Positions 1-64,000 of a DNA stretch of 64,000 bases are shown here, piece after piece. The position numbers were made by a program, and so were the translations under genes. The notes beneath the pieces are model-generated. The model was not told where the DNA came from. It worked only from the letters and a program-made list of their open reading frames with translations, and made no database searches. Positions within the stretch are counted from its first letter, which is position 1. Every line of letters starts with the position of its first letter. The stretch lies in IMG/VR virus record IMGVR_UViG_3300024581_002111, positions 14,309 to 78,308 of that record. The stretch is one strand, 5' to 3'. The DNA comes from a virus.

Positions 1-282
1 TAATGTGAGCAGTAAATCTTCTAAATCCTTTTCTGTGTTGTACACGATTATTTCGTCTACATATTTTACTGCACTCAATTGTATTTGTCTTTCTATGATA
101 CTTTGTACTGGAGGATTCTTCTCGCCAGGCCTATCCAGTGTAGGATCGTTTTGCAGTCCCACAATGAGAAAATCACAGTGGTGTTTAGCTTCTTCCAGCA
201 TGGTGATGTGTCCAGCATGTAGCAGATCAAATGTGCTACAAGTGAATCCTATTTTACCACAGTCTTTGTAATCTAATTTCAT
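1..282 (-). CDS. Cytidylyltransferase (TagD/RfaE-like HxGH nucleotidyltransferase), runs off the window start
   Basis: Own translation from ATG 282: MKLDYKDCGKIGFTCSTFDLLHAGHITMLEEAK...LIVGLQNDP...QSIIER...VKYVDEI. Absent from the track because no stop lies in the window. Confidence 0.85.
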   Translation of the reverse strand, partial: MKLDYKDCGKIGFTCSTFDLLHAGHITMLEEAKHHCDFLIVGLQNDPTLDRPGEKNPPVQSIIERQIQLSAVKYVDEIIVYNTEKDLEDLLLTL

Positions 283-986
283 GTTTCTCCTGTTTCCACA
301 GTTCTGCCAAATTCCCTGAATCTCAATTTCATCATCCAAAATGGTATTTCACTGAGATTTGTTGTGACGTCCCATTGTATGTTATCCGTTTGCACAGCAT
401 TCACTATTGCCAAACCAGGCTCAGGTACCAATGGTGGCAAGGACAGGTTATGGTATTTGAATCTCACCGAATCGTTTTCGAACATGGTAACATTCACAGC
501 GGCAATAACACTACCGCGGGGGGACATCTGTTTGTGTCCAGGTTCCATCACTTCCCATGCCGCTGTGGGAAACTCAGGAGTGCAACCTACTTGCGCCTGG
601 ATATCGCTTTCGTCTATGTGGTCGCACATTTTGTTATAAAAGCCCATGTTATCAAAACGCCTGACTTCCAGGTACTCGGCAACAGATAAAGGCAAATTCA
701 CAAGACTTGCTAATCTACTACATATATTTTTCAATATTTCATCTTGATAAAAACTTATACGCCAAGTATAGCACTGAAACGAAGAATTGTCAACTGATAA
801 TTCGGCAGTGTGATGTGCTTTGTTGATTTGTTGCTCGCAGTGATAAACCACGTAATTACATTCGTCGGTGGTCACATACCCTGGCAAATAATAAATACCG
901 GGTCTACTTGCGTATGTGAAAAAACCTACTTTTTGTTTTTCAGCTACGGTGGTATTCAAATGTTCTTCAATATTTGGTATAAGCAT
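279..986 (-). CDS. Prolyl-4-hydroxylase-like 2OG-Fe(II) fold protein, probably degenerate
   Basis: Start re-assigned to MLIPNIEE (986), downstream of the TATAAATA at 1004-1011. P4H-like layout (YLPGYVTTDEC...AEYLEVRRF) but no HxD...H triad. Confidence 0.45.
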   Translation of the reverse strand: MLIPNIEEHLNTTVAEKQKVGFFTYASRPGIYYLPGYVTTDECNYVVYHCEQQINKAHHTAELSVDNSSFQCYTWRISFYQDEILKNICSRLASLVNLPLSVAEYLEVRRFDNMGFYNKMCDHIDESDIQAQVGCTPEFPTAAWEVMEPGHKQMSPRGSVIAAVNVTMFENDSVRFKYHNLSLPPLVPEPGLAIVNAVQTDNIQWDVTTNLSEIPFWMMKLRFREFGRTVETGET

Positions 987-1003
987 GGAGTTTATTGAGT
1001 CTG

Positions 1004-1020
1004 TATTTATATGATAAATA
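1004..1020. promoter_or_regulatory. Back-to-back divergent T4-type late promoters
   Basis: TATTTATA 1004-1011 (TATAAATA on minus) and GATAAATA 1013-1020 (plus). Confidence 0.75.
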
Positions 1021-1054
1021 CTTATATCGAATACATCAGTGGGAGTAGCATTTA

Positions 1055-4000
1055 GTGGCACAGCATAAGGATTACGGACTTGTTGGCGTTGGTAACGATG
1101 TACAACTAGGCAAGCAGGGTCCAAGACTAAAGAATAACGGCGATGGCACACTCAGTGTCACAGATCTCAGCGGCGCAAATGGCACACAATTATCTGGTGC
1201 TAACGCAATAAATGCCGCAGATTTTGTAACCAAGGCACAGTTGGATGCACTTGCATCTGGTGCAGGCACCGATGGTTTTAATTTACAATTAGGTAATATC
1301 AACAGTCAAGGAGACGCAAGTTGGACTGACGGTGCTGTGCAAACTATCACCAATACTACTTCAGTATCGCAAGCAATTGACGACCTCAACGAAGCAATGG
1401 AAAATGTGCGTAACAACACATTTGTTAAAAGTGTTGATTTCACAGTGGACAACAGTGTAGGTGGTGCACCTTTGGTAAGCACACTCACAATAACCACAGT
1501 AGGTAATGCAGACCGTTATACAATTGACTGGGGCGACGGCGACACCACAACAGCCACCTCAGATTCAACTCCTACTCACACTTACACTGACAACACCAAT
1601 TCTCCATTTGATGTAACAGTGACAGCATTTAACAGCTCAGGTTCAGGCACAGGTTCAAGTGCAGACAAAGAAAAGGTAGACTTTATCACCTTGTACACTG
1701 GTGACCCTGAGGCGGATTTTGAATTCTATGCGGCTAACACAGGCGGCGCCGCTATCAATTACATAGACGATGGTGCTACAGTGTACTTCGACAACAACAC
1801 CACAAACACAAGTGGTGCTGATGTTGAATACACAATTAACTGGGGTGACAGCACACCAGATGCAAACGTAGCAAGTGACAGTGCAGACGGCGGTGTAGCA
1901 GGCAACAGATTAGCTCATGTGTTTACTACATCAACTGAACAAGAACAGTCATATACGGTGACTTTAACTTTAGATAGTCACAGTACTGCTGACCCAAGTG
2001 TTATACCAGACACAACTACAGCAGTGATAAAAGTATACGATACTCATACCCCAGAAATTGCACTAGATACAACTAATGTAATTAACGAAGATGCAACAAG
2101 TGGTGGTGTTGTAACATTTACAAACACCACCGAAAACACAATCGGCAGTTATGCCGATTACGGTATTCAATACAGATATAATTGGGGCGATGGAACCACT
2201 AACACAGTGAACGTGGGCACTGGCGCAGATGGCGACACTGGTCGCACAATCAATCACACTTATGCACTTAGTGGAGCTCAACAAGCGGCAGGCACAGGCG
2301 CTGACTTTACAGGTAACTTGGAAGTTATATCAAATCACACTGGATCACCATTTATCAGTTCAGACTTCACAGTGCACGTTGAACCAGACTTGAGAGCAGA
2401 AATCACTTCATCAAGTACAACATCAAGTTTAAAATCCAGCAACGACAGTATTAGAACTGTGTACAAAGGCACAGACTTATCAGGTACTAACCGTGCTGTT
2501 ATTACTGTAGACAACACCACATCACCAAGACAGAGTGGTGTGCAATATCAATACAGTTGGGGTGATGGCAGTGCCAATGTAACTGTAACAGAAGTCAATG
2601 CTCCTGTACCGCCAGATGCTGGTACAGTGTTAGGTGCAAACATAACTCACGATTACAGCAATGCCACAACAGGTAGCAAAACATTAACCATGCAGGCAAC
2701 AGGCACACTGGATATCACTGCACAAAGTTCCACAGTTTCACAAACAGTTGTAGTAGAAGATGTGCCGCCAGCACCGGCAGGTGTTAGCAGTAAGACACTT
2801 ACATTGAACACAACACCAGATCACGCAGGCTCAGCAAAACTAGCAAGTGGTGCTAATAATGCATGGAGAGGTGTTACTGCAGGCACAGATCTTGACAGCA
2901 ACACTGTGAGAAGATATGACGACACAGAAACTGTGAGAACCAATGCAATCACAGATGCATACAATGCCGCAAGCGGGACACTCAGTGCATTGGTTAATGG
3001 TGTTGCAGATGGTACCAAAACATTTACTACTGCAACAGGGGAAACAGGTACATTTAGTGCATTAGATATTTCCAGCGCAGGCGATGCACACAACGAAATT
3101 AGTTCAACAATATATCCAGAAAACTTTTACCAAGTGTTCTCAGCAAGAGTGAGCAGAAACATCACTGCCTTAGGCCATGGTGTCCACACATTTGCACTCA
3201 GTCATGATGCTACTGGCACAACTAACAATGTGTATGTGGTATATGATAATGTAAACAGTGTACCAACATTAGACATCAATGGTGCAAGTTTACAAGAAGA
3301 AACAAATGGTTCGCTGAGATATGTTAGTGGTATTCCATATTACAATTCAGGTAGCCCAACAGTTAAACTGGTAGGTGCTACAGTAACAAATCTAGTAGGC
3401 CAAGCATACAAAGACGACAGTGCTATATTCAACATCAGGAGCGGCACCAACACTGAAGGTTCAGGTACAGCAGTGGTGCAAAACAGTAGAAGTTATGCAC
3501 AAATAGATGGTGCTGTGTCAATGATGGATGGCAGTATTCCAACTGCTAACGTTGGTGTTGGCAGTGCTTACACATTAGGAAACATCAGCATCGACATTAA
3601 CAATAATAATTGTGTAGAGCCTATCAAGTTTACTATAGAAAACGTTGTGGGCACTAGTGCAGATTCAAATCAAACAGCAGAACAGATTCAAGTATGGGCA
3701 TCAGCACCAACCTTTGACGAGGGTGCTATTCCAGTAGCAGATGCACTAGGTGCAGGTTTTGATGACGACGGCAAGCGCATTACTGGCTTTGGCGGCAGTG
3801 CTGACACTCCTGTGTTTGATAACAGTGTGGACAACTACACAGCAAATGTGTGGAGTGGTGCAGAAACCATTGCTGGCACAGCAGAAGCAGTGAACAGATT
3901 CAACGTGCTGACTCATTATGATACAGATTTATCGAGCGGGTACCTACCAGTAGGACCCGACTTGAGCACAGGCAGAAGCGGTGCTCAATATTTTACTTTT

Positions 4001-4363
4001 GCATTCCGCAGAACCACAATGGCAAACTTTGATATCACACTGTCTGGCACAGTCAGTGGTGTGTGGATTGCGGCGCCAGGCACTGACATTGATAACACTT
4101 CAGGTTTAAATGGTTGGATACATGCAGGTACCACATACGGTGGTGCTGGCACACCTGGAAGCAACACTGGATCAGGTGGTAACGGAAGTGATGGTTGTGC
4201 ATTTACATCAGGTGATAGAATTATAGACGGTACTAGTTACAGTAACGATACATTCACAATGACACTTGGTGATCAAAACGCAACCAACAGCACAGGTAAT
4301 AACATACTTGTGCGAATTAAATTAGAGGACGGTGACAGTTTGACTGCACTGAGTATTAGTTAA
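1055..4363 (+). CDS. Large virion fibre/decoration protein with about four PKD (Ig-like) repeats
   Basis: Repeated Y-x-x-[DNS]WGD[GS]...H-x-[YF] motifs, G/T/S/A/N-rich beta composition, late promoter and GGGAG upstream. Confidence 0.75.
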   Translation: MAQHKDYGLVGVGNDVQLGKQGPRLKNNGDGTLSVTDLSGANGTQLSGANAINAADFVTKAQLDALASGAGTDGFNLQLGNINSQGDASWTDGAVQTITNTTSVSQAIDDLNEAMENVRNNTFVKSVDFTVDNSVGGAPLVSTLTITTVGNADRYTIDWGDGDTTTATSDSTPTHTYTDNTNSPFDVTVTAFNSSGSGTGSSADKEKVDFITLYTGDPEADFEFYAANTGGAAINYIDDGATVYFDNNTTNTSGADVEYTINWGDSTPDANVASDSADGGVAGNRLAHVFTTSTEQEQSYTVTLTLDSHSTADPSVIPDTTTAVIKVYDTHTPEIALDTTNVINEDATSGGVVTFTNTTENTIGSYADYGIQYRYNWGDGTTNTVNVGTGADGDTGRTINHTYALSGAQQAAGTGADFTGNLEVISNHTGSPFISSDFTVHVEPDLRAEITSSSTTSSLKSSNDSIRTVYKGTDLSGTNRAVITVDNTTSPRQSGVQYQYSWGDGSANVTVTEVNAPVPPDAGTVLGANITHDYSNATTGSKTLTMQATGTLDITAQSSTVSQTVVVEDVPPAPAGVSSKTLTLNTTPDHAGSAKLASGANNAWRGVTAGTDLDSNTVRRYDDTETVRTNAITDAYNAASGTLSALVNGVADGTKTFTTATGETGTFSALDISSAGDAHNEISSTIYPENFYQVFSARVSRNITALGHGVHTFALSHDATGTTNNVYVVYDNVNSVPTLDINGASLQEETNGSLRYVSGIPYYNSGSPTVKLVGATVTNLVGQAYKDDSAIFNIRSGTNTEGSGTAVVQNSRSYAQIDGAVSMMDGSIPTANVGVGSAYTLGNISIDINNNNCVEPIKFTIENVVGTSADSNQTAEQIQVWASAPTFDEGAIPVADALGAGFDDDGKRITGFGGSADTPVFDNSVDNYTANVWSGAETIAGTAEAVNRFNVLTHYDTDLSSGYLPVGPDLSTGRSGAQYFTFAFRRTTMANFDITLSGTVSGVWIAAPGTDIDNTSGLNGWIHAGTTYGGAGTPGSNTGSGGNGSDGCAFTSGDRIIDGTSYSNDTFTMTLGDQNATNSTGNNILVRIKLEDGDSLTALSIS

Positions 4364-5430
4364 TGGCTATATCTGATTCGCAAAAAATTGACTTATTGTG
4401 GAAAAAGGTTGGCTTTGGTAAAGCAAAGACAGATACCAACGACAATAAGAAAGCACCGAACGAAAGTATCAGCTCTGACTTTGTTGTAAAAACCAGTCAA
4501 ATATGGACACAATCGGATAACATACCTAGCGTGATACCAACTGCAAATTCCAGTATTGTCACAGTGTATTCAGATGCATTATCCAGCACTGTGCAGTGTG
4601 TGGAAGACACAACGTCAACAGCACACCGATCCTGGAAAACAAACCTCACAAATTGGATATCACCCAGTTTTGGTGCTACATATCAGTTGAAAGTTTATGC
4701 AAACGCATCTGGTGACAGTGCGCCACAAACCAATGCAACACAGTTATTCGAAACAGGCTCAGGCAATGATGACCAATGGTACTTTGATTATCAATCAGGC
4801 GTGTTACACTTTATTGGTGACAACTTGCCCTCTAGTATCAGTACCAGTACCAACAATGTAATATATGTAAGTGGTGCAAGATATGTTGGCGGAACAGGTT
4901 TAGGTGATGCAGTTGGTGCAAGCCAAACATATCGCAAAGCCACACTGTCTGATGCATTTTCAGATGCAACCATCAAAGAAGGCGATATAATTGAAGTAGC
5001 AAATGCTGGCGACGGCGAGTATGCTGTGTACATTGCTCGCACTGCTAATCCAAGTGGTACGGGTGATTTAACATTGATTAGTACCAGAGACAGTTCAGGC
5101 GCTGATGCACAAACATTAACTGCCACTGTTTATCATAATAGCGGTAATGTAACACTGGGCAACGTGAGCAGTAGCAGTAGACCATTGAGTGTGGTAGTAG
5201 ATGTTACACAAGCATTCGATGGTACCACCGTTATCACTGTAGGCGATGATGCTGATCCGTCAAGATTAATGAATGCACAATATGTAGATGTAGGTGAAGT
5301 ATTCACTTACGTGACCAATCCCAGTTATGTGTACACAGATTCAGTTGATGCCAACAACACTGTGAAAGTGTATGTTACACAAGGTAATTCAACTGTGGGC
5401 ACCGCAACTGTATTATTGAGCTACAGTTAA
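4363..5430 (+). CDS. Virion structural protein, coupled to the upstream fibre gene
   Basis: TAATG overlap. The C-terminal module (ITVGDDADPSRL...TQGNSTVGTATV) is shared with 29884 and 30502. Confidence 0.65.
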   Translation: MAISDSQKIDLLWKKVGFGKAKTDTNDNKKAPNESISSDFVVKTSQIWTQSDNIPSVIPTANSSIVTVYSDALSSTVQCVEDTTSTAHRSWKTNLTNWISPSFGATYQLKVYANASGDSAPQTNATQLFETGSGNDDQWYFDYQSGVLHFIGDNLPSSISTSTNNVIYVSGARYVGGTGLGDAVGASQTYRKATLSDAFSDATIKEGDIIEVANAGDGEYAVYIARTANPSGTGDLTLISTRDSSGADAQTLTATVYHNSGNVTLGNVSSSSRPLSVVVDVTQAFDGTTVITVGDDADPSRLMNAQYVDVGEVFTYVTNPSYVYTDSVDANNTVKVYVTQGNSTVGTATVLLSYS

Positions 5431-6096
5431 ATCTTCTAGAGTGTAACCTGTACAAATTTTAGGGAAACTGTTTGGCATCACAAATGGTCTCTGATATTTT
5501 GTACCAGTTTCTAAATCCTCAGTGTAAACTATTTCTATCTTTGGGTTGGCATTACACACTTCAGCTACCCATCTTATGTCATCGAACAATATGCGTCTAT
5601 ATCGAGGCAGACTGTGTGCAATCACATCACACCATGGTTTTTCCACTGTTATTTCATCTCCCTTGTGAATATATGTATACTTCACTGTGTTAAAATCGTT
5701 TAAATCCACAGGTGTCTCAAATTCGTCGTGCCAACTTGGCATCAACACGTCGTGATTTTTTTCTAATTGTCCGCATAGCTTTGTGAGCCAATAACTGCGT
5801 ACTTGTGCATTGAGGTCTTTACGCATAATGCAGTACACTTTATCTGCGTGTGCTAATAATGTGAGCAGAGGATTAGGTCTCACGTTGTCTTGGTCGGCGC
5901 ACTGATCATGGAATGGCATCAGCTTTACTACCCAGTTGTCAGTGTTTTGCAGTGAGTCTATCCTCTTACTTCTCATAGCAGGATGCACAGACTCGTGAAA
6001 ATATTCGTCTAGATTATCTATGCCATGTTGCATTGCTAACTGTTTGCAAAATTGTGTGCTACCAGTACGGTAAGTACTGAGAACTAATATTTTCAT
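5413..6096 (-). CDS. Sulfotransferase-like P-loop protein (paralog 1)
   Basis: N-terminal ILVLSTYRTGST PAPS-loop-like motif, WVVKLMP, RKDLNAQVRS. Confidence 0.55.
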   Translation of the reverse strand: MKILVLSTYRTGSTQFCKQLAMQHGIDNLDEYFHESVHPAMRSKRIDSLQNTDNWVVKLMPFHDQCADQDNVRPNPLLTLLAHADKVYCIMRKDLNAQVRSYWLTKLCGQLEKNHDVLMPSWHDEFETPVDLNDFNTVKYTYIHKGDEITVEKPWCDVIAHSLPRYRRILFDDIRWVAEVCNANPKIEIVYTEDLETGTKYQRPFVMPNSFPKICTGYTLEDLTVAQ

Positions 6097-6740
6097 TGTG
6101 TGTCCCTGGGAAATAGTTTTTCCAAATCTGTGTGTTGATTTCTAAAAGACTCTTGTGTGTATATCGGTTCCCATTCAAACCTCACAGGTCTTTTGTATTT
6201 TTTCTCTGGTTGCATGAAGTCTTCGGACCAAACAATTTTAGCAGGCTTGTCCAACATGTGATACATTGCACTCAAGCCTAACAAGTTGCTGTGTATAAAG
6301 ATTTCTATTTCTCTCCACAAGTTGCGAGTCTCTGGTGTGTCTGGAATGATCAATTCTTCTTCCCAGTTGTCGTGAAATTGTTGTGGGTTGCTTTCAACTG
6401 CTACTGCATAAGTTGCCACAAACAAACTGCGTATTTGTGCATTAGTATCCTTACGCAATAACACATGTATTTCGTCTGATGATTTTTCTAACTCTCTGAA
6501 CCACCCTTTGGGACGGTATGGACAGTATTCTGAAAGGTGCCCAGCATGCACTTTGATCACAGCATCACTGGGTCCAAAGTAGTGTCTGTACACAGTTCTA
6601 AATCCTATCTTTGCTTCGTCTGTGCACCCCCGGGTAAGCATAAAAGGTTCGCCTAAATTGATTAAACCATACTGTTGAGCAATGCTTTGTGTGTAGTAAT
6701 TGCTTGCACTGCGAGGCGAAGTGAGAATCATTATCTTCAT
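6093..6740 (-). CDS. Sulfotransferase-like P-loop protein (paralog 2)
   Basis: IMILTSPRSASN, NLGEPF, VIKVH, RKDTNAQIRS. Tandem paralog of 5413. Confidence 0.55.
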   Translation of the reverse strand: MKIMILTSPRSASNYYTQSIAQQYGLINLGEPFMLTRGCTDEAKIGFRTVYRHYFGPSDAVIKVHAGHLSEYCPYRPKGWFRELEKSSDEIHVLLRKDTNAQIRSLFVATYAVAVESNPQQFHDNWEEELIIPDTPETRNLWREIEIFIHSNLLGLSAMYHMLDKPAKIVWSEDFMQPEKKYKRPVRFEWEPIYTQESFRNQHTDLEKLFPRDTQ

Positions 6741-6745
6741 GCTGT

Positions 6746-6765
6746 TATTTATACTACCATAAATA
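6746..6765. promoter_or_regulatory. Back-to-back divergent late promoters
   Basis: TATAAATA on minus at 6746-6753, 5 nt before ATG 6740. CATAAATA on plus at 6758-6765. Confidence 0.75.
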
Positions 6766-6773
6766 CTGTTATA

Positions 6774-7232
6774 ATGATAAAGCGAATACCATTTGAATAC
6801 ATATACCCAATCTGGAAAGACAGACTGTGGCCTAGCAGATTAAGTGACATAGAAACTCACAGTGCACTTACCTGGCCATTTGAAGGAGAGCCAGACAGCA
6901 TTGACATGAACATATTCAACTATGAACCAACATTCTTTGGCATGTTTATGGACAGCAAATTAGTGGGCGTGAATTCAGGACACCGCACTTCTGATCATCA
7001 GTATCGCAGTAGAGGTATTTGGGTTGACCCAGAATACAGAATGCATGGCATTTCACAGCAGTTGTTCGCCGCAACTCAACAGCAAGCAATAGATGAACAG
7101 TGTGATATGATATGGAGTATTCCAAGAAAAACCGCCCTAAAGGCTTACACCAAGTTTGGCTTCAGCACAGTGGGCGATTACTTTGGTACAGAAACTGCAG
7201 ATGCAAACATCTACGTCAGCAAGTATATCTAG
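6774..7232 (+). CDS. GNAT-family N-acetyltransferase
   Basis: Start re-assigned to MIKRIPFE. Motif A RSRGIWVDPEYRMHGISQQL and AYTKFGF. Confidence 0.75.
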   Translation: MIKRIPFEYIYPIWKDRLWPSRLSDIETHSALTWPFEGEPDSIDMNIFNYEPTFFGMFMDSKLVGVNSGHRTSDHQYRSRGIWVDPEYRMHGISQQLFAATQQQAIDEQCDMIWSIPRKTALKAYTKFGFSTVGDYFGTETADANIYVSKYI

Positions 7233-7819
7233 CCGCTTGCCTGAGATTCTCTTGCTATTTTAGCTTCTGCCGCTTGACTTCTTCGAATAGCACGTTCTGC
7301 TGAGAAGTCCTTGAGATATTGAAGCATGGTGTCACAGTCTGATACCAAGAAAGGATCAGACTCGATGTTATCACCGTATCCCGGTTCAACAAAAATCTTC
7401 TCCACAATGTTATCAGTGATAACTGCAGAATATCTCCAACTGCGGAAACCAAATCCCAAATTGTCTTTGTCTACCAACATGCCCATTTTACGACTGAATT
7501 CACCTGAACCATCTGGCAGTGCTTTGACATTTTTGATGTCTAAACTTTTGAGCCATGCGTTCATTACGAAACTGTCGTTAACGCTTAGACAGTAAACTTC
7601 GTCTACATCCTCGGCAAGGATTTCTTTATAGTTCAATTCGTATCCTGGTAAATGTGTGCTAGAACATGTAGGTGTGAAAGCGCCTGGCAAAGAAAACAGT
7701 ACAACTCTTTTGCCTCGGAATAGATCCACTGAATTCACATCCTTCCATTCGAAACCTGGTGCTTGGTCCGATTCAACTCTGGTGTGGAAAACCACATCAG
7801 GTACATTTACATAAAACAT
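7229..7819 (-). CDS. Peroxiredoxin, Prx5/PGdx type
   Basis: LPGAFTPTCSSTHLPG, VNDSFVMNAW, PDGSGEF, GFRSWRYS. Confidence 0.92.
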   Translation of the reverse strand: MFYVNVPDVVFHTRVESDQAPGFEWKDVNSVDLFRGKRVVLFSLPGAFTPTCSSTHLPGYELNYKEILAEDVDEVYCLSVNDSFVMNAWLKSLDIKNVKALPDGSGEFSRKMGMLVDKDNLGFGFRSWRYSAVITDNIVEKIFVEPGYGDNIESDPFLVSDCDTMLQYLKDFSAERAIRRSQAAEAKIARESQASG

Positions 7820-7845
7820 TATTCACTCCTGTATTGTGTGTAGGG

Positions 7846-7853
7846 TATTTATA
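7846..7853 (-). promoter_or_regulatory. Late promoter for prx
   Basis: TATAAATA, followed by a leader containing AGGAG. Confidence 0.7.
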
Positions 7854-9054
7854 CCAACTTCATAAATGCTGACTTCAATTGTGAAACCAGCTCTCTGCAA
7901 TCATCTAAGTCATTATAAGGTGCTATACTAACACGCACAATGCCCTTGTTAGGCGAAATTCTATTGACCAAAGGGTGTGCACACACTTTGCCTGTGCGTA
8001 CTGCTACGCCGCTGTGTGCAAGCATTACGGCTATATCGTGACTGTGTCCTACAGTGGGCACAAAACTGAATATACTACGCGGTCCATGTGGATCTACTGT
8101 GTGGCAGTATAGTTTGCAGTTGGGCAAATCATCGAAGCCATAACTTAATAAATTAACAGCAACATCAACTTCCGCCTCTGCTATTTTGTTGTAGCCAACA
8201 TAATTGATTAATTCTGCCGCAACACCAAATCCCACAATACCAGCAATGTTGGGCGTACCTGGTTCGTGCTTGTCAACATTGTCTGCGTACACCACATCAT
8301 TGAATGAAACATGCTCTACTGCGCCGCCACCATATCGAATAGCAGTTAATTCTTCTGCATCAAATGCAGTGTACAGTGCACCAACGCCTGTGGGTCCGTA
8401 CATTTTATGTGCACTAAAACAAGCCCATTCAACAGGTGTGGCAGTTAAATCAATTTTTTCGTGTGCCACAGTCTGACAAAAGTCCACTGCAACACTGCAA
8501 CCATACTTGTGTGCTAAATCAGCCATGCTTTCCCAAGGTTGTGTGATGCCTGTTACATTGCTGGTAGCACAAAAACTTAACAGTGCACTGCCTTCACAAC
8601 TTGCTAAAACACTCTCAAGTTCATCAATGTTCACATAACCATTAAAGTCATTGATGGGAATAACTGCCAATTTGCCATTCTTTTCTGTTCTGCCTTGCAC
8701 TAACCAAGGAATAATATTTGCATTGTGTTCCGCCTCAGTGACAATTACCACGTCATAACTTTTACACCATTGTGCAATTCGATTCAAACTGTCAGTGGTA
8801 CCGGCTGTGAAAAACACATGCTTGCTGGGCACGTTGATGAGATCAGCTACCTGTTCACGTGCAACACTAACAGCATGTGTAGCAGTGTCAGTTAAAGTGT
8901 ATTCACCTCTGCCTGTGTTGGCACGATAAGTTTCATAGTACGCATTCATTGCATCCAGTACAGGCTGGGGAGTTTGACTGGTGCTGGCGCTGTCAAAGTA
9001 TCTGAGGTTAGGTAAATTTTGGAATATAGGAAACGAGTCTTTCCAAGTTAACAT
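7849..9054 (-). CDS. sufS: Group II (SufS/CsdA-type) cysteine desulfurase
   Basis: YFDSASTSQTP, EHNANIIPW, SAHKMYGPTGVG (PLP Lys), EPGTPNIAG, RTGKVCAHP (catalytic Cys). Confidence 0.9.
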   Translation of the reverse strand: MLTWKDSFPIFQNLPNLRYFDSASTSQTPQPVLDAMNAYYETYRANTGRGEYTLTDTATHAVSVAREQVADLINVPSKHVFFTAGTTDSLNRIAQWCKSYDVVIVTEAEHNANIIPWLVQGRTEKNGKLAVIPINDFNGYVNIDELESVLASCEGSALLSFCATSNVTGITQPWESMADLAHKYGCSVAVDFCQTVAHEKIDLTATPVEWACFSAHKMYGPTGVGALYTAFDAEELTAIRYGGGAVEHVSFNDVVYADNVDKHEPGTPNIAGIVGFGVAAELINYVGYNKIAEAEVDVAVNLLSYGFDDLPNCKLYCHTVDPHGPRSIFSFVPTVGHSHDIAVMLAHSGVAVRTGKVCAHPLVNRISPNKGIVRVSIAPYNDLDDCRELVSQLKSAFMKLV

Positions 9055-9055
9055 A

Positions 9056-9352
9056 TCATACGGGCTCTAAAATAATCTGTAATGGGTGCCCGCTGTGTCT
9101 AGCAACAATGGTCGATTCGTGTACTTTTTGTTCAGCAACTTCGTAACTGTAAGTACCAACTACTGCTTTGCCGTGTTCGTGTACTTCCATAGTGATATCC
9201 TGTGCACGTTCAATATCCTTGTTGAAAATTTCAATCAACAGATGTATCACAAATGCAACTGGAGTATAATCGTCATTCAAGAACACAACATTGTAACGCT
9301 GTGGGTATGCCAGTTTGGTCTGTGTTGTTGTTGCTGTTTGTGTTTTTGCCAT
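9056..9352 (-). CDS. clpS: ClpS N-end-rule adaptor
   Basis: VVFLNDDYTP, VHEHGKAVVG, YSYEVAEQK, HPLQ. Confidence 0.93.
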   Translation of the reverse strand: MAKTQTATTTQTKLAYPQRYNVVFLNDDYTPVAFVIHLLIEIFNKDIERAQDITMEVHEHGKAVVGTYSYEVAEQKVHESTIVARHSGHPLQIILEPV

Positions 9353-9370
9353 GTTGTCTTACCTGAAAGT

Positions 9371-9393
9371 TTGGGGGCATATTCTGCCCCCAA
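9371..9393. terminator. Perfect 9-bp GC hairpin between hsp20 and clpS (terminator or 5' stabiliser)
   Basis: TTGGGGGCA-tattc-TGCCCCCAA. The U-tail is weak. Confidence 0.5.
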
Positions 9394-9396
9394 GAT

Positions 9397-9404
9397 TATT
9401 TATA
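9397..9404 (-). promoter_or_regulatory. Late promoter for clpS
   Basis: TATAAATA. Confidence 0.7.
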
Positions 9405-9406
9405 TT

Positions 9407-9874
9407 CTAAGAGATCGAAATCTTCTTAGGCTTGGCTTCCTCTGGAACGTTCAAGAATAAAACAATCTTGAGTATGCCGTCTCTGAGGGTAGCTGTTTGT
9501 ACTTCCACGTGCTCTGCAAGTCTGAAAGTTCTCTGAAAGTTTCTTTCTGCAATGCCTTTGTGAATGTACTCTACAGTGGAGTTAACATCTTCTGCTAACA
9601 CCGCACTACGACCTTCCACTTTGAGATGCTTGTCTTCTACAGTGATTTCAATATCTTCCTGCGTGAAGCCTGCAACTGCAAGTGTGATCTCATACGTTTG
9701 AGCTTCGGTTTCTTTGTCGGTAACACGAGCAACATTATACGGAGGATATCCGCTTGCGCTGATGTTAACTGGATTGGTGAACATTTCGTCGAACAATCTG
9801 TCAAAGCCGACGCTCATTTTATATAGAGGTGAGTTTAAAAGGTCAGTGGTGACCCTGAGTTGTTTGCTTGTCAT
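9407..9874 (-). CDS. hsp20: Small heat-shock protein (IbpA-like Hsp20)
   Basis: VGFDRLFDEM, YPPYNV, LAVAGF, YIHKGIAERNF, LRDGIL...PEEAKPKKISI. Confidence 0.95.
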   Translation of the reverse strand: MTSKQLRVTTDLLNSPLYKMSVGFDRLFDEMFTNPVNISASGYPPYNVARVTDKETEAQTYEITLAVAGFTQEDIEITVEDKHLKVEGRSAVLAEDVNSTVEYIHKGIAERNFQRTFRLAEHVEVQTATLRDGILKIVLFLNVPEEAKPKKISIS

Positions 9875-9948
9875 AATAATCTCCTTAGTTAAGCAAGTTA
9901 TTTTAATGTAACATCTAGTAATACCCTATCGGCATATTACCTGTTACA
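9870..9948 (-). promoter_or_regulatory. ROSE-like RNA thermometer in the hsp20 5' UTR
   Basis: Minus strand AAUAACUUGCUU-AACU-AAGGAGAUUAUU-AUG: UUGCU pairs with the SD leaving a bulged G. An upstream long hairpin spans 9907-9948. Confidence 0.65.
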
Positions 9949-9952
9949 GTTT

Positions 9953-9960
9953 TATTTATC
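9953..9960 (-). promoter_or_regulatory. Late promoter for hsp20
   Basis: GATAAATA overlapping the stop of the upstream gene. Confidence 0.7.
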
Positions 9961-10264
9961 ACTCAACGAATAGGGCCTCATCCATTTTCTCGGCTTTTAA
10001 TCGAGTTTTAGGCAAGGTCCACACATGTTGAGCAACAAAATCTCTGTAGTCTGCATCTGTGTCAAACAGTGCAAACACCTGAATAGTCATACCCCATTGT
10101 TTTGGATCTTCGGGATATCTTACTTCAAATTCTACGTGGGCATCAGTATCTTCTGCCCACTGCCAATATGGCTTTAGTGTGTTGTGGATGCCATTTTCGG
10201 TCATCCATTCGTAGTCAGCATTGTCGCTTACCACACTGTCAATGATCTTATATTCTTTACGCAC
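9959..10264 (-). CDS. Hypothetical protein
   Basis: Operonic ORF overlapping its neighbours. Confidence 0.6.
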   Translation of the reverse strand: MRKEYKIIDSVVSDNADYEWMTENGIHNTLKPYWQWAEDTDAHVEFEVRYPEDPKQWGMTIQVFALFDTDADYRDFVAQHVWTLPKTRLKAEKMDEALFVE

Positions 10265-10646
10265 CTACTGCATACCTCAACAGTCCGCCAAACAACATCA
10301 GTGCAATCACACCGTTCAGCAGAATTAATGCACGGTCTTTCCACATGAATCCAACTGTCCACCAACCTACTGCACCAAGCCAACTGAGGAAAATATCCCA
10401 CACTTGAAATGGGTGCCCGAACAACATTGCGTCAGGTGTGTTACTAGCACGAATACTGATAGCCACCATCACGATACAACTGCTGATCCATTTGATCCAC
10501 CAACTGAGATCGCCCTTGGGTGTAGCACTTTTTACAATACGATTACTGTGCTTGATTTCAGCAACAGTGAATTCGGCTTTCTGTCCTTCGATTACTACAT
10601 TATCCAGCTTCTCTGAATCTGGAGTTACTTTTCTAACCACCGTCAA
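10257..10646 (-). CDS. Small multi-TM membrane protein (DUF6552-like, from recollection)
   Basis: SWWIKWISS...GWWTVGFMWKDRALILLN. Confidence 0.6.
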   Translation of the reverse strand: MTVVRKVTPDSEKLDNVVIEGQKAEFTVAEIKHSNRIVKSATPKGDLSWWIKWISSCIVMVAISIRASNTPDAMLFGHPFQVWDIFLSWLGAVGWWTVGFMWKDRALILLNGVIALMLFGGLLRYAVGA

Positions 10647-10908
10647 GTTCCTTCTCGGTTATGGTAGGCATTTTACTTGGTTCGAGGTTTCCCGATACCA
10701 CTTCACAACATAGAAAATCCGTGTTGTCTATCACCTGTCTTAGTTTACTATCTAACTTACTCCCATAGCTCAGTAGCTCATTGTTATACTCTAAGTCTAT
10801 AGTCAAAGTTGCTCTAATCTTTTTTGTTCTTTCCAAAAATCCTTTCCCAGCCATCCTCATATTTGGTTTGGCTTGTGTCTTTACGTCGAGCAGATCCTTT
10901 GCCACCAT
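10633..10908 (-). CDS. Hypothetical protein, true start probably downstream of 10908
   Basis: The C-terminal part overlaps the next gene. The 5' part overlaps the better ORF 10814-10990. Confidence 0.4.
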   Translation of the reverse strand: MVAKDLLDVKTQAKPNMRMAGKGFLERTKKIRATLTIDLEYNNELLSYGSKLDSKLRQVIDNTDFLCCEVVSGNLEPSKMPTITEKELDGG

Positions 10909-10990
10909 GCCAGCTTTTCAAATGCTCGGTACCGCTTGGTGGGTTACGATCAGTGCCCATTGAACCTTTGTGAGTCTTATCATCAGACAT
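10814..10990 (-). CDS. 58-aa small phage protein, GGKGS...W..IFGK type (not in track)
   Basis: MSDDKTHKGSMGTDRNPPSGTEHLKSWHGGKGSARRKDTSQTKYEDGWERIFGKNKKD. Start overlaps the MazG-like stop and has GGAG upstream. Confidence 0.7.
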   Translation of the reverse strand: MSDDKTHKGSMGTDRNPPSGTEHLKSWHGGKGSARRKDTSQTKYEDGWERIFGKNKKD

Positions 10991-11228
10991 CTATGTTACT
11001 CCACTTTTTCAATTTGTCACGCTTGAGTTGTTGACGATTGTATATATCTTCGTCGGTGTAATAACCGTGTTTTTTCAGAAGATCTAACATCAAATATACA
11101 TCGCCTATTTCTTCAACGAGATTGCGTAGATACTTTTTCTTGCCGCCGCTACGCATAACCTTACTGCATGCTTGCACCAGTTCACCACATTCTTCCATGG
11201 TGATGATCAGTATCTCTTCAGTTTTCAT
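10983..11228 (-). CDS. MazG-like nucleotide pyrophosphohydrolase
   Basis: TMEECGELVQACSK...LVEEIGDV. Confidence 0.8.
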   Translation of the reverse strand: MKTEEILIITMEECGELVQACSKVMRSGGKKKYLRNLVEEIGDVYLMLDLLKKHGYYTDEDIYNRQQLKRDKLKKWSNIDV

Positions 11229-11637
11229 CGTCTCTCAACTTGAGTTTTTCTAGGCTGAGTTTGTCTTTTGCACTCAGGATGTATGCACTTATTGACAGAA
11301 TAAAAATACCAGCAGTTTCGTACAATATGAATTCTGGTTGTGTGCCTTTGGTTGTGAGCACAATCATTCTGGTGAGTGCTGTGATAGCAATGATAATAGG
11401 CAGTGTAACTGGAATCCTGTGATCTTTGTAGAAAGCACCAACCATGCCTAAGATCTCTGCATAAATGAACAGCAAGAACAAATCAGCAAGCGCCATTTTA
11501 CCACTGGTGGTAAACATGTGCATGATGTCGTAGCCTGCGGCCCACACTGTGCCTGCTACAATGAACAGTAGCAGTGCTTTTTCCATGTGCATGATCACAC
11601 GATGCACACTGTCCTTAATCAACTTGTTATCAATCAT
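11218..11637 (-). CDS. psiE: Phosphate-starvation-inducible PsiE-like membrane protein
   Basis: LADLFLLFIYAEILGMV...RIPVTLPIIIAITALTRMIV. Confidence 0.85.
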   Translation of the reverse strand: MIDNKLIKDSVHRVIMHMEKALLLFIVAGTVWAAGYDIMHMFTTSGKMALADLFLLFIYAEILGMVGAFYKDHRIPVTLPIIIAITALTRMIVLTTKGTQPEFILYETAGIFILSISAYILSAKDKLSLEKLKLRDDEN

Positions 11638-11860
11638 TTTCTGACTCCCATTGATACAGTGCTTGGCTATATCCGACCTGCATCACACTGTACTCGTTTA
11701 GTTCTTCGCGATACTTGACAACTTCCTCGTACTGCTCTCTGGTCAAATCAACAATATCTTCAACTTCAAAATGTTCGCAGATGTGTTGCACAACATCGTC
11801 TATGATTTGATTTTCATAGTACTCTTCGTTCTTGTACATCCTGGGCCATTCATACAACAT
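11630..11860 (-). CDS. Acidic hypothetical protein
   Basis: Start re-assigned to MLYEWP, with GAGGAG 6 nt upstream. Confidence 0.6.
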   Translation of the reverse strand: MLYEWPRMYKNEEYYENQIIDDVVQHICEHFEVEDIVDLTREQYEEVVKYREELNEYSVMQVGYSQALYQWESEND

Positions 11861-12395
11861 CTGTATCTCCTCTATAAATTCTGATGTAGTCAGGTTCTCC
11901 ATTTGCTACAGTTTCGTGCCATTCGGTGTTAGCATTTTCGTCAGCACTGTCGCTGATGTATTTGTAACACTTGAACTCTACTCCGTGGAATTGACATGCT
12001 TTAGCAATAGCATACGCCTCCATGTCTACAACATCTGCTGGTATAGCCAAGTTAGGGTCACTTACAAAATTATCGCCTGTGCTACAAGTGTAGCCTTCGC
12101 CAATGCTGAGAACAACACCTTCCTCAAAAGGTGTTTGTCCTAAGTTGAACCCAAACTCGCAACACATCATATCACGTTGCACAAAGTTGTGCATTTGCAC
12201 AGTACCTTTTAGCCCTGGTGTGATACCACCAGCAGTTCCAAAGTTCCACACTGTTTCAGGCTTGTATTTCTGTATCACTGCACTGGCAGTGATTGCCGCA
12301 TTCACTTTGCCCACACCTGTGAAGAAAACATTGTCCCATGTTTTCATGCTGGGTGCTTCAGTGGGCAGTGCAATTAAAATGATTTCCTTCATCAA
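11850..12395 (-). CDS. mtnN: MTA/SAH nucleosidase (PNP_UDP_1 family)
   Basis: TGVGKVNAA, NFGTAGG, STGDNFV, VDMEAYAIA, KYISDSAD. Confidence 0.85.
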   Translation of the reverse strand: MMKEIILIALPTEAPSMKTWDNVFFTGVGKVNAAITASAVIQKYKPETVWNFGTAGGITPGLKGTVQMHNFVQRDMMCCEFGFNLGQTPFEEGVVLSIGEGYTCSTGDNFVSDPNLAIPADVVDMEAYAIAKACQFHGVEFKCYKYISDSADENANTEWHETVANGEPDYIRIYRGDTDVV

Positions 12396-12928
12396 TCTCC
12401 CTCGTACTCAACCAATGTTGCAACTGCATAACCGCTGTCGCGAATTAACTTACTGCCTCCTAAGTCCGGAAGGTCTATAATTGACAGCACCATGATATCG
12501 CTTTTGGGAATGTCAAATTCTTCATGCACTAAATCAGCACATGCTAATGCTGTACCTCCCGTTGCAATAAGATCATCAATAATAACCACGTTGCCTTCGA
12601 TGGGAGATATTTTTTGTAAATGAATTTCAGTTGAACCATATTCTAAATCAAATGCTTTACTCACAGTGTCGTTAGGCAGTTTGCCAGGCTTGCGAGCAGG
12701 AATAAAAGGAATCTTTAAATCCTTGCTCATGGGTGCACCAAAAATAAAACCTCTGCTTTCTATTGCTACCAAACAGTCTGCACGAAATCGATGTGCATGA
12801 AAACAGCACTGACTGATCACAGTGCCGAAGGCATCCGTGTCTTCGATCAAACTGGTGATGTCTCTGAACTGTACACCTGGAATAGGGAAGTCTGGTACAG
12901 TTCTAATAATGTCCTTTAAATATGTCAT
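12392..12928 (-). CDS. apt: Adenine phosphoribosyltransferase
   Basis: VPDFPIPGVQFRDIT, IESRGF, RKPGKLP, LEYG, IIDDLIATGGT. Confidence 0.95.
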   Translation of the reverse strand: MTYLKDIIRTVPDFPIPGVQFRDITSLIEDTDAFGTVISQCCFHAHRFRADCLVAIESRGFIFGAPMSKDLKIPFIPARKPGKLPNDTVSKAFDLEYGSTEIHLQKISPIEGNVVIIDDLIATGGTALACADLVHEEFDIPKSDIMVLSIIDLPDLGGSKLIRDSGYAVATLVEYEGD

Positions 12929-13359
12929 CGTCTCATCCTTGCAATGTCTTTGGCATGTTGATCATCTATCACAGGCACAGCATTACTCTTGTGCATGGTA
13001 GCAATACCTTTGATAAGAGTACCTGTGTATTTCTGTGGCTCGACCTTGCGACAACTGCCATTGTCAACGGGGTTGATTGGTGCACTAGGATAACGCTCAC
13101 GATGATCTTGATCACGTCTGTACACAGTGGTGTTTGTTTGTGCACGGAACGTGTGCTTGTCTATCTTCTTGCGACCAAAGCAGTAGTCCAAGTAATCATC
13201 AAATGATTCGTAACGCATGTCATGCATACCACGTTGTTTCATTTCTTTGTTGTGCTTGCGCCAGTTGTCCTGTAGCTCTGCCATGCGAGCTTTGGTGATC
13301 TTGGTCTTGCGCTTCTTGGTATTGATGGTGCTCAAGCCACGAGCAAGATGCATGGTCAT
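12925..13359 (-). CDS. Basic conserved T4-like protein (gp61.1-like C-terminus, from recollection)
   Basis: YTGTLIKGIATMHKSNAVPV...DIARMRR. Confidence 0.6.
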   Translation of the reverse strand: MTMHLARGLSTINTKKRKTKITKARMAELQDNWRKHNKEMKQRGMHDMRYESFDDYLDYCFGRKKIDKHTFRAQTNTTVYRRDQDHRERYPSAPINPVDNGSCRKVEPQKYTGTLIKGIATMHKSNAVPVIDDQHAKDIARMRR

Positions 13360-13613
13360 CGTTTGCCTCCCATTTCGCGAAAACTTCTTTCCATATCAAG
13401 TTCTTGTTGTATCTTCTTTGCCCTACGGTCACTGAGTATGTTATGTAATGCAAACAAACCCATCTCAGCACTGAACCACAGAGTGAGGAAACATATCAAT
13501 ATGATGGATTGATCAGTAGGATCTATGTCTGCTATCTTGGCCAATATCACATTGATGCAAAGTGCTGAAACAGCCACAGTTGCCAGAATTGTACTCACAC
13601 GCAATATATTCAT
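13356..13613 (-). CDS. Small two-TM membrane protein
   Basis: Two hydrophobic segments, directly behind a sigma70 promoter. Confidence 0.6.
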   Translation of the reverse strand: MNILRVSTILATVAVSALCINVILAKIADIDPTDQSIILICFLTLWFSAEMGLFALHNILSDRRAKKIQQELDMERSFREMGGKR

Positions 13614-13619
13614 ACAACA

Positions 13620-13647
13620 AGTATAGCAAACTATGTGCTGTTGTCAA
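13620..13647 (-). promoter_or_regulatory. sigma70-type early promoter
   Basis: TTGACA-N16-TATACT with TGn extension, 6 nt before ATG 13613. Confidence 0.75.
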
Positions 13648-13691
13648 GCGATTTTAGTGATTATTTTTTGTATATAAATCAGTGACTTACG

Positions 13692-14168
13692 TTACTGGGG
13701 AGGGTTATTATGCCCTAGCATGCTGTTATCTTTCTTCTGCATTTCCTCGACCCAGGTAGTTGTTCTGCCTGCTTTCTTTTCTTCCCAGTCTTGGATAGCA
13801 CGTTTGATGGAATCTTCTGCTAACACTGAACAGTGTATTTTGATAGGAGGTAATTCTAGTGCTTCAGCAATTTCTTTGTCTTTGATTTGCTTTGCTTCTT
13901 CGATGGTTTTGCCTTTGAGCATTTCCACAAACATACTGCTGGAAGCAATGGCACTACCACAACCGTATGTTTTAAATTTAACATCTAAAATTGTGTCAGT
14001 TTCGGGATCAAGTTTAAGATCTAATTTCATTACATCACCACATGCTGGGGCACCAGTCATACCCGTTGCCACTGTGGGGTCGTTAGGGTCAAATTTGCCA
14101 ACGCCATGAGCCGCTGGGTTATTGGTAACTTCCTCAAATCTTTTTACTACTTTTTCCGAATATGCCAT
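13692..14168 (-). CDS. iscU: IscU Fe-S scaffold
   Basis: Start MAYSEKVV with AGGAG. GAPACGDVMKL, FKTYGCGSAIASSS, LPPIKIHCSVLAED. Confidence 0.95.
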   Translation of the reverse strand: MAYSEKVVKRFEEVTNNPAAHGVGKFDPNDPTVATGMTGAPACGDVMKLDLKLDPETDTILDVKFKTYGCGSAIASSSMFVEMLKGKTIEEAKQIKDKEIAEALELPPIKIHCSVLAEDSIKRAIQDWEEKKAGRTTTWVEEMQKKDNSMLGHNNPPQ

Positions 14169-14185
14169 ATGTTTACTCCTGGTGA

Positions 14186-14335
14186 TTAAAAAGAATGGAT
14201 ATACAAGAACCAATTAATAAGTGCGATCAAACCTGCTTGCATGGTCACTGCTCCTAACACCACACAAGTGGGGAAAATTGCATTAGCCTTTGCAGGGTTG
14301 TCTTTGACCCATTGTTCAAGTTCCTTCTCTGTCAC
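14186..14335 (-). CDS. 49-aa single-TM protein (not in track)
   Basis: GTG start: MTEKELEQWVKDNPAKANAIFPTCVVLGAVTMQAGLIALINWFLYIHSF. Confidence 0.55.
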   Translation of the reverse strand: MTEKELEQWVKDNPAKANAIFPTCVVLGAVTMQAGLIALINWFLYIHSF

Positions 14336-14339
14336 ATCC

Positions 14340-15176
14340 TTATTTATCAAAGAATTTTTTAATGTGGGTGTATAAGTGATTTGCTATTGTTTTATGCCCT
14401 AATATAGAATAATGAATGTAGTCCACATGCGGCACCAAATGATATTGAGTCTGATTATGCTCATAGTCCTCATTTCTGTGTTCCGGCCAATAATCATTGA
14501 TAAACATATGATGTTTGCTAGAACCAGAGATTACTTCCACAGGAGAGTTATCTGGGTAATTGGTTTTCCACCAATCCAATATGGTATTTCCTGTGGCTTC
14601 CCACAGATACACATGTGGTATGTTGTGCTGTGCAAGAAACGCATCCAACATCAACCACTGAGTTGTAAAATACTCGTTGTCCATCTCTATATCTGAGCAG
14701 TAATTTTCTATTGCTGTGTGTAAGTTATGATCTTGTTCACAGAGTTGCCAGTCTTTGCTGTTCAGTTTGTATCGTGTGTAAATACCCCTGTTGGTCATAT
14801 CGATATTAGCAGTGTCTAAATTCTCGCTGTACCCCTCACCCATCAGTGACATTTCTTTTTCTCTGCGTATACCTACAGTATTAAAATGAGTCTGGGCCAT
14901 CTTACGTCCACTGCTGGTGCGACTCATCCAACTGCTGGCTAATTCCCTGCGTGTAACGTCAGTGAATTGTATAATCAACATGTCGGCATCAGTGAGTTCA
15001 CCATTGTGTACTGCATGCACAATTTGCCTGATACTGCGATAATTACTGCCGCCGCCGCCGGCTAGATGTACATAGTCATAGTTCATCTTTTCTGCAAGGT
15101 AATCGCCGTAACTGTGTGTGGTTTGTGTTCTATCTGCAATGCTACACCCAGCACTGAATACTCGTGGCTTACGCAT
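14340..15176 (-). CDS. SGNH/GDSL-like hydrolase or acyltransferase (paralog 1)
   Basis: AGCSIAD (block I), GGGSN (block II), HYSILGHKTIA (block V). Confidence 0.6.
   Translation of the reverse strand: MRKPRVFSAGCSIADRTQTTHSYGDYLAEKMNYDYVHLAGGGGSNYRSIRQIVHAVHNGELTDADMLIIQFTDVTRRELASSWMSRTSSGRKMAQTHFNTVGIRREKEMSLMGEGYSENLDTANIDMTNRGIYTRYKLNSKDWQLCEQDHNLHTAIENYCSDIEMDNEYFTTQWLMLDAFLAQHNIPHVYLWEATGNTILDWWKTNYPDNSPVEVISGSSKHHMFINDYWPEHRNEDYEHNQTQYHLVPHVDYIHYSILGHKTIANHLYTHIKKFFDK
14341..14348 (-). promoter_or_regulatory. Late promoter, 5 nt before GTG 14335
   Basis: GATAAATA-aggat-GTG. Confidence 0.65.
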
Positions 15177-15981
15177 AACTATGTTCCTTTATAAAATGTT
15201 CTAACAATTCAGCAATCTTCATGTGCCCAGTAATACTGAAATGAGAAAAATCTCCATTAACTGGATCGAGAGCGTAAGAGTTGCTGTCTAAATACCAAGC
15301 TGGAGCTCTGTACATGTCCCAGTGATTGCCAAGTACAAACTGATGTTTTACCATGCTGTTAATTTTATCCAACCACTGGCCACATATTTCTTCTTTGAAA
15401 GATTGGAAATTCCAAAACAGCATTAACTCGATGTTGTTAAAGTATAACAATGACTGCAAGCGCCATAAATCTAAATAGAAATTGTATTGATCAAGCTCTT
15501 CGATTACACCATATCTTTCTGTGTAAGTGTGATAAGTGGGGTCTGATGTGCCCTGTTGCCATCGATGACTTCCCATTTTAAAACGAGTAGTGTACACGTC
15601 ATTAACAACACAATCATAATGGGGATTGGTGTCAGGTATAAGTGTGCTGACTTTGTTTGGATCCTGCCTTTGACGTATTATGTCAAAGTCTGCTTTGCTC
15701 TTTTCTAAAAACTGCTTGCCCTTACGATGATAAGTCAGCCATGTGCTGGGTAGATCTCTGCGTGTGACCTCAGTGATTTGCCATATCACTGTGTCGCCGT
15801 CAGTGAGTTTGCCATCAATTAATGCCTCAGTGATGAGACGGACTGCACGTTGATTACTGCCACAGCCGCCCGAAAGATGCAGGTATTGCATGTTTAATGA
15901 TGAGCTTAGAAAATCGCCAAAACTGTGAGACACCTGTGTGCGATCAGAATAACTGCATCCTGCTACACACAGTGTGGACAT
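15169..15981 (-). CDS. SGNH/GDSL-like hydrolase or acyltransferase (paralog 2)
   Basis: AGCSYSD, GGCGSN, HFSITGHMKIA. Confidence 0.6.
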   Translation of the reverse strand: MSTLCVAGCSYSDRTQVSHSFGDFLSSSLNMQYLHLSGGCGSNQRAVRLITEALIDGKLTDGDTVIWQITEVTRRDLPSTWLTYHRKGKQFLEKSKADFDIIRQRQDPNKVSTLIPDTNPHYDCVVNDVYTTRFKMGSHRWQQGTSDPTYHTYTERYGVIEELDQYNFYLDLWRLQSLLYFNNIELMLFWNFQSFKEEICGQWLDKINSMVKHQFVLGNHWDMYRAPAWYLDSNSYALDPVNGDFSHFSITGHMKIAELLEHFIKEHSYA

Positions 15982-16415
15982 TAAGCAAAATCTCTCAACA
16001 TTTTGTTGATTTCAAATGCATGCTGTTCTTCTGCTTCAATTTGTCCGCGAGCATATTCTTCCAACATAACACTTGCATCAGTAACTTCTTCCATTAACTT
16101 TTTGTATGCAGACACAGCAAGACGCTCGTGTTCAAGGCTTTCTCTGAGTATTTGTGTTACACTGTGATCGTGCGATTCTTCGATAGGTGAGATACGCTGT
16201 GTTGGGTGCCCTTCGAAGCCTGTGATCAATTCGCCAGCATGCAGTGCATGTGCTAAACTTTCGTTGGCTTGTTCTTGCAAGAACTGCACAATGGGCAGTC
16301 TATAAGGACCAGTTACCATTAATGAACTGTGTGCATAACGCACAACGCCTGCCATTTCCAGTTCAATGATTTCATTTAATATTTCGCAAACTCGTTGTAC
16401 ATTTAGTTCTTTCAT
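15981..16415 (-). CDS. Bacterioferritin/ferritin-like protein
   Basis: Start re-assigned to MKELNV. ELEMAGVVRY, ESLAHA, LEHERLAV, EEQH di-iron-type ligands. Confidence 0.8.
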   Translation of the reverse strand: MKELNVQRVCEILNEIIELEMAGVVRYAHSSLMVTGPYRLPIVQFLQEQANESLAHALHAGELITGFEGHPTQRISPIEESHDHSVTQILRESLEHERLAVSAYKKLMEEVTDASVMLEEYARGQIEAEEQHAFEINKMLRDFA

Positions 16416-16422
16416 TTCCAAT

Positions 16423-17196
16423 TTACTCTCCGTTGTAGTACTCGAGGCGTTCAATGTCTTCTTCGTTGGTTTCCTCACCGTACTGAATTTCTATAATATG
16501 ACACGGCTCATCGAAAGGATTGTATGCTTGATGCCAGTCGCCTTGCTTCACATGAAAGAACCCGTCTTTCTGTATAGTGTGTATTTGATGTTGTTGTGGT
16601 GAACTAAAACTGTGTTTGATGTTGATCATGCCTTTGCTCACAAACCACATCTCACTGCGTTTGAAATGTCTTTGATAACTGATGCCTTTGCCGGGTTCAA
16701 TTACTAACTCTTTTACACGAACAACATCATCTTGAAACAAGTCTGAAAACTCGCCCCACACTCTGCGTTCAGTAGGGTACTGCCATTCTTTCAATATCCA
16801 ACTACTGCTGTTGGCTTTGTGGTCTCCGCCGACACTGAACACAAACTTGTATCCTTCGACAGCCATTTCGGGAATGTTGTCTTTGCCTCTGTCGCCGCCA
16901 TTGCAGAACACATATTCGTGTTCATGACCAAATGCATCGCGAACTTGGATGAGTCCCTGCGTTACACTACCATCTTTGTCATCTACACCATACACATTTG
17001 ATACCATGTGCATACGTTCAACAATGGTTGCACGTTCCTCAAAAGGCAAAAAAGGTCTGCCTTTCTTTCTTGTAAGCCATTCATCACTGTTAACAAGTAC
17101 AACCAACTTGTCACCGTGAGCGGCAGCCGATTCTAGTAAATTTATGTGACCAGAATGTAGCGGGTCGAATCCACCGCTTACGACTGCAATACGCAT
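16423..17196 (-). CDS. Cytidylyltransferase fused to a mannose-6-P-isomerase-type cupin
   Basis: SGGFDPLHSGH, CNGGDR. C-terminal RVWG...VKEL.I.PGKGISYQRHFKRSEMW...HQAYN...EIQYG...DIERL. Confidence 0.88.
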   Translation of the reverse strand: MRIAVVSGGFDPLHSGHINLLESAAAHGDKLVVLVNSDEWLTRKKGRPFLPFEERATIVERMHMVSNVYGVDDKDGSVTQGLIQVRDAFGHEHEYVFCNGGDRGKDNIPEMAVEGYKFVFSVGGDHKANSSSWILKEWQYPTERRVWGEFSDLFQDDVVRVKELVIEPGKGISYQRHFKRSEMWFVSKGMINIKHSFSSPQQHQIHTIQKDGFFHVKQGDWHQAYNPFDEPCHIIEIQYGEETNEEDIERLEYYNGE

Positions 17197-17601
17197 TTAA
17201 CGTAGGCCTGATTTACGCAAACGTGTAGCAACTGCATTCAACATATCTGAATGCTTTCTTCTTTTGCGCTTGCTTTTCATAAAAGAAATATCTGAGCTCA
17301 CCTGTACTGGAGCATCGCCGGTTGCTAATAATTTACGTTGTTCTCGCTGATGTCTCTTCACAGCAGAGTCCTTGGTTCTCTTCTTTTTAGCAGATGGCTT
17401 CTCGTAGTACTCTCGCTTGGCTAATTCCTTTTGCCTGTTGTCGTTCTCTAAGATTTTTTTGAGTCTACGCAATGCACCATTTACATCGTCGCCGCGGACA
17501 TAAACACTGGCACCACGAAACTCTTCTTTGGGCTCGTTAAACTTCTTTTTGTTTCTGTTGTTGAAGTTGCCTTTGTGCTTATTCCAATTGTTATTTTTCA
17601 T
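17197..17601 (-). CDS. rpsU: Ribosomal protein bS21 with basic N- and C-terminal extensions
   Basis: VYVRGDDVNGALRRLKK...KREYYEKPSAKKKR...AVKR. Start MKNN has GAGG and overlaps the clpX stop. Confidence 0.85.
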   Translation of the reverse strand: MKNNNWNKHKGNFNNRNKKKFNEPKEEFRGASVYVRGDDVNGALRRLKKILENDNRQKELAKREYYEKPSAKKKRTKDSAVKRHQREQRKLLATGDAPVQVSSDISFMKSKRKRRKHSDMLNAVATRLRKSGLR

Positions 17602-18868
17602 TGTTTCCTCTGTATAATTTGTAGTCTGTGTCGTCTTTGAATTTACCGTTTTCAAAGTGTAAAACAGGAACCACATTGTTTACTAAAGGATATTTATTAA
17701 ACACTACTTTATTGACTCCTTGTTTTCTGAGTTCAGGCGCACGATACATCACACTGATCAATGTATTCTCTAGGATGCCTTTTAGTCCTCTAGCACCTAA
17801 GTTGTTGTTGTGTGCTTGTTCAGCAACTTCATCTAAGAATTCATCTTCCAATACCAAATCAATCTCATCGTATTGCAACAATTCTTGATATTGAGATACC
17901 ACACTGTTTTCTACGCCATCTAATATCAAACGCAGTTGCGGTATATCCAAATAATCCAGCACAGCAATCACAGGCATTCTGCCTACCAACTCTGGTATCA
18001 GGCCGTAATCAGTTACGTCTTTGCTGTTTGCTTGCTGTAGAATATAATTTTTGCTGACGCCTTCTTGTTTGAGTTTAGATCCAAACCCAATTGAGCTTTT
18101 CTTATTCAATCTCTTTTTGATGACGTCTTCAAGGCCAACGAAAGCGCCGCCTAGAATAAACAGTATTTTGCTGGTGTCAAATTCTATGTAATCTTCAGAT
18201 GTGGTACGCTTGCCATTGTTGGATAAATGTGTTTTGATTTTTACCACAGATCCTTCAATTAAACGCAACAGTGCTTGTTGAACACCTTCGCCGCTGACAT
18301 CTCTGGTGCTGGTGTTGCTTTCCCCTCTGCGAGCTTTTTTGTCAACTTCGTCTATGTATACTATGCCAGTTTGCGCTTTTTCTACATTGTAGTCGGACAC
18401 ACTTAGTAATCGTTCTAGTACACTTTCTACGTCTTCGCCTACATATCCAGCTTCAGTCAATGTAGTGGCATCAGCAATAGCAAATGGTACATGCAACTTT
18501 TTTGCCAACGTTTTAGCAAACAGAGTTTTACCTGTACCTGTGGCACCAATTAATAACACATTGCTTTTGTCAATGGTTGACTCAGATTGTAACCTTTTAT
18601 AGTGATTGTATGTGCTGACTGCTAAAAGCTCTTTGGTGTTGTTGTGACCAATAATGTGACTATCGAGATGTTCTTTAATTTCTTGTGGTGTTGGTATGTT
18701 GCTTAAATCAAACTCGGTTTTGTTTTTTGAGGACTCTTCGACAACGATGTTGTAACTGAGCACAATACATTCGTTGCATATATAAACACTGGGTCCTGCT
18801 ATTAACTTGTCTACTTCGCTTCTGCTTTTGCCGCAGAAACTGCAATGTAGATTTTTATTGTCTGTCAT
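17591..18868 (-). CDS. clpX: ClpX AAA+ unfoldase
   Basis: CSFCGK..ICNEC Zn domain, [32 protein letters not shown] loop, GARGL. Confidence 0.95.
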
Positions 18869-18892
18869 GTGTTAATACCTTTGTGTATGTTA

Positions 18893-18900
18893 TATTTATC
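18893..18900 (-). promoter_or_regulatory. Late promoter for the clpX-rpsU operon
   Basis: GATAAATA. Confidence 0.7.
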
Positions 18901-19225
18901 TGGGCTTACCGGTATACTTGAGATTAGTAGAATCCTCATCATCGTCCACTGGTAGTGGCATTGCCCAGAACCCCATCTTTCCTCTTACTTCTTCCTCTGA
19001 TAACTTTTGTAACATATCAAGTATTTCTTCCTCTGACAGATCTTCTTTGTTCATTTCGCTTTGCGCCATTAATCTGGCGGCTTCGCTGAGATCGCCTGTC
19101 GCAGGTGTTTGCACACGGTCTGGTTGTTTATCCAACAACTCATATGCTTCTTTGAGTTTTTCCAGTGCGTGTGCGTATTTTGCATTCAATAAGTCAAATG
19201 CTTGTTTGATTTCATCAGCCTTCAT
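18896..19225 (-). CDS. Acidic helical hypothetical protein
   Basis: Operonic overlap with its neighbours. Confidence 0.6.
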   Translation of the reverse strand: MKADEIKQAFDLLNAKYAHALEKLKEAYELLDKQPDRVQTPATGDLSEAARLMAQSEMNKEDLSEEEILDMLQKLSEEEVRGKMGFWAMPLPVDDDEDSTNLKYTGKPR

Positions 19226-19454
19226 TGCTTTGTGTTCTGCCTAACACTTGTGCTTCTAGTTCGGCAATACGAGCGGGAGTGGATAAGTCGATGTCAATGT
19301 CTGCTTCAACCTCAACAATCTTCTCAACAATCTTCTCAACTTCTTTGGGCTTTTCGTCCAACTTATCCAGGGTGTTTAACAATAACTCTAGAGTGTTACC
19401 GTACCTGCCCCACAAGCCATCAAGTGCTTCTTTGATTTCTTTTTGGTTAGCCAT
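19215..19454 (-). CDS. Hypothetical protein with a VEKI repeat
   Basis: 12-bp tandem repeat encoding VEKIVEKIVE. Confidence 0.6.
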   Translation of the reverse strand: MANQKEIKEALDGLWGRYGNTLELLLNTLDKLDEKPKEVEKIVEKIVEVEADIDIDLSTPARIAELEAQVLGRTQSNEG

Positions 19455-20979
19455 TTAATTTCTCCTGTATGCGTTTTTCCAGCTCTAGTATTGCTGGCGG
19501 AACGCTTAAATCTAAGTCTGGTTCTTTTTTCTTGCGCGGCTTTCTTTTGGGTTTTACGCTAGAAGGTTTATCGACTTGCTGTGTAGAACTGTTGTCTCCA
19601 GTTGTCCCCACTTGTTGTAGGTGTGCACTGTCGTCTGTTGTATTCCGTCCTTTGGTAGAATTTTTACCGTTGTTTTTATCATCGGTCTGTCCAGCACTGG
19701 ATCCCCCATTGGGTGGGTTGGCATTGCTGGTGTTGCCGCTATCGGGTTTATTTCCGTCATCATCTGGTCCTGCCTTTTCTAAATTAATTCCATACCTCAG
19801 CAGTGTCTGGTTAGCCGCAATAACCAACATAACCGCCAGTGGGTCAAACACAAACACCAGCATCAGTATGAATACCTGTACTGCTTTGTCTAACAACTCT
19901 TGATCGTCACCACCAAACAATAATTGCGCCACATACTTGATAGGGCCTACTTCTTTTTCTAATGCACGAACTTCACGTTCTGCTTCAAACTTCTCGTCTT
20001 TGAGCAGTGCAATAGAATCATATATGGCATCGATCTGACTGTTGTAGTCATCAATTTGTGCCAGTTGTTCGTCTTGATTTTGTGCACTTTGGTTACGCAC
20101 ACGGTTTATTTCTGCATTGGCATTGTCAATTGTGGTTTGTGCTTGGCTTCTATATCTGTCGATTGCTTTCTGGAAAGTGCTGATATCTGCGTTTGCTTGT
20201 GTACGCAATGCTTGACGCTGTGTGTTTAGCTCTGCTTTCTGAGAGGCAATTTGATCACGTTCTGATTGTTGCGACTCACGCAACTGATTTGCTTGTGCAA
20301 CATAGTTAATGGTGTCTACTTCTGCACTTCTGAACAAACCACCCTGGTCGGTTTCAATAGTGGCAACACCTTTGTTGCGTAACTCATTTACTGCACGATC
20401 TAACTCTGTGAGTCTGGCATCCAGTTTGTTTTCTCTGACATCAAGTCCTTCTAGGTCAGCAGTTAGTTGTGCTCTCACACTGACAATTTGTTGCTGGTTA
20501 TAATCAATGTCGCCTTGTACCTGTTCCCAGGCACCATCTCTGATACTTTCTTGTTGGGATATATCAGTAGTAGATTGCAGGCCGCCTAATCCCGAAATAC
20601 GATCTTGCAGTATGCTGATCTTGTTTTCTTCTCGAGCAATTTGCCCGTCAATGCGCTCTACAATGGCAAACGCTTCACTGCTGACACCTGCCTGGTCTAA
20701 GTGTGCTTTAGACAGATAACCAAAGATACCCATGCTGGTTATGAGCATGAGCACAAGAACCGCGGCACTTAAATATGATTTTAATGCCAGTCCTGTACTT
20801 TCCCAGTACCTGTATAACCAACTTGCTGTGAGCAGTTTGCCCACTTCCAGTGTCCCGGCCATAACTGCAATAGGTAGTGCGGCCGCACTGAATATGGCCA
20901 TCAGTCCAGCAATGCTGAACCAAGCCGCAACGCCCGCTATTGTTAAAGCGGTTAAAAGTGTGAGTATTCCAAACCACAT
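19447..20979 (-). CDS. Membrane protein with N-terminal TMs, a long coiled coil and a further TM
   Basis: LEVGKLLTASWL, GIFGYLSKAH, about 280-aa heptad region, EVGPIKY, FVFDPLAVML. Confidence 0.8.
   Translation of the reverse strand: MWFGILTLLTALTIAGVAAWFSIAGLMAIFSAAALPIAVMAGTLEVGKLLTASWLYRYWESTGLALKSYLSAAVLVLMLITSMGIFGYLSKAHLDQAGVSSEAFAIVERIDGQIAREENKISILQDRISGLGGLQSTTDISQQESIRDGAWEQVQGDIDYNQQQIVSVRAQLTADLEGLDVRENKLDARLTELDRAVNELRNKGVATIETDQGGLFRSAEVDTINYVAQANQLRESQQSERDQIASQKAELNTQRQALRTQANADISTFQKAIDRYRSQAQTTIDNANAEINRVRNQSAQNQDEQLAQIDDYNSQIDAIYDSIALLKDEKFEAEREVRALEKEVGPIKYVAQLLFGGDDQELLDKAVQVFILMLVFVFDPLAVMLVIAANQTLLRYGINLEKAGPDDDGNKPDSGNTSNANPPNGGSSAGQTDDKNNGKNSTKGRNTTDDSAHLQQVGTTGDNSSTQQVDKPSSVKPKRKPRKKKEPDLDLSVPPAILELEKRIQEKLNG
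19554..19763 (-). CDS. Candidate nested gene in an alternative frame inside 19447-20979
   Basis: AGGA 5-6 nt upstream, genome-typical A-ending codons, protein-like MTEINPIAAT...TYNKWGQLE...SINLLA. Confidence 0.5.
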   Translation of the reverse strand: MMTEINPIAATPAMPTHPMGDPVLDRPMIKTTVKILPKDGIQQTTVHTYNKWGQLETTVLHSKSINLLA

Positions 20980-20984
20980 GCAAG

Positions 20985-20992
20985 TATTTATC
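20985..20992 (-). promoter_or_regulatory. Late promoter, 5 nt before ATG 20979
   Basis: GATAAATA-cttgc-ATG. Confidence 0.7.
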
Positions 20993-21033
20993 GTGAAATA
21001 GCTCTGAAATCAACAAATTTTGTATACCGATAC

Positions 21034-21041
21034 TATAAATA
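21034..21041 (+). promoter_or_regulatory. Late promoter, 5 nt before ATG 21047
   Basis: TATAAATA-tagcc-ATG. Confidence 0.7.
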
Positions 21042-21046
21042 TAGCC

Positions 21047-22276
21047 ATGAGACTGGAAAAAGTTACATTAAATTACAATGATTTTGCTTTCATCGACTGG
21101 TCAAGTATACATTCAGGTTCAACAGTAATAGATTTGTTTTGTAACGGAGAATTCTTGTGGGGCACTCGTGTGTTGGAAAAATTCCTCAAGTACGGTATTC
21201 GCATAGGAGAAAAATACGGTACTCGCGGTATCACAGTGCAAGACATGATGAACTCTGGTGCAGACACAAACACAGTTTACTGCATTTCTGTTGAGGCATT
21301 TACACGATTAAGCAACATAGATCGTTATATGCTGTTGACAAACTATATTGTGATGATATGTGACTTAGCCGAAGGTGGATTTCATTTTAGCGAATTGTTA
21401 GAAAAATACAATAGAAGATTAGACTCCTTTACAAAAGGTGAGCCTGTTAGGTGTTGTTTTGTGGGTACAACAGGCATGGAAAATTTCAACTTCATAAACG
21501 GAGTGAGAAACACCATCAACATACCATATTTTATGTTGTTGACATCCTGGGAGTGTCACAGTAAAGGGTTAATACCGGATCCTAAACAGTTCATGAAGCC
21601 AGTCAAATCAGCACTAATACCTGTGCACAAACCCAGAAAGCACAGAATCAAAATGTTAGCACAACTAGACTCAATGGGACTGTTAAATGTATGTGATTGG
21701 AGTTTGACAGTAGGCGGACCTGACAATAACGAATTAGGTGATTTTCGACACACACCCAATGTGAGTATAAGTAGGTTTGACTTCCTCAAAACAGATCCTG
21801 TGTGCAAAAGTTTTTATGAAAAATATCAACACCAACTGCCTAAGTCGTTGGTAGACAATGACATCACAGAGTTCAATGAGTGTATTCCTCTACCGGTACA
21901 ACTTGCTGGCAAGTATCAATGGTATGTGAGTTGTGAAACGTACACTCACATACAATTTATAACTGAAAAAACATATAAGGCATTCATGTGTGGGTTGCCG
22001 GTGTTGTTGGTTGCTGATGCTAACACTGCAAAGAGCTTTTCTGAATCCACCGGATTTCAATTACCTTATCATGAAAGATATGATACCGAAGGTATCAAAG
22101 ATTTAGATCACACTAGATTTAAAATCATAGCAGAACTGATAGCCGAGAATCCTGCTGTGCACAAAGACACAATCATGCACAATTTTAATTTGATTAACAA
22201 CATAGAATGGCAAGTGGTATCAGTAGTGCAACCGTTGGTAGAAATGTATGAATACTGCCCTAGTGAAGTGGGTTAA
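21047..22276 (+). CDS. Putative GT-B-like glycosyltransferase (FITEKT..F type)
   Basis: KPRKHR, CDWS, VSCETY..FITEKTYKAFMCGLP, GFQLP, HNFNL. Confidence 0.45.
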   Translation: MRLEKVTLNYNDFAFIDWSSIHSGSTVIDLFCNGEFLWGTRVLEKFLKYGIRIGEKYGTRGITVQDMMNSGADTNTVYCISVEAFTRLSNIDRYMLLTNYIVMICDLAEGGFHFSELLEKYNRRLDSFTKGEPVRCCFVGTTGMENFNFINGVRNTINIPYFMLLTSWECHSKGLIPDPKQFMKPVKSALIPVHKPRKHRIKMLAQLDSMGLLNVCDWSLTVGGPDNNELGDFRHTPNVSISRFDFLKTDPVCKSFYEKYQHQLPKSLVDNDITEFNECIPLPVQLAGKYQWYVSCETYTHIQFITEKTYKAFMCGLPVLLVADANTAKSFSESTGFQLPYHERYDTEGIKDLDHTRFKIIAELIAENPAVHKDTIMHNFNLINNIEWQVVSVVQPLVEMYEYCPSEVG

Positions 22277-22371
22277 GGCCCCCACTCGTCAGTGAGGAAA
22301 GCCTTAACATTCTAAACTCTCATCATATAGTATAGTATGCACTGTTATTGGCCGTCGCCAGGCAAACAGTG
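22272..22371. other. Two hairpins in a convergent intergenic region (bidirectional terminator or structured RNA)
   Basis: GTTAAGGC 22272-79 / GCCTTAAC 22301-08 and CACTGTT 22340-46 / AACAGTG 22365-71. Confidence 0.5.
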
Positions 22372-22379
22372 ACGCCTTG

Positions 22380-22829
22380 TTACCTTTCGTAGATTGCTGA
22401 GTTAGCACCATGCTCTGCACACTCGGCTCGCACACAATAACAACGATTGTTGGTCATGTCACGAACCAGTTTGTCTGCAAAGTTGAATGCATGCTCTGCG
22501 AACTTCTCTGCACCTACGCCGTGTAGGATAGAAAGCTCTGCTATGCCCTTTTCTTGAAGTTCCAGCAAATCCTCTAATTTAGGATCTGCCGCATCAACCA
22601 CAACTTTGTGATCAAATGTATCTTCTAACCACTGCTTGAGTGGTTTGAGCCCACCAAAGTCTACTGCCCAGTTTTTGTTGTCTAGTTCATCACAGCCAAA
22701 TGTGAATGTGAATGCCAAACTGTAACCATGCAATAAACTGCAATGCGAATGATCTGCATTGGGTTGACGAAACACAGCACTGAGCCCAATGTTGTGTCCG
22801 TAATGTTTTGTTGAGAAATACTGCCCCAT
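22380..22829 (-). CDS. queD: QueD/6-pyruvoyl-tetrahydropterin synthase-like protein
   Basis: HCSLLHGY, VDFGGLK, FDH, GAEKFAE, EHGANSA. Confidence 0.8.
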   Translation of the reverse strand: MGQYFSTKHYGHNIGLSAVFRQPNADHSHCSLLHGYSLAFTFTFGCDELDNKNWAVDFGGLKPLKQWLEDTFDHKVVVDAADPKLEDLLELQEKGIAELSILHGVGAEKFAEHAFNFADKLVRDMTNNRCYCVRAECAEHGANSAIYER

Positions 22830-22876
22830 TTTAGTCTCCTATAAGTTATAATAGAAGGCCACTTACAAGTGCGGAA

Positions 22877-22884
22877 TATTTATA
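22877..22884 (-). promoter_or_regulatory. Late promoter for queD
   Basis: TATAAATA. Confidence 0.6.
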
Positions 22885-22919
22885 GTGGGTCGATGCCTTG
22901 TATCCATCCACTTGAATAT

Positions 22920-22947
22920 ATTATACACACTATTTAGGCATTGTCAA
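22920..22947 (-). promoter_or_regulatory. sigma70-type promoter for queD
   Basis: TTGACA-N16-TATAAT. Confidence 0.75.
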
Positions 22948-22974
22948 CCAAAACTTGATTGATATTTCGGCACG

Positions 22975-23472
22975 TTATTTTTTCTTTTTGCCTTCCATCA
23001 GTTTGACAGCGGCGTCATAATCTTTTTTAGTAATCACTTTTTCACGAAGCAGTTTGTCTCTGTTCACAAGGTGTTTGGCTTGTATCTCTTCTTTACTACC
23101 ACCAAAGTATGCCACAGCATGGCCTTCTTCTACCAGCACATCAGTTACCATTCTCCAAGCATCATGTTTGTGATCGTAACACTCAAAGTCACCCAAGATA
23201 CGACCAAACTTACCTTTCATGTCTTCGCCATCTTTGCTAACTTGTGTTTTGAGGATTGGTCCGCTTTTGCCGCCAATCAACTGCTTGAGTCTTTCTTTTG
23301 CGGCAGTGCCAAACAATTTTTCTACTTTGTCTCTGGTTCTGCTTTCTGGTGTGTCTATGCCCATTATGCGTACACGCTCATCTTTAAGCCATACACCGAA
23401 TCCCAAATCAATATCCACATCCACTGTGTCGCCATCAACTACCCTGATAACTTTACATCTATATTCATACAT
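22975..23472 (-). CDS. Thermonuclease (SNase-like) family nuclease
   Basis: RVVDGDTVDV, RVRIMGIDTPESR, KFGRILG, EGHAVAY. Confidence 0.85.
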   Translation of the reverse strand: MYEYRCKVIRVVDGDTVDVDIDLGFGVWLKDERVRIMGIDTPESRTRDKVEKLFGTAAKERLKQLIGGKSGPILKTQVSKDGEDMKGKFGRILGDFECYDHKHDAWRMVTDVLVEEGHAVAYFGGSKEEIQAKHLVNRDKLLREKVITKKDYDAAVKLMEGKKKK

Positions 23473-24454
23473 CTAAATCAAACTCCTTTCTTGCTACAAG
23501 TCTGTAGCGTGTTACTATGTTTCTTATTTTGTTATTTATAAGTTCTCGAGATTCATTTGACATGCTGTTACCATTTCTTACCCACTCTAACAGTGCATGC
23601 AAGTATTCTTTTTCACTTACACTGTGTCCGCTCATTATATTATCGTGCGGTGAATAACATTCGTTAAACACGCTTTCTATGATCACACCCGAAACAGCAA
23701 TGTTGCTTGCCTTGTTAACTTGTTCTTTTTCAAGGTGCCGCAGTTGTTTGAATAATTTTCTATCTAAATCAAGATAATCTCGTAAGCCATCAGAGTTTCT
23801 GTTGATGTGAGTTTCTAGTACATATTTAAACTTGTCCATCACTGACAACAAAGTAGGATCTTTTGTATGTCTACCGTAACCGTCATCAACAGAATTATGT
23901 TTTGGTATTTTAAAATCTGGCGGTAGATTGTGCACAGATCTTATCCAGTTGTCGAGATTGTCGATGTACAACAGTTCTGTGTTTGCTAACTCCCAATACA
24001 ATATCCAGATCACCAACATCACACGCTGTGTGTGATTGTTGTTCAGCCCAAACAACCATCCAGATAATTTAAAGATTTGAAACACAAAATTTCTGTACCA
24101 CTCTGAATCTTTTTTCTTCCAAAATTCTGCTCTTTGTTCCCCGTTGGTGCTTTCCCATGCAAGTAGGTCTAAGTTCTCAATTATCAAATAATTGAAACCA
24201 CTTATGTAACGTTTTACAGGATCTCTGTACAGCAAAGTGGTTGTGTACTCTGCTGGTATTAACTTGCGTGTAGCTGATAAGTCCAGATAATTTTCATGAG
24301 AATCAGAAACAATCTGTTTCCAACCGACAATGTTTTCGTGTGCTTGAGTTTTAATAGATGATTTCCAATCTAGTAGATTAGAAATTGTGGTGCCGGCAAC
24401 CTTGGGGTGTGTGATGAGGGCTCGACGTAGCTGATGATTGATGAATATGTGCAT
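23465..24454 (-). CDS. Sulfotransferase-2-like protein
   Basis: THPKVAGTTI (5'-PSB-like) and YRDPVKRYISG (3'-PB-like). Confidence 0.55.
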   Translation of the reverse strand: MHIFINHQLRRALITHPKVAGTTISNLLDWKSSIKTQAHENIVGWKQIVSDSHENYLDLSATRKLIPAEYTTTLLYRDPVKRYISGFNYLIIENLDLLAWESTNGEQRAEFWKKKDSEWYRNFVFQIFKLSGWLFGLNNNHTQRVMLVIWILYWELANTELLYIDNLDNWIRSVHNLPPDFKIPKHNSVDDGYGRHTKDPTLLSVMDKFKYVLETHINRNSDGLRDYLDLDRKLFKQLRHLEKEQVNKASNIAVSGVIIESVFNECYSPHDNIMSGHSVSEKEYLHALLEWVRNGNSMSNESRELINNKIRNIVTRYRLVARKEFDLDV

Positions 24455-24459
24455 TCATG

Positions 24460-24467
24460 TATTTATA
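24460..24467 (-). promoter_or_regulatory. Late promoter, 5 nt before ATG 24454
   Basis: TATAAATA-catga-ATG. Confidence 0.7.
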
Positions 24468-24468
24468 C

Positions 24469-25110
24469 TCACATACGATGGAAACAGTGATTATCTATCT
24501 GAGCTACTTCTTCGTAGTGCACTGCCCATTGCGGGCTAGCCAAGTTAGGATTGTAATAGTGCGTTGCACCATTGGTGTTGTCTGGAATGAGTCCTCTGAT
24601 GGTTAACAATGCTACTTCCAAACTCTGTTGCCATGCTTGTAAATTTTGTTTGATTGGGTTACCTTTGCTGTCGGTTAGGTGTATGGTATCACTTTTGCCA
24701 TCGCAAAACCAAGTGAACTGACACTTCCACTTCACAGGTACTAATTTGTCGTGATTCTCCTTCCACCAGCGTGAATATATAGCCTGCTCAACTACACCGC
24801 ACACGGTATTAGGGAAACGTGCATTATTAACTCTGTTCATGGTAACACTGGCCACAGCAATTTTGCCCTGCATGCTTTCGCCACGTGCTTCAAAGTAAAT
24901 ATTTTTTGCAAGACAGTGAACTTGGTCAACATCCAGTCCTGCATATGGATCAACTGGTTCTGGTGGAACAATTTCTATTGGTTCTGCTGTCACGGTCACC
25001 TGTGCTAATTCTTCAACCGTGACAGTTGCGGTGGGATTGTTTTGAAAGCCTATGTTATATCCAACTATCACTACAATGATGCTGAATAAAATCGACAACA
25101 GGTGTCTCAT
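24469..25110 (-). CDS. SleB-like cell-wall hydrolase (Hydrolase_2) with N-terminal TM/signal
   Basis: CLAKNIYFEARGES, VASVTMNRV, FPNTVCGVV, CQFTW, GATHYY, IDNHCF. Confidence 0.9.
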   Translation of the reverse strand: MRHLLSILFSIIVVIVGYNIGFQNNPTATVTVEELAQVTVTAEPIEIVPPEPVDPYAGLDVDQVHCLAKNIYFEARGESMQGKIAVASVTMNRVNNARFPNTVCGVVEQAIYSRWWKENHDKLVPVKWKCQFTWFCDGKSDTIHLTDSKGNPIKQNLQAWQQSLEVALLTIRGLIPDNTNGATHYYNPNLASPQWAVHYEEVAQIDNHCFHRM

Positions 25111-25119
25111 AATAACTCC

Positions 25120-25407
25120 TTAGACTAGTTTAAGGTCTGTGGTGTTTTCTGTGTATGCTTTTGCGATTTCTTCGTCGGTAGAAACAAATGCTACCACCGT
25201 GTTTTTATTTAGTTTAACTGATGCACTTTGAGATGTCATCATCCAAGGAATGATGCCCATGCCCTTTGGGCCTTGTGCTATAGTGGCAGGCTTATCCACA
25301 CATAATTCTAGATCTGTCTCAGAATCGTAGCGACACAATACTTCTTCACCGCTGGTTAACTTTACTGTGATAATCGAGCCTTTTGTTAAAGGTTTTTTTA
25401 ATAACAT
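25120..25407 (-). CDS. Phage Sm-like fold protein (paralog 1)
   Basis: ITVKLTSGEEVL...KP...IPW...VKLNKNTVV...IAKAY matches the cyanophage Sm-like pattern as I recall it. Confidence 0.6.
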   Translation of the reverse strand: MLLKKPLTKGSIITVKLTSGEEVLCRYDSETDLELCVDKPATIAQGPKGMGIIPWMMTSQSASVKLNKNTVVAFVSTDEEIAKAYTENTTDLKLV

Positions 25408-25430
25408 GTGTTATTCCTCATTATTTAATA

Positions 25431-25459
25431 ATTATATACGCATTTAATTGGTTTGTCAA
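25431..25459 (-). promoter_or_regulatory. sigma70-type promoter
   Basis: TTGACA-N17-TATAAT. Confidence 0.8.
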
Positions 25460-25523
25460 TCAAAATTTGGTCTATTTTTGCCGTATTTTCTATGTATTTG
25501 ATGTAAGACTAGTAAATATTAGT

Positions 25524-25643
25524 ATGGACAGGCACAGTTCAGTCTAACAAAATAATAGAGAGTTGCGTCAATCTTAGAATACGCTATATAGTGCAAGAGC
25601 ACTGCAACTCGAACTGTCCAGAATATGACGTGTGGCGCCACAC
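25524..25643 (+). ncRNA. Candidate late-expressed structured ncRNA
   Basis: AGTAAATA at 25511-18. Nested stems UGGACAG/CUGUCCA, GAGUUGC/GCAACUC and AGUGC/GCACU, a 3' hairpin GUGUG/CACAC, and only a 7-codon ORF. Confidence 0.45.
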
Positions 25644-25650
25644 TAATTAT

Positions 25651-26436
25651 TTACAGAAATATAGTTTCTTGTACCTCAGGCAATTGACCAGACGCTAGGT
25701 CTTTCATAAGTGCTAATCTATCATGACTACCTCGACTTCCGTGTATGTGTATAGCAAGCACATCCTTTAAGTCTATGGTGCCATTGAACTGATTGTTGGT
25801 ATACTGTCCTCCAGGTGTATACGGGGAGTGTAGCATTTGATATGCTAGTGGTGCTCGCCAAAAGTCTCCCACATGTGGGCTTTGACTCCACATCATTGCA
25901 TTGTAAACTATCTGTTCCGAATCCCAACGTTCTGGGTTCCAGTTGTCCAGCATTTCAAAACCAATGTCCCAAACACTCTGCATCATTTTATAAGGATAGT
26001 ATCTGATGCCGCAATTGAAAAAATGATCAAAAGAAATGTTGTAGTGATCGCAATGTGTTCTTGGTGGATCGGTAAGATTGTACATGGAGAACAAGTAAGT
26101 GGGCTCAAACCAAGTCCACGGCTTCATGAACACCACGTCTAGATCAGCATACAGTATGTTGTTGCCTTCAGACCAGAGATCATGTATCTCATAGAAATTT
26201 TGTTTGAATACGTCTCTGATGTTGTCTGCTTGACCTCTGAACACAACCACATCATCTAAACCGACTATGTTTTTTTCAGCAGTTGCTACGCAGATTTTTT
26301 CCATCTCTGCGTAGTTTTCAACTAAGTTGTTTTCATGACTGCGATCGTTGTACCACTTGGTGTGATCAGTGATGGTATAATTTTTAAGAACCAGAATGTT
26401 CTTTTTTGGCTTCCACCAAGGCTTAAAACTTATCAT
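25651..26436 (-). CDS. GT-A glycosyltransferase (nucleotide-diphospho-sugar transferase-like)
   Basis: ILYADLDVVF (DxD), FNCGI, DSEQ, HIHGSRG. Confidence 0.7.
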   Translation of the reverse strand: MISFKPWWKPKKNILVLKNYTITDHTKWYNDRSHENNLVENYAEMEKICVATAEKNIVGLDDVVVFRGQADNIRDVFKQNFYEIHDLWSEGNNILYADLDVVFMKPWTWFEPTYLFSMYNLTDPPRTHCDHYNISFDHFFNCGIRYYPYKMMQSVWDIGFEMLDNWNPERWDSEQIVYNAMMWSQSPHVGDFWRAPLAYQMLHSPYTPGGQYTNNQFNGTIDLKDVLAIHIHGSRGSHDRLALMKDLASGQLPEVQETIFL

Positions 26437-27073
26437 CGTATTTCCAGATGTTGTATTTGCCAATTGTGGCTACTTTGCTGTAGTTCAATGGCGTTAGCAC
26501 ATCATCTGTACGGTCATCATCCTCATGCTCAACTTTTATGCACACAACTGGTCTGTACAATTTGATAATATCCACAGATCCATCGAGAACATAGACTTCA
26601 AACCCTTCTACATCAATTTTGATAAAGTCAACACTTTGTTCAAAGTTGATGTCGTTGTCAAGTCCGCCGTCTTGTGCTAAAAAATCATCTAGGCATACTT
26701 GTGTGATTTTGTCCTCTGTGGGTTGTCTGACAACTTTGCCAGCACCTGAGTCTTCCTCGTCGATGAGTAAATCTGCTGATCCAAATCGCGGTCCAATAGC
26801 CAATCCGTGGTGCTCAATGTTGGGCTTGCCTGCTAAGTTAGCGTCCAAGCATTTGTACACATCGGGTACTGCTTCAAATGCAATCACTCTGTCAAAGTTA
26901 CCACACAGACGCTTGCTCCAGAATCCAACGTGTGCGCCCACATCAACTGCCACACTAAACTCGTCCAGCAGTTCTAGTACCTGTCTGTATTCTTCGATTT
27001 CGTATAACGGCTTATCAATAAATGCTTGACAAGTATCTGGGATAAGCATGTCTGAATCTTCAATTTTTTTCAT
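26423..27073 (-). CDS. FkbM-family methyltransferase
   Basis: VDVGAHVGFWS, AFEAVP, FIKIDVEGFE. Confidence 0.9.
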   Translation of the reverse strand: MKKIEDSDMLIPDTCQAFIDKPLYEIEEYRQVLELLDEFSVAVDVGAHVGFWSKRLCGNFDRVIAFEAVPDVYKCLDANLAGKPNIEHHGLAIGPRFGSADLLIDEEDSGAGKVVRQPTEDKITQVCLDDFLAQDGGLDNDINFEQSVDFIKIDVEGFEVYVLDGSVDIIKLYRPVVCIKVEHEDDDRTDDVLTPLNYSKVATIGKYNIWKYDDKF

Positions 27074-27102
27074 GTGTGTTCCTGTGTATGTGTTCTGTAT
27101 GA

Positions 27103-27110
27103 TATTTATA
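27103..27110 (-). promoter_or_regulatory. Late promoter
   Basis: TATAAATA, leader with AGGA. Confidence 0.65.
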
Positions 27111-27117
27111 AATTGTG

Positions 27118-27807
27118 CTAGAAGTCTTTCTGGAAGAATGGTCTTGTTTTTATGTATGCTATGAGGTCGTAATCTTGTTTGCGATACTCTTGTTCAAACC
27201 AAATACGATTCTGAGGAGAAATTTCATAGGACTGCTTTATTAAAAACAAATCTCTGCTTCTGCGCTTGAAAGGATCTGTGGGCATTTCAATATCATAAAT
27301 TGATTTCATTGCTTTGTTCATGTTGTTGATGTGAAATGCACTGATAACACGATGTTCGTTTTGTTGAAATTCTCCCAAACTGCCCAACCAAAAACACATA
27401 CTAGCAGTGAGTTCAAATAGACCCGGAGTACAATCCTGTGTCTGGCCGCCTTCTCGGATATAGGTGAGAAATTCGTTTGGTGTTTTGCAACGGTCTAAAA
27501 TATCTTCTTCTAAACTGCTGTATGCCTTATAGCCAAAACCTTTTACATCTTTATACTTTGTTTTGCTTAACTCCTGTCTTGCTGGCATAGTAACACGTTC
27601 CCAGAATCCACTGCAAAATCTATCCCACGGGTGCCTCACTATAAAACATGCATTGTTCATGCGATCGAGCTTTTGATTGTGCCCAGCGTTTGGCATCTGT
27701 ATTTTTGGTTGAGGTTTTTGTTGCTTGTTGTGTTCGTCTATCACATATTTTAATGCAGTGCCGCCGGTTTTAGGAATGTGTAAGTAGTTATGCGTTTCCC
27801 TGATCAT
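27118..27807 (-). CDS. Sulfotransferase family 2 protein
   Basis: LHIPKTGGTAL, VRHPWDRFCSGF. Confidence 0.75.
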   Translation of the reverse strand: MIRETHNYLHIPKTGGTALKYVIDEHNKQQKPQPKIQMPNAGHNQKLDRMNNACFIVRHPWDRFCSGFWERVTMPARQELSKTKYKDVKGFGYKAYSSLEEDILDRCKTPNEFLTYIREGGQTQDCTPGLFELTASMCFWLGSLGEFQQNEHRVISAFHINNMNKAMKSIYDIEMPTDPFKRRSRDLFLIKQSYEISPQNRIWFEQEYRKQDYDLIAYIKTRPFFQKDF

Positions 27808-28409
27808 GCTGTTTGAACCTTTAAACTTTGTGTGCTATGGTTGCCCTTTACAACCATCCAACTGGGGTACGGATCACTGGTTACAAACAGTTCAAGATTG
27901 TGTTCATCAACTAACTGTGCCACAGCCTGAATTACGCCATACACATGACCTTTTTGAGGGTTACCGTTACAGTAATCATGTCCCGCTAAAATGCCGCCAT
28001 CTCGAATCTTAGGATACCAAAAATCAATATCATTACTACAACCAGTGTAGCTGTGGTCAGCATCCAGATAAACAATGTCCACACTGTTATCATCGAATTG
28101 CTGGCTGGCTTTTTCGCTGACGTCTCTGATCAGTGTATGTCCCGAGTCTTCCAGTTTGCGAGATACCTGTTCTGCAAGTTTATCAAGTTTTTCCTGAGAC
28201 CCAAACTCGTGCCCTGGGTTTGAATTCATGCCTGGAAAAAGACGCAAAGGATCAACAGCATAAAATTGCTTTGGCTGAAGTCTATGGATCATGACATCAG
28301 CAAAATAACCTTGGTAAGTTCCTACTTCGATTGCTGTGTGTATTGGTCCTAGATACTCTTTGATGGCTATCATTAATCCGACACGGTCGAATTTAAACCT
28401 GTGAGACAT
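27804..28409 (-). CDS. Class I SAM methyltransferase (Methyltransf_24-like)
   Basis: IEVGTYQG, VYLDADHSY, GGILAGHDY. Confidence 0.85.
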   Translation of the reverse strand: MSHRFKFDRVGLMIAIKEYLGPIHTAIEVGTYQGYFADVMIHRLQPKQFYAVDPLRLFPGMNSNPGHEFGSQEKLDKLAEQVSRKLEDSGHTLIRDVSEKASQQFDDNSVDIVYLDADHSYTGCSNDIDFWYPKIRDGGILAGHDYCNGNPQKGHVYGVIQAVAQLVDEHNLELFVTSDPYPSWMVVKGNHSTQSLKVQTA

Positions 28410-28433
28410 ACATACTCCAAATTGCTTTTGTTG

Positions 28434-28441
28434 TATTTATA
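28434..28441 (-). promoter_or_regulatory. Late promoter
   Basis: TATAAATA, leader with GGAG. Confidence 0.65.
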
Positions 28442-28451
28442 AGGTTTTAGA

Positions 28452-29507
28452 CTATGCAACAAGAGTTAATGAATTTGCCATTGCTTGTTCGTAAAGTTGT
28501 TGGCTAGCCAAGTTCTTAGCCTTAGCCTCGCACTGAATGTCGAACTGTGGCCAAAAGCTGAGAGCCCATGCATTAACATCTGCATTGGGGAAATAGTCTG
28601 AATGTGCTCTCAGTTTTTGTTTCTTATGACCTTGTTCAAGAAGTCCCACGATATCATGCATGCCAGTGTGGGTATCATCACCAGCAGGTAGATGCTCGTC
28701 GCGACTGTAACTGTAATGCATAGCAGGGCGAACTCCACGCCAGCTGTCGATAACCGCTTTAACTCTGTCATCCTTGGGTTGTATGTATTCTTCATCTCGA
28801 ATCCAGTGGTGGTGTATGTCTAACACCAGAGCCACATGCTCCTTTAGTTTGAGAGACTCGTCTAAACCCCAACACATCTCGTCGTTTTCTATGGTAATAG
28901 TATTTAGTGCCTCGGGACTGAGTTTAGGCAATGCTTTGATGATACCTTCGGCACCTTGCCTACCTGAGATATGCACATTGATCTTGAAGTCTTGGAACTG
29001 TTTGCCATAGCCCATCCAACGAGCCATGTTCACATGATATTCAAATTCGTCAATACTGCGTTCTACAATATCTGGCTTATCGCTAGCAAGAACACAAAAC
29101 TGCCCGGGGTGAAAACTAACACGAACATCAAGATCACGAGCGGCCTGGCCCACCAAGGCGAAGCCTCGTTCAAGCTCTTTAACCACTGTAGGATCTTCCC
29201 ACATGTAACGCCAAGTCGGCTCTGTTGCCATAGGGATTTGATTACTGCCAAGTCTTACCATCCTTCTGTTTTCGGGTAACCCGCCAACGTATTTAACCAA
29301 ATTGAGTGCACTTTGCATGTTGTGTGTGACAATATCCAACATGCGTTGTTCAGCAACACTCTTGTCTTGTCTGTTCATCCAGGCCACAGTGGTCTGCTTC
29401 TCTGTGAAATTTTGTTGTATTTCTTTGAGAACTTTTGGCTTTTGCGTCTGATCAGGGTCTAGGTACTTGCAACAAAAACCTAACCGTTGAATAGTTTGAT
29501 CAAACAT
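28452..29507 (-). CDS. uvsE: UV-damage endonuclease UvsE/UVDE
   Basis: RLGS, SFHPGQF, IENDE, LDIHHHW, AHSD, CEAKAKN. Confidence 0.92.
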   Translation of the reverse strand: MFDQTIQRLGFCCKYLDPDQTQKPKVLKEIQQNFTEKQTTVAWMNRQDKSVAEQRMLDIVTHNMQSALNLVKYVGGLPENRRMVRLGSNQIPMATEPTWRYMWEDPTVVKELERGFALVGQAARDLDVRVSFHPGQFCVLASDKPDIVERSIDEFEYHVNMARWMGYGKQFQDFKINVHISGRQGAEGIIKALPKLSPEALNTITIENDEMCWGLDESLKLKEHVALVLDIHHHWIRDEEYIQPKDDRVKAVIDSWRGVRPAMHYSYSRDEHLPAGDDTHTGMHDIVGLLEQGHKKQKLRAHSDYFPNADVNAWALSFWPQFDIQCEAKAKNLASQQLYEQAMANSLTLVA

Positions 29508-29509
29508 GT

Positions 29510-29797
29510 TTACTCCTTGGGTATCTTGTGCTTAAATAAATTTAATGCAGAGTTTACACTATCTGCTACGTTGTTGTCAACCTCGAGCTCACTGATGGGT
29601 ATAACAGGCAACACTACTGCATTTAGGATAAATATTAAATGTTGCGTCAGTTCGGGCACAGTTTTATCTGCTACAGCAACAGGCGTTCGATCAAAGTCAA
29701 TAACCTCACCTAGGTCATTGGTGTACACACGGTGTATTGCAACCGTGTTATCTTTGTGTTGTATTACTCGATACAGTGATATGCCAGTGTCAATCAT
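29510..29797 (-). CDS. Conserved phage hypothetical protein
   Basis: YRVI...IHRVY...PV...EL...LPVI pattern, directly behind a sigma70 promoter. Confidence 0.6.
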   Translation of the reverse strand: MIDTGISLYRVIQHKDNTVAIHRVYTNDLGEVIDFDRTPVAVADKTVPELTQHLIFILNAVVLPVIPISELEVDNNVADSVNSALNLFKHKIPKE

Positions 29798-29803
29798 AAT
29801 GTA

Positions 29804-29831
29804 ATTATACGATATTTATAAACATTGTCAA
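29804..29831 (-). promoter_or_regulatory. sigma70-type promoter with TATAAATA in its spacer
   Basis: TTGACA-N16-TATAAT, 6 nt before ATG 29797. Confidence 0.75.
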
Positions 29832-29841
29832 GCACTTATTT

Positions 29842-29849
29842 GATAAATA
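29842..29849 (+). promoter_or_regulatory. Late promoter for the virion operon
   Basis: GATAAATA. Confidence 0.7.
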
Positions 29850-29883
29850 GTTGTGTATTAACGCTCACAGTATGGAGATTACA

Positions 29884-30489
29884 ATGGCCACAGTAAAAAA
29901 ATACAATCTAGCCGGGCTTAACGCAAATGTTGAGTTAGGCAAAAGAGGATCTTATATCACAGGTACTGCCAACGAAGTTGGTTTTTACGCTAACGGCGGT
30001 GCTTTACAAAAACTTAGAATTGCAAACGCTACCGTGTCAACTGAAGCAATCACAAAAGCTCAGTTAGATGCAGTGTCAGCAGACTTACTACAGCATGTCA
30101 CAGTCGACTTCGACTACAACAGCGGTAGCAGTAACATTGCAACAGTTAGTGCAGGCACAAGAGTTATCAGTGTAACAGTTGATATCCCAAGTGCATGGAC
30201 TGCTCCAAACAACACAGGCACTTACATTGAAGTAGGTGATGCCTCGAATGGTTCACGCTTTATTCGTTCACAAGACGTAGACGTATTAAAAGTAGGTCAG
30301 TACCATTCACAATACCAATATGAATATTCAGCAGAAGGTGTGCTTTCATTAGACATCACACAAGGCAGTGCTAGTGCAGGCACAGGCACAGTCAGTGTTG
30401 TGTTAGCAAGTGACAGTATTTCTGTAACAGATTACGGTTCAATCACAGCATCACAAAACAGCAACAGCGATCTCGGTAACATTAGTTAA
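29884..30489 (+). CDS. Virion decoration-like protein
   Basis: Start MATVKKY with GGAG. Carries the VELGK.G...ITKAQLDA module and a beta-sandwich-like C module. Confidence 0.65.
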   Translation: MATVKKYNLAGLNANVELGKRGSYITGTANEVGFYANGGALQKLRIANATVSTEAITKAQLDAVSADLLQHVTVDFDYNSGSSNIATVSAGTRVISVTVDIPSAWTAPNNTGTYIEVGDASNGSRFIRSQDVDVLKVGQYHSQYQYEYSAEGVLSLDITQGSASAGTGTVSVVLASDSISVTDYGSITASQNSNSDLGNIS

Positions 30490-30501
30490 TAGGAGTATAC
30501 A

Positions 30502-31053
30502 ATGGTAGATTCAGTAAAACAATATGGTACTGCTGGCGTTGGCGCAACTGTTGAATTAGGCAAAGGTGGTAACAAAATTGTTGGCGGTGCCAGCAATGTA
30601 CAGTTACAAAAAGCCGATGGTTCATTACAGACTGCTAAAATTGCAAATGCTACTTCGGTAGCACATGCTGTTACCAAGGCACAATTTGAAGCGGCAACAG
30701 GTACCAGAGTACAAAGCATATCAGAAACTGTTACGTTTGATGGCGGTAACCAATTTCTGTTCACGGTACCAGCAAATTCAAAAATTCTCAGCACCATGAT
30801 TGAGAAAACAAGTGGTAACTGGCTGAACTACACCAGCAACACAAACATTGTTGTAGGTGATGTTTCAGATCCAGATAGATTGTTTGGCATTGGTTTTACA
30901 CCCGATGGAACACAATATATCGATGAAACTAATCACGTGTACACAGCCGAAACTGAACTTTATGCAAATGTAACAGCAGGCGGTGCTACAACAGGTTCAG
31001 CAACTGTGAGAATCATGTTGAGTGGTTCAGAAGTAGATCAGACAGCACCATAA
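30502..31053 (+). CDS. Virion decoration-like protein, paralog of 29884
   Basis: VELGKGG...VTKAQFEA, VGDVSDPDRL, GGATTGSATV. Confidence 0.65.
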   Translation: MVDSVKQYGTAGVGATVELGKGGNKIVGGASNVQLQKADGSLQTAKIANATSVAHAVTKAQFEAATGTRVQSISETVTFDGGNQFLFTVPANSKILSTMIEKTSGNWLNYTSNTNIVVGDVSDPDRLFGIGFTPDGTQYIDETNHVYTAETELYANVTAGGATTGSATVRIMLSGSEVDQTAP

Positions 31054-31066
31054 AAAGGCACAGTAA

Positions 31067-32329
31067 ATGAAGATTTTGGAAGTAGGAACAGATTGGGATA
31101 ATCTCGATTGGGGTAACATGAGCAAAGCAGAGTTCAAGCGCAAAGAGCTTGAATGGGAATTGCGTCATGAAAAAGATACTGTGGAACAGGGTCCTTTCTA
31201 TGTTTACTCTGGAAAGGACTCAAACTCCAAGCGTTTAATCAAAGCCAAGGATGGTGTCCCTTTCCGTTTCTCTACCAAGCAGTCAGCATACAAGGCCATA
31301 GACAAAATGAGAGCAAAGCCTTTTAACAAAGGCAAAGAATTTTGGATCAGCACAAAGATGGAAGAAGCCGGCAAGTACGGCAATCCAGAAAAAGGTGTGC
31401 AAGTTCGAACCACACAAAAACCCAAAAAACACAAGCCAGTAACTGGTCACCAGAGTCCGCATCCAATGCAGGGAAAACTGGTCGGTGAAGCAGACGAGCC
31501 AAAAGATAAAAGTGCTAGAGCTAAATTAGATCTTAATTTAAGAGACCGAGGACACAAAGTAGAACCAGACAAGAAAAAAGCGTTAAAGAAAGGCGAAGTC
31601 AAACATCGTAAAAGTCTGTACCAAGAAATGATAGACTTGGAAGAAGGACCATTGGTTCTGAATCGTGACTCTGATTTAAGAGGCATGTTAGACACCATAC
31701 TGAAAAGTTGGTTATCACAAGGCGACCATTCAGACGAAGAATATGCTCGATTACTAAAAGCAATGGGTTACCGCATGGAAAAGACCGGCAACCGCACAAC
31801 ACTGATCAAGGAAGCCGCAATGCGTGACTGTCCTTGTTGTGACGGCGGCAAAGGTGCTTGTTCACACGGTAAAGTCAAGTGTGGTACATGCAATGGCACA
31901 GGCAAGGTGCCAGCAGATTTTGAAACAGAAGAATTTCCCTTAGAAGAAGCGCCGGGTGCTATTCGCAAGGGCATAGCCGCAGTTGCCATAATTGCAAGTT
32001 TATGGGGTGTCAACAATAACATGGCACAAAAAGCATATGATGCTAGTCCACAACTGCAAAAGCTCACAGCATATCTCGAAGTAGCAAAACAGCACAACGA
32101 TCAGCGCATGATTGATCAACTTGAACAACGTATAGAAAATCACAAGTTACGCCTAGATTTAGGCAAAGGTGATGTGATGGGTAAGGACGGACGTCCTATT
32201 AACGTTGTTTACGACAAAGACGTTGACGAAGCAAAACAACGTTTAGATCCTAAGTGCTGGAAGGGCTATAAAAAACAGGGTACTAAAATGAAAGGCGGAG
32301 TTAGAGTAAATAACTGTGTACCTAAGTAA
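31067..32329 (+). CDS. Modular internal-head-type protein
   Basis: Modules separated by hydrophobic-x-E sites, DnaJ-like CxxCxGxG motifs, terminal CWKGY..GxKxKG..VNNCVPK. Confidence 0.6.
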   Translation: MKILEVGTDWDNLDWGNMSKAEFKRKELEWELRHEKDTVEQGPFYVYSGKDSNSKRLIKAKDGVPFRFSTKQSAYKAIDKMRAKPFNKGKEFWISTKMEEAGKYGNPEKGVQVRTTQKPKKHKPVTGHQSPHPMQGKLVGEADEPKDKSARAKLDLNLRDRGHKVEPDKKKALKKGEVKHRKSLYQEMIDLEEGPLVLNRDSDLRGMLDTILKSWLSQGDHSDEEYARLLKAMGYRMEKTGNRTTLIKEAAMRDCPCCDGGKGACSHGKVKCGTCNGTGKVPADFETEEFPLEEAPGAIRKGIAAVAIIASLWGVNNNMAQKAYDASPQLQKLTAYLEVAKQHNDQRMIDQLEQRIENHKLRLDLGKGDVMGKDGRPINVVYDKDVDEAKQRLDPKCWKGYKKQGTKMKGGVRVNNCVPK

Positions 32330-32355
32330 TTAGAGTACTTTTATAAGGAGAAATT

Positions 32356-32544
32356 ATGAATTATTTAATGATTGCAAAAGATTGGATTAAAGCAAGACTA
32401 GCAGAAAGAACATCATGGGACGGTGGCGTCATCATTGGTGTTAGTCTTCTTGCTTTAGCGGCAAGTCCGTTAATCAAGTGGGCAGCCTGGGGCGGCCTAG
32501 CATACGGAGCATGGACATTGTGGAAAGCAGAATCCGCAAAGTAA
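32356..32544 (+). CDS. Small two-TM membrane protein (holin-like)
   Basis: AAGGAG SD. WIKARLAERTSWDG followed by two TM segments. Confidence 0.65.
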   Translation: MNYLMIAKDWIKARLAERTSWDGGVIIGVSLLALAASPLIKWAAWGGLAYGAWTLWKAESAK

Positions 32545-32930
32545 TTTCATTTACCTTTCTCACTGCACTGCTGTTAATACCAGGGTGCAGTGATTATTCC
32601 TCAACCGGCAAAGACGGTTACAAGTTCGAAGAAAAAGAATACGAAAAACTAGACATAGAAGTCAGTATAATAGTTTTACAAAATCAAGCAGAATTCAACA
32701 AGCAAGCCAAAATTTGGGCACCGGGCGTAGAAGGCCTACAAGCATTTGGCAGACTCCAACCTAAACTTAATCGATGCATCATATATGTAAAAGATCCCGA
32801 TTGGCAGTATCATCCTGAGTGGATGGGGCACGAACTGGCACACTGCATCTGGGGCAGATGGCATCAAGGTATCAATGCAAAGCAAGCCGCACAAGGTCAC
32901 AGACCTGAAACAGTTAAACCAAACAAATAA
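32511..32930 (+). CDS. Predicted lipoprotein with an HExxH motif
   Basis: LLLIPG-C lipobox-like site, MGHELAHCIWG. Start uncertain (32511 or 32520). Confidence 0.55.
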   Translation: MDIVESRIRKVISFTFLTALLLIPGCSDYSSTGKDGYKFEEKEYEKLDIEVSIIVLQNQAEFNKQAKIWAPGVEGLQAFGRLQPKLNRCIIYVKDPDWQYHPEWMGHELAHCIWGRWHQGINAKQAAQGHRPETVKPNK

Positions 32931-32966
32931 CACTGGTAAATAGACACATCAAAAAGGAGACACACA

Positions 32967-33110
32967 ATGGCTAAAGCAATCGGTGCATTCGCTAACAAAC
33001 ATGACGGAATCAAAAAAGGCACATCAATTGGTCGCAGACCAAAAAGCATGAGCACAATGAACAAGTCCAAGAAGCGAGGCTATAAAAAATATCGCGGGCA
33101 GGGAAAATAA
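32967..33110 (+). CDS. 47-aa highly basic protein ending KKYRGQGK (not in track)
   Basis: GGTAAATA at 32935-42 and AAGGAGA upstream. MAKAIGAFANKHDGIKKGTSIGRRPKSMSTMNKSKKRGYKKYRGQGK. Confidence 0.85.
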   Translation: MAKAIGAFANKHDGIKKGTSIGRRPKSMSTMNKSKKRGYKKYRGQGK

Positions 33111-33118
33111 TCTTTTCT

Positions 33119-33126
33119 GATAAATA
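33119..33126 (+). promoter_or_regulatory. Late promoter
   Basis: GATAAATA. Confidence 0.7.
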
Positions 33127-33151
33127 CTAACATACAGTTAGGAAGAAGATT

Positions 33152-34072
33152 ATGAAGATTTCAGATTTCTCTGAGAAGATAGATCTAAAAAAAGCAGACA
33201 TGGGCGATGTAGTAACAGACTTTTACAAGTCTGATGCTCCACAGTTCATTGGCAAAAGCAAAAAGAAAAGACGACAAATGGCTATTGCGGCCAAGTTGTC
33301 TGCTAACGAGTCTACAGGTGATCTACACGATAGATTATACGATTTGGAAGCCGCACTGAGAAGTGCTAGAGAAATCACAAAGCAAATCAAATACGCTGAC
33401 ACCCACATGACTGTAATTGGTGAACTAGAAGCACTAGCAGAAAAAGTTGGCCTCAAGTTAGACGACTATGATGTGCGTCAAGTTTATCAAGCAAACAACA
33501 ATTTAGAAAGTGCTGTATACGAATTAGAAGCCGCTTTTGAAGAAGCAATCAGAGATATCCAAAACCAAATTGACGATGCCGAATATGAAGAGAGCGCACC
33601 CGAAGGTCCATATCCAAGCCAGATGAGCGATGCAGAACTAGCAGATTATATTGGTGCTAGTGAAGAGGAAGTTCGTGCAGACAGAGAAGGCGCAGAAGAA
33701 GTTGCAAACGACAAGAGTCGCGATTATATGCACGAAGAAGACGAATCAACGTTTGAGTGCGACGATGAGTTTTTTGAAGCCTTTGGATGGATTGAAGATA
33801 ATTTAGAAGAAGCAGAATACAGAGGACGCAAAGTCAAACTTAACAAGCCTATGCAAGGCGATGTTAAAAAATTCAAAGTGTATGTGAAAGATCCTAAAAC
33901 TGGCAATGTGAAAAAAGTAAACTTTGGTCACGGCGGTAGCAGTGTCAAAGGCAAAGCAATGAAGATTCGTAAAAACAATCCTAAGGCTCGCAAGAGTTTC
34001 CGTGCTAGACACAACTGCGATAATCCAGGGCCAAAAACAAAGGCACGTTACTGGTCTTGTAGGAAGTGGTAG
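33152..34072 (+). CDS. Modular internal-head-type protein with DUF6321-like basic C-terminus (from recollection)
   Basis: SDAPQF.GKSK..R..MAIAA module and KFKVYVKDPKTGNVKKVNFG...SFRARHNC...ARYWSC. Confidence 0.65.
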   Translation: MKISDFSEKIDLKKADMGDVVTDFYKSDAPQFIGKSKKKRRQMAIAAKLSANESTGDLHDRLYDLEAALRSAREITKQIKYADTHMTVIGELEALAEKVGLKLDDYDVRQVYQANNNLESAVYELEAAFEEAIRDIQNQIDDAEYEESAPEGPYPSQMSDAELADYIGASEEEVRADREGAEEVANDKSRDYMHEEDESTFECDDEFFEAFGWIEDNLEEAEYRGRKVKLNKPMQGDVKKFKVYVKDPKTGNVKKVNFGHGGSSVKGKAMKIRKNNPKARKSFRARHNCDNPGPKTKARYWSCRKW

Positions 34073-34090
34073 TATAGAAGGTTAGGTAGT

Positions 34091-34723
34091 ATGAAACTAG
34101 CCATCACAGACAACCAATTTTCTCCGCAAGCATACATCACAAAGCCCTTATTTGACGAAGAAGTTTTAGGTTGGAGTATGAAATACTTTGACAAAGACGG
34201 ATTCGAAATCAATCACCTCGAACAGGTGTACTACAAAAATTCAAAAATAGACATCAGCCAGGAACATCTGTTTCACGTAGCCAATCACGTTGACTGGATT
34301 GTGGATACAGAAAAATCTGATATGGGTTGTGTTGTGGATCACAGCATGATCAGCACACGTTGGGCATTTGACGGCGAAGCAAAAGAGCAACTTATCAGAC
34401 TCAGTGAACAAAAACCCACACTGAATAAACTGTTAGCCATACGTCCTAAGTGGGGCATAGACTTCAGTTTAGACTATGTGTACCCTGGTGGATGCATGGA
34501 ACTGTTTCACATTGAAGCAGACTACTGGACTTACGAAGAGGCAGTAGAAGGCAAACTCAAAGCAGAAGAATTGATCATGAACACCGACTGGCACACACAA
34601 GCAGTAAGAGTGCAACAGAAGAAAAATTCTTGGCAACACCTTAATGCAGATGATCAAGCAGACTGGAAAGCACAGTTCTTTGGCTGGAACAGAGCATTCG
34701 ATAACTACAAAGTGTTCTCATAA
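34091..34723 (+). CDS. Hypothetical protein
   Basis: Long ORF with typical codon usage, containing RPKWGIDFSLDY. Confidence 0.65.
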   Translation: MKLAITDNQFSPQAYITKPLFDEEVLGWSMKYFDKDGFEINHLEQVYYKNSKIDISQEHLFHVANHVDWIVDTEKSDMGCVVDHSMISTRWAFDGEAKEQLIRLSEQKPTLNKLLAIRPKWGIDFSLDYVYPGGCMELFHIEADYWTYEEAVEGKLKAEELIMNTDWHTQAVRVQQKKNSWQHLNADDQADWKAQFFGWNRAFDNYKVFS

Positions 34724-34728
34724 ATGCA

Positions 34729-34736
34729 AATAAATA
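34729..34736 (+). promoter_or_regulatory. Late promoter, 5 nt before ATG 34742
   Basis: AATAAATA-gttgc-ATG. Confidence 0.55.
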
Positions 34737-34741
34737 GTTGC

Positions 34742-35269
34742 ATGCATGTACAACAACTAGAATCAAAAATCAATCACAGCAAACTTATCGATGACTTCAA
34801 AGCATTGAATGAAAATGTTTTGTTTGATCCAATTACTGGTCAAATCAGTATAACCAGTATCGAAGGCGACAACGATTGGACCTGCAGTGTGGGAAAAATA
34901 CACATGCTGAAAAAGCCAGAGAAATTTTATTGTGTGCTGAACAAAATGTTAGCGGGCAGTGAATTTGAAAAAGTTGTTAAAGCGTACCCAGAATTTTATC
35001 GCTGGAGATTAATGCAGTTGGGTCCTCGACAAATTTACAGCATACACAGTGACAGTAATGGCAATGGCAAGAAAAACAAAAGACTGCACATACCATTGGT
35101 GTCTAATCCCAACTGCTATATGATGTTTATAGATGACGACATCACAAAGCCCACCATGTATCATTTAGACGTGGGTAAAGTTTACGAAGTAAACACAACC
35201 GGCAGACACACTGCATTTAATTGCGGAATACACAACAGAGTACATCTCGTAGGAGTTAGATATGAATAG
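34742..35269 (+). CDS. Asp/Asn beta-hydroxylase-like 2OG-Fe(II) dioxygenase
   Basis: RWRLMQL, IHSD, RLHIPL, HTAFN, RVHLVG. Alternative start at 34724. Confidence 0.75.
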   Translation: MHVQQLESKINHSKLIDDFKALNENVLFDPITGQISITSIEGDNDWTCSVGKIHMLKKPEKFYCVLNKMLAGSEFEKVVKAYPEFYRWRLMQLGPRQIYSIHSDSNGNGKKNKRLHIPLVSNPNCYMMFIDDDITKPTMYHLDVGKVYEVNTTGRHTAFNCGIHNRVHLVGVRYE

Positions 35270-35831
35270 GATTGGTATTACAGGGCACACACAAGGTATT
35301 GGTGAGGCACTGACTAAACTGTACACAGAAGCAGGGCACGAAGTTTTAGGTTTTTCTCGAACAAATCATTATGACATCATGACTGAGGAAGGCCGAGATA
35401 AAATAATTGCACACCATACAGACTGTGACATTTTTATCAACAACGCATTTGCTGACCAACATCAAATCACACTGTTCCATGCTTTTTACAATCACTGGCG
35501 TTACGATAATACAAAAACCATTGTTAACATTAACAGTCGTGCAAAATACGGACCTATTGCTGGCAGAGAGTACAGCATGGTGAAAAAAATGTTGCACAAG
35601 GAATGGGTAAAGATTTTAGAGGACCACGGTGATAGAAAATGTCGTATCATCAATATCAACCCAGGATATGTAGACACACAGATGGTGAGACATCCTCTTG
35701 CAAAGACATACGGATTTGAACACGACATAATGAAACCAGAAGTGTTAGCGGGCTTTGTGAAGTTTGCAACAGACCAGCCTCAACAAATAGAAATAGGCGA
35801 TTTTGGAGTATGGCATACTACTCTCGGTTAA
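35262..35831 (+). CDS. Short-chain dehydrogenase/reductase
   Basis: ITGHTQGIG, FINNA, VNINS, YSMVK (YxxxK), INPGYVDT. Confidence 0.85.
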   Translation: MNRIGITGHTQGIGEALTKLYTEAGHEVLGFSRTNHYDIMTEEGRDKIIAHHTDCDIFINNAFADQHQITLFHAFYNHWRYDNTKTIVNINSRAKYGPIAGREYSMVKKMLHKEWVKILEDHGDRKCRIININPGYVDTQMVRHPLAKTYGFEHDIMKPEVLAGFVKFATDQPQQIEIGDFGVWHTTLG

Positions 35832-35833
35832 AT

Positions 35834-35841
35834 GATAAATA
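35834..35841 (+). promoter_or_regulatory. Late promoter, 5 nt before ATG 35847
   Basis: GATAAATA-ctact-ATG. Confidence 0.7.
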
Positions 35842-35846
35842 CTACT

Positions 35847-37424
35847 ATGAAGAAGGTAGTACTATACCCAGGTAGATTCCAACCAATGCTTCCGCATCAT
35901 GCAGAAGTATACAAACACCTTGTAGCACAGTTTCCAGACGCTGACGTTTATGTAGCAACTTCTAACAAAGTTGAAATGCCCAAGTCGCCGTTTGATGCCA
36001 GAGAAAAGTCTGCAATCATGACGCAGTTACATGACATACCAGCAGACAAAATTCTCATTGTGCGTAGCCCATACAATGCTAGAGAATACGAATCTGTGTT
36101 TGACATGGATAACACCGTTGCTATTTTTGCTGTGGGTGGCAAGGACATGGAAGATGATCCTCGCTTCAGTTTCAAACCCAAAAAGGACGGAAGCCCAAGT
36201 TACCTTCAGAAGATAAATACAATTAGTGACGGCGAAATGCCAATGACCCAAAGAGGGTATGTGTACAGTGCGCCTACTGTGAGCAACGGAGATGAGGCGG
36301 CGAGTGCAAGTGCATTTAGAAACAGTATTTCTAGTGCACCTGATCTTGACAGTGCTAAAAAAGTTTTCACTGACACATTTGGCAAGTTCGACGAAAAAGT
36401 ATTTACGCTAGTATATGATAAAATAACGGGAACTAACATGAGCGAATCATTAGACATTTTAAGACAGTTAGCAGGAATTAGTGAGGCTCCTGTTGATTTC
36501 AAACCAGGCAAAGGCAAAATGGACTACGAGCCAAAGATCAGCCGCAAGGATCAAGCAGACGCTGACTCAAGACCAGAGAAAGCGGCATCAAGCAATCCAG
36601 ATACTGCAACGTTCACAGACATAGCACCAGATGCTATGATCAGTGTTGACACCGGCAAACCCATCAACAGCAAAGGTCGTTTCAACAGCATGGCTAACAT
36701 GGTGCCAGCAGACCAAGATCCAAATGATCCTCAAGTGAAAAAAGAACTGTTTATCAAGCTCATGGCCAAGTCACCATCGTTCCTGTTAGGTGAAATCAAT
36801 GCACGATTAGGCACAGACGATGAGAGTTTGGCAGCCAGTGATAGATTAAGTGCTATCATGAAGCGTGTGGAAGGCGGTAGCATCATGGACTTGCCCGAAG
36901 ACGATCGTCAATGGACAATGAAGTTAGTCAAAAATGCACTGTTAAACATGGAGTTGCACAGAGCAGACACAGGCGACCAAGAAGAGTTTGGTGAGCCTGA
37001 TCCAGAAGAAAATATGCCAGAAGAAAGTGTTGATTTCGACGATATCCGTGGCGAGTACGGTATTGAAGAAGAAGCAGACAATTATGTTGAGCAGTATGAT
37101 TGGGCATGCGAAAAATGTGGACACACTAACACATTTGGGATGACTCAACAAGAAGCAGACGAATATATCAAAAACTGGGAGAGTGAAAATCCAGAAGAAG
37201 TTAAAGATGGACAATCAGGTGAGTCTCAGTTAGACTGGAACATGAATGTTATCGGTCCCGATAGCATGATGCACCAAGACGAAAAATGTAGCAACTGCGG
37301 TGCACCTGTTGAAGATGCAAAGGAAGACGAAGCAGAAGAAACAGTTGAACAGGCTGTGGAAAGCACAACAGATAACGCACTGAATGCGGCATTAGCAGAA
37401 CTAAGAAGTTTAGCAGGATTATAA
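35847..37424 (+). CDS. Cytidylyltransferase-like domain fused to acidic internal-head modules and a Zn ribbon
   Basis: YPGRFQPMLPHH, SPFD..EK, VGGKD, SASAFR, then LRQLAGISEA, CEKC...CSNC, LRSLAGL. Confidence 0.7.
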   Translation: MKKVVLYPGRFQPMLPHHAEVYKHLVAQFPDADVYVATSNKVEMPKSPFDAREKSAIMTQLHDIPADKILIVRSPYNAREYESVFDMDNTVAIFAVGGKDMEDDPRFSFKPKKDGSPSYLQKINTISDGEMPMTQRGYVYSAPTVSNGDEAASASAFRNSISSAPDLDSAKKVFTDTFGKFDEKVFTLVYDKITGTNMSESLDILRQLAGISEAPVDFKPGKGKMDYEPKISRKDQADADSRPEKAASSNPDTATFTDIAPDAMISVDTGKPINSKGRFNSMANMVPADQDPNDPQVKKELFIKLMAKSPSFLLGEINARLGTDDESLAASDRLSAIMKRVEGGSIMDLPEDDRQWTMKLVKNALLNMELHRADTGDQEEFGEPDPEENMPEESVDFDDIRGEYGIEEEADNYVEQYDWACEKCGHTNTFGMTQQEADEYIKNWESENPEEVKDGQSGESQLDWNMNVIGPDSMMHQDEKCSNCGAPVEDAKEDEAEETVEQAVESTTDNALNAALAELRSLAGL

Positions 37425-37426
37425 TC

Positions 37427-37963
37427 ATGAATGACATGCGTAAATTAATGGAAACTGTTGCTCCTCTGTTTGAGGATTACGACCCTAAGCTGATTAAAAT
37501 GCTTGCTGACTTTGAAAGAAACTGTGAGGAATACAGATACTATGGCGACACTGATGTTGTTACCATAGACAAGTTACTCAAAGCAGGCAGAGCAGAAGAC
37601 GCCGCAGAAGAAATGGCGGGTGCAATGTCAGATCAAGATGGCGGCAGTGACAAGTTTGATCACATTTACGACATGGCCAAAGACGCTGTAGATGATTACA
37701 TGCATCAAGAACCTGCAATGGCAGAACAGTCAGTATCCGAAAGCAACGTAGAAGCTATAGAAGAATTAGAAAACATCCTAGATGAACTTGAGCGTTTAGG
37801 TGAGCAAGCAAGATATGCTGTACGCAGTATTTCACGTGAAGCAGAACAACAGTTAAGTGCATACGGTGCATTTGATTTTGGTAGCAGTTCTAACCAATAT
37901 GATGTGACCTTAGCAAGTTTCTTAGACGATGCACAAAGTGGAAGTTACGATGAACGAGATTGA
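37427..37963 (+). CDS. Acidic internal-head-type protein
   Basis: MNDMRKLMET...LFED, very D/E-rich. Confidence 0.6.
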   Translation: MNDMRKLMETVAPLFEDYDPKLIKMLADFERNCEEYRYYGDTDVVTIDKLLKAGRAEDAAEEMAGAMSDQDGGSDKFDHIYDMAKDAVDDYMHQEPAMAEQSVSESNVEAIEELENILDELERLGEQARYAVRSISREAEQQLSAYGAFDFGSSSNQYDVTLASFLDDAQSGSYDERD

Positions 37964-38297
37964 TAGATTACAACAGTTAGCAGGCATAGTAACACAAATT
38001 TCAGAGGATGAAGGTTCTGTTGAAAAAGTAGCAGTGGGCCACGTTGACGACGAGCGAGATATGTTACGCAAAGAAATCTATCAAATGGGCACATACTGTG
38101 TTGAGCTGTTCAAAATGGTCAGTGACTTACCAGAAGGTGCTGACTTCCCACATTGGTGGCAATCAAAATTAGTGAAAGCAAGCGAGTACATTGGTGCCGC
38201 AAAACATTACTTAGAAAACGAAATTGAAGTGCCTGATCAGGCTCCAGAAGTACCGCCAGAGATTGCTGACGACAACGACCCTAGCGGCGTTAGTTAA
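37950..38297 (+). CDS. Acidic internal-head-type protein
   Basis: Start MNEIDRLQQLAGI, then VGHVDDE...FPHWWQSKL...KHYLE. Confidence 0.6.
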   Translation: MNEIDRLQQLAGIVTQISEDEGSVEKVAVGHVDDERDMLRKEIYQMGTYCVELFKMVSDLPEGADFPHWWQSKLVKASEYIGAAKHYLENEIEVPDQAPEVPPEIADDNDPSGVS

Positions 38298-39144
38298 GCC
38301 ACTCCGTATTTTCAACTAGATCATTTGCATACTCAGGCCAAAAGCGTCCTGCTCTTGGACCGCCGTTACATTTACCGTCCGATTCCCCGGGCACTTTGAT
38401 CCACAAGAATGCATCACATAGTTCATCGCCTGTGTTGGTTGTAGGTGGATTACCTAAGGCTCTACCGGGTGGGTTGCACCAATCATTACCGTAAGGTCCA
38501 ACGCCATTACGACTAGTGTCTATCACAAAATGCTTGTACTTGGTATACTCTGCAACACGTTTACTCCAGGCCATACTCTCTTGTGTGGTTCTAAAATTGC
38601 TTACATTAACACTGAACCCACGCACAAACTTGTTGCCCACTTTGTCTAGCAACTTGCCTGCTGTCTCTGGATCTAACCAATTACTGTGCCCAACATCGAT
38701 GTATATACGGGCCTTACAACGCTCTGTAAGCACCCACAGCGCATTTTTCATAAGACTAAGGCGTTGTTCTGCCTCTTCCTTATCAAGCAGTGTGCTGTGT
38801 GGTATAGCATCAGGTTCAAATATGATTATTAGTTCTCTGTCGCCTATTGCATAAGCAATGCTTTCTAACCAAATCAAATAATTATCTTTGCTTTTAGCAC
38901 CGCCCTTGCTGTAGTGTCCCATATCCCGATTGGGCATGTTGTACAGTACCAGCACAGGAAGTTTGTCACCACAACGTTGCAGTAACCTACCGAGGCTTTT
39001 GTGAACTGTGCTACAACTGCCTTTGCCGTTTCTCTCACCATACCAAAATGCCATTGGTTGCTCAAAAATTTTGCTCACCAACGGATATTTTAGTTTGTGA
39101 TCTTTGACCCGGTCAAAGTCATTAACCCAAAAGGGATAATCCAT
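38290..39144 (-). CDS. GH6 endoglucanase (cellulase family 6), catalytic domain only
   Basis: YNMPNRD, IFEPDAI, YIDVGHSNW, GFSVNVSNF, IDTSRNG, WCNPPGRALG, WIKVPGESDG.C, AGRFW. Confidence 0.92.
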   Translation of the reverse strand: MDYPFWVNDFDRVKDHKLKYPLVSKIFEQPMAFWYGERNGKGSCSTVHKSLGRLLQRCGDKLPVLVLYNMPNRDMGHYSKGGAKSKDNYLIWLESIAYAIGDRELIIIFEPDAIPHSTLLDKEEAEQRLSLMKNALWVLTERCKARIYIDVGHSNWLDPETAGKLLDKVGNKFVRGFSVNVSNFRTTQESMAWSKRVAEYTKYKHFVIDTSRNGVGPYGNDWCNPPGRALGNPPTTNTGDELCDAFLWIKVPGESDGKCNGGPRAGRFWPEYANDLVENTEWLN

Positions 39145-39145
39145 A

Positions 39146-39883
39146 TCAGTATACTGTGTGTATGTTATCTATTGTGAGAGGCATCTCATTTTCAGTTGGA
39201 TATGTGTATTGATTACGCAATTTTGGCATAGTTGGCTTGTCCCACAAACCCTGTTTGCATTTTTCAATAGTCATTGAGTCAATGCCTGCTAATGCCATTT
39301 CATCATAATCGCTGAGAATGTAACCCATACTGCGTGGTTGCATCATGCAGGGTTGTGGTACCATTGCCCAAACACCATCTTCAGCATCTTTGTTATAATG
39401 GCCGTTGTAGTATGTATCGTTAGTAGGTAGTAATTTGTAGACTGTGATTCCGCCGTCGGGAGTCAAAAATTGTGGCACAGGCAACAAAACATTTGTGTCA
39501 TTGTTGTAGTTGATTAATGCCATGTCGCCACCTTCTAATTGTAGTTGGCTTCGTTGCATGTGATCTAGATATTCACCGTTGCGACCTATTCCCATTTGTC
39601 TGTTTTCTAATCTACCAGTTTTATGGTCAACTGCTTCTCTGGTATCATCGGGTTGAAAGTATCCATAAATTTCTCCCCACTGTTCGCTGATCCATTCTTT
39701 TTCAAATATCTGCCAATGGTCAGGTGAGATATAAGTTTCTTCACCCTTGTAAACTTTTGTGTAGCCTTTGCTACCGCCTTCGTGAGCATAGTAGACACAT
39801 TTTCCGTCTGCTAGGCTACATTTTAATTCTTTGGTATTGCAGTCAAAATGCCAGCTCAATACTAAGTGTGGTTTGTCGCTCAT
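39146..39883 (-). CDS. Hypothetical protein
   Basis: Operonic between def and the GH6 gene. Confidence 0.6.
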   Translation of the reverse strand: MSDKPHLVLSWHFDCNTKELKCSLADGKCVYYAHEGGSKGYTKVYKGEETYISPDHWQIFEKEWISEQWGEIYGYFQPDDTREAVDHKTGRLENRQMGIGRNGEYLDHMQRSQLQLEGGDMALINYNNDTNVLLPVPQFLTPDGGITVYKLLPTNDTYYNGHYNKDAEDGVWAMVPQPCMMQPRSMGYILSDYDEMALAGIDSMTIEKCKQGLWDKPTMPKLRNQYTYPTENEMPLTIDNIHTVY

Positions 39884-40521
39884 TAATCTCTCCCAATATT
39901 CCTTAATTGTTTAATTCTCTTTTGTTGTTTTTCCATTGCTCTACGCAATTTAAAATCACTAGCATCATCGATAAACAGTTTGCCCTCAAGATGATCGTAT
40001 TCGTGCAAGAAGCAACGTGCATCCATACCATCCATCCAGGTCTCAACCACAGTGGTTCCGTCTGTTTTTATATATCTTACTTTGACTCTTTCGGGTCTAG
40101 TAATGTTCATGAACAGCAAAGGGAAACTTAAACAGCCTTCCTCTATCACTGCCTTGCCTTCTACTTCTAATATTTCAGGTTTGTAAATACCAATCTCGCC
40201 AAGGTGGCTGTGATTCATCACAAACATTCTATAACTGCTACCTACTTGAGGAGCGGCGAGACCGATACCAAAGCGGTTTTGCATGAGTTCGCACATTTCA
40301 CGTTCGCGTTGATACCAGTCTACATTGCCGCTGAATGGGTCCGTAGTAGCACGTTTCTTTAAGATTGGGTGCTTGGGTTCAACCAGTGCACAGTTCCACT
40401 CCTCGACTAGAGTAGTACCCAATGATACCGATTCAGAACTTGTATACTTAGCGTATGGATTATATGCTTTTGTTCTTGTAGGTTGTTCTACAATGTTTAT
40501 GTTTGTTGCTTCGTGTTCCAT
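39883..40521 (-). CDS. def: Peptide deformylase
   Basis: GIGLAAPQVG, EGCLSFP, HEYDHLEG. Confidence 0.95.
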   Translation of the reverse strand: MEHEATNINIVEQPTRTKAYNPYAKYTSSESVSLGTTLVEEWNCALVEPKHPILKKRATTDPFSGNVDWYQREREMCELMQNRFGIGLAAPQVGSSYRMFVMNHSHLGEIGIYKPEILEVEGKAVIEEGCLSFPLLFMNITRPERVKVRYIKTDGTTVVETWMDGMDARCFLHEYDHLEGKLFIDDASDFKLRRAMEKQQKRIKQLRNIGRD

Positions 40522-40526
40522 ACTAC

Positions 40527-40534
40527 TATTTATG
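40527..40534 (-). promoter_or_regulatory. Late promoter, 5 nt before ATG 40521
   Basis: CATAAATA-gtagt-ATG. Confidence 0.7.
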
Positions 40535-40826
40535 CAGTATGCTTACAGTTGCCTCTAAATTTGAAGCCGGGACAAGTGCATTTGCCGTCCTCAATGTAAT
40601 ACACTTTGCCATTACTGCCTTGCACAGTAACAACTCCAGCAGGAAGTTCTTCAGGACGCTCACCAATTTTAATAAACTTGCGGCGAGCTTTGCTGAAGCC
40701 TTTGAGAGGATTTTTAAACACAGTGTCGTTGTGTTGCACAAGATGCCCTGCGCCATTCACGTGATAAATGCCATTGGTTACAGGGTACTTGCCCCATTCT
40801 GTCACTTCTTGTAGTATATCAATCAT
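40530..40826 (-). CDS. SWIM zinc-finger protein
   Basis: CTCPGFKFRGNCKH. Start re-assigned to MIDILQE (ATGA overlap). Confidence 0.75.
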   Translation of the reverse strand: MIDILQEVTEWGKYPVTNGIYHVNGAGHLVQHNDTVFKNPLKGFSKARRKFIKIGERPEELPAGVVTVQGSNGKVYYIEDGKCTCPGFKFRGNCKHTA

Positions 40827-40981
40827 GCTATTAATAATCCTAACCAAATAAAGAAATGTCCAATCCAGGACATCAACACAATAAACAACAAAAAGAAAAG
40901 ACAAAATTTAAAAAACTGCTCAACTAATCCTGATTTGAACAGTATATAAATGATTGCAAGTACACCAATTAACTCTAACAT
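40823..40981 (-). CDS. Small hydrophobic membrane protein
   Basis: MLELIGVLAIIYILF..., almost entirely hydrophobic. Confidence 0.55.
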   Translation of the reverse strand: MLELIGVLAIIYILFKSGLVEQFFKFCLFFLLFIVLMSWIGHFFIWLGLLIA

Positions 40982-40985
40982 ACCA

Positions 40986-41525
40986 TCACCAGCTAATTGT
41001 AGGGCGTGTGTCGCCCTTGCCGTTCCAGTGAATACTGCACCCACATTCTTCGATGATAGGAATAATTGCTTTTAGATTAGCAACACCTTCTTTGCTACCA
41101 TCAAAACAGAATGTGCTGTCAGTTTGTTCTTCTGGTGTGTAGCACACAAAGCCTGCAACACTTTGATCCATGCCTTCTAGTTCTTCCAGCAAGTGACTGA
41201 TATTGTATTTTTCAAACAGCTCATTTACTGCATTAGTGTGACCGTCTTCTACGGCTTCGCGAGCATCTTCAAACTCTTCAAAAAAGTCATCAATGTCATC
41301 TTCGTTTTCACCGTTATCATCCATGTAATCAGCGACAACATCGTACAAATCAAACTCACAGTCCTGGCTATGGTTGAACAGCACTTTGGAAAAGTCAATG
41401 TCAGTACCGTCTTCGAACTCGTATGGTAACTCGCCCCATGCACAGCTCTGACAGCAGGGCAAGTTCCACCCTACATACCAACCTTCTTCACGCAACCGTT
41501 GTTGCAGTTTTCGAAAGCCATTCAT
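40986..41525 (-). CDS. Hypothetical protein with a CCQSC motif and an acidic insert
   Basis: NLPCCQSCAW. TAATG overlap with the HD gene. Confidence 0.6.
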   Translation of the reverse strand: MNGFRKLQQRLREEGWYVGWNLPCCQSCAWGELPYEFEDGTDIDFSKVLFNHSQDCEFDLYDVVADYMDDNGENEDDIDDFFEEFEDAREAVEDGHTNAVNELFEKYNISHLLEELEGMDQSVAGFVCYTPEEQTDSTFCFDGSKEGVANLKAIIPIIEECGCSIHWNGKGDTRPTISW

Positions 41526-42025
41526 TACCATAGTTCCTTCATCTGAGTTCTAGCACGATTCCATAGGATAGGATCAGCATCGATTAATAGGTTAAGTGAA
41601 AACCATTTCTCATGCTTGTACACTTCCCAAAATCTAGGATCATGTTTGTAGATGTCAGCAGTGTTATCAATGAGGTCAGCAACTTTAATAGTTTGTGCTT
41701 CTGCTGGACCACGTGCATAGTGAAAGGCATCTAACTCTTTACGCCTTTTTCTATTGCCATCTTCTGGCTTGCTGATGTCTGTGAGGTACTCTACATACAT
41801 ACCAACCACAGTGCCAAACTCATCGCAAATGTCCTGGATAGTCGTATCAGTATCTTCGACTACATCGTGCAACAGAGCCGCGGCTACCATCTCTTCGGTG
41901 TGTCCGGGCAAACCCTTTATCAATTCTGCAACTGCAATAGGGTGCTCAATATAGGGGACACCAGTGTACTTGCGTACCTGGTCCCCGTGAGCGTTGGTTG
42001 CAAATTGTAGTGCCCGTTGATACAT
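41525..42025 (-). CDS. HD-domain phosphohydrolase, Mesh1/small-alarmone-hydrolase-like
   Basis: AHGDQVRKYTGVPYIEHP, ALLHDVVEDT, IKVADLIDN. Confidence 0.85.
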   Translation of the reverse strand: MYQRALQFATNAHGDQVRKYTGVPYIEHPIAVAELIKGLPGHTEEMVAAALLHDVVEDTDTTIQDICDEFGTVVGMYVEYLTDISKPEDGNRKRRKELDAFHYARGPAEAQTIKVADLIDNTADIYKHDPRFWEVYKHEKWFSLNLLIDADPILWNRARTQMKELW

Positions 42026-42366
42026 TAATCTAACCTTGAACCTGCGTAAGCAGTAAAACCATACTTGGTGAGCACATCAGCAAATGCTCGTGCACCAGTT
42101 TCTTTGACGTCGATGCTTTGACCGCCGTACCAATTGTCCCACTGACTGAAAGTACGAGTGTAGTCTTGGCGTACACCCAACTGCTTGAGCAAACGACCTA
42201 ACTTGGTGTTGCCTGCAATTTTCTTGTCTTGGAACTTGTAAATGTTAACCCAAGCAAAGCCACACATTGGGCTTTCGCCGTGCTTAACAATATGTTGAGA
42301 ACTTGCATTCTTGGCCGCTTGTTGGGCTTCTAAAAGAATGTCTTCGAGTTGATCTACTGTAAACAT
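42025..42366 (-). CDS. Early hypothetical protein
   Basis: CGFAWVNI...QSIDVKE...FADVL, behind the promoter-leader cassette. Confidence 0.65.
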   Translation of the reverse strand: MFTVDQLEDILLEAQQAAKNASSQHIVKHGESPMCGFAWVNIYKFQDKKIAGNTKLGRLLKQLGVRQDYTRTFSQWDNWYGGQSIDVKETGARAFADVLTKYGFTAYAGSRLD

Positions 42367-42425
42367 TTTCTACTCCTGATTCCTAACTAACAATACAATT
42401 ATAGCACTGGGTGCTGATTTGTCAA
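42367..42425 (-). promoter_or_regulatory. Early promoter-leader cassette, copy A
   Basis: TTGACA-N16-TATAAT-tg-TATTGTTAGTTAGGAA-tca-GGAGTAGAAA. Confidence 0.85.
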
Positions 42426-42429
42426 CCTT

Positions 42430-42804
42430 TTAGGCTGACAGTTTGATGCCAGTGTTGTGAAGTTTCTTGAAACCCATTCCAGCAACTTCGTACATGTCGC
42501 CTTCAACGACCATCATGTCCATCACGCTGGTTGATCGTGCACCGTACACAGTACCGTCTTTGCCTACAGGGTATTCGCCGATGAATTCAACAGCAGAGTT
42601 GAAATCGGGATTCTCGTGGATCATACCATTGAACTCAAACGTCTCACCTTTACTCCATGAGCCGTTGATGTTGTTGGTGTATCTGAAAGCAAACTCCATC
42701 GCTTCGTCCACATTGTCTGTGGGAGCGTCTACGATTGCTACAGGGGTGTAATCCGCTGTCTCACGCGGATCAAGTGTTTCTCTGTGGTATACTTTTACTT
42801 GCAT
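42430..42804 (-). CDS. Early hypothetical protein
   Basis: RSTSVMDMMVV...YEVAGMGF, behind cassette copy B. Confidence 0.65.
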   Translation of the reverse strand: MQVKVYHRETLDPRETADYTPVAIVDAPTDNVDEAMEFAFRYTNNINGSWSKGETFEFNGMIHENPDFNSAVEFIGEYPVGKDGTVYGARSTSVMDMMVVEGDMYEVAGMGFKKLHNTGIKLSA

Positions 42805-42864
42805 ATTTCTACTCCGTTTTCCTAACTAACAATATTAGTATAGCAAAAGGGGCAGAAAAGTCAA
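42805..42864 (-). promoter_or_regulatory. Early promoter-leader cassette, copy B
   Basis: TTGACT-N16-TATACT-aa-TATTGTTAGTTAGGAA-aac-GGAGTAGAAA. Confidence 0.85.
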
Positions 42865-42892
42865 CCGTTTGGGGGTGCTGTAAGTGCTTGAT

Positions 42893-43639
42893 TTACTTGG
42901 ATTTTGTGATTTTTTTGTCTGAAACCAGCATTTCTGCCCACTTGATCATGCCATAATACGTCAGATCTAAGGGTCCAAAACGTGGATTATTGGGCTTCCA
43001 GTGGTGGTTTGCGTGGTACAATTCGCCCATCCAGGGTATAGCAAGTAGCCAATTATTGCGTGGCTTCAACTCTGGTGTATGCCCTAATAGGTTCAGGCCC
43101 ACTTGATATAGGTAAGATATTGCTATCAATGACACCAGTAACTCCCAACCAAATGCGTACACAAAGCCTGCTTGGAGCACTAGAGCAGTTTCCCAATACC
43201 ATTTTGCCTGTGCTTGATACAGTGGACTTCTCAACATCCATTTAGGTATGTGCTTCATAGGCGGAGTATGATTGAACACACAGAAGTTCTCCCAAATGCT
43301 TTTTACCCAACCGTGTGGATCACCCTCTTGATCAGTGTGCTTGTGATGGCTGAGGTGCACAGCGGCCCATCCCATTGCGGGTTGATTCAGCATGAGAGTT
43401 GTACTGCCCATCAAGAATACTTCTAGCCATTTGGGCATACGCCAACTGCGGTGTGAACAATATCTGTGTAAATATCCGCTGGTGGTGAATCCTGTGAACA
43501 CAGTGGCACACACAAACAGCGTGAGTAACTCTAGTGGTGTATAATGAAACACACTGAGATACCCAAACAGGGCACTGCATGCAAAAAAGATTGTTGTGTG
43601 AAGTGGGCCGTTGTGTTTACCAAATAATTTAAATAGCAT
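42893..43639 (-). CDS. Membrane fatty-acid desaturase (delta-9/DesC-like)
   Basis: His boxes HRYCSH, HLSHHKH and HANHH, plus DPH and TM segments. Confidence 0.88.
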   Translation of the reverse strand: MLFKLFGKHNGPLHTTIFFACSALFGYLSVFHYTPLELLTLFVCATVFTGFTTSGYLHRYCSHRSWRMPKWLEVFLMGSTTLMLNQPAMGWAAVHLSHHKHTDQEGDPHGWVKSIWENFCVFNHTPPMKHIPKWMLRSPLYQAQAKWYWETALVLQAGFVYAFGWELLVSLIAISYLYQVGLNLLGHTPELKPRNNWLLAIPWMGELYHANHHWKPNNPRFGPLDLTYYGMIKWAEMLVSDKKITKSK

Positions 43640-43836
43640 TATGTATCCGCTTTGACGAATTCAATCTCACCGTTTTTTAACTTCTTGTACTTGAGAAATC
43701 CTTCAGCCATAAGCATGGACACACTGAGATCAGCACCTTTCTTGACACCAAATTTAAAACCAAACCAGATGCCGATTGCTGTTCCTACTGCGTAGGGTAT
43801 TAGAATCATTTCCAAAATGTAATCTCCATAGTTCAC
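43639..43836 (-). CDS. Small single-TM protein
   Basis: YAVGTAIGIWFG...L.AEGF.KY. Late promoter CATAAATA at 43859-66. Confidence 0.6.
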   Translation of the reverse strand: MNYGDYILEMILIPYAVGTAIGIWFGFKFGVKKGADLSVSMLMAEGFLKYKKLKNGEIEFVKADT

Positions 43837-43878
43837 AAATGCTTATAGCATTATAAACTATTTATGCATTTGTGTCAA

Positions 43879-45471
43879 CTAGAACAAACAGATCTCTGGA
43901 TCGTCGTTGTCGCCAATCAATCCGTCCATCCTCATGTTCAACGAATTAGAGAACACTGCACTGTGTTCAATTTCATGCAACTGACTCATTGTCCATCTAG
44001 TGCGTCGCAGTGTTTCGACGTTGTCAGTGGGCGGGGGCTGGTTCTCTATTGGCTCTAAACAAAAACATCCACCTTCTGTGCCAAACTTAACTGCCTGTCC
44101 TGCGTATTCGCCTGCGCTATCAGGGTAATAGCATGTGAGACTTTTGTCTGAGAATCTACCAGTTGGTAAATCAGCATAGCTCATGATAGTGCCGTATCCG
44201 CCCCAGATACCTTCGTAGGCAGGATTATCTTTTTGAGGATTATATCCCGGTATGTTATATCCAAATGAGTACTCGAATATTCCAGATTGGTTAGCATCTT
44301 GCCATTCGTGTTGTGCACCTAACAAGTGTCCCACTTCGTGTGCAAACGTTTCGTGTGCCCGCTGATAATAGCGTGTGTTCTCTGCTTCTTGAAATACACT
44401 GTTATGGAAACACTGTGTGATACCTCTGGTTTTTGTGATGCCTTGGGTAGCATCGAGACTGGCAACACCACAAGCAATAGGTTCTGGTTCTCTTTGCTTG
44501 AATAAGAATGCAATGTCAGCATTAGCGTTTCTCTGCCAAGTGTCTATGCCATTGAACTCATAACGCCCGTTGAAGAAGGCAGAGTACTGTCTGTATAGAT
44601 CGCCGGGCGCAACTTCTACCATCACAATATCAGCTACACGCAATCTCACACCAGTTCTAGATACTGCATATATGTGATTTGCTTCAAAGATTTGCCTGTC
44701 CACAAATGCTTCCACAGACATACCACCACGCTCTTCCTCAGTCATCTTAGTGTCAAACACAATCAATATGTCAACGATAGCAGTACCTGGGAAGCCTTCC
44801 TCATAAGGGAAGCCTACATCTGTGATAGTTTTGATACCGTCGCAGGTCATGTAGTCATAACGTGGATCACCGGTATCAGTAGGATCACTTGGACACTCTG
44901 GTGGCTTTTCCATTTGAACAAAGCAGGTCTGATCTATGTGTGTGGTACGTTCTGTGTATGTGCCACCTTCGCCGTCAGCATAGTCTTGAAACCTGTCCTC
45001 ACCTAATGCATGGTTGATGCTGTCTAACAGTTGTAGGAATCTATCTTCTGGTAAACTTCTACCACAGTATGATTCACCAATTGGTGTTCCTGCGGGTGCA
45101 AATTGAGGAGGTTCGTAACCACATACTTCTTCATTTTCTTCATCATATGCATATACTTCTCCACCAGTGCCGTCGGCTGTGACAGTTACTAGGGTGTATT
45201 CATCACAGTACTCGTCGAGTATTGTGCCTTCCACTGGAGGTGCAACATATCCACATTGTGACGAGTTTGTTGTTTGTTGTGTTGTTGAGCCGCCATTGCC
45301 ATCGGCGATGTCTTGAATCAGTGTTGTGCCATCGCAGGATTCTGATAACACTGTGCCTTGTGAAGGATTGCTTGGTACTACTACAGTTGGTGTGTTAGGC
45401 TCTGAGGATCCCCCTCCCCCGCAACTTGAAATTGCTATAGCCAGAATAAGTGTGTATATGTATTTCATCAT
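43879..45471 (-). CDS. Lipoprotein metzincin (M12/reprolysin-like) with three Cys-paired repeats
   Basis: Lipobox AISS-C, GT.L...C...ADG.GG...C repeats, HEVGHLLGAQH, Met-turn GTIMSY. Confidence 0.85.
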   Translation of the reverse strand: MMKYIYTLILAIAISSCGGGGSSEPNTPTVVVPSNPSQGTVLSESCDGTTLIQDIADGNGGSTTQQTTNSSQCGYVAPPVEGTILDEYCDEYTLVTVTADGTGGEVYAYDEENEEVCGYEPPQFAPAGTPIGESYCGRSLPEDRFLQLLDSINHALGEDRFQDYADGEGGTYTERTTHIDQTCFVQMEKPPECPSDPTDTGDPRYDYMTCDGIKTITDVGFPYEEGFPGTAIVDILIVFDTKMTEEERGGMSVEAFVDRQIFEANHIYAVSRTGVRLRVADIVMVEVAPGDLYRQYSAFFNGRYEFNGIDTWQRNANADIAFLFKQREPEPIACGVASLDATQGITKTRGITQCFHNSVFQEAENTRYYQRAHETFAHEVGHLLGAQHEWQDANQSGIFEYSFGYNIPGYNPQKDNPAYEGIWGGYGTIMSYADLPTGRFSDKSLTCYYPDSAGEYAGQAVKFGTEGGCFCLEPIENQPPPTDNVETLRRTRWTMSQLHEIEHSAVFSNSLNMRMDGLIGDNDDPEICLF

Positions 45472-45537
45472 GTCTCCGTGTGTACATCTTAATCACAACG
45501 AGTGCATGATACCGCCATAAGTCCACTCTTGTATAAT

Positions 45538-45545
45538 TATTTATC
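45538..45545 (-). promoter_or_regulatory. Late promoter for the lipoprotein protease
   Basis: GATAAATA. Confidence 0.65.
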
Positions 45546-45814
45546 TATGAGCCGCTTCGGGTGTAAGCGTCTACCAATTCTTCTCCTTTCAGTCTTTTTC
45601 CAAATGTGTGTATTAGTTTGCCGTCTTGCCAGCGTTCAATGACACCGCAACAATAAGTTATATCAGTTACCATACCTTTTTTTGTGTCTTGTGGCCTATC
45701 GTCATACCACATTGAACTCAATGAGTGCAAATGAAGATCACTGATCTTTCTGCCCCATTCTTCTGCTTGTAATCTTATTTTTTGTCTTTCGACTGCACTG
45801 CTATATTCTGTCAT
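45545..45814 (-). CDS. Hypothetical protein
   Basis: ATGA overlap with the exonuclease gene. Confidence 0.55.
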   Translation of the reverse strand: MTEYSSAVERQKIRLQAEEWGRKISDLHLHSLSSMWYDDRPQDTKKGMVTDITYCCGVIERWQDGKLIHTFGKRLKGEELVDAYTRSGS

Positions 45815-46350
45815 CTTTCGTTTACATCAAAATGATCAAATGTCTGCTGTACACACACTGCTTGATAATAAGCATCTGCGTCAGCACTGTGTAAGTTCTG
45901 TTGAATGGCTTTGCGAGGATCTGCAGGCATCATGTTAAAGATAGTTCTGCAATCCATGATTTGCCAAAACGCCCAGCCTCTGTGATGGTCAAACTGTTTG
46001 AATAGATGTTCTAATATAACCATGTCAAATTGAGGACCTTGACACCAAATTTTATCCACGCCTACAAGGTACTTGTTTAACTCTGACATAAATTGTTTCA
46101 GAGGTATTCTGCCATCTTCTGAGAACGCTTCGTCACGAATATGTGCTGGCTGTTTTGCCCACCATTCAAGTGTGCTTTCTAACACACTGCGCTCTGCAGT
46201 CATTTGTTCATCAGCACTGGGCCTCCACAGTGTCTTGGCATGTGGTTCTGCATGATTATAAGGATTGAACTTTACTGCACCCACACTGAGTACAACACAG
46301 TCAGGTTCTGTGCCCAGTGTTTCTATGTCAATCATTGCGTGTGTAGCCAT
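45811..46350 (-). CDS. DEDD 3'-5' exo(ribo)nuclease (Rv2179c-like)
   Basis: MIDIETLG, WCQGPQFD, IMDCRT, HSADAD. Start MATHAM with GGAG. Confidence 0.85.
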   Translation of the reverse strand: MATHAMIDIETLGTEPDCVVLSVGAVKFNPYNHAEPHAKTLWRPSADEQMTAERSVLESTLEWWAKQPAHIRDEAFSEDGRIPLKQFMSELNKYLVGVDKIWCQGPQFDMVILEHLFKQFDHHRGWAFWQIMDCRTIFNMMPADPRKAIQQNLHSADADAYYQAVCVQQTFDHFDVNER

Positions 46351-46381
46351 TAAAATACTCCGTAGAGCTAACAATTATGTT

Positions 46382-46410
46382 ATTATAAGGTATATTCTAG
46401 GCTTTGTCAA
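46382..46410 (-). promoter_or_regulatory. sigma70-type promoter
   Basis: TTGACA-N17-TATAAT. Confidence 0.8.
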
Positions 46411-47107
46411 GTATAATTTCGGCGAGATCTGCGGCTACTTGTGCACAGGCACGTTTGCCCATGTGACCGCAAGGCGTTTGAGGGAAATGACTATGCACTA
46501 TGCTGGTGTCATACATGTTATCTAACCCCACAGTGTCCCATTCTACTGGATTCTGTTGATGTACTTCTAGTTGAGAGTTTGGAATAATTGCATGAACAAG
46601 GCACTTGACTTTGGGCTTGATGAATAGTTCGATGTGATTCATATACAGTAATGTGTGTAACTCTGACTCATAGTCATTCCAGTGATCTCGATAGTAGTCC
46701 ATTACACTAGCATCATCATCCATCCATGTTCCGTATGCTTTTATTTTGTTGTTCCAGTATTCTCCAGTTTGCCTGGGCTCCCAAACAAACTTATCCAGTT
46801 GTAAAGGCTCAGGCCAATGTTTTATCTGGCATGTTCTACTGTGATGTGACCACATCACTACCACAACATCAGTGGGTAAAAATGCAGTGTTGAGCATGGT
46901 GTTCCAAATTTCTTTGTTACTAGCACCCAGTGAGCCTGCGTTGATTGTTTGAGTCGAATTTAAACGTTTGCCTAACCAAGCAGGCCAACTGTATTCGCTA
47001 GGCACACAATGTACAAAAGGATTGCCGTCTTCGTCTTCTTGATCTAGCGCATCGGGTAGCCCGTGGCCAAATGTAAAACTGTCGCCGAAGCACAGTAGTC
47101 GACTCAT
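46397..47107 (-). CDS. SGNH/GDSL-like protein (third copy)
   Basis: FGDSFTFGHG, LGASN, VMWSHHSR, CGHMG. Confidence 0.65.
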   Translation of the reverse strand: MSRLLCFGDSFTFGHGLPDALDQEDEDGNPFVHCVPSEYSWPAWLGKRLNSTQTINAGSLGASNKEIWNTMLNTAFLPTDVVVVMWSHHSRTCQIKHWPEPLQLDKFVWEPRQTGEYWNNKIKAYGTWMDDDASVMDYYRDHWNDYESELHTLLYMNHIELFIKPKVKCLVHAIIPNSQLEVHQQNPVEWDTVGLDNMYDTSIVHSHFPQTPCGHMGKRACAQVAADLAEIILDKA

Positions 47108-47955
47108 AGTGTTAGTGTCTCGTCGTCACTGATTTTTGAATTGTTTATGCTGTCAAGTTGACCAGCACCTTTTACTCCGCCTTGCCAAACCATTTTTTCA
47201 AATGGATCTTGTTTACCTGCTTGTACTTTATCCCACCAATCACTGTGTTGACCAATCTTGTCCAAGAACCAAGCAATCTTAAATGCACTGCGTACACGAG
47301 CTTGTTGCATATCGGGGTGACCAAAATCTCTAGGATCGTCTGGATTGCCCTCCATGTACTTGCGATTGCGGAATGTGTCGTCGTCATTATTGCCTGTGAT
47401 ATCTGCACGATCATGCAAGAATTCTACATCAATACGCTCAAAAATATCCAGCATGTATGCAATATGACTTAACCAAGCATCGTTCTGTGCATTGATACTG
47501 AGATGGTCCATCAAGCGGAACCAGTCCATTGGCACAATAGGGAAGATAGCATACGGGTGACCGTCGTGATTATCTTTGGGTGCTAACAGTTTGAACTGAC
47601 CATTATAACTTTCAATCACATCGTCCCAATTTTCAGTGAGCATGATGCCATCATCGTTCCAAAACATCAGCCAGTCACCATTTGCGTTTGTGGCTAGTGT
47701 GTTAACGTATGTGTGTAAGTTTTCGTAACCCAATGGTTTAAAAATGTTTGCTCTGCACTCAACTGCATGCTCTTTCATTAACGGAGCAACATTTTGTTCA
47801 ATGTACTCTTTGATACCATCATCATCGTCGTCGATGCCCAAAAGAAATTCCAATCTTGTGGGGTCAGAAGCAGTGTCCAATAAACTGTTTAAACTTTTTA
47901 GTAATGCTTCTCTTCTTCCCCTAGTGGGCAATAATATTGATATTGTGGTACTCAT
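47104..47955 (-). CDS. GT2-like glycosyltransferase
   Basis: LLPTRGR, GIDDDD, MFWNDD, FPIV, NDAW. Confidence 0.8.
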   Translation of the reverse strand: MSTTISILLPTRGRREALLKSLNSLLDTASDPTRLEFLLGIDDDDDGIKEYIEQNVAPLMKEHAVECRANIFKPLGYENLHTYVNTLATNANGDWLMFWNDDGIMLTENWDDVIESYNGQFKLLAPKDNHDGHPYAIFPIVPMDWFRLMDHLSINAQNDAWLSHIAYMLDIFERIDVEFLHDRADITGNNDDDTFRNRKYMEGNPDDPRDFGHPDMQQARVRSAFKIAWFLDKIGQHSDWWDKVQAGKQDPFEKMVWQGGVKGAGQLDSINNSKISDDETLTL

Positions 47956-48851
47956 TTTGCTGGCTCGTCCCCTGTGAATAATTTTCTAATGTTGCCTCTG
48001 AATGTGTAATGTCCAACATGGTTTAGTGCAGTTCTTGGGTCTAAGTAAATTTGTCCGCCCATGTTTTGCCAGCGTCTACAGAACGTGTAGTCTTCGCTTA
48101 GATATCTTCTGCTTTCAGGATCGATGATGCCGTCAAACAGAGCATACATGTATGGTTCAAATTTCATGTCAACATTAATATCATTTACATATTTTGTCTC
48201 AGGGTGTGCATCAAACATTTTTTGAATCACTTCACGCTGAATACACATAAATCCTGTGCCAGCATCTTTGAGTCTGACCAAATTGTCAACAATCTGAACC
48301 TGCGGTGTGCGGTTTCCGTTTTCGTCTGTGAGGTGATCAAAGTTTACCACATAGTTTGAACTGTGGCCTTCGATGGTGCTTTCATTCTCTTCTGGATTAT
48401 TTCGTGATGCATTGATAATGCTGGTCCAGTTAATGGCTTTTTTGGGATAAGCGCCAACCACAACTGGCTTGTCGTATGCTACCATACGCAACAAGTCTTC
48501 AGGGTTAAACTCAATGTCGGCGTCAATGAAGAACAGGTGTGTTGCTTCTTTGTTCTCCATAAAGAAACTGGTGAGTGTGTTTCTGCCTCTGGTAATAAGG
48601 CTTTCATTTGCTAATGTGCTGATAGTAAAAGGAATGTCGTACTTGTTGCACATGATGGCCAAACGCATCATGCTACGAAAGTATGGTTCGCCAATTTGTC
48701 CACCATAGCAAGGTGTTGCAATAAAAATGTGCTTTTGTCTCAATAGGCCAACGGGCACTTCAATCTTAGCATCCAATAACTGATGTAAAACGTCTTGTTT
48801 AGGAGGTGCGCTAGTAGTTGATTGCTTCTTGGTGGATTTTTTCTTTGCCAT
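47952..48851 (-). CDS. GT-A glycosyltransferase-like protein
   Basis: Start MAKKK. IATPCYGG, ESLITRGRN, FIDADI, AGTGFMCI, SEDYTFC. Confidence 0.8.
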   Translation of the reverse strand: MAKKKSTKKQSTTSAPPKQDVLHQLLDAKIEVPVGLLRQKHIFIATPCYGGQIGEPYFRSMMRLAIMCNKYDIPFTISTLANESLITRGRNTLTSFFMENKEATHLFFIDADIEFNPEDLLRMVAYDKPVVVGAYPKKAINWTSIINASRNNPEENESTIEGHSSNYVVNFDHLTDENGNRTPQVQIVDNLVRLKDAGTGFMCIQREVIQKMFDAHPETKYVNDINVDMKFEPYMYALFDGIIDPESRRYLSEDYTFCRRWQNMGGQIYLDPRTALNHVGHYTFRGNIRKLFTGDEPAK

Positions 48852-48898
48852 GTGTAATGTGTTCCTGTGTAAAATACTGTTACATGTACTTATATAAT

Positions 48899-48974
48899 TG
48901 GAGCGGGAAACCGGGTTCGAACCGGCGACCTCAACCTTGGCAAGGTTGCGCTCTACCAACTGAGCTATTCCCGC
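48899..48974 (-). tRNA. trnG: tRNA-Gly(GCC)
   Basis: GCGGGAA.../TTCCCGC-T-CCA, anticodon loop TT-GCC-AA, TTCGA T-loop, 76 nt. Confidence 0.97.
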
Positions 48975-48979
48975 AAAAC

Positions 48980-49055
48980 TGGTGGAGCTGATAGGGATCG
49001 AACCTACGACCTACTGGATGCAAACCAGTCGCTCTCCCAACTGAGCTACAGCCCC
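48980..49055 (-). tRNA. trnA: tRNA-Ala(UGC)
   Basis: GGGGCTG acceptor with G3:U70, loop TT-TGC-AT, encoded CCA. Confidence 0.97.
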
Positions 49056-49062
49056 CAAATCT

Positions 49063-49138
<76 letters not shown>

Positions 49139-49146
49139 ACTGATAT

Positions 49147-49154
49147 TATTTACT
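49147..49154 (-). promoter_or_regulatory. Late-type promoter of the tRNA cluster
   Basis: AGTAAATA, 8 nt before the 5' end of tRNA-Thr. Confidence 0.55.
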
Positions 49155-49191
49155 TGTGGGTGGGAAGTTTAAGCGATAAAAATGGTTATTA

Positions 49192-49359
49192 TTATCGCTC
49201 ATTGAAAGGTTTTTTAGAAACAAACTCGTTGAGACGTTCTGCTTCTTTGAGTACATCTTCTGTGGTGGGCATTTCTTCAGGATTTTTTGCTTTCTTCTGC
49301 AATATTTCCCTCGCCTCCTTGACAAGGTCCAACCTAATTTCGTATGGTGTTTTAGACAT
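49192..49359 (-). CDS. 55-aa conserved T4-like small protein (not in track)
   Basis: MSKTPYEIRLDLVKEAREIL...MPTTEDVLKEAERLNEFVS. CATAAATA at 49409-16. Confidence 0.8.
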   Translation of the reverse strand: MSKTPYEIRLDLVKEAREILQKKAKNPEEMPTTEDVLKEAERLNEFVSKKPFNER

Positions 49360-49482
49360 CTTTATTAAATCCTATGCAAATGTGAAGTTTAATATTTGCT
49401 ACACAGTGTATTTATGATTTATTCATTATTTCGTTATAACGAGTTTTATGTTATATAAATATTTTTACTAACCGGAGAAAGG

Positions 49483-49695
49483 ATGCCAATAAAATTTAGC
49501 CCATCACAGAAAAAATTTATCAAAGGAAAGAAGAATAATTTCCAGTACGATCACGATTATATCAAATTAAAGCCCACACAAGAACTCATAAAATACATAA
49601 ATGAGGGACACAAACCTAAAGTAAAAAGAAAATGCAGAGTCGAGTTAGACCGTCGCGGTGTTAAGTTGGTGTGGGTTCCAAAAACGGTCGACTAA
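49483..49695 (+). CDS. Small basic late protein
   Basis: TATAAATA at 49454-61 and GGAG. Contains KPKVKRKCRVELDRRG. Confidence 0.75.
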   Translation: MPIKFSPSQKKFIKGKKNNFQYDHDYIKLKPTQELIKYINEGHKPKVKRKCRVELDRRGVKLVWVPKTVD

Positions 49696-50037
49696 CTTGT
49701 ACTGAGATTCGTAGGGTTCTTGTTCACAGTCAACCACAGCCTCTTTGAGAATATGTTGCTTTGCATGCACAAGTTCATGTGCTAGTGTAACTACCACTTC
49801 ATTGTAACCAAATTCTATGTATTCTCCAGAAACACTATTTCCTTTGGCTAATTCTATCACAATATGTTCGTGATCCCCCCAACAAAAACCCATCTGTCCG
49901 CCTATATCTTTTTTCACACGAACTTCTATGTCAACATCGTGCGTGACATCTCCGCAGAAATCATACAACACATCATAACAAAACTGTTCAAGTTTTCTTT
50001 TGTTTCTGATTTGTCCGCTTAAAAAAATGTATATCAT
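49645..50037 (-). CDS. HExxH zincin-like protein
   Basis: TLAHELVHAKQ...EPYE. Confidence 0.7.
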   Translation of the reverse strand: MIYIFLSGQIRNKRKLEQFCYDVLYDFCGDVTHDVDIEVRVKKDIGGQMGFCWGDHEHIVIELAKGNSVSGEYIEFGYNEVVVTLAHELVHAKQHILKEAVVDCEQEPYESQYKLVDRFWNPHQLNTATV

Positions 50038-50038
50038 G

Positions 50039-51136
50039 TTACCAATTGAAACTGTATGTGTTGGTAGCAGTTAATGTTAAGTCAGCAACACCTTCAGTGA
50101 GCTGTTGTTCTATTTGATTTATATCAGCGCCAACTATGGTGGTATTTGTTTTTCTAAATTTGTTTTCTTTTTCGTCTACCAATGTGGGTGTTGCCCAATC
50201 TGTAGAAAAAATATTTTTCATAAGTGGGTGTCTATAACGCAAATCGAATTCGTCATAGTTGCCTGTTTGGCTTGCTAGGTACATGTTCAAAGTCTCAAAT
50301 CCGGTTTGCTTGTGCATTGGCGGTAAAAACACAAAATCATCATCTACACTGGTATAGTATTTGATCTTGTACTGTGTTAAACTTGATTTCAGGGCATCTA
50401 TGTTCACGACGTGGTGTACACATTTGTGCTGTTGCATAACTGTGAGGTTATGCATATAAGCTAAGTAAAGTATTTCCGGTGACGTCCAAAAAGGATCTCT
50501 TATTACATCAATGCCATTGTGTATGTGTAGATATTCAAAAGGCGCATAATGCGTGAACACAAAGTAAGTGGGAACAGCATTGTTCCAATGCATAGCATCG
50601 GGATTATTACTCTGCACACCTGGAACACTAGTCATCTTGATATTACCCTGTTCATCTCGACCTACTGCCGGGACTTCGCCTCCCAATAACAGTGTGCCTT
50701 GTATGTGTTGTGAGTTTTTGATTGCTGCCAGTTGTGCACTGATGTGCGGACTTGTGCTTCTATAATTTTGCATGTAATCACGTAACTCTCTGTCGAGCAA
50801 TGGTTGTAAATCAAAGTCTTCTATTACATGATCCATACCCAACAGTTCGCACAACTTTTGTGCTGTGGCTATGTCCTGCCCGTTTACAACCGAATTCCCC
50901 CACATATATCTGAATGTTACTGCTGATGCACTGTCAGCATATTTTTTAGCAACATTAGCACTGAATTGACTATCTAATCCGCCACTAAGGGCCACAGTGA
51001 TATGACCTCTGTTGGAAAAACGTTCAGCTAATGCGTCACTAAGTAAAGTTTTTGTTGGCGTTACATTCAATGTGACTTCGCCTGTTGTGTAATTTGCTTC
51101 GGCAATGCCTTCTTGAATAGACAGGATATCTTCCAT
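50039..51136 (-). CDS. PP-loop (asparagine-synthase-like) protein
   Basis: VALSGGLDSQF, LGGE, RDPFW, HKQTGFE. Confidence 0.6.
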   Translation of the reverse strand: MEDILSIQEGIAEANYTTGEVTLNVTPTKTLLSDALAERFSNRGHITVALSGGLDSQFSANVAKKYADSASAVTFRYMWGNSVVNGQDIATAQKLCELLGMDHVIEDFDLQPLLDRELRDYMQNYRSTSPHISAQLAAIKNSQHIQGTLLLGGEVPAVGRDEQGNIKMTSVPGVQSNNPDAMHWNNAVPTYFVFTHYAPFEYLHIHNGIDVIRDPFWTSPEILYLAYMHNLTVMQQHKCVHHVVNIDALKSSLTQYKIKYYTSVDDDFVFLPPMHKQTGFETLNMYLASQTGNYDEFDLRYRHPLMKNIFSTDWATPTLVDEKENKFRKTNTTIVGADINQIEQQLTEGVADLTLTATNTYSFNW

Positions 51137-51228
51137 AAATAGTTATACTCTCTGAAATTTGTACACAAATACTTATGTGCAGTGAGGGCTGTATGATCGT
51201 TATTGTGGTTAGAAAAGTTGCCCATTAA

Positions 51229-51236
51229 GATAAATA
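51229..51236 (+). promoter_or_regulatory. Late promoter for the subtilase-PAAR pair
   Basis: GATAAATA. A second CATAAATAGTTATA copy lies at about 51134. Confidence 0.7.
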
Positions 51237-51275
51237 GTTATATCAGAAACAAACAACTCAAGCGGAGTATATAAA

Positions 51276-52796
51276 ATGGCACGATATTTAGTATCAATGA
51301 ACAGCGCCGATGACGCCACAGCGCAGGCGGCTATCACAGGAGCCGGGGCAACAGTTGAATCCACGTTGAATTTTGGTTTAACGTATGAGATCGAAGCTAC
51401 CCCAGAGCAGTTATCTGCTATCACTGACGTTGCAGTCAGCGAAGCAAAAGACACCACACTTAGTGTTTCACTACAAACAACCGTATGGAGTGGAGATCAC
51501 CTAGATTACTCACTACACCCAACAGGGCTAGGTTCATGGGATCCAAACCTCACCGGTAGTGGAAAAACTGTATATTTGGTTGACACAGGTATTTCTGTTA
51601 GTCACCAGGAATTTGCAGGAGCAACTATAACAAACTGTTGGAGTAACTTCAGCGATGATGATGCTATTCCTAACTATGATGATGCAGTAGGACATGGCAC
51701 AGCAGTTGCTAGTATGATAGTTGGTCAAAATATTGGTACTGCTAAAGATGCACATTTGAGAAATGTTAAGATGTTTAACAGTGCAAGTGGTAACATCACA
51801 GTAGGCGAAATCATCAGCGGGCTTGACGCTGTGCTAGCTGACCACATTACATCACAATCGGATGTTAAAGTTGTTTGTTTACCTTGGAACTTAACCAAGA
51901 ATGACTTTGTTGATGCTAAAGTAAGAGAAATGAATGCTTCCAATTTGGTTGTTGTGGCGGCTGCCGGTAACGACGGTGTTGATGTTAACACTGTTTCACC
52001 AGCTGGCGTTGACAACATCATCACTGTTGGATCATATGATTATGACTTACAGGTAACAGCATTCACTAATGCTCCGCGTCAAAGCGCACCTTCTTTTGTT
52101 AACTACGGTGCAGAACTTGATATTTTTGCGCCAGGTGTAGGTATAACAGTAGCCGACAGCACTAACGATGAAGAGTATGTTACAAGTTCTGGTACAAGTT
52201 TATCAGCAGGTATTGTTGCTGGTATAGCAACACATTATATTGGTAGAAATTCTAGCTGGAGTTCATCAGAAGTCAAAGAAACTATGTTGCTGAAAGGTCA
52301 CGCACTTGGTGTTAAGTACTTGATATTTGATGAGGCTGATCCATCTGTTGATTATTCAGGTGTGTACAAAGCTGTTATCACTACCGAAAACAAAAATCCA
52401 AAAATTCTTGCTACAATAGGATCTGGTCGACTTGCTAACGTATCGTTGAATCAAAGCCAAACAATCAACCTTGGTATTAACAGTGATGCAACAGACTTAT
52501 CAGTGTTAGACTTCGCTCCTACTCCACCATGGATTTCAGCAAATGTCTCCACAGGAGATGTCACAATTGACACCAATGGCGTTGATGCAAGTTTAGCACC
52601 TGGTATTTACTTGTTTGCAATTCGTGGCCAAGTCAACGGCATGATCAAAGTAGAAGAATACAGCGTTGGTCTTTACAACGCCGACGAGTCAGAATTAAAC
52701 GTTGACTCAGCAAACGTTTCAAGTTTCTACTACGACACTGACAACACTGAATACGACGAAGTGCTAAACTATCAAATCAGTACACAAAAGCCTTAA
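51276..52796 (+). CDS. Subtilase (S8) serine protease with an I9-like prodomain and a C-terminal beta domain
   Basis: LVDTGI (Asp), GHGTAVAS (His), AAGND, SGTSLSAG (Ser). No signal peptide. Confidence 0.93.
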   Translation: MARYLVSMNSADDATAQAAITGAGATVESTLNFGLTYEIEATPEQLSAITDVAVSEAKDTTLSVSLQTTVWSGDHLDYSLHPTGLGSWDPNLTGSGKTVYLVDTGISVSHQEFAGATITNCWSNFSDDDAIPNYDDAVGHGTAVASMIVGQNIGTAKDAHLRNVKMFNSASGNITVGEIISGLDAVLADHITSQSDVKVVCLPWNLTKNDFVDAKVREMNASNLVVVAAAGNDGVDVNTVSPAGVDNIITVGSYDYDLQVTAFTNAPRQSAPSFVNYGAELDIFAPGVGITVADSTNDEEYVTSSGTSLSAGIVAGIATHYIGRNSSWSSSEVKETMLLKGHALGVKYLIFDEADPSVDYSGVYKAVITTENKNPKILATIGSGRLANVSLNQSQTINLGINSDATDLSVLDFAPTPPWISANVSTGDVTIDTNGVDASLAPGIYLFAIRGQVNGMIKVEEYSVGLYNADESELNVDSANVSSFYYDTDNTEYDEVLNYQISTQKP

Positions 52797-53071
52797 TGTT
52801 TGGAGTCAGTAAAGTAGGTGTATCAATGGCAGGGCCTGGTCTTTGTGTTGGACCAGGCGCTGTTACAGTTTTAGTAGAAGGAATGCCGTGTGCTCTTTTA
52901 GGAGATAAAATCCTACCGCACGGTGAACCACCTCATGCATCAGCAGTAATTGTAAGCAATGTCAGTAAAACTGTGCTGGCACAAGGCATATTCATCAGTA
53001 GAGATACCAGTTTAGCAACCTGCATGCACCCAATGAAGATGGGTGCGGCCACAGTTAAAAATTTAGCCTAA
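52796..53071 (+). CDS. PAAR (gp5.4-like) spike-tip protein
   Basis: TVLVEG.P..LLGD..LPH..PPH...TV..QG..SR....CMH. TAATG overlap. Confidence 0.8.
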   Translation: MFGVSKVGVSMAGPGLCVGPGAVTVLVEGMPCALLGDKILPHGEPPHASAVIVSNVSKTVLAQGIFISRDTSLATCMHPMKMGAATVKNLA

Positions 53072-54123
53072 TCCACAAAATAACTTTGTGTATCTCGATT
53101 TTCTAAAAATTCTTTATTAAACATTTGAGCATAATACAGCATCTTTAGTTTGTAAGTTTCATAAGGCTTAAAGTTCTGCACAGTTCTGTTATTAGCAGTC
53201 CAGTCAGGCGAAAGCATGTTAATGAACATGGAGTACTGTTCGCTGTTGGTTGTAACATGCCCTGTGGGTGTGATATGATAATCTAATAGATCAATATTAA
53301 ATTGTTGATCTAAAGTTTCGTATTCATGTAATCTAGAAACCATTGGTCGTTCTAGTACACTTCTGCCTTCTATGCGTTTGATGTATGTACGGAGACTTTT
53401 ATAGTTTTCTAATCGGCGTGTTAACGGCACAGGCTCTAAGTTGCTGTATTCTTCTTTGAGGTCATGGAATTGATTAATTTCATTGATGCTACCATAGTTA
53501 ATATCCAGCATGTCAGTTTCTAGGTCGTGCGGGATAACATCATATAACCAGTTGCCGTGCTGATCGATAATACAGGAACCTTCTACATCATTTTTGATAC
53601 CCGGAGTAAACTTTATTTTGATATTGCGTTTTTTGCAAAAGCGCAGTATATTAGGAACTTGGTGTTTGTTGTGCTCGTAAACAAAAAACTCCACCATTGC
53701 ATTGCTTTTGATATCGTTTAACAATCCAGCAACGTCTCCCCATTTAACCCCTTGAAATATCTTACCGCACATATCTCTATAACCATCTAAGTAAACATGC
53801 AACATACTTTTATGTGTCTTTATCATGTTTGCTAAACGTAAATCGATCATACCATAAGTTGTAACAGTGAGGCCACTGCCCACCAATTTAGATATGCGTG
53901 TTACATCAGGCCACAGTGCGGCATCACCGTACGCACTTTTAAGATATATGGGTCTATCGAATAGGAAAAAGCCTTCACTGATGCTGTCTAGTGCATGTAA
54001 TACTTTTTCTAATGGAATGTCTACTTCAGGATATGTTCGCTTGCCCCAGCGATGCATAATCCACTGACCTTGTGCACTCAGTGGATTGTATATGTTATTT
54101 CTTGTGGTAGGATCAATTATCAC
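53068..54123 (-). CDS. Degenerate radical-SAM-like protein
   Basis: YGDA..WP, LDG, GVKW, FFVYEHNKHQV resemble the phage radical-SAM core, but there is no CxxxCxxC. Confidence 0.4.
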   Translation of the reverse strand: MIIDPTTRNNIYNPLSAQGQWIMHRWGKRTYPEVDIPLEKVLHALDSISEGFFLFDRPIYLKSAYGDAALWPDVTRISKLVGSGLTVTTYGMIDLRLANMIKTHKSMLHVYLDGYRDMCGKIFQGVKWGDVAGLLNDIKSNAMVEFFVYEHNKHQVPNILRFCKKRNIKIKFTPGIKNDVEGSCIIDQHGNWLYDVIPHDLETDMLDINYGSINEINQFHDLKEEYSNLEPVPLTRRLENYKSLRTYIKRIEGRSVLERPMVSRLHEYETLDQQFNIDLLDYHITPTGHVTTNSEQYSMFINMLSPDWTANNRTVQNFKPYETYKLKMLYYAQMFNKEFLENRDTQSYFVD

Positions 54124-54434
54124 TCTGCTTCTTCGTCAACGATGGTTGGAGGTAATCTATCCTTTAGTATACCAGTGTAATCGCTGGCGCTCTCAGGAAG
54201 TGTTTTAGTGACAAACAGCAGGCTGTCCATCCTCACTGTGATCATCTCGGCTTTCGCTGAAAAGCAGACAGGTCCAATAATAACATCAGGACCGTTAATT
54301 AAAACTGCCATCGGCTCTTTGAGTGTGAGCATTTTGTTATCACTGTCAACAGATGCCAATGTGGCAATTAATTCATCGCCGGTGATTGTTTTGATTGTAA
54401 CAATCTTGCCAGCTAATTCTTCTATGTCGTACAT
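54120..54434 (-). CDS. Phage Sm-like fold protein (paralog 2)
   Basis: IVTIKTITGDELIA...LKEP...SDY. Confidence 0.55.
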   Translation of the reverse strand: MYDIEELAGKIVTIKTITGDELIATLASVDSDNKMLTLKEPMAVLINGPDVIIGPVCFSAKAEMITVRMDSLLFVTKTLPESASDYTGILKDRLPPTIVDEEAE

Positions 54435-54712
54435 CAAATAGTTCCTAGTGTGCTGGTGTCTACTGTGTTTTTCTCAACTAAGATTTTTAAATCTTCCGGA
54501 CCAATTGCTTTCATACCTGTGTATCCGCCTTCTAAGCATTCGCCATTGATATACACCTGGGGCATTGTTCTATGCCCTTCGCTGATAATAAATTCGTATG
54601 CGTCAGAATCATTCTCGATGTTGACTTCCTCAAACGGTATGTCGTATGTTTTACACATGGTTTTTGCTTGAATGCAATAACTGCAATTATTCTTTGAATA
54701 AATCTTTAACAT
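54434..54712 (-). CDS. Glutaredoxin
   Basis: CSYC, TMPQVY, GGYT, adjacent to nrdB. Confidence 0.9.
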   Translation of the reverse strand: MLKIYSKNNCSYCIQAKTMCKTYDIPFEEVNIENDSDAYEFIISEGHRTMPQVYINGECLEGGYTGMKAIGPEDLKILVEKNTVDTSTLGTI

Positions 54713-54713
54713 A

Positions 54714-55796
54714 TTATAAACTAAGTCCTTTAAATGTGTCTTCTGTTACGTCTTGTTTGGTTCCGCCAATAACATAAGACGATATTTCTGTTTCCTGTGG
54801 AGCAACCTGTACTTCGCTACCCCTAATCCATTTTTCTGTCCAAGGTAAAGGATTGCTTGCACTCACGCTGTATGGTGCAGTTAGTCCTACTGCTCGCATA
54901 CGCTTGGCACCGATCCACATCACATACTGCTTGAGTAGATCGCTGTTCAATCCAATCATTGAACCATCTTTGAACAAATAATCAGCCCAGGCTTTCTCTT
55001 GCTCAATTGCGCTCATAAACAACTCTATACTCTGGTTCTCACACTCTTCTTTAATCTTAGCAAAGTCTGTATCGTCCTGTGGTAACAACTTCAACATTTG
55101 CTGTGTGCTTGCCATGTGTACATTTTCGTCTCTGGCTATAAGTTTAATTATCTTGGCATTGCCTTCCATTTTCTTTAATTCGGCAAAAGCCCAACTACAT
55201 GCAAACGACACATAGAAACGAACACCCTCTAGGATATTCACACTCATTAAACACATCCACAGTGCTTTTTTGTGTTCGTATGTACCGTGATCTTTATGCT
55301 TGGGATTGTTCATTTCAATCAGTTTGTCATAGTATTCAGTAATACTGTTACTGCAACTAACAATCTCGTTAATGTCTAACATTTCGTCAAACACTTTGCT
55401 TGGGTCAGAATACACGTTTCTGATGATGTGTGTATAACTTCTGCTGTGAATGGTTTCGCTAAATGCCCAGGTTTCAATCCAAGTTTCTAGCTCAGGTAGA
55501 CTCACAATAGGCAACAGTGCAAGGTTTGGTGAACGTCCTTGCACACTGTCTAACAGTATCTGTCTTTTTAAATTACTGCTGAAAATATGCTTTTCGTGTT
55601 CTGTGAGATCTCGGAAGTCTTTGGTGTCTCTGCTGATATCCACTTCTTCGGGACGCCAAAAGAAACCCAACTGCTTGTCAGTGAGCTTGTCAAACTGCCT
55701 ATATTTTAATGTATCATAACGCTGTACATTTACTTCTCCATCGAAGAACATCTTCGACGTGACGTGATCTCGCTTGTCAGTGTTAAAAACTGTCAT
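54714..55796 (-). CDS. nrdB: Ribonucleotide reductase class Ia beta subunit
   Basis: FFWRPEEVD, LLDSVQG, ETIHSRSY, EGVRFYVSF, RDENVH, APQETEI. Confidence 0.97.
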   Translation of the reverse strand: MTVFNTDKRDHVTSKMFFDGEVNVQRYDTLKYRQFDKLTDKQLGFFWRPEEVDISRDTKDFRDLTEHEKHIFSSNLKRQILLDSVQGRSPNLALLPIVSLPELETWIETWAFSETIHSRSYTHIIRNVYSDPSKVFDEMLDINEIVSCSNSITEYYDKLIEMNNPKHKDHGTYEHKKALWMCLMSVNILEGVRFYVSFACSWAFAELKKMEGNAKIIKLIARDENVHMASTQQMLKLLPQDDTDFAKIKEECENQSIELFMSAIEQEKAWADYLFKDGSMIGLNSDLLKQYVMWIGAKRMRAVGLTAPYSVSASNPLPWTEKWIRGSEVQVAPQETEISSYVIGGTKQDVTEDTFKGLSL

Positions 55797-55805
55797 TAAT
55801 TATCC

Positions 55806-58118
55806 TTAAATTTTGCAACTGTCACAGTCGTCGTCATCCATAACGCTTGATACTGTGTTAACTTGAATGTCTTTTTTTACTTCTTCTTTGTGGACGTCAA
55901 TTTCACCTTGTCCATCAAATGTGTTGTTGTAGTATAACTGTTTGCCACCATATTTATAAAACATGATTAAGTGTTGTAGTAGAACACTCATTGGAACTTT
56001 TTCGTCTTCAAAGTGTTCTGGATTATACGAAGTGTTCACCGATATTCCTTGGTCAATGTACTTCTGTAACACAGCACAAATTTTCAAGTAACCTTCAGGT
56101 GACTTTTGATCCCACAACAAATCATACTTGTTTTTAAGTTTAGCATATTGTGGTACTACTTGCTTGAGTACACCGTGTTTGCTTTGCTTGATGCTTACAT
56201 AACTGCGTGGTGGCTCAATGCCGTTTGTGCTGTTTGAAATCTGTGCACTTGTTTCCGCAGGCATCAGTGCCATCAATGTGCTGTTTCTAATACCTGTTTC
56301 TTTTAACTGTTTACGCAAACCTGCCCAATCCATGCGCTCTTGATGAGGCACTAATTCGTCTACATCCTTCTTGTATGTTTGGTTAGGAGTAATACCATGA
56401 CCGTACTTGGTTTCCATTAACCCAGAAATAGCACCTTTCTCTACTGCTAGGTCAGCACTGGCTTTGATCAAATAATAACTCCATGCTTCTGCCCACTCGT
56501 CGACAAGTTCCAAGTTAGGATCCTGATAGTTTGTGTCATTTTTAGCCAACCAAAACGCAAAGTTGATAATACCAATGCCCAATGGTCTGCGTTTCATTGT
56601 GGCGAGCTCTGCGGCTAACACTGGGTACTTTTGGTAGTCTAGCAGTGCGTCTAAGCCCCTTACAGCAAGTTCGCAAGGCTTTGCAAAGTCTTGTGGTGTC
56701 TTGATCTTACCCCAGTTAATTGCGCTTAGTGTACACAGTGCAATCTCACCTTCCTCATCATTTGCATGATTAAGAGGCGTAGTCGGCAAATCAATTTCGC
56801 AACACAGATTACTCATACGCACAGGCGCAACTTCTGGAATAAAAGAACCATGATCATTAGCGTGATCAACATTCATTAAATATACTCGACCTGTGTCTTT
56901 GCGTTCTTGTACAAACGCACTGAACAGCTCAACTGCTTTCATGGTCTTTTTGCGTAGGCGTGTGTTACGTTCTGCTGTTTCGTAAAGCTCTTTGAAACGG
57001 TCTTGGTCTGCGTAGAATGCATCATATAGTCCTGGCACGTCATGCGGCGAGAACAATGTGATATCTCCGCCACTGAGCAATCTCTCGTACATGAGCTTGT
57101 TAAACTGTACACCATAGTCCATATGTCGCACACGATTTTCTTCTGTGCCTTTGTTATTCTTGAGAACCAACATGTCCTCAATTTCATAATGCCAAATTGG
57201 ATAGTACAATGTAGCGGCTCCGCCTCTTACACCACCTTGGCTACAGCTCTTTACGGCACTTTGAAAAAGTTTGTAAAAAGGAATAACGCCAGTGTGTGTA
57301 GCATCTCCACTTCTGATAGGTGATCCAATAGCTCTGATTTTTCCTGCACCAATTCCGATACCTGCCTTTTGACTCACATACTTAACAATACTAGATGTGG
57401 TAGCATTAATACTGTCCAAACTATCATCGCTCTCAATAAGAACACAACTGGAGAACTGTCTTTGAGGAGTTCGTACCCCAGCCATAACAGGAGTAGGCAA
57501 ACTGATATAGTGTTGACTAACAGCATCGTAATAATCCTTTACAGTTTGTAGTCTGGTTTCTTCAGGGTATTCTGAGAACAGTGTCATTGCAATCAACATG
57601 TATGCAACCTGAGGTGTTTCAAAGATCTCACCAGTTGACCTGTTTTGTACTAGATACTTGCCACGGAACTGCTCCATTGCCGCATACGTTAGACTTTCGT
57701 CACGCACATGATCGATATATCCATTGAGTTCATTGATTTCCAGCTCAGTGTACTTTTCTACTATGTCAGCATCGTAGAAGCCCTGCTTGATATTTTTGTT
57801 AATAATAGTCTGCAGGTGAGGTGGTTCAAATGAACCATACACTGCTTTTCTCAAGTGGTAGTTGATTAGTCTTCCAGCAACAAACTGATAATTTGGTGTT
57901 TCTTCTGTGGTGAGGTCTGCCGCACTCTTGATTAATGTTTCCTGGATATCACTGCTGGTAATACCATTATAAAACTGTATGTGGCTTTTGATTTCGACTT
58001 CACTAGCACTTACACCGGATATGCCATCACACGCATGAAAGACGACTTTGTGCAGTTTATCTAAAATAAGCTCTTCTTTAGTGCCGTCTCGTTTGGTGAT
58101 TAGAATTTGTTTTGACAT
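55806..58118 (-). CDS. nrdA: Ribonucleotide reductase class Ia alpha subunit with ATP cone
   Basis: TKRDG, SLPTPVM, FSSCVL, QGGVRGG, SNLCCEI, MPAETS, terminal CDSCKI. Confidence 0.98.
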   Translation of the reverse strand: MSKQILITKRDGTKEELILDKLHKVVFHACDGISGVSASEVEIKSHIQFYNGITSSDIQETLIKSAADLTTEETPNYQFVAGRLINYHLRKAVYGSFEPPHLQTIINKNIKQGFYDADIVEKYTELEINELNGYIDHVRDESLTYAAMEQFRGKYLVQNRSTGEIFETPQVAYMLIAMTLFSEYPEETRLQTVKDYYDAVSQHYISLPTPVMAGVRTPQRQFSSCVLIESDDSLDSINATTSSIVKYVSQKAGIGIGAGKIRAIGSPIRSGDATHTGVIPFYKLFQSAVKSCSQGGVRGGAATLYYPIWHYEIEDMLVLKNNKGTEENRVRHMDYGVQFNKLMYERLLSGGDITLFSPHDVPGLYDAFYADQDRFKELYETAERNTRLRKKTMKAVELFSAFVQERKDTGRVYLMNVDHANDHGSFIPEVAPVRMSNLCCEIDLPTTPLNHANDEEGEIALCTLSAINWGKIKTPQDFAKPCELAVRGLDALLDYQKYPVLAAELATMKRRPLGIGIINFAFWLAKNDTNYQDPNLELVDEWAEAWSYYLIKASADLAVEKGAISGLMETKYGHGITPNQTYKKDVDELVPHQERMDWAGLRKQLKETGIRNSTLMALMPAETSAQISNSTNGIEPPRSYVSIKQSKHGVLKQVVPQYAKLKNKYDLLWDQKSPEGYLKICAVLQKYIDQGISVNTSYNPEHFEDEKVPMSVLLQHLIMFYKYGGKQLYYNNTFDGQGEIDVHKEEVKKDIQVNTVSSVMDDDDCDSCKI

Positions 58119-58152
58119 GTAGATTTATCCTGTGTGTTTGTCCGTCCAAAGT

Positions 58153-58181
58153 ATTGTACGCTCTAGTATTTAGTTTGTCAA
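58153..58181 (-). promoter_or_regulatory. sigma70-type promoter for nrdAB
   Basis: TTGACA-N17-TACAAT with CTAAATA in the spacer. Confidence 0.65.
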
Positions 58182-58621
58182 CCAAAAAGTTTATCTGGTG
58201 TTATTATGGCTGTAGAGAATTGTACACTGTTTTGTTTGACAAACTCTTCAGATACAATCTCGCCCGGTAGGAAGTTGTAACACTTGTGATCATGCACAAG
58301 AACTGCTCCGTCACAACCAGTTATGTTATTACTTACCATTGAAAATTGCAATTCACTAGAGTTTATGAATCCTAAATTGTGAAGGGTAGCAGTCAATACC
58401 AGTGTTAAACCAGTTTGACAAAAGTATCCGTTAGACACAATATCAAACACACTGGGCCAGTCGCGTGGTGTGTAGTAATCTATATAGCGACTTTGAATTT
58501 TTACGTCAGCAAATGCTTGAACAACATCTAGTTCTGTGGTGTGTTGATCTACGCTGTGACGAAATTTCCGCCAGGCCTGTAGTCTCTCGTTAGAGCTCTG
58601 AGTAGGTGTAAACATCGGCAA
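58178..58621 (-). CDS. Conserved hypothetical protein of the structural core
   Basis: ERLQAWRKFR...DWPSVFDIV..GYFC..G..L. Confidence 0.65.
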   Translation of the reverse strand: MPMFTPTQSSNERLQAWRKFRHSVDQHTTELDVVQAFADVKIQSRYIDYYTPRDWPSVFDIVSNGYFCQTGLTLVLTATLHNLGFINSSELQFSMVSNNITGCDGAVLVHDHKCYNFLPGEIVSEEFVKQNSVQFSTAIITPDKLFG

Positions 58622-58623
58622 AC

Positions 58624-61600
58624 TTATTCAGCTGACCAGCGTTCGGTCACATATTTTACACGCAGATTAACATTGAGGTTATGCGTGGTGTATGTGTTGG
58701 TTCCGCTAATATTTTGGACAAGTTGGTCGTCTACTAATCGTATCTCAATCATGCCAGCAGGGCTAAGTACTGCTTTGAACTTGGGTTCTACTACTGGGTC
58801 ACCGTGCGACACTTCGTGTATGCTGGTAAAGTTATCTGCAAACAACACAGAATTGGTTTGGTCTGTAAAATCAGGATTTGATGATATCATCCATGTTCCT
58901 GTACGCAAATACTTGGAGCCTGTGCCTGTGGTGTGTTGCATGCTGTAAGTTGCTTTAAACACATTATATTGGCCTGTGGGGTCAAACTCTGCTAGCACAC
59001 GATTACCTCTATCACTTTGAGAAATTACAAACTCGTCCATTGTGACGTATGTTGTAATCTTGTTACCAAATGATGCTAATTCTCTGGTTGATAATTCAAT
59101 GTTGTTTTTGAGATTAACTAATCCTCTAGAGCCTCGCTCTGAATCTAGTAATTTATCGTATAAACTGTTACCATACACATTGTTCACAATGCTGTTAAAT
59201 ATGCCGGCTTCTTCTCTGCTGGCAAACAGAATTTCGTCAAACGTGTTATCGATAGTTAAGCTGTATGGATCTGAGAACTGATTACTTTGTACTGCTAAGT
59301 TAGCATACAGAGGACCCATGGGATAAGCATTAGATATCAAGTTTACCTGTCGATTATTAACCAATCCATTTAACCATTGCTCAAACTTTGCTTTCACAGT
59401 GTTGTTTTGTCTATCATAAAAACCAGGAGTTAGTCCCAGTCTATTCAACGTGGGTGTTGTTTTATCTTCAAACAATGTGAATTCTAATCCGCCGACACCA
59501 ACACTGCTGTAAGCAGGACGTTGTGATACATAGAGTGCATTTTTATTACCGTCGTTCTGTGGTATCCATTCTAACTTGGGGAATATCTGTTCTTGAACTA
59601 ATGTGCCGTTAATCTCAACCAAGTTTCTATTCACTGTAGCAAGTACTTCGTTAAAATGTGTTGCACTGCTGAGATCTATGTTTAAAACAGGCACAACTTC
59701 AAATGCACCAGCAGGATATTGATCAAGCGCAGTAGGAGCAATACCTGTATCTCCGGCAGCCACTAGACCACCAGTTCCTTGTTCTGCCATCAATAAATCA
59801 CCCGATGACATGTTACCTGGTCTGTTGATTACAAAGAATGTATCTGGCGTTATGTACGCTGACCCGGTGTTGATGTCATAATCGTTAGTGGGGAACACAC
59901 TACCTGTGCTGATCTGCACATTTGTAGTGCCGCCGCTTTTGATGCCGTGGTCTTCAGAAAAAATTTGCAAGGTTGTGTTGATTGCACCACTGTTGTTGCC
60001 GTGGTTCACAAACTTGATGCCGCTGTTTGTGATTGCGCCATTGACTGCTGTGATGTTTGCGTTTCCTGACAACAAGTAATCGGTACCCTCGTCGCCCACA
60101 CGCACATCGAAATAACCTTTACCTGATTCTATAACTTTTAGTATTCTATCGTCCATGGCAGCCGCATTAGTATCGGCACCTGACGTAGCATCGCCGAATC
60201 GTATCCAGTCCCCAACTTTTATTTGATCAGATGTAATGCTTGGAGTGGTTACTCTCAGTTCTGTGACCGTTGGATTGTTGTTTTGATACTTGTTGCCCTG
60301 TATGCCTGGTTTCAGTGCTACGTTTGCTCCTCTGCCTAATACAAACGGCAACATTGGCATGGATAGTGTTATGGTAGATCCACTTACACCTCCTACGGGG
60401 AATAAACTTCTATGGAAATATTCATCTTCATACAGTGACGAGCCCACTAATAAAACATGGTCGTATTTGTAATCGCCTGCTGTGAGAGCTGTAACAAACC
60501 GCTCAGGGTCACCAGACATTTCCACAGTGTATGTTTCGCCGTTGCTGATAGTGGATACGTTAGTTGTTGCATATCTCTCATCGTCTCTGGCAATATACAA
60601 GTTACCCAATGGGTTATTAACACTGTCAATTGTGGTGGTTGCTACATTTGCACCATCTGCTGTGGCGGCAATATGTATTAAATCCATACCAATAAAACCA
60701 AACCCTGTTCCTCTACTGAGTCGAATGTTTTCTGTTTTGAATCTTTTATATTCAGGTAATACACCATTTGTTGCCGGCCATAGTTCGTCATTTTGATAAA
60801 AACTTGGATGCTGTACATAAGCAGAAACGTTGCCCTTCATAGTACCGGACTGTATGCCGTTTATTGCCGCAATAACATTTGCATTACTGTAGTATGTCAT
60901 TGTAACTTCGTCACGCACACTCGGAGCACTTCTGAAGTTAATCACATGAGATCCTAATGCATTTGTGTTTGATGCATCAATTGCAAAGTCTGTGGATGAT
61001 GACGGACCAATACGTGTGGCATCTGTTTCTGGATTGATTTGTACGCCCGTCTTGTACACTGTTACATCAGTGGACTTAAATGTCTGGCCAGTAAATATGT
61101 TTTTGATTCCGTTAGGAATAAACGAAACTGAAGTGCCTGATGGTATACTAGTTAAACTTCTATCAATGGTCACATTGTAGTCAGTGCCATTTGAGTTCTT
61201 GACCACATTAGTTACACGTGGTCTATCGGTGAACCCGTCAATAGTGACTTCGTCTGTGACACGAATATTACCGAGACTGTCTTGTCCGGCTACCTGGCTT
61301 ACTACCATGGTCAACGAACCGGCGCTTTTTGTTGAGGCCAGTGTAGACGAAACTGTGTTAGTGACAGCAGGAGAGAACACAGTATAGTCGCTGGAAATTG
61401 GCACAGACTGAGATATGCCTGAACTGATTATGCTTCTAGCATCAGTTGGATGTAATGTTTGTTGGCTAGATACACCATCGAATTGACCTTGTACTATTTT
61501 AAAAGTAGGGACACTGAATGCAACAACATTGTTATTAGCAATACTGCGAACATGTTCTTTTGCACTAAGTGTATTTTCGTAGTAACTAATGCTGTGATAA

Positions 61601-61758
61601 TCAGCCGCGGTAGGATTATTTGGATCTCCACCAATGTATAGTTGTCTACTGTCCGTTGCTAAACCTAGTTCACCAGGTCTCAACGGCTGAGGTAAATCTT
61701 GTTTTAAACCTCTGCGATGTTGTATTCTAGATACGATTGTATTGTCATTTTCTGCCAC
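58624..61758 (-). CDS. Large tail/baseplate-associated protein with an Mtd-N-like N-terminus
   Basis: SRIQHRRG...LRPGELGLATDSRQLYIG, beta-rich body. Confidence 0.75.
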   Translation of the reverse strand: MAENDNTIVSRIQHRRGLKQDLPQPLRPGELGLATDSRQLYIGGDPNNPTAADYHSISYYENTLSAKEHVRSIANNNVVAFSVPTFKIVQGQFDGVSSQQTLHPTDARSIISSGISQSVPISSDYTVFSPAVTNTVSSTLASTKSAGSLTMVVSQVAGQDSLGNIRVTDEVTIDGFTDRPRVTNVVKNSNGTDYNVTIDRSLTSIPSGTSVSFIPNGIKNIFTGQTFKSTDVTVYKTGVQINPETDATRIGPSSSTDFAIDASNTNALGSHVINFRSAPSVRDEVTMTYYSNANVIAAINGIQSGTMKGNVSAYVQHPSFYQNDELWPATNGVLPEYKRFKTENIRLSRGTGFGFIGMDLIHIAATADGANVATTTIDSVNNPLGNLYIARDDERYATTNVSTISNGETYTVEMSGDPERFVTALTAGDYKYDHVLLVGSSLYEDEYFHRSLFPVGGVSGSTITLSMPMLPFVLGRGANVALKPGIQGNKYQNNNPTVTELRVTTPSITSDQIKVGDWIRFGDATSGADTNAAAMDDRILKVIESGKGYFDVRVGDEGTDYLLSGNANITAVNGAITNSGIKFVNHGNNSGAINTTLQIFSEDHGIKSGGTTNVQISTGSVFPTNDYDINTGSAYITPDTFFVINRPGNMSSGDLLMAEQGTGGLVAAGDTGIAPTALDQYPAGAFEVVPVLNIDLSSATHFNEVLATVNRNLVEINGTLVQEQIFPKLEWIPQNDGNKNALYVSQRPAYSSVGVGGLEFTLFEDKTTPTLNRLGLTPGFYDRQNNTVKAKFEQWLNGLVNNRQVNLISNAYPMGPLYANLAVQSNQFSDPYSLTIDNTFDEILFASREEAGIFNSIVNNVYGNSLYDKLLDSERGSRGLVNLKNNIELSTRELASFGNKITTYVTMDEFVISQSDRGNRVLAEFDPTGQYNVFKATYSMQHTTGTGSKYLRTGTWMISSNPDFTDQTNSVLFADNFTSIHEVSHGDPVVEPKFKAVLSPAGMIEIRLVDDQLVQNISGTNTYTTHNLNVNLRVKYVTERWSAE

Positions 61759-61790
61759 TGTTAAGTCTCCTGAACTTAACAGTATTTATC
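61757..61790 (-). promoter_or_regulatory. Late promoter overlapping a 10-bp RBS/start-occluding hairpin
   Basis: GATAAATA at 61783-90. Minus strand ACUGUUAAGU-UCAGGAG-ACUUAACAGU covers the GUG start. Confidence 0.7.
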
Positions 61791-61801
61791 ACATTTAGCA
61801 A

Positions 61802-62473
61802 CTAAACTTTATTGTAATAATCTGCTAAACGATCAGCCCACTTATGACAATAAAAATCAAACTCGTCGCCTTCGATCACAAAGTCAGCATATTCCCCTTC
61901 TCTGTCTACCATTAATATTGCAACTTGTTTGATGTCAGATCCAAACATTTCGTTGTGTGCTAGTGCGTATGCACAGCCTTGTAAAAAGTAATCTTCGATC
62001 CACTCACGCTTCTTGATCTTTTTAGCAGTCTTGAAGTCAATGATGCTGGGTACTCCATTGAACATGCCAATAGCATCAGATGTGCCGGCATACAAACCTT
62101 CAGCAATCAGTCCGACTTCTACTCCCCAAATTTCGTCTACTTGGCTGAGACCATCGGTAACCATTCTGTCTACCATGCGCTTTGCCATGATGCTGACTAA
62201 ATTATTTCCTTTTACTTGCCACTCTTCGCCGAGCACAAATTTTTCTAAACTGTTGTGTACCTTAGTTCCTAACCCAGCACTCTCTGTTGATATGCGCTGT
62301 GCTTCTGCTTCGCCTACACGTTTGCGCCAAGCGATAAGTGCAGTCTTATCGCCTGTTTTATCAAGTACTGTGGTTACACTAGGCACAGGGTTATCGTCTA
62401 AGCCAACATATTGTCTGCCGGCATCAGTTTGTACTCTGCGTAATTTTGGATAATCGTATTTTTGAATTAGCAT
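61802..62473 (-). CDS. PD-(D/E)xK exonuclease
   Basis: PSVTTVL, GTKVH, EVGL, YAGTSD, IIDFKT, YFLQGCAYA. Start re-assigned to MLIQKY. Confidence 0.85.
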   Translation of the reverse strand: MLIQKYDYPKLRRVQTDAGRQYVGLDDNPVPSVTTVLDKTGDKTALIAWRKRVGEAEAQRISTESAGLGTKVHNSLEKFVLGEEWQVKGNNLVSIMAKRMVDRMVTDGLSQVDEIWGVEVGLIAEGLYAGTSDAIGMFNGVPSIIDFKTAKKIKKREWIEDYFLQGCAYALAHNEMFGSDIKQVAILMVDREGEYADFVIEGDEFDFYCHKWADRLADYYNKV

Positions 62474-62479
62474 CAAAAC

Positions 62480-62507
62480 ATTATACATTAATTATGTACA
62501 ATGTCAA
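62480..62507 (-). promoter_or_regulatory. sigma70-type promoter, 6 nt before ATG 62473
   Basis: TTGACA-N16-TATAAT. Confidence 0.75.
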
Positions 62508-62514
62508 GTGTTTT

Positions 62515-62835
62515 TTACCAAGCAATATTCCACACAAGTGTGTCTGTGGTTGTTGGGTTTTGTGTTATTTTGACAGCATAGCCCAAGTCTTTAAAGTACT
62601 TGAATACATAATTAACTTGATCTGCTTTTGTACGATCTGAGGTAATGTCGAAGTATGCATTATAAAATGCATTGCTGTTTGTCATTGTGGTGCCTGTACT
62701 GACGTTTGCATACAATACACCAGAGTCAACGTTTGCTAACACTGCACTTTCTATTGCACGAACTTCGCCGTGAATTACCACGTTGTTTCTAGTATCTTTT
62801 CTAGCGGTTGCCGCATTAACAAATACACTTGCCAT
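62515..62835 (-). CDS. Conserved structural-core hypothetical protein
   Basis: F.NA..AR...IH.EVRAIE...FKDLGY...W.IAW. Confidence 0.65.
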   Translation of the reverse strand: MASVFVNAATARKDTRNNVVIHGEVRAIESAVLANVDSGVLYANVSTGTTMTNSNAFYNAYFDITSDRTKADQVNYVFKYFKDLGYAVKITQNPTTTDTLVWNIAW

Positions 62836-63167
62836 TATAAGTCTGCCTTGATATCCTGCATTGCTTGGCTACCTGCAAGGTCGCCTACATCTACTGTTGC
62901 ATCTGGGTCTGTGTCTATGTCTGCTGGTAGTTCGCTAGCCGGAATAATCTCTTGTGCATTAACACTGCTAGCAAAACCACTTTTATCTACTGCTTGTATT
63001 AATTCGTCTACGGAAGTTGTATAGCCTTGCTTTGCAAGCATGGTTGCAAAACGCTCAGTGGAAATCTTTTTGATATCCCTGGACATCAACTGGCTGAGTA
63101 AGTCTTGCACAGCCTGCACAAGTTCCTCAGCGTAGTTTTCTCGCAATACTACTTCTCTGATTAACAT
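62835..63167 (-). CDS. Acidic head-associated hypothetical protein
   Basis: MLIREVVLRE..., terminal A.QAM.D. Confidence 0.6.
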   Translation of the reverse strand: MLIREVVLRENYAEELVQAVQDLLSQLMSRDIKKISTERFATMLAKQGYTTSVDELIQAVDKSGFASSVNAQEIIPASELPADIDTDPDATVDVGDLAGSQAMQDIKADL

Positions 63168-64000
63168 TTAAATTTCTGCTCTACCTAATGGTTCGTCATC
63201 TGCGCCAGTTTCTGCTGGCAAAGTGCTGTCTAACTCGTCGCCCATTGGGTCTGCATCTAGGCCGCCTAAATCATCGCCGCCTAAATCATCTGCACCAAGT
63301 TCGCCAGTGTCGCCTAAGCCACCAGCCATTTCCTCGCCGCTTAAACTGCCCACTTGCTGATCCAATCCTGCTTTAACATTTTTGCATGCTTCCAAGTGAC
63401 CTTGTAATAATCCAGCAGTGCTGTCAGAGAACGCTTGTGCTTGACTTGCGCCCATCTCTGCTCTCATTTGATCAGCAATAGCAGGAAGATCCTTGTTCAT
63501 CATATCTGAAATACGCTCGATTTGACTTTGGATGTCGTCTGCTAATGCACGAACAGCCATAACAACTTCTGCTTGCTCTACATCAACTTCTTCAGTGATT
63601 AACTCTGCAAGTACGTCATCAAACATGCTTTCTTTTTTAGGTTGCTTCTTCTCGTCTGAAGTATCGCCTGACACTTTATAGGTTTTACCATCTACTTCAA
63701 ACTCTTTTTCGCCAGCATCAATAGCGGCTTTTCTTGCACCAGTAAATTTGTTCTGTTCTGCAATTTTGCGACCAAACATTTGGATACCTGCAACCAACGC
63801 ATCTTCTTCAAGACCGTTGAGGAATCCTACAACTGCATCACGACTCTTACCAGTAATTTCAGCAAACTGTTCTAATTTCTCTTCAATAGCATCGTAGCTG
63901 TCTAAACCTTCTAGTTCAACGCCAACTTCTTTAGCAAGTTCTGCTAACAGTCTGTCGCCTAAGTCTGTGGTTGGGCCTTCTACCATGCCTTCTTCGCTCA
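63168..64000 (-). CDS. Putative prohead core/scaffold-type acidic protein, 5' end beyond the window
   Basis: Frame is open to the window edge. ITEEVDVEQAEVVMA...DDIQ, GEKEFEVDGKTYKV, acidic G/D/L tail. Confidence 0.6.
   Translation of the reverse strand, partial: SEEGMVEGPTTDLGDRLLAELAKEVGVELEGLDSYDAIEEKLEQFAEITGKSRDAVVGFLNGLEEDALVAGIQMFGRKIAEQNKFTGARKAAIDAGEKEFEVDGKTYKVSGDTSDEKKQPKKESMFDDVLAELITEEVDVEQAEVVMAVRALADDIQSQIERISDMMNKDLPAIADQMRAEMGASQAQAFSDSTAGLLQGHLEACKNVKAGLDQQVGSLSGEEMAGGLGDTGELGADDLGGDDLGGLDADPMGDELDSTLPAETGADDEPLGRAEI
63261..63290. repeat. 15-bp tandem repeat (two copies) encoding DDLGG
   Basis: gccgcctaaatcatc x2. Confidence 0.9.

Follow-up and report, generated by a model that had tools for sequence, protein, structure and literature searches.

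The closest described counterparts of the promoters analysed here are the late promoters of bacteriophage T4 (TATAAATA; recognised by gp55 together with gp33 and the gp45 clamp), whose box lies at positions -13 to -6 (PMC2988020). For the related phages CBB and GAP32, ATAAATA has been put forward as the late promoter (PMC5259590). Transcripts that begin directly at the start codon (i.e., leaderless mRNAs) have been mapped experimentally in the Thermus phages phiYS40/Lalka27a, as have ORF-adjacent -10 boxes in Deinococcus-Thermus (bioRxiv 10.64898/2026.04.20.719267; PMC12340547). In a host that uses Shine-Dalgarno (SD) sites, the lambda cI transcript from PRM likewise has a 5'-terminal AUG and a promoter abutting the gene, and its translation is sensitive to the ribosomal content of uS2, bS1 and bS21 (PMC10491246). 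In the analysis of pelagimyophages late-promoter prediction failed (PMC7029224), the PA5oct study listed sigma70-like promoters only (PMC7318152), and late promoters fused to start codons in pelagimyophages and PA5oct-like phages appear to be previously undescribed.

We analysed a window of 64,000 nt (i.e., the whole stretch of marine giant-phage DNA under study), which is part of an 82,265-bp contig that is itself a partial genome and in which gene calls are heuristic. Among RNA data, the window DNA turned up in assembled metatranscriptome contigs, which cannot show transcript starts, and in no raw reads. As in T4, the window carries an 8-bp box with a variable first base and no conserved -35, and its boxes precede virion genes and occur on both strands. 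A gp55 homolog is present in HTVC008M and a gp55-like protein in PA5oct. Unlike in T4, where starts lie 12–36 nt past the box behind SD leaders and none lies at 5 nt, a quarter of the boxes abut an AUG. The geometry resembles that of lambda cI; however, cI is a single regulatory gene of a temperate phage, whereas the leaderless candidates here amount to a dozen genes per 82 kb, are conserved across a clade and include enzymes and, in HTVC008M, virion proteins. The hosts of the Thermus phages use leaderless mRNAs massively, and the promoter motifs there are different, while the putative system in the window involves a T4-type late box and a subset of genes, and belongs to a phage whose genes (and presumably those of its host) use SD. 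The HTVC008M group and PA5oct-like jumbo phages share with the window phage the same starts at 5 nt from the box, as well as bS21, def, an Asp/Asn hydroxylase and clpX-bS21 linkage.

Late boxes and their distance to start codons

ATAAATA is about 3-fold over-represented in the window, with 34 copies against 11.9 expected from shuffles (34 was reached in none of 100 shuffles). The whole contig contains 42 boxes, of which 21 fall within the ~4% of DNA outside longest-ORF gene calls, an enrichment of more than 10-fold in non-coding DNA. The boxes are co-oriented with genes, and among the genes that follow one are those of two fibre-like proteins (1102 aa and 1044 aa) and of a 429-aa virion protein. 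Intergenic enrichment, co-orientation and position before fibre and virion genes together support the view that the boxes behave as promoters. The first base of the box varies (T, G, C or A) and ATAAATA is invariant by search definition; among 11 aligned sites we found no conserved columns upstream of the box and no -35. The sites considered below are the following.

6738..6753, minus strand: TATAAATA box, 5-nt spacer, ATG 6740; 215-aa protein with no assigned function, SD energy -3.0
6758..6776, plus strand: CATAAATA box, 8-nt spacer, ATG 6774; GNAT acetyltransferase, divergent partner of 6740
14333..14348, minus strand: GATAAATA box, 5-nt spacer, GTG 14335; 49-codon hydrophobic ORF
20977..20992, minus strand: GATAAATA box, 5-nt spacer, ATG 20979; 510-aa membrane protein
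21034..21049, plus strand: TATAAATA box, 5-nt spacer, ATG 21047; 409-aa protein
24452..24467, minus strand: TATAAATA box, 5-nt spacer, ATG 24454; 329-aa sulfotransferase-like protein
34729..34744, plus strand: AATAAATA box, 5-nt spacer, ATG 34742; 175-aa Asp/Asn-hydroxylase-like protein
35834..35849, plus strand: GATAAATA box, 5-nt spacer, ATG 35847; 525-aa protein with an N-terminal nucleotidyltransferase-like domain
40519..40534, minus strand: CATAAATA box, 5-nt spacer, ATG 40521; peptide deformylase (def), with the stop codon of the upstream gene inside the box
61756..61790, minus strand: GATAAATA box, 24 nt with AGGAG, GTG 61758; 1044-aa fibre-like protein, leadered late class
1013..1057, plus strand: GATAAATA box, 34 nt with GGGAG, GTG 1055; 1102-aa tail or fibre protein, leadered late class

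An earlier note on this DNA had listed eight starts at a distance of exactly 5 nt from the end of an (N)ATAAATA box, and all eight lie where it put them; three further cases lie elsewhere in the contig, at contig positions 3540(+), 6657(-) and 79642(-). The contig-wide histogram of box-to-start distances has the peak at 5 nt that the note predicted: an ATG occurs at this spacing after 10 of the 42 boxes (plus one GTG), compared with at most three ATGs at every other spacing between 0 and 60 (mean 0.97). The binomial probability of this peak is ~1e-8, or ~6e-7 when corrected for 61 spacings, with no annotation used. Distances in the contig form two classes, either exactly 5 nt or at least 11 nt, the latter mostly with SD, in line with the two late mRNA classes proposed before. 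For the GNAT acetyltransferase gene at ATG 6774 the predicted leader of ~3 nt would make the mRNA near-leaderless.

The setting of these starts varies. The genes at contig 3540 and window 6740, 20979 and 21047 are the first of divergent units, and there the box is the sole promoter-like element available; 20979 and 21047 form a divergent promoter pair within a 67-nt intergenic region. By contrast, seven of the 11 late spacing-5 cases follow a co-directional gene, and in six the stop codon of that gene lies 0–14 nt before the AUG. At 24454 the box fills the 14-nt gap behind the TGA of the upstream gene. At 40521 (def) and 14335 the upstream stop codon falls within the box itself, and at contig 79642 one is found in or beside it. 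Such sites could thus be translated from read-through RNA by termination-reinitiation. One could thus suppose that the boxes are internal promoters for genes further downstream, with the adjacent gene translated by reinitiation and the 5 nt reflecting mere packing, as the tiny gaps and the stop codons in and beside boxes might suggest. We consider this very unlikely: a need for tight packing would not hold the distance to exactly 5 nt, and this distance is also kept in the 67-nt divergent region, despite the room available there, and across relatives whose neighbouring genes differ.

Conservation of start codons and lack of SD pairing

The 5-nt spacing is kept in ten related metagenomic loci (labelled L where named below), even as spacer letters and protein N-termini vary. 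For the divergent pair 20979/21047, both spacings are retained in 7 of 7 relatives (42–100% protein identity) with different spacer letters. The conserved N-terminus of the former (MWFGILTL) begins at the ATG 5 nt after the box, homologs of the latter are 401–409 aa long with a coverage of 98–100%, and where gene callers extended ORFs of the pair upstream, the conserved N-terminus still begins at this ATG. At 24454 box and spacing are kept in L003; in L004 the box reads CTAAATA and the spacing is unchanged. For def, the arrangement persists in L009, L010 and L012 despite N-terminal indels (one of 15 aa), while in L011 the box lies at 24 nt and is accompanied by an SD, with no intermediate forms among the relatives. 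The nucleotidyltransferase gene has a spacing of 6 in L010 and L011, meaning that the 5-nt register is not absolute.

At 34742, 35847 and 14335 the choice of start codon is open to question. The earlier note had pointed to alternative starts at 34724 and 35832, and both are indeed in-frame in the window. Neither, however, holds up among relatives: ATG 34724 is absent in L009, which has the box at 5 nt with no upstream in-frame ATG, and a start at 35832 would have the box read as codons and is contradicted by a large protein family that begins (MK.V..YPGRFQP) at ATG 35847. Homolog N-termini and lengths thus support the assigned AUG as the true start for 21047, 20979, 35847, def and 34742. GTG 14335 is the weakest of the spacing-5 cases. 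Its ORF, of only 49 codons, is absent in L004, where the same box precedes iscU with an SD leader. In E. coli, GTG works poorly as the start of a leaderless mRNA. The three ambiguous starts are what could be said for chance or annotation artefact as the source of the spacing; the annotation-free probability, the conservation in ten loci and the annotated starts of HTVC008M (see below) all speak against it, and we regard this reading as effectively refuted by spacing statistics and conservation.

SD pairing at all starts 5 nt from a box ranges from -3.0 to +1.6 kcal/mol, i.e., there is essentially none, which bears out what had been claimed for the eight starts in the window. For comparison, pairing of -4.5 kcal/mol or better is found at a candidate start in 63% of genes and at 10% of random positions. 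Longer leaders with SD, which the same note had listed for other late genes, are present for prx, hsp20, the fibres and subtilase, but those of clpS and clpX are weak. Leaderless candidates from both promoter classes (see next section) start with ATG in 13 of 14 cases and GTG in one. Their mean MFE over the first 45 nt is -3.2 kcal/mol versus -5.6 kcal/mol in SD genes (P 0.01, n=13, a modest effect), and the G content of the 5' coding region is 0.16 versus 0.22 (n=13).

Comparison with other phages gave 0 ORF starts at spacing 5 in T4, 1 in S-PM2, 3 in Melnitz, 4 in PA5oct, 9 in HTVC008M and 10 in the contig. Seven of the nine in HTVC008M lie in the annotated first 50 kb, where all seven are annotated CDS starts, mostly of tail or baseplate genes (including tape measure, gp2-like and baseplate genes). 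The suggestion that the system is peculiar to the window phage thus fails, since this cultured T4-like pelagiphage shows spacing 5 more strongly. A homolog of gp55 is evident in HTVC008M (E 6e-21); in PA5oct, with which the window phage is syntenic, a gp55-like protein annotated as 'sigma factor for late transcription' shows weak similarity to T4 gp55. We found no gp55-like gene in the 82-kb contig (a partial genome), and likewise no gp33 or gp45. Judged by this geometry, the putative design extends across a broad marine clade of large phages and to the pelagimyophage HTVC008M.

Probable fusion of promoters to start codons

When the T4 geometry is applied to the 5-nt spacing, +1 falls on the A of the AUG, as had been reasoned before. 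Three consensus sigma70-type promoters abut an ATG in a comparable way.

62471..62507, minus strand: TTGACA, 16 nt, TATAAT, 6 nt, ATG 62473; 223-aa protein, early-type leaderless geometry
29795..29831, minus strand: TTGACA, 16 nt, TATAAT, 6 nt, ATG 29797; 95-aa protein, with a late box inside the promoter spacer
13611..13647, minus strand: TTGACA, 16 nt, TATACT, 6 nt, ATG 13613; 85-aa protein

Of 12 strong sigma70 promoters, 3 have an ATG at exactly this distance of 6 nt past the -10 hexamer (P 0.0016). The promoter-ATG geometry of 29797 and 13613 is conserved in L003 and L004, the 6-nt spacer differing in the former case and L004 having TATAAT and another spacer in the latter. Both distances, 5 nt from the late box and 6 nt from the -10 hexamer, place +1 at the A of the AUG. 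The mRNAs thus most probably lack a leader and begin with the AUG, and the design is not late-specific, whereas the earlier proposal concerned late promoters.

The reading we favour, at a probability of roughly 70%, is that fusion of promoter and start codon gives rise to leaderless mRNAs and is conserved; in it we infer the transcription start position (from promoter geometry), the sigma factor and how ribosomes are loaded. In this model (N)ATAAATA would be a T4-type late promoter read by host RNA polymerase with a phage gp55-family sigma. Where box and start codon are fused, in a conserved subset of genes, transcription would start at or within one base of the A of the AUG and yield an mRNA with neither leader nor SD, whose 5'-terminal AUG ribosomes may recognise with initiator tRNA. 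Another set of genes, with host-type sigma70 promoters and the ATG 6 nt past the -10 hexamer, would likewise be leaderless, which would make leaderless expression a general design option of the phage as opposed to a late-only device. Other late genes would use the same box with leaders of ~10–70 nt, mostly SD-bearing.

Alternatively, lying at -12 to -6 relative to the AUG, the box may act in RNA within longer transcripts, either as an A/U-rich substitute for SD (an S1-type enhancer) or as the operator of a translational regulator. A/U-rich upstream regions generally favour translation initiation, the box occupies the SD position, and the co-directional arrays that hold 7 of the 11 cases make longer transcripts likely. 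Nevertheless, this reading leaves unexplained the complete, conserved sigma70 promoters with ATG at 6 nt, as well as the divergent first genes with no other promoter. It also fits poorly with other genes that have the same box 21–39 nt ahead of them and a normal SD within that interval, with def having the box either at 5 nt or at 24 nt together with an SD, and with the motif being a proven promoter in T4 (PMC2988020). We thus hold an RNA-level role to be quite unlikely as the explanation of the spacing.

The phage bS21 and its possible link to leaderless genes

17197..17601, minus strand: bS21 gene, 134 aa; PF01165 match at residues 33-84, E 9e-13

That the phage encodes its own bS21 was confirmed by this Ribosomal_S21 domain, and orthologs in L003-L005 have the same Pfam match. 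The gene overlaps the end of clpX by 11 nt, as in PA5oct, and belongs to the clpX unit behind the late box at 18893-18899. The full model proposed in the earlier note is that leaderless and SD late classes could be balanced by the phage bS21, with leaderless design serving as a timing filter. The location of bS21 in a late unit suits this model, and bS21, def and the Asp/Asn hydroxylase, all present in the window phage, are pelagimyophage core genes (PMC7029224). Spacing-5 ORF starts occur in phages with bS21 (contig 10, HTVC008M 9, PA5oct 4, Melnitz 3) and hardly in T4 (0) and S-PM2 (1), which lack it; Syn9, P-SSM2, KVP40, RaK2, GAP32 and phiM12, also lacking bS21, have at most two spacing-5 ATGs of any kind. 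This loose co-occurrence, however, amounts to about two independent lineage contrasts, and SCTP-2 encodes bS21 and shows no spacing-5 peak. bS21 shapes the anti-SD/mRNA exit region and its absence alters leaderless translation, but the E. coli structure points in the opposite direction, i.e., absence of bS21 eases leaderless translation (PMC10491246), so that by precedent extra bS21 would favour the SD class.

The filter fares no better. Leaderless geometry is also found at early sigma70 promoters, no terminators stand out between early promoters and spacing-5 genes, and AUG-adjacent stop codons permit reinitiation on read-through RNA; a timing filter against early read-through would therefore be leaky. 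Taken as a whole, we find the full model unlikely.

A related and similarly doubtful idea is that bS21, possibly with the co-conserved def, is a specificity factor that co-evolved with the fused late promoters. It would remodel the anti-SD/mRNA-exit region of host ribosomes late in infection, shifting phage translation between SD-led and 5'-AUG mRNAs. If true, this would explain why pelagimyophages and PA5oct-like jumbo phages, as two separate lineages, have both traits, and why their sister groups without bS21, cyanomyophages on the one hand and RaK2 and GAP32 on the other, show no spacing-5 peak.

Spacing between promoter boxes and start codons

In Proteobacteria that use Shine-Dalgarno (SD) sequences, and in their phages, leaderless mRNAs are regarded as rare; the textbook role of T4-type late promoters is to produce SD-led messages. 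In the window, which corresponds to bases 14309-78308 of one 82,265-bp contig (G+C 42%), we found the T4-type late-promoter box ATAAATA 34 times against 11.9 expected. Half of the 42 boxes on the contig fell within the ~4% of DNA that no longest-ORF gene call covers, where nearly all of them pointed toward a gene at most 80 nt away. The earlier note had placed eight start codons exactly 5 nt after an (N)ATAAATA box, and all eight were seen at this spacing; with three further sites on the contig they make up eleven late cases:

6740, minus strand: start codon at box+5
14335, minus strand: GTG start codon of a 49-codon ORF
20979, minus strand: 510-aa membrane protein
21047, plus strand: 409-aa protein
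24454, minus strand: start codon at box+5
34742, plus strand: Asp/Asn-hydroxylase-like protein
35847, plus strand: 525-aa nucleotidyltransferase-like protein
40521, minus strand: peptide deformylase (def)
contig 3540, plus strand: start codon at box+5
contig 6657, minus strand: start codon at box+5
contig 79642, minus strand: start codon at box+5

The histogram of box-to-start distances on the contig peaked at 5, in line with the earlier expectation. Specifically, when ATGs were counted independently of annotation at each spacing from 0 to 60 nt after a box, 10 were found at spacing 5 and no more than 3 at any other (P ~1e-8), and all ten opened ORFs (68-525 codons; three of them outside the window). 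Real gene starts lay either 5 nt or at least 11 nt after a box, the interval of 6-10 nt being empty save for one start at 8 nt.

A good SD was found at ~60% of the phage's genes versus 5-10% of random positions, and at none of the box+5 starts. The longer, SD-like leaders previously ascribed to other late genes were confirmed for prx, hsp20, the fibres and the subtilase, while those of clpS and clpX were weak. Across 13 leaderless candidates, 5' coding regions had less structure and less G than those of SD genes, which fits a need for an accessible 5' AUG; A occurred at +4 in 7 of the 13 (a raw count).

The same geometry was found at promoters of another type. Among 12 strong sigma70-type promoters (defined as an exact TTGACA, 16-18 nt, and TATAAT with at most one mismatch), three had an ATG exactly 6 nt past the -10 hexamer and no SD (P 0.0016):

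62471-62507, minus strand: sigma70-type promoter with ATG at 62473, 6 nt after the -10, no SD
29795-29831, minus strand: sigma70-type promoter with ATG at 29797, 6 nt after the -10, no SD
13611-13647, minus strand: sigma70-type promoter with ATG at 13613, 6 nt after the -10, no SD

These fused sites were conserved in two related metagenomic loci (L003 and L004) while their spacer letters changed. In standard geometry, the sigma70 -10 hexamer covers positions -12 to -7. Given that the T4 late box covers -13 to -6 (PMC2988020), spacings of 6 and 5 both place +1 on the A of the ATG. We consider this agreement between two promoter classes the strongest internal argument for leaderless transcripts. 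The three sites would add a putative early-type leaderless class to the earlier list, and the view of leaderless design as a property of the late class has to be given up, since the geometry is not confined to late genes.

Start-codon assignment and conservation

Start codons were well defined in several cases. Homologs of the 409-aa protein (21047) are 401-409 aa long and align at full coverage, and the 525-aa protein (35847) is one of a family with over 400 members, whose N-termini (MK.V..YPGRFQP) begin exactly at the box+5 ATG. Two alternative in-frame starts were rejected: the one at 35832 (for 35847) translates nothing but the box itself, ahead of the family N-terminus at the box+5 ATG, and the one at 34724 (for 34742) is absent in locus L009, where box+5 is kept. 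The weakest case is the GTG at 14335, which opens a hydrophobic ORF of 49 codons (14186-14335, minus strand). This ORF is nucleotide-identical in L003 over ~150 nt with a different flanking spacer, and is missing from L004, in which iscU is driven directly from that box; the ORF may represent a small membrane-protein gene that moved recently.

Ten related metagenomic loci, with 36-95% protein identity at marker genes, were compared. The divergent pair 20979(-)/21047(+) showed box-N5-ATG on both sides in 7/7 loci with varying spacer letters; in the two most distant of these, gene callers took upstream starts, and the conserved N-termini start at the box+5 ATG. In public assemblies (L007 2690-2760 and L008 2200-2262), automatic calls stretch both divergent genes upstream through the boxes (e.g., MIRGQIAINMF ahead of MWFGILTL), a systematic mis-annotation that arises because the promoters are fused to start codons. 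Since gene callers over-extend such ORFs, recognising the fused geometry improves start-codon annotation.

For def, box+5 was kept in three loci (L009, L010 and L012) despite an N-terminus differing by up to 15 residues, while in L011 a stretch of 24 nt containing GAGG separates box and start; the same gene thus shows two discrete solutions and never an intermediate one. In each of the more distant loci (L010-L012), 4 of 10-12 boxes were at spacing 5. The deformylase itself (39883-40521, minus strand) carries a ~45-residue extension before the Pfam domain, the length of which varies among relatives (total 165-212 aa), with the box+5 start usually retained.

Relationship to cultured phages

No close DNA relative of the window was found among 50,697 phage records, nor were IMG/VR relatives found for two of its proteins; sequence words from it were found in metagenomes of marine, seawater and wetland origin. 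Among the many auxiliary genes of the window are those for clpX, clpS, hsp20, peroxiredoxin, a cysteine desulfurase, ribonucleotide reductase and peptide deformylase, for subtilase-like and reprolysin-like peptidases, for two fibre-like proteins (1102 and 1044 aa) and for bS21. Two clusters, at 54714-64000 and 9056-22829, are collinear with the Pseudomonas jumbo phage PA5oct (157-164 kb and 169.7-172.9 kb): one comprises nrdB, nrdA, a fibre-like gene, a PD-(D/E)XK-like gene and a virion protein, the other clpX-bS21-PTPS-hsp20-clpS, with bS21 overlapping the clpX end in both phages. This collinearity indicates that the contig is part of the genome of a marine phage related to the PA5oct-like (Arenbergviridae) large phages. 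The window also contains three clustered tRNA genes (Gly-GCC, Ala-TGC and Thr-TGT; 48899-49138, minus strand) and two near-identical early promoter/5'UTR cassettes (42367-42425 and 42805-42864, minus strand), in each of which attgttagttaggaa..ggagtagaaa and an ATG come after a sigma70 promoter; the pair forms a duplicated expression module in front of two small genes that lie side by side.

ORF starts (at least 50 codons) found 5 nt after ATAAATA

T4: 0 (starts lie 12-36 nt downstream of the box)
S-PM2: 1
Melnitz: 3
PA5oct: 4
HTVC008M: 9
Contig studied here: 10

The spacing peak expected in related phages was found in HTVC008M, while no such peak for ATAAATA was seen in KVP40, Syn9, P-SSM2, RaK2, GAP32, phiM12 or SCTP-2; the late motif of SCTP-2 may differ from ATAAATA. 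HTVC008M (NC_020484) is a cultured pelagiphage with a clear gp55 homolog, in which 9 of 45 boxes are followed, after 5 nt, by an ATG that opens an ORF (6280, 7562, 19456, 31132, 49760, 75559 and 142360, plus strand; 16007 and 18916, minus strand). In its annotated first 50 kb, 7/7 such sites are annotated CDS starts, and its box+5 genes include tape measure, gp2-like end protector, tail-tube cap and baseplate wedge genes. PA5oct has an annotated gp55-like late sigma. Of its four spacing-5 starts, one coincides with the start annotated for a virion protein that was detected by mass spectrometry; for the structural protein gp262, +1 is predicted at 144985. For the related phages CBB and GAP32, a published proposal gives ATAAATA the role of late promoter, alongside a gp55-like sigma (PMC5259590). 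In a survey of pelagimyophages, whose core genes include bS21, def and Asp/Asn hydroxylase, late-promoter prediction failed (PMC7029224), for which promoter-to-start fusion may be the explanation. The window has all three of these genes, two of which, def and the hydroxylase-like gene, start at box+5.

Predicted leaderless transcripts and phage bS21

Judging from the sequence, we consider it probable (roughly 0.7) that the boxes are late promoters, which would be read by a gp55-family sigma whose gene lies in another part of the genome, and that the fused subset would give mRNAs beginning at the AUG. On the contig, which is part of the genome, tblastn with T4 gp55 gave no match, and PHROG and Pfam scans of 40 contig proteins yielded no sigma, gp33 or clamp. 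No RNA runs containing the 19-25 kb stretch of the window were found. Twelve metatranscriptomes match parts of 35.7-37.4 kb as assembled contigs, from which transcript 5' ends are not readable, with near-identical pieces inside the gene. Assembled metatranscriptomes from seawater, aquatic and salt-marsh samples contain short contigs 98-99% identical to the gene cluster at 35901-37959. RNA libraries therefore hold this phage or one very closely related to it, possibly through DNA carry-over.

In seven of the eleven late cases a co-directional gene lies upstream, and in six of these its stop codon is at most 14 nt from the AUG, meaning that read-through RNA could also be translated by reinitiation. 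The timing filter that the earlier note attributed to leaderless design would therefore be leaky. A terminator scan from the early promoters to def or 24454 gave nothing above chance.

The phage bS21 gene is real and lies within a late unit. Phages encoding bS21 tend to show the spacing-5 peak and bS21-lacking sister groups do not (two lineage contrasts), with the exception of SCTP-2, which encodes bS21 and has no such peak for ATAAATA. Ribosomes without bS21 (and uS2) handle the leaderless lambda cI mRNA more easily (PMC10491246), and kasugamycin-induced 61S particles without S21 translate leaderless mRNAs (PMC3653068). Going by these findings, additional bS21 would be expected to favour the SD class; the proposed link between phage bS21 and leaderless messages is a hypothesis we hold to be improbable.

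Promoters abutting start codons and T4 late promoters are each known separately. T4 has the classic late promoters and no spacing-5 starts, whereas the studied contig has a late box fused to the ATG at 10 sites. Lambda PRM is a known promoter abutting a start codon. Others have been described in the Thermus phages phiYS40 and Lalka27a, according to a preprint (bioRxiv 10.64898/2026.04.20.719267), and in Deinococcus-Thermus (PMC12340547). Our literature search returned no paper joining the T4 late promoter ('TATAAATA') with 'leaderless', and the novelty here would be the union of the two: a T4-type late promoter and a candidate leaderless start, joined to the exact base and kept throughout a widespread group of marine large phages. 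As HTVC008M (on Pelagibacter) and PA5oct (on P. aeruginosa) are cultured and combine bS21 with candidate leaderless late genes, they would offer a concrete read-out for bS21 function.

Follow-up and report, generated by a model that had tools for sequence, protein, structure and literature searches.

Phage RNA thermometers include that of lambda cIII, and thermometers of the ROSE type have been described for bacterial genes, chiefly the small heat-shock genes of alpha- and gamma-proteobacteria. Probing of the Pseudomonas ibpA leader revealed a stable hairpin I and a labile hairpin II (PMC3669281). The G of the ROSE motif has been documented in two geometries, bulged beside a U·G wobble and as part of a G·G pair (PMC11342760). 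IbpA also represses its own translation via the 5′ UTR; R93 is irreplaceable for RNA binding and dispensable for chaperoning, and the position of Y34 must be aromatic for self-repression (PMC10474464).

Here, a 74-nt predicted leader of the hsp20 mRNA of a large uncultured marine phage is compared with these systems. The window, the whole stretch of DNA that was analysed, comprises 64,000 nt of an 82-kb contig, which represents a 24%-complete phage fragment. The leader is called ROSE-like because of its anatomy, its conservation, its covariation and its reciprocal detection with validated bacterial thermometers, and we put at roughly 70% the probability that it is a short two-hairpin element that controls translation and shares its ancestry with the Pseudomonas ibpA thermometer (ROSE_3 type). 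Searches of open full-text literature found no report of a ROSE-type thermometer in a virus, nor of this leader in phages.

Architecture of the hsp20 locus and its leader

A promoter-like box, a hairpin I, a second hairpin that pairs the Shine-Dalgarno (SD) sequence and the hsp20 start codon are all present on the minus strand where a sequence-only reading of this DNA had placed them. The hsp20 ORF (9874-9407, minus strand) encodes a 155-residue IbpA-like small heat-shock protein (PF00011, E 3.5e-17) that is 42-46% identical to Pseudomonas IbpA. Among 20 large ORFs, PHROGs and Pfam identified auxiliary genes only, namely ribonucleotide reductase, UvdE, methyltransferases and proteases, and no virion or late-transcription markers; blastn gave no match between the locus and isolated phages. 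The box GATAAATA (9960-9953, minus strand) is of the T4-late type, matches in seven of eight positions with a G at the variable first position, and overlaps the TGA stop of the upstream ORF (9961-9959). Transcription from such a T4-type late promoter would start about 6 nt past the box, with +1 near 9947.

Hairpin I (9948-9907, minus strand), assigned from the predicted fold and from compensatory changes, is the stable 5′ hairpin of the leader, with a predicted energy of -12.5 kcal/mol at 37 °C. Its predicted stem has 15 pairs below the bulged G9933 and a 3-nt bulge at 9916-9914. At the top, C9932 and C9931 pair with G9925 and G9926 around a GAUA loop, and the tip (9934-9924) reads U9934-G9933(bulged)-CC-GAUA-GG-G9924. 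A hairpin of this stability would cap the 5′ end of the mRNA, aiding folding or mRNA stability.

In the predicted fold, an A/U-rich single-stranded linker (9903-9906, minus strand) joins hairpin I to hairpin II (9902-9875, minus strand), the presumed sensing hairpin, which is assigned from the predicted fold and the conserved anti-SD. The AUG start codon (9874-9872) lies directly 3′ of hairpin II. The lower stem pairs AAUAA with UUAUU, the loop is AACU, and the anti-SD UUGCU (9896-9892) stands opposite the SD AGGAG (9885-9881). G9894 either faces G9883 or is bulged beside a U9895·G9883 wobble, and is non-Watson-Crick in both registers. Codons 2-4 of hsp20 include AAGCAA (9864-9869, minus strand), a perfect complement of the anti-SD UUGCUU and thus a possible alternative partner for it.

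Because the helix is weak and holds a non-paired G and a U·G wobble, the UUGCU/AGGAG pairing would hide the ribosome-binding site in the cold, and warming would melt hairpin II and free it. Hairpin II is predicted to weaken from -7.8 kcal/mol at 10 °C to -2.5 kcal/mol at 37 °C, and deletion of G9894 shifts the latter value to a predicted -5.7 kcal/mol. At 0 °C the SD has a predicted unpaired fraction of 0.16, and at 37 °C one of 0.70; among the 59 other SD-bearing starts in the contig, 97% show less predicted opening over the range 5-37 °C than this one (+0.44). Folding at several temperatures thus predicts that the SD opens on warming, but nearest-neighbour folding keeps the validated Pseudomonas thermometers closed at 42 °C, and an in-silico temperature curve proves neither direction. 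An estimate of the temperature at which half of the molecules are open (58-110 °C) was meaningless and was dropped. With -2.5 kcal/mol at 37 °C in the model, hairpin II may be too weak for any repression in a warm host.

Downstream, the gap between the hsp20 stop and clpS holds a TATAAATA box (9404-9397, minus strand) and a G+C-rich hairpin (9394-9370, minus strand), which at -16.6 kcal/mol folds more strongly than the sequence behind any other late-type box in the contig. The segment 9370-9404 probably closes the hsp20 mRNA at its 3′ end, opens a late clpS mRNA at its 5′ end, or does both.

The single sequence by itself does not exclude chance. The fold of the complete leader reaches z = -2.24, with five of 200 shuffles folding equally well, and for UUGCU-gap-AGGAG-gap-ATG the window has a single occurrence where 0.12 would be expected. 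No second copy of the leader is present elsewhere in the 82-kb contig; 5′ hairpins do not generally follow late-type boxes in this contig, where the mean fold after such boxes is weaker than background. The element stands above chance because it is sited before the only hsp20 gene and because dozens of related leaders conserve it while carrying compensatory changes.

Probable homology to ROSE_3, conservation and promoter classes

The Rfam model ROSE_3 (RF02523) spans the leader over its full length (9941-9869) with 18.4 bits and an E value of 0.009 per genome; it is the only Rfam family that matches the leader, and this is its only match in the 82-kb contig. Among the ROSE models, with which a search had been suggested for this leader, ROSE_3 thus matches at a score below its gathering threshold of 43 bits, and ROSE (RF00435) and ROSE_2 (RF01832) gave no match to the leader at E≤10. 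ROSE_3 scores form a series that runs from the Pseudomonas ibpA leaders (40.6-58.4 bits) through the related phage locus L082 (35.6 bits), whose Hsp20 is 75% identical to that of this phage. No ROSE family matched in a whole-locus Rfam scan of 20 relatives (64 kb, E≤5), in which search space and filters were too large; small searches do detect a ROSE-type leader where the 64-kb scan missed it.

Detection also works in the opposite direction. MAFFT failed on hairpin I across lineages (alignments A1 and A2), and a clade-only seed (A4) was used, to which Infernal aligned the remaining leaders (A5). A covariance model, R1, built from nine leaders of this phage's clade alone was run over 270 kb and returned 48 matches (E≤1), including nine Pseudomonas loci. 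All 48 lie on the gene strand and end at an hsp20 or ibpA start codon. The Salmonella ibpA leader was not found by R1.

Conservation of the UUGCU/SD pairing had been set beforehand as the test of the element, and the pairing is kept: of 51 distinct phage hsp20 leaders, 41 carry U(U/C)GCU 19-26 nt upstream of the start codon, and in A5 its U/C position covaries with the SD partner (U-A 24, C-G 16). The anti-SD is invariant within the clade. Paired cells make up 91.9% of A5, compared with 71.2% in shuffles and 45-57% in versions with slid partners, and cells changed on both sides number 149, compared with 49.8 in shuffles.

The two hairpins carry this signal in different ways. RNAalifold recovers hairpin I unaided, with compensatory changes in nine of 11 pairs, and the tip pairs are C-G in 38/38 and 36/38 rows of A5. 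The tip, N-G(bulge)-CC-N4-GG-G, is common to this phage, Pseudomonas ibpA and the cyanophage leaders, and its sequence does not change between Pseudomonas and cyanophages even as the stems do. It corresponds to the conserved hairpin I motif of ROSE_3, GAUGCC...GGGUC with a bulged G. Hairpin II is not predicted by RNAalifold on the alignment, and the register of its lower stem shifts among relatives. When its 5′ flanks were swapped among lineages, only modest covariation was apparent, with 29 of 2000 permutations equally good. The covariation that the sequence-only reading proposed to look for across phage hsp20 leaders is therefore strong in hairpin I and is seen in one anti-SD/SD pair (U-A/C-G) of hairpin II. 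Its assignment of the leader to the ROSE type also agrees with these data, both hairpins being common to the experimentally validated Pseudomonas ibpA thermometer (PMC3669281).

Cultured carriers of the leader are Mosig, Melnitz, RsoM2USA, Atu_ph07 and five cyanophages. Their hosts include Pelagibacter, OM43, Ralstonia and Agrobacterium (Mosig infects HTCC1062 and Melnitz H5P1), and the five cyanophages are cyanomyoviruses, in which hsp20 is a core gene; S-SM2 and P-SSM4 are cyanophage carriers.

The sequences upstream of the leader are more variable. In the contig, GATAAATA occurs 13 times (2.6 expected) and TATAAATA 13 times (2.45 expected), and late-type boxes lie mostly 21-60 nt upstream of ORF starts. 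At least 12 distinct related leaders, and also those of Mosig and Melnitz, have the hsp20 box ahead of hairpin I, separated from it by 0-8 nt. No sigma-70-like site is present on the minus strand upstream of hsp20, and the sigma-32 boxes CTTGAAA/CCCTA are absent upstream of the leader, with GATAAATA in their place. Three promoter types precede the leader among its carriers: the late type, (N)ATAAATA; sigma-70, with other phage lineages behind TTGACA-17-TATAAT; and sigma-32, with the Pseudomonas leaders behind CTTGAAA...CCCTA. Across the sequences compared, the promoter class changes and the leader stays. The proposal that a late promoter has replaced sigma-32 control fits this pattern, with late timing presumed from the type of box.

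A search for T4 gp55 found no homologue in the 82-kb record, which is 24% complete, or in five related records that are 18-39% complete; with such fragments and such divergence, this negative carries no information. Contigs from RNA libraries span the predicted +1 (X16, 9858-10017; X17, 9681-10012; X8, 9924-10113); neither strand, start nor level can be read from them, and stretches that they do not cover carry no meaning. These contigs may represent upstream read-through or DNA carried into the RNA libraries.

Possible alternative functions of the leader

Beside the ROSE-like reading, a tentative one, to which we give clearly less weight, treats the leader mainly as a self-repression operator, in which Hsp20 oligomers would attach to the 5′ leader of their own mRNA and keep it from being translated as long as unfolded or assembling proteins do not titrate them away. 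The signal would then be the protein-folding load in virion assembly, and temperature would be minor, an arrangement that is compatible with a thermometer. Such self-repression is established for the IbpA proteins of E. coli, Cedecea and Vibrio. In the alignment, the phage Hsp20 keeps R111 (in GIAERNF), Y43 (in GYPPYN) and R115, which are the equivalents of E. coli IbpA R93, Y34 and R97, respectively, and the R93-equivalent arginine is present in all aligned phage lineages but one. The equivalent of K98, however, is a threonine in the phage and a leucine in Pseudomonas, and the L013-L025 group has a lysine in place of the essential arginine and still keeps the leader. In addition, R93 is general in alpha- and gamma-proteobacterial IbpAs, and its retention may be plain ancestry. 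On the RNA side, an invariant tip on varying stems is more what one would expect of a recognition site than of a purely stabilising hairpin, but the tip motif cannot be tied to IbpA binding, the RNA determinants of which are not known. With an hours-long infection cycle in a thermally stable sea, a phage has no obvious need for a heat sensor, which speaks against a thermometer; in stable seawater, a sensor of load would presumably bring it the larger benefit. In the preferred ROSE-like reading, too, a second input besides temperature is likely: by analogy with E. coli IbpA, the phage Hsp20 may bind its own leader and be drawn off it by unfolded proteins.

A joint reading, which we consider doubtful, would make the leader a portable two-hairpin hsp20 module, long kept by several phage families, that serves as a dual-input operator and not as a heat sensor. 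Its carriers would be jumbo phages, T4-like cyanophages, and SAR11 and OM43 phages, with the promoter as the only swapped part. The R93-equivalent of Hsp20 would recognise both the bulged-G tip and the bulged-G SD helix, such that translation would track unfolded virion proteins, and in this clade pairing of the anti-SD with codons 2-4 would add a bistable switch.

Taken alone, such a two-state switch appears rather improbable. In the off state UUGCUU would be paired with the SD and in the on state with AAGCAA, and the balance would be shifted by temperature or by the first translating ribosome. The six-nucleotide complementarity is perfect, and with 30 nt of coding sequence included the predicted best fold hides the SD at or below 15 °C and gives way to the alternative at or above 20 °C. 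Codons 2-5 are identical at the nucleotide level in the five closest relatives, compared with a 25-65% synonymous codon match further in, although the relatives are not independent, and codon-shuffle probabilities for single lineages range from 0.02 to 0.23. AAGCAA is kept in L004-L010 in another reading register, so that the clade shows two registers, and AAAGCA(A) is found at +13 in the independent lineages L013/L025 and L056; this conservation in two registers is a hint only. Against the switch, the complementarity is missing in UCGCU-type phage leaders and in Pseudomonas, early A-rich codons favour initiation anyway, and validated ROSE elements act as zippers.

It is very unlikely that the leader is baggage, having arrived with a captured bacterial ibpA and serving at most as a 5′ stabilising hairpin that regulates nothing in the phage. 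The nearest cellular relatives of the protein are indeed IbpA proteins that bear this leader, and the very weak hairpin II described above would suit a relic. The leader, however, survives protein divergence to about 35% identity, recurs across phage families and persists through promoter exchange, and its stems have been rebuilt by compensatory changes where a relic would have decayed. This retention despite divergence, promoter exchange and stem rebuilding reflects purifying selection on the structure and the anti-SD. Finally, a device of the T4 gene e/soc type, a mechanism classical for T4 in which a hairpin silences early read-through mRNA and an internal late promoter yields an open mRNA, can practically be discarded: RNA-library contigs do cross the promoter box, but neither hairpin has an arm upstream of the late-type box, and the late mRNA would therefore still carry the complete SD-hiding hairpin, which is the wrong geometry.

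Comparison with known control elements

The preferred reading, a ROSE-like translational control element, places on a phage gene a type of element previously described for bacterial genes. The phage leader opens no new class of mechanism; it does offer a concrete, testable mechanism for phage chaperone dosing during infection. It shows that a regulatory RNA can travel as a module independent of its promoter, and it points to natural thermometers with very weak A/U-rich sensing helices, which may be tuned to cold water.

The leader resembles that of Pseudomonas ibpA (RF02523; Krajewski et al. 2013, PMC3669281) in its two hairpins, its 5′ UTR of about 60-75 nt and its IbpA-type gene. In each, hairpin I is stable and ends in the tip U/C-G(bulge)-CC-N4-6-GG-G, the linker is rich in A and U, and hairpin II is labile, with U(U/C)GCU opposite AGGAG and one G left unpaired. 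In both, the start codon is at the foot of the helix or just outside it, and each leader is detectable with the covariance model of the other. The phage leader differs in being viral, in lying behind the late-type box GATAAATA rather than a sigma-32 promoter, in its ROSE_3 score below the Rfam cut-off, in the composition of hairpin I and in the strength of hairpin II. Phage hairpin I has 15+2 pairs and is A/U-rich, whereas that of Pseudomonas has about 11 G+C-rich pairs. Phage hairpin II has no G-C clamps around the SD/anti-SD core and is some 2-4 kcal/mol weaker than its Pseudomonas counterparts; any set-point should therefore be lower, which would suit a marine host.

Similarity to the other ROSE-type elements is confined to the core. 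Bradyrhizobium ROSE1 (RF00435) and the E. coli and Salmonella ibpA leaders share U(U/C)GCU, a non-Watson-Crick G opposite the SD and a 3′-proximal hairpin, but their hairpins number three or four and their sensing stems are longer. The ROSE-like thermometers of ABC-transporter genes (PMC11342760) share UUGCU, and in the crystal structure the G bulges out between a U·G wobble and a C-G pair, a register that is one of those available here (U9895·G9883, G9894, C9893-G9884). They differ in being bacterial, in belonging to another gene class and in lacking the hairpin I tip motif. With IbpA self-repression (PMC10474464; PMC10410725), the phage system shares the R93 and Y34 equivalents and a regulated mRNA with a ROSE-type leader; it differs in the threonine at the K98 position, and binding by the phage protein would be by analogy.

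The putative promoter is similar to T4 late promoters (Geiduschek and Kassavetis 2010, PMC2988020) in having an 8-bp TATA box about one helical turn upstream and no -35 element. In T4 the variable position is -13, and the box is over-represented before genes here. It differs from T4 late promoters in the G at -13 and in being a candidate assigned from its sequence rather than from gp55, gp33 or a mapped start. Among viral elements, the fourU element of blyA in the Bacillus prophage SPbeta (PMC10586365) is likewise a 5′ UTR structure that gates translation by temperature. Both SPbeta blyA and lambda cIII differ from the phage leader in that their motifs and genes are unrelated to it, and neither is of the ROSE type or located on a chaperone gene.

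Architecture and setting of the hsp20 leader

The leader that precedes the phage hsp20 gene is, as judged from comparative sequence analysis, a real and conserved ROSE-like element with a putative thermosensing function. The hsp20 ORF (9874–9407, minus strand; start codon 9874–9872) encodes an Hsp20/IbpA protein (PF00011, E 3.5e-17). Upstream, the TGA stop codon (9961–9959, minus strand) of a 101-codon ORF overlaps the late-type box GATAAATA, located by sequence at 9960–9953 (minus strand). The two-hairpin structure proposed for the leader in the sequence-only reading is identical to the RNAfold output. Hairpin I (9948–9907, minus strand) is composed of 15 pairs and has G9933 bulged out; its GAUA loop is closed by two C-G pairs, and three nucleotides bulge from its 3′ side. 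A linker of four A/U bases leads to hairpin II (9902–9875, minus strand), in which AAUAA pairs with UUAUU and the anti-SD UUGCU (9896–9892) lies opposite AGGAG (9885–9881), with AACU as the loop. Folded by themselves, hairpin I has a predicted energy of −12.5 kcal/mol at 37 °C and hairpin II one of −2.5 kcal/mol at 37 °C and −7.8 kcal/mol at 10 °C. The core of hairpin II has two registers of near-equal predicted energy: one places G9894 opposite G9883, and the other leaves G9894 bulged between U9895·G9883 and C9893-G9884. Both geometries are known from solved ROSE motifs, NMR having shown the G·G pair and a crystal structure the bulged G (PMC11342760).

A perfect TATAAATA box immediately follows the hsp20 stop; together with the G+C-rich hairpin of 10 pairs behind it, it occupies 9370–9404 (minus strand), ahead of clpS (9352–9056, minus strand). 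No late-type box in the contig is followed by a stronger fold. This hairpin could mark where the hsp20 mRNA ends and, in addition, cap a late clpS transcript. A class-V aminotransferase of the cysteine desulfurase type is annotated downstream of hsp20 on the same strand. The window as a whole is an auxiliary-gene region, containing ribonucleotide reductase, UvdE, two methyltransferases, ClpX, ClpS, the desulfurase, and a reprolysin-like peptidase. Its source record (82,265 bp) is rated 24% complete by CheckV and thus represents only part of a phage genome of roughly 340 kb. The close carriers of the leader (this record and those of loci L002, L003, L006, L011, and L072) are all fragments, of 61–153 kb and 18–39% completeness, and these sizes and ratings imply a clade of jumbo phages of roughly 340–410 kb. 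Sequencing runs that contain 23–39% of the sampled words of the locus are labelled as seawater, marine, or estuary metagenomes.

Conservation, covariation, and spread

Judged alone, the leader is weakly above chance. Its fold z-score is −2.24, and 0.12 occurrences of the pattern UUGCU-gap-AGGAG-gap-ATG are expected in the window. In the Infernal search proposed in the sequence-only reading, Rfam ROSE_3 matches the leader over the full model length, but its score of 18.4 bits stays below the cut-off of 43 (E-value 0.52 in a 1.1-kb search and 0.009 for the contig). The contig holds no second copy of the leader, and strong 5′ hairpins are not general behind its late-type boxes.

Comparative evidence decides that the leader is more than chance. 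A protein search with Hsp20 gathered 80 IMG/VR loci, whose upstream regions gave 51 distinct leaders; U(U/C)GCU lies 19–26 nt upstream of the start in 41 of these, and nearly all have a preceding hairpin with a lineage-specific stem and the tip N-G-CC-N4-GG-G. Pairing of UUGCU with the SD is kept in homologous leaders, contrary to the refuting condition set in the sequence-only reading. At the second position of the motif, 24 rows of the alignment A5 have U-A and 16 have C-G, so that anti-SD and ribosome-binding site have changed in a compensatory manner. Variant anti-SDs (L053, L057, L058, L062, L065, L066; L028; L078), of the types UGUGCUC/GGAGGCA, CUGCC/GGAGG, and UUGUC/GGAGAC, retain the unpaired G and the hairpin I tip.

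Covariation was counted on A5, an alignment guided by a covariance model. Standard pairs fill 91.9% of its cells, versus 71.2% in shuffles and 45–57% with slid partners, and both-side changes occur in 149 cells, versus 49.8 in the control, values attained by 0 of 500 shuffles; fitting to the model favors structure, a bias that for hairpin I is limited by the slid-partner control and RNAalifold. Five stem positions of hairpin I display at least four pair types. The independent RNAalifold run recovered hairpin I, with nine of 11 pairs compensated, and did not recover hairpin II. The lower stem of hairpin II is present in most leaders in a shifting register, and a flank-swap test lends it modest support only (29/2000 permutations). 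The covariation sought across phage leaders is thus borne out for hairpin I and the U/C anti-SD/SD pair, and only modestly for this lower stem.

R1, a covariance model seeded exclusively with nine leaders from the clade of the window, was also run on hsp20 leaders of cultured phages. It scored those of Pelagibacter phage Mosig (48 bits), Ralstonia phage RsoM2USA (37.5), Methylophilales (OM43) phage Melnitz-3 (34.4), Agrobacterium phage Atu_ph07 (26.7), Pelagibacter phage HTVC115P (23.2), phage C48C1, whose record names no host (19), and, marginally, Prochlorococcus phage P-SSM4 (14.2 bits, E 0.2). In the Pelagibacter, OM43, Ralstonia, and Agrobacterium phage loci, the leader lies at L112 336–406, L110 295–358, L113 310–370, L111 353–418, and L108 312–379, and these cultured phages are usable experimental systems. 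By eye and by folding, the cyanomyoviruses P-SSM4, S-T4, S-SM2, S-RSM4, and P-RSM1 (L114, L116–L119) have the same two-hairpin leader, with a GAUGCC-type hairpin I tip followed by UCGCU opposite the SD. This leader lies 60–80 nt before hsp20, a core gene in these phages; to our knowledge, ROSE elements have not been described in their cyanobacterial hosts.

The stretch 9846–9939 is covered by a pile-up of contigs that come from four RNA libraries, each of a different study. Many unlike RNA-library contigs have the hairpin II core in common, and a GCC-N4-GGGU tip is present in several of those with a listed upstream continuation. Relatives are therefore common in such libraries, which is no evidence that the window's hsp20 is transcribed.

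Putative promoter, predicted temperature response, and alternative functions

Both boxes are about five-fold in excess in the window (TATAAATA, 13 versus 2.45 expected; GATAAATA, 13 versus 2.64) and lie mostly 21–60 nt upstream of ORF starts. T4 late promoters consist of a TATA box of 8 bp, placed one helical turn upstream of the start and variable at its first position (PMC2988020). The hsp20 strand has no sigma-70-like site upstream of the gene. In at least 12 distinct leaders, an (N)ATAAATA box ends 0–8 nt 5′ of hairpin I, and in the T4-like Kyanoviridae Mosig and Melnitz a perfect TATAAATA lies 2–3 nt before hairpin I; other phage lineages have TTGACA or TTGCAA, 17 nt, and TATAAT in the same place, and the HTVC115P leader is driven by TTGACA-17-TATAAT. 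This placement and exchange across lineages argue, short of proof, for promoter function of the GATAAATA box and for a leader kept as a module while promoters were exchanged. A search for T4 gp55 gave no match in the window's fragment or five related fragments, and RNA-library contigs span the predicted +1.

With 30 nt of coding sequence included, AGGAG has a predicted unpaired probability of 0.16, 0.36, 0.55, and 0.70 at 0, 15, 25, and 37 °C, respectively. Compared with the SD-bearing starts of the contig (n = 59), that of hsp20 ranks in the least accessible fifth at 5 °C, and its change from 5 to 37 °C exceeds that of 97% of them; the same method leaves validated Pseudomonas elements closed at 42 °C and so cannot decide function.

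Repression of the leader by phage Hsp20 itself, which is compatible with a thermometer, is possible but rather doubtful. IbpA of E. coli, Cedecea, and Vibrio binds its own ROSE-type 5′ UTR; this binding requires R93 and an aromatic side chain at position 34, whereas chaperone activity depends on neither (PMC10474464). Phage Hsp20 retains both equivalents (R111 and Y43), as do all aligned lineages except L013–L025, in which K replaces the essential arginine. The equivalent of R97, likewise required by IbpA to bind its own mRNA, is also kept (residue 115), and T occupies the K98 position (residue 116); the invariant hairpin I tip would suit a protein site. A two-state switch is improbable, its statistics being weak: the anti-SD UUGCUU (9891–9896, minus strand) is perfectly complementary to AAGCAA in hsp20 codons 2–4 (9864–9869, minus strand), and from 20 °C upward this pairing is the one in the predicted best fold. 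Codons 2–5 have the same nucleotides in the five closest relatives, and the clade retains AAGCAA in either of two reading registers, L004–L010 using the other one. That the leader is a relic with no role in the phage is contradicted by its long-term conservation with compensation. A device of the T4 gene e type is excluded, the late-type box being upstream of both arms.

Comparison with Pseudomonas ROSE elements

With one genome taken per species, the only cellular relatives found for phage Hsp20 are Pseudomonas IbpA proteins (42–46% identity) and one contig of a gammaproteobacterial MAG, L082 (JAAERX010000103.1, 8.7 kb; 75% protein identity), with a TATAAATA box before its leader. L082, the nearest relative, comes from a bacterial bin, in which it is probably a phage contig grouped with the genome of its host; if so, this hints at a gammaproteobacterial host. 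ROSE_3 scores Pseudomonas leaders at 40.6–58.4 bits and the phage-like L082 at 35.6. Conversely, a search of 270 kb of loci with R1 yielded 48 matches with E ≤ 1, all on the gene strand and ending at an hsp20 or ibpA start codon. Among them are nine Pseudomonas loci (19.9–23.7 bits) and leaders of other phage lineages (E 5e-5 to 0.6). The two models thus find each other's members.

The ROSE-like kind is already known; new here are the viral setting and the late-type promoter. No description of a ROSE-type element in a phage was found in the open full-text literature, where coverage is partial and absence is not proof; the Melnitz genome paper reports a scan for riboswitches only. Three-hairpin leaders of about 80 nt, with an extra GCGG...CCGC hairpin between hairpin I and the sensing hairpin, are observed in the IMG/VR loci L067, L069, and L071 and recall the enterobacterial ibpA leaders, which also have three hairpins.

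Pseudomonas ibpA leaders are experimentally validated short ROSE-like thermometers, with two hairpins in a UTR of 61–62 nt and a sigma-32 promoter upstream; warming from 25 to 42 °C melts hairpin II, and hairpin I stays closed (PMC3669281). The phage hairpin II is predicted to be 2–4 kcal/mol weaker than the Pseudomonas helices, as expected for a colder set-point or leaky control. The window's leader shares its hairpin I tip with Pseudomonas, where it reads GAUGCC...GGGUC and likewise includes a bulged G. In Pseudomonas, sigma-32 boxes stand where the phage leader has GATAAATA.

Follow-up and report, generated by a model that had tools for sequence, protein, structure and literature searches.

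A 134-residue bS21 encoded by a phage

The DNA analysed here (the window) is a stretch of 64,000 nucleotides, positions 14,309 to 78,308 of an 82-kb IMG/VR virus contig (record IMGVR_UViG_3300024581_002111) with a GC content of about 42%. CheckV rates this contig as 24% complete, so that the virus, which is marine and uncultured, is probably a giant phage. On the minus strand, positions 17197 to 17601 of the window hold an open reading frame of 134 codons followed by TAA, whose product reads MKNNNW...RLRKSGLR. The protein matches PF01165 (residues 33-84, E 9e-13, 48.1 bits against a cut-off of 27) and TIGR00030 (residues 32-86, E 4e-13, 48.9 bits against a cut-off of 28.95), and its best PHROG is phrog_21469, 'ribosomal protein S21'. 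We rejected a longer frame of 159 amino acids that starts at 17676: the methionine of the 134-residue form is the point at which 95% of 142 homologues align.

HMM matches, phmmer and the secondary structure of an AF2 model delimit a bS21 core at residues 32-91 (17329-17508, minus strand), and in phmmer residues 39-95 align with bS21 chains from ribosome structures in the PDB, that of E. coli included (E 1e-8 to 1e-7). The residues that contact RNA in ribosome-bound bS21 are kept (ALRRxKK ... RE-F/Y-YEKP ... KRKR ... KR), and their columns are invariant or nearly so in alignments of the family. E. coli bS21 (rpsU, 71 amino acids) shares the core and the conserved RNA-contact residues of this region, and probably its helical elements, but it lacks the 31-residue arm that precedes the core here, and the arm that follows the core runs about 35 residues past the E. 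coli end (PMC7550191). The tail of gamma- and betaproteobacterial bS21 closes with RLY or KLY, which is absent from our protein, its end being ...RKSGLR.

At 134 amino acids the product is about double the E. coli protein or the 55 positions of the Pfam model, and falls outside the usual bS21 range of about 55-75 amino acids; the median of its subfamily is 132. The reading frame, the size and the Pfam and TIGRFAM matches thus agree with a preliminary description of this locus, made from the letters alone, which had proposed an extended bS21 of 134 amino acids, roughly doubled in size. The gene is a genuine phage-encoded bS21 of a long, phage-specific subfamily, and a genome-wide search found it to be the single bS21 copy in the 82-kb record.

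When the 7 kb around the gene were compared by megablast with 50,697 phage records, no match was returned, indicating that the phage has no close relative among cultured phages, and PHROG scans of ten large open reading frames placed it in no named lineage. The nearest bacterial cores belong to Desulfobulbia and others (about 50% over 50 amino acids) and are uninformative on the host.

The junction with clpX and the surrounding genes

Directly upstream of the bS21 gene lies a phage clpX of 425 amino acids (17591-18868, minus strand), recognized by NF003745 (E 8e-151) and by its zf-C4_ClpX and AAA_2 domains. The ATG of bS21 (17601-17599) stands 8 nt ahead of the TAA of clpX (17593-17591), and this ATG-TAA overlap of 11 nt does place the start of bS21 inside the stop region of clpX, as had been claimed. 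A Shine-Dalgarno (SD) sequence for bS21, AGAGGA, can be read inside clpX 4 nt upstream of the ATG (17606-17611, minus strand), where it is spelled by the codons for Arg-Gly in the C-terminus of ClpX (..YRGNNEK). We compared 8 junctions of clpX-linked relatives (L004, L007, L009, L091 and L095-L098; the counterpart in the window is 17602-17625, minus strand) and found TAY-AGA-GGA, once as CGA-GGA and once as AGA-GGT, 4 nt before the bS21 ATG in 8/8 of them. In an alignment of ClpX, the corresponding R420 and G421 are invariant, and this invariance may partly reflect the double use of their codons as the SD sequence of bS21.

At the other end of the gene, the bS21 TAA abuts the ATG of a cytidylyltransferase fused to a cupin (PF01467 plus PF01050; 16423-17196, minus strand), and most relatives show TAA-ATG or an overlapping TAATG at this point. 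On contigs of up to 199 kb, the genes clpX, bS21, cytidylyltransferase-cupin, ferritin and IscU again follow one another in this order, and one long-form contig carries a cassette of the PA5oct type. Among metagenomic loci, clpX was found upstream of the long bS21 in L004-L007, L009, L091 and L095-L098. Within a set of 80 IMG/VR loci, counting those with upstream sequence, clpX lies directly upstream of bS21 in 25/25 long-tailed as opposed to 5/51 normal-tailed loci, the loci being phylogenetically non-independent. Linkage to clpX is a fixed property of the long C-terminal form.

Several further observations concern the neighbourhood. In the relatives L004, L005 and L006 (7203-8131), genes for a copper protein resembling plastocyanin and for a cytochrome c separate ferritin from the cupin gene; this insert is absent from the window, where the same operon has two SGNH-like paralogues (14340-15981) in its place. 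A ClpS homologue (at about 9074-9304, minus strand; PF02617, E 9e-28) adjoins hsp20 (9407-9874), and three tRNA genes (Gly-GCC, Ala-TGC and Thr-TGT) are clustered at 48899-49138 on the minus strand. The 82-kb record yielded neither clpP nor IF3; as it is about 24% complete, this does not imply their absence from the phage. A different phage bS21, at locus L166 (IMG/VR 3300033388_002335), also lies behind clpX and ends in ...RKRLY, the beta- and gammaproteobacterial head-contact motif of Watson et al. 2020.

Translation and transcription signals

SD-like cores (GGAG, GAGG or AGGA at positions -18 to -4) precede 31/85 naive starts of the window, compared with 6% of random positions inside genes, in line with the abundance of SD sites noted earlier. 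This enrichment shows that the phage uses SD pairing, as its host presumably does too.

The sequence TATAAATA occurs 13 times in the window against 2.45 expected, a five-fold excess. A version of it with one mismatch, GATAAATA, lies 24 nt before the clpX ATG (18893-18900, minus strand) and can tentatively be described as a late-promoter-like box. It overlaps the stop codon of the upstream gene; relatives show GGTAAATA at this place, and conservation is partial. The preliminary description had assigned bS21 to a late operon. A late-like box in front of clpX speaks for that assignment, but the box carries a mismatch, coincides with a stop codon and is conserved in part, so that we regard the term 'late operon' as plausible. 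In the relative L007, TATAAATA itself stands 5 nt before the clpX ATG. Elsewhere in the window, four starts on the minus strand (6740, 20979, 24454 and 40521) are preceded, 5-6 nt ahead, by a (T/G/C)ATAAATA box and not by an SD sequence; late mRNAs made from such boxes would have no leader or almost none.

The gene is matched, with 0-3 mismatches, by contigs of four metatranscriptome libraries from aquatic samples or seawater. Two of these RNA-library contigs bridge the clpX/bS21 junction (17335-17662 and 17433-17663), and one bridges bS21 and the cytidylyltransferase-cupin gene. The RNA contigs are consistent with co-transcription of bS21 with clpX, bearing in mind that such libraries can carry DNA.

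Two conserved arms flank the core

The N-terminal arm (residues 1-31; 17509-17601, minus strand) is rich in Asn and Lys, has a net charge of +6 and is predicted to be disordered. The C-terminal arm (residues 92-134; 17200-17328, minus strand; net charge +8) consists of a conserved G95, a linker, a basic motif and a helix at residues 111-131, and terminates in ...RLRKSGLR. Its motif, F-M-K-S-K-R-K-R-R-K (residues 107-116; 17254-17283, minus strand), is near-invariant as judged from column frequencies.

Among 5.8 billion proteins searched by a word index, 192 homologues were retrieved; they measure about 110-150 amino acids, are 45-93% identical and mostly align near full length. Both the N/K-rich N-terminal arm and the basic C-terminal arm that the preliminary description had placed around the core are therefore present and conserved, in about 190 homologues. 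When representatives at 50% identity were searched exhaustively with HMMER, 25 clusters came out ahead of ordinary bS21, at E<=1e-10. In an alignment of 142 sequences the medians are 132 amino acids for the whole protein, 30 for the N-arm and 41 for the C-arm, with median charges of +6 and +9 for the two arms. The motif, in the form (M/L)-K-(S/G/T)-K-R-x-(R/K)-R, is found in 124/142 of these homologues about 40 residues past the EKP motif; the near-invariant stretch can also be written (M/L)-K-(S/G/T)-K-R-K-R-R-K, and the confidently predicted helix comes after it. Conserved C-arm columns (n=142) are K109 (95%), K111 (94%), R112 (88%), R114 (84%), R115 (93%) and G95 (92%). Conservation of the N-arm is looser and, by column frequencies, centres on M1, W/F6, F/Y13, N14 and G30. 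Homologues with a short or absent N-arm and a full C-arm exist, which makes the C-arm the defining feature of the subfamily. Three metagenomic proteins (P0164, P0185 and P0259) have unrelated sequence in place of the N-arm and the first core helix and retain the latter half of the core together with a degenerate C-arm; these may be recombinants or assembly chimeras.

We compared the gene with that of its closest relative, L095 (93% amino acid identity, dS 0.56-1.0), and obtained dN/dS values of 0.015 for the N-arm, 0.089 for the core and 0.064 for the C-arm; beyond this pair dS is saturated. In comparisons over larger distances, the arms change 2-3 times faster than the core and are still alignable. 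Judged from these substitution patterns, both arms are real protein under purifying selection.

An AF2 model built on the family alignment has core helices at residues 40-53, 56-64 and 71-94, a confident C-arm helix at 111-131 (pLDDT about 90 for residues 101-130) and a disordered N-arm (pLDDT about 50). The pTM of 0.44 leaves the relative placement of the helices uncertain. Foldseek matched the model weakly to bS21m and phage S21 (E 0.02-1), and fold searches of the PDB, BFVD and the ESM Atlas gave weak S21 matches and nothing on the arms. Weak fold matches are to be expected, because bS21 folds on rRNA.

With the arms taken on their own, Pfam and NCBIfam gave nothing meaningful at E<=10, and an ESM Atlas feature search with residues 95-134 gave no usable match; by these searches and a PDB profile search, relatives of the C-arm among known ribosomal or RNA-binding families were not detectable. 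The KRKRRK stretch had raised the suspicion of a bS22/mS38-like peptide fused to bS21. The C-arm and bS22/mS38 (COX24_C, PF08213) have in common a short basic helix that could be placed on 16S rRNA, and KSKRKRRK superficially resembles the KKRRKR core of bS22. We reject this candidate for lack of homology: PF08213 had no match in the record at E<=10, hhalign gave a probability of 1.3% when the C-arm profile was compared with bS22 of M. smegmatis, and a profile search of PDB chains returned chance matches only and did not recover bS22.

Occurrence of the long form and its relation to known bS21

Among 185,579 prokaryote species (one genome each), 510 relatives were found, 509 of which cover only residues of about 27-96. 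The single relative that covers the arms is L009 (CAZXGO010000084.1), a 10.7-kb contig binned as an uncultured Chitinophagales MAG. Its gene order, clpX, long bS21, cytidylyltransferase-cupin, is that of the phages, and on account of this synteny we take it for a phage contig, most likely mis-binned in a bacterial MAG; possibly it gives a weak hint of the host. The 185,579 species genomes thus yielded no long form that could be assigned to a cell, and in our searches the form was confined to phage DNA. It was not seen in cultured phages either: a tblastn search of 50,697 phage records (INPHARED) with the whole protein gave matches limited to residues 29-91, and none to the C-arm. The long family is, however, abundant in marine metagenomes, where database labels call its members simply S21.

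Phage bS21 as such is a known class (PMC6375957, PMC9723584, PMC7550191), linked partly to Bacteroidetes hosts, as the preliminary description had stated (PMC9723584, PMC9976891). Like the gene described here, short bS21 genes are carried by large T4-like or jumbo phages: HTVC008M of Pelagibacter (67 amino acids), PA5oct of Pseudomonas (68 amino acids) and SCTP-2 of Salicola (86 amino acids). These proteins have at most a short N-arm, and neither a C-arm nor the basic motif. In PA5oct and SCTP-2, bS21 lies directly behind clpX with ClpS downstream, and QueD and Hsp20 are nearby in PA5oct. The bS21 of the Methylophilales phage Melnitz (Kyanoviridae; 90 amino acids) has a homologous Asn/Lys/aromatic N-arm: in BLASTP it aligns from residue 13 of our protein through the core with 42% identity, covering N-arm residues 13-31. 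It lacks the C-arm, however, and does not adjoin clpX.

The bS21 proteins of huge freshwater phages of Bacteroidetes, which have clade-specific C-termini, were proposed to replace the host copy and to favour late phage mRNAs (PMC9723584). The hosts of those phages do not use SD sequences, and their bS21 gene is found within the structural module, on the opposite strand, whereas here SD sites are enriched six-fold and bS21 is in the clpX operon. A 130-residue form is not described by Chen et al. 2022 (PMC9723584), and in the literature we found no description of a bS21 of about 130 amino acids, of the C-arm motif or of coupling to clpX. What is new relative to known phage bS21 is the long form with its C-arm motif and its fixed position behind clpX.

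Discussion

The 2-A structure of the E. coli ribosome shows the final 13 residues of bS21 as a helix lying alongside the SD helix, with the terminal RLY packed against h37 and stacked on A1167 at the base of the head (PMC7550191). This end point corresponds to residues 95-99 of the phage protein (alignment offset 28), where the family has G-(D/E)-(W/A)-P and our protein T-G-D-A-P. With the end point at these residues, the C-arm would emerge next to the SD/anti-SD helix and the gap between head and platform, which makes reasonable the geometric premise of the preliminary description, namely that the arms may reach the mRNA exit or the anti-SD. This position is the one part of the reading given below with support from outside; binding and selectivity are what we infer. 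In bacteria, bS21 supports the anti-SD and damps motion of the head, and its loss favours leaderless mRNA (PMC10491246). The bS21 of HTVC008M enters E. coli 70S ribosomes, so a phage homologue can be incorporated; this short protein, the only phage bS21 tested, crippled E. coli translation in vitro (PMC6375957), and the benefit and selectivity of phage bS21 are therefore unproven.

We lean, somewhat beyond an even balance, towards a joint reading in which the core takes the host site, the arms make RNA contacts, the host copy is displaced and the handling of mRNA leaders may be changed. The protein would be made from the clpX operon, by ribosomes that end clpX, or that bind the embedded AGAGGA, and initiate bS21 eight bases ahead of the clpX stop. 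[quoted passage not shown] By such contacts the phage protein could prevail over host bS21 and change the way in which mRNA leaders are treated on the platform, and the disordered, basic N-arm may give extra electrostatic grip or reach. As the preliminary description suggested, the arms might in this way bias initiation among SD-led, leaderless and host mRNAs.

The linkage to clpX invites another explanation, which we hold to be rather unlikely: phage ClpX, with host ClpP or alone as an unfoldase, would remove or degrade host bS21, or would set the level of the phage copy, through the arms, which would serve mainly this hand-over and not the choice of mRNA. It is compatible with the joint reading, and it echoes the speculation of McNutt et al. 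that phages use a protease against host bS21 (PMC9976891). The presence of clpX upstream of 25/25 long-tailed but 5/51 normal-tailed IMG/VR loci, the conserved overlap with its embedded SD sequence, the adjacency of clpX and bS21 in PA5oct and SCTP-2 as well, and ClpS and Hsp20 in the same cassette all fit an exchange of this kind. However, the association comes largely from one phage clade and is phylogenetically non-independent, and since short bS21 also follows clpX, arms are not necessary for the linkage. Moreover, the bS21 genes of HTVC008M and Melnitz have no adjacent clpX, clpP was not found in the 82-kb record, and a contact between ClpX and bS21 is purely hypothetical. A more far-reaching version, which we consider improbable, is that of a device for converting ribosomes: ClpX would strip or degrade host bS21, the long bS21 would lock in through its C-arm, which would partly fill the chamber of the SD/anti-SD helix under the 30S head, at its base, and the converted ribosomes would prefer late phage mRNAs, among them the leaderless ones that seem to arise from ATAAATA boxes 5-6 nt ahead of start codons.

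We give still less credence to a role outside the ribosome, in which the core would have been recruited as a general binder of RNA or DNA, with the arms as the binding surface; the protein might then act as a chaperone of RNA, accompany a phage RNA or be packaged as a basic protein. Arms as basic as these (family medians +6 and +9), one of them disordered, would suit such a binder, and the OLE RNP is a reported partner of bS21 outside the ribosome (PMC12054373). The core, however, keeps the residues common to ribosome-bound bS21 and at larger distances evolves more slowly than the arms, and the short phage homologue of HTVC008M does enter ribosomes (PMC6375957). Equally doubtful is that the arms are a tolerated, lineage-specific decoration of a protein that acts like any phage bS21, for although phage bS21 tails vary widely (67 to about 140 amino acids), C-termini diverge between clades (Chen et al., PMC9723584) and the N-arm is of low complexity, the motif is near-invariant among sequences only 45% identical, arm lengths are conserved (medians 30 and 41 residues), arm dN/dS is 0.015-0.064 at the shortest distance and the C-arm helix is confidently predicted.

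Under the joint reading, the parts of the protein that belong to phages only are attached to bS21 at just the end that is in contact with the SD helix and the 30S head. Deletions of the arms and mutants of the motif would be clean handles for deciding whether a phage bS21 is no more than a stand-in for the host protein or has an effect of its own on initiation, and the coupled position behind clpX makes testable the published speculation that phages bring a protease for the bS21 swap. Phage bS21 is the commonest viral ribosomal protein, and the marine abundance of the long family means that these questions may be relevant to the takeover of translation by large ocean phages.
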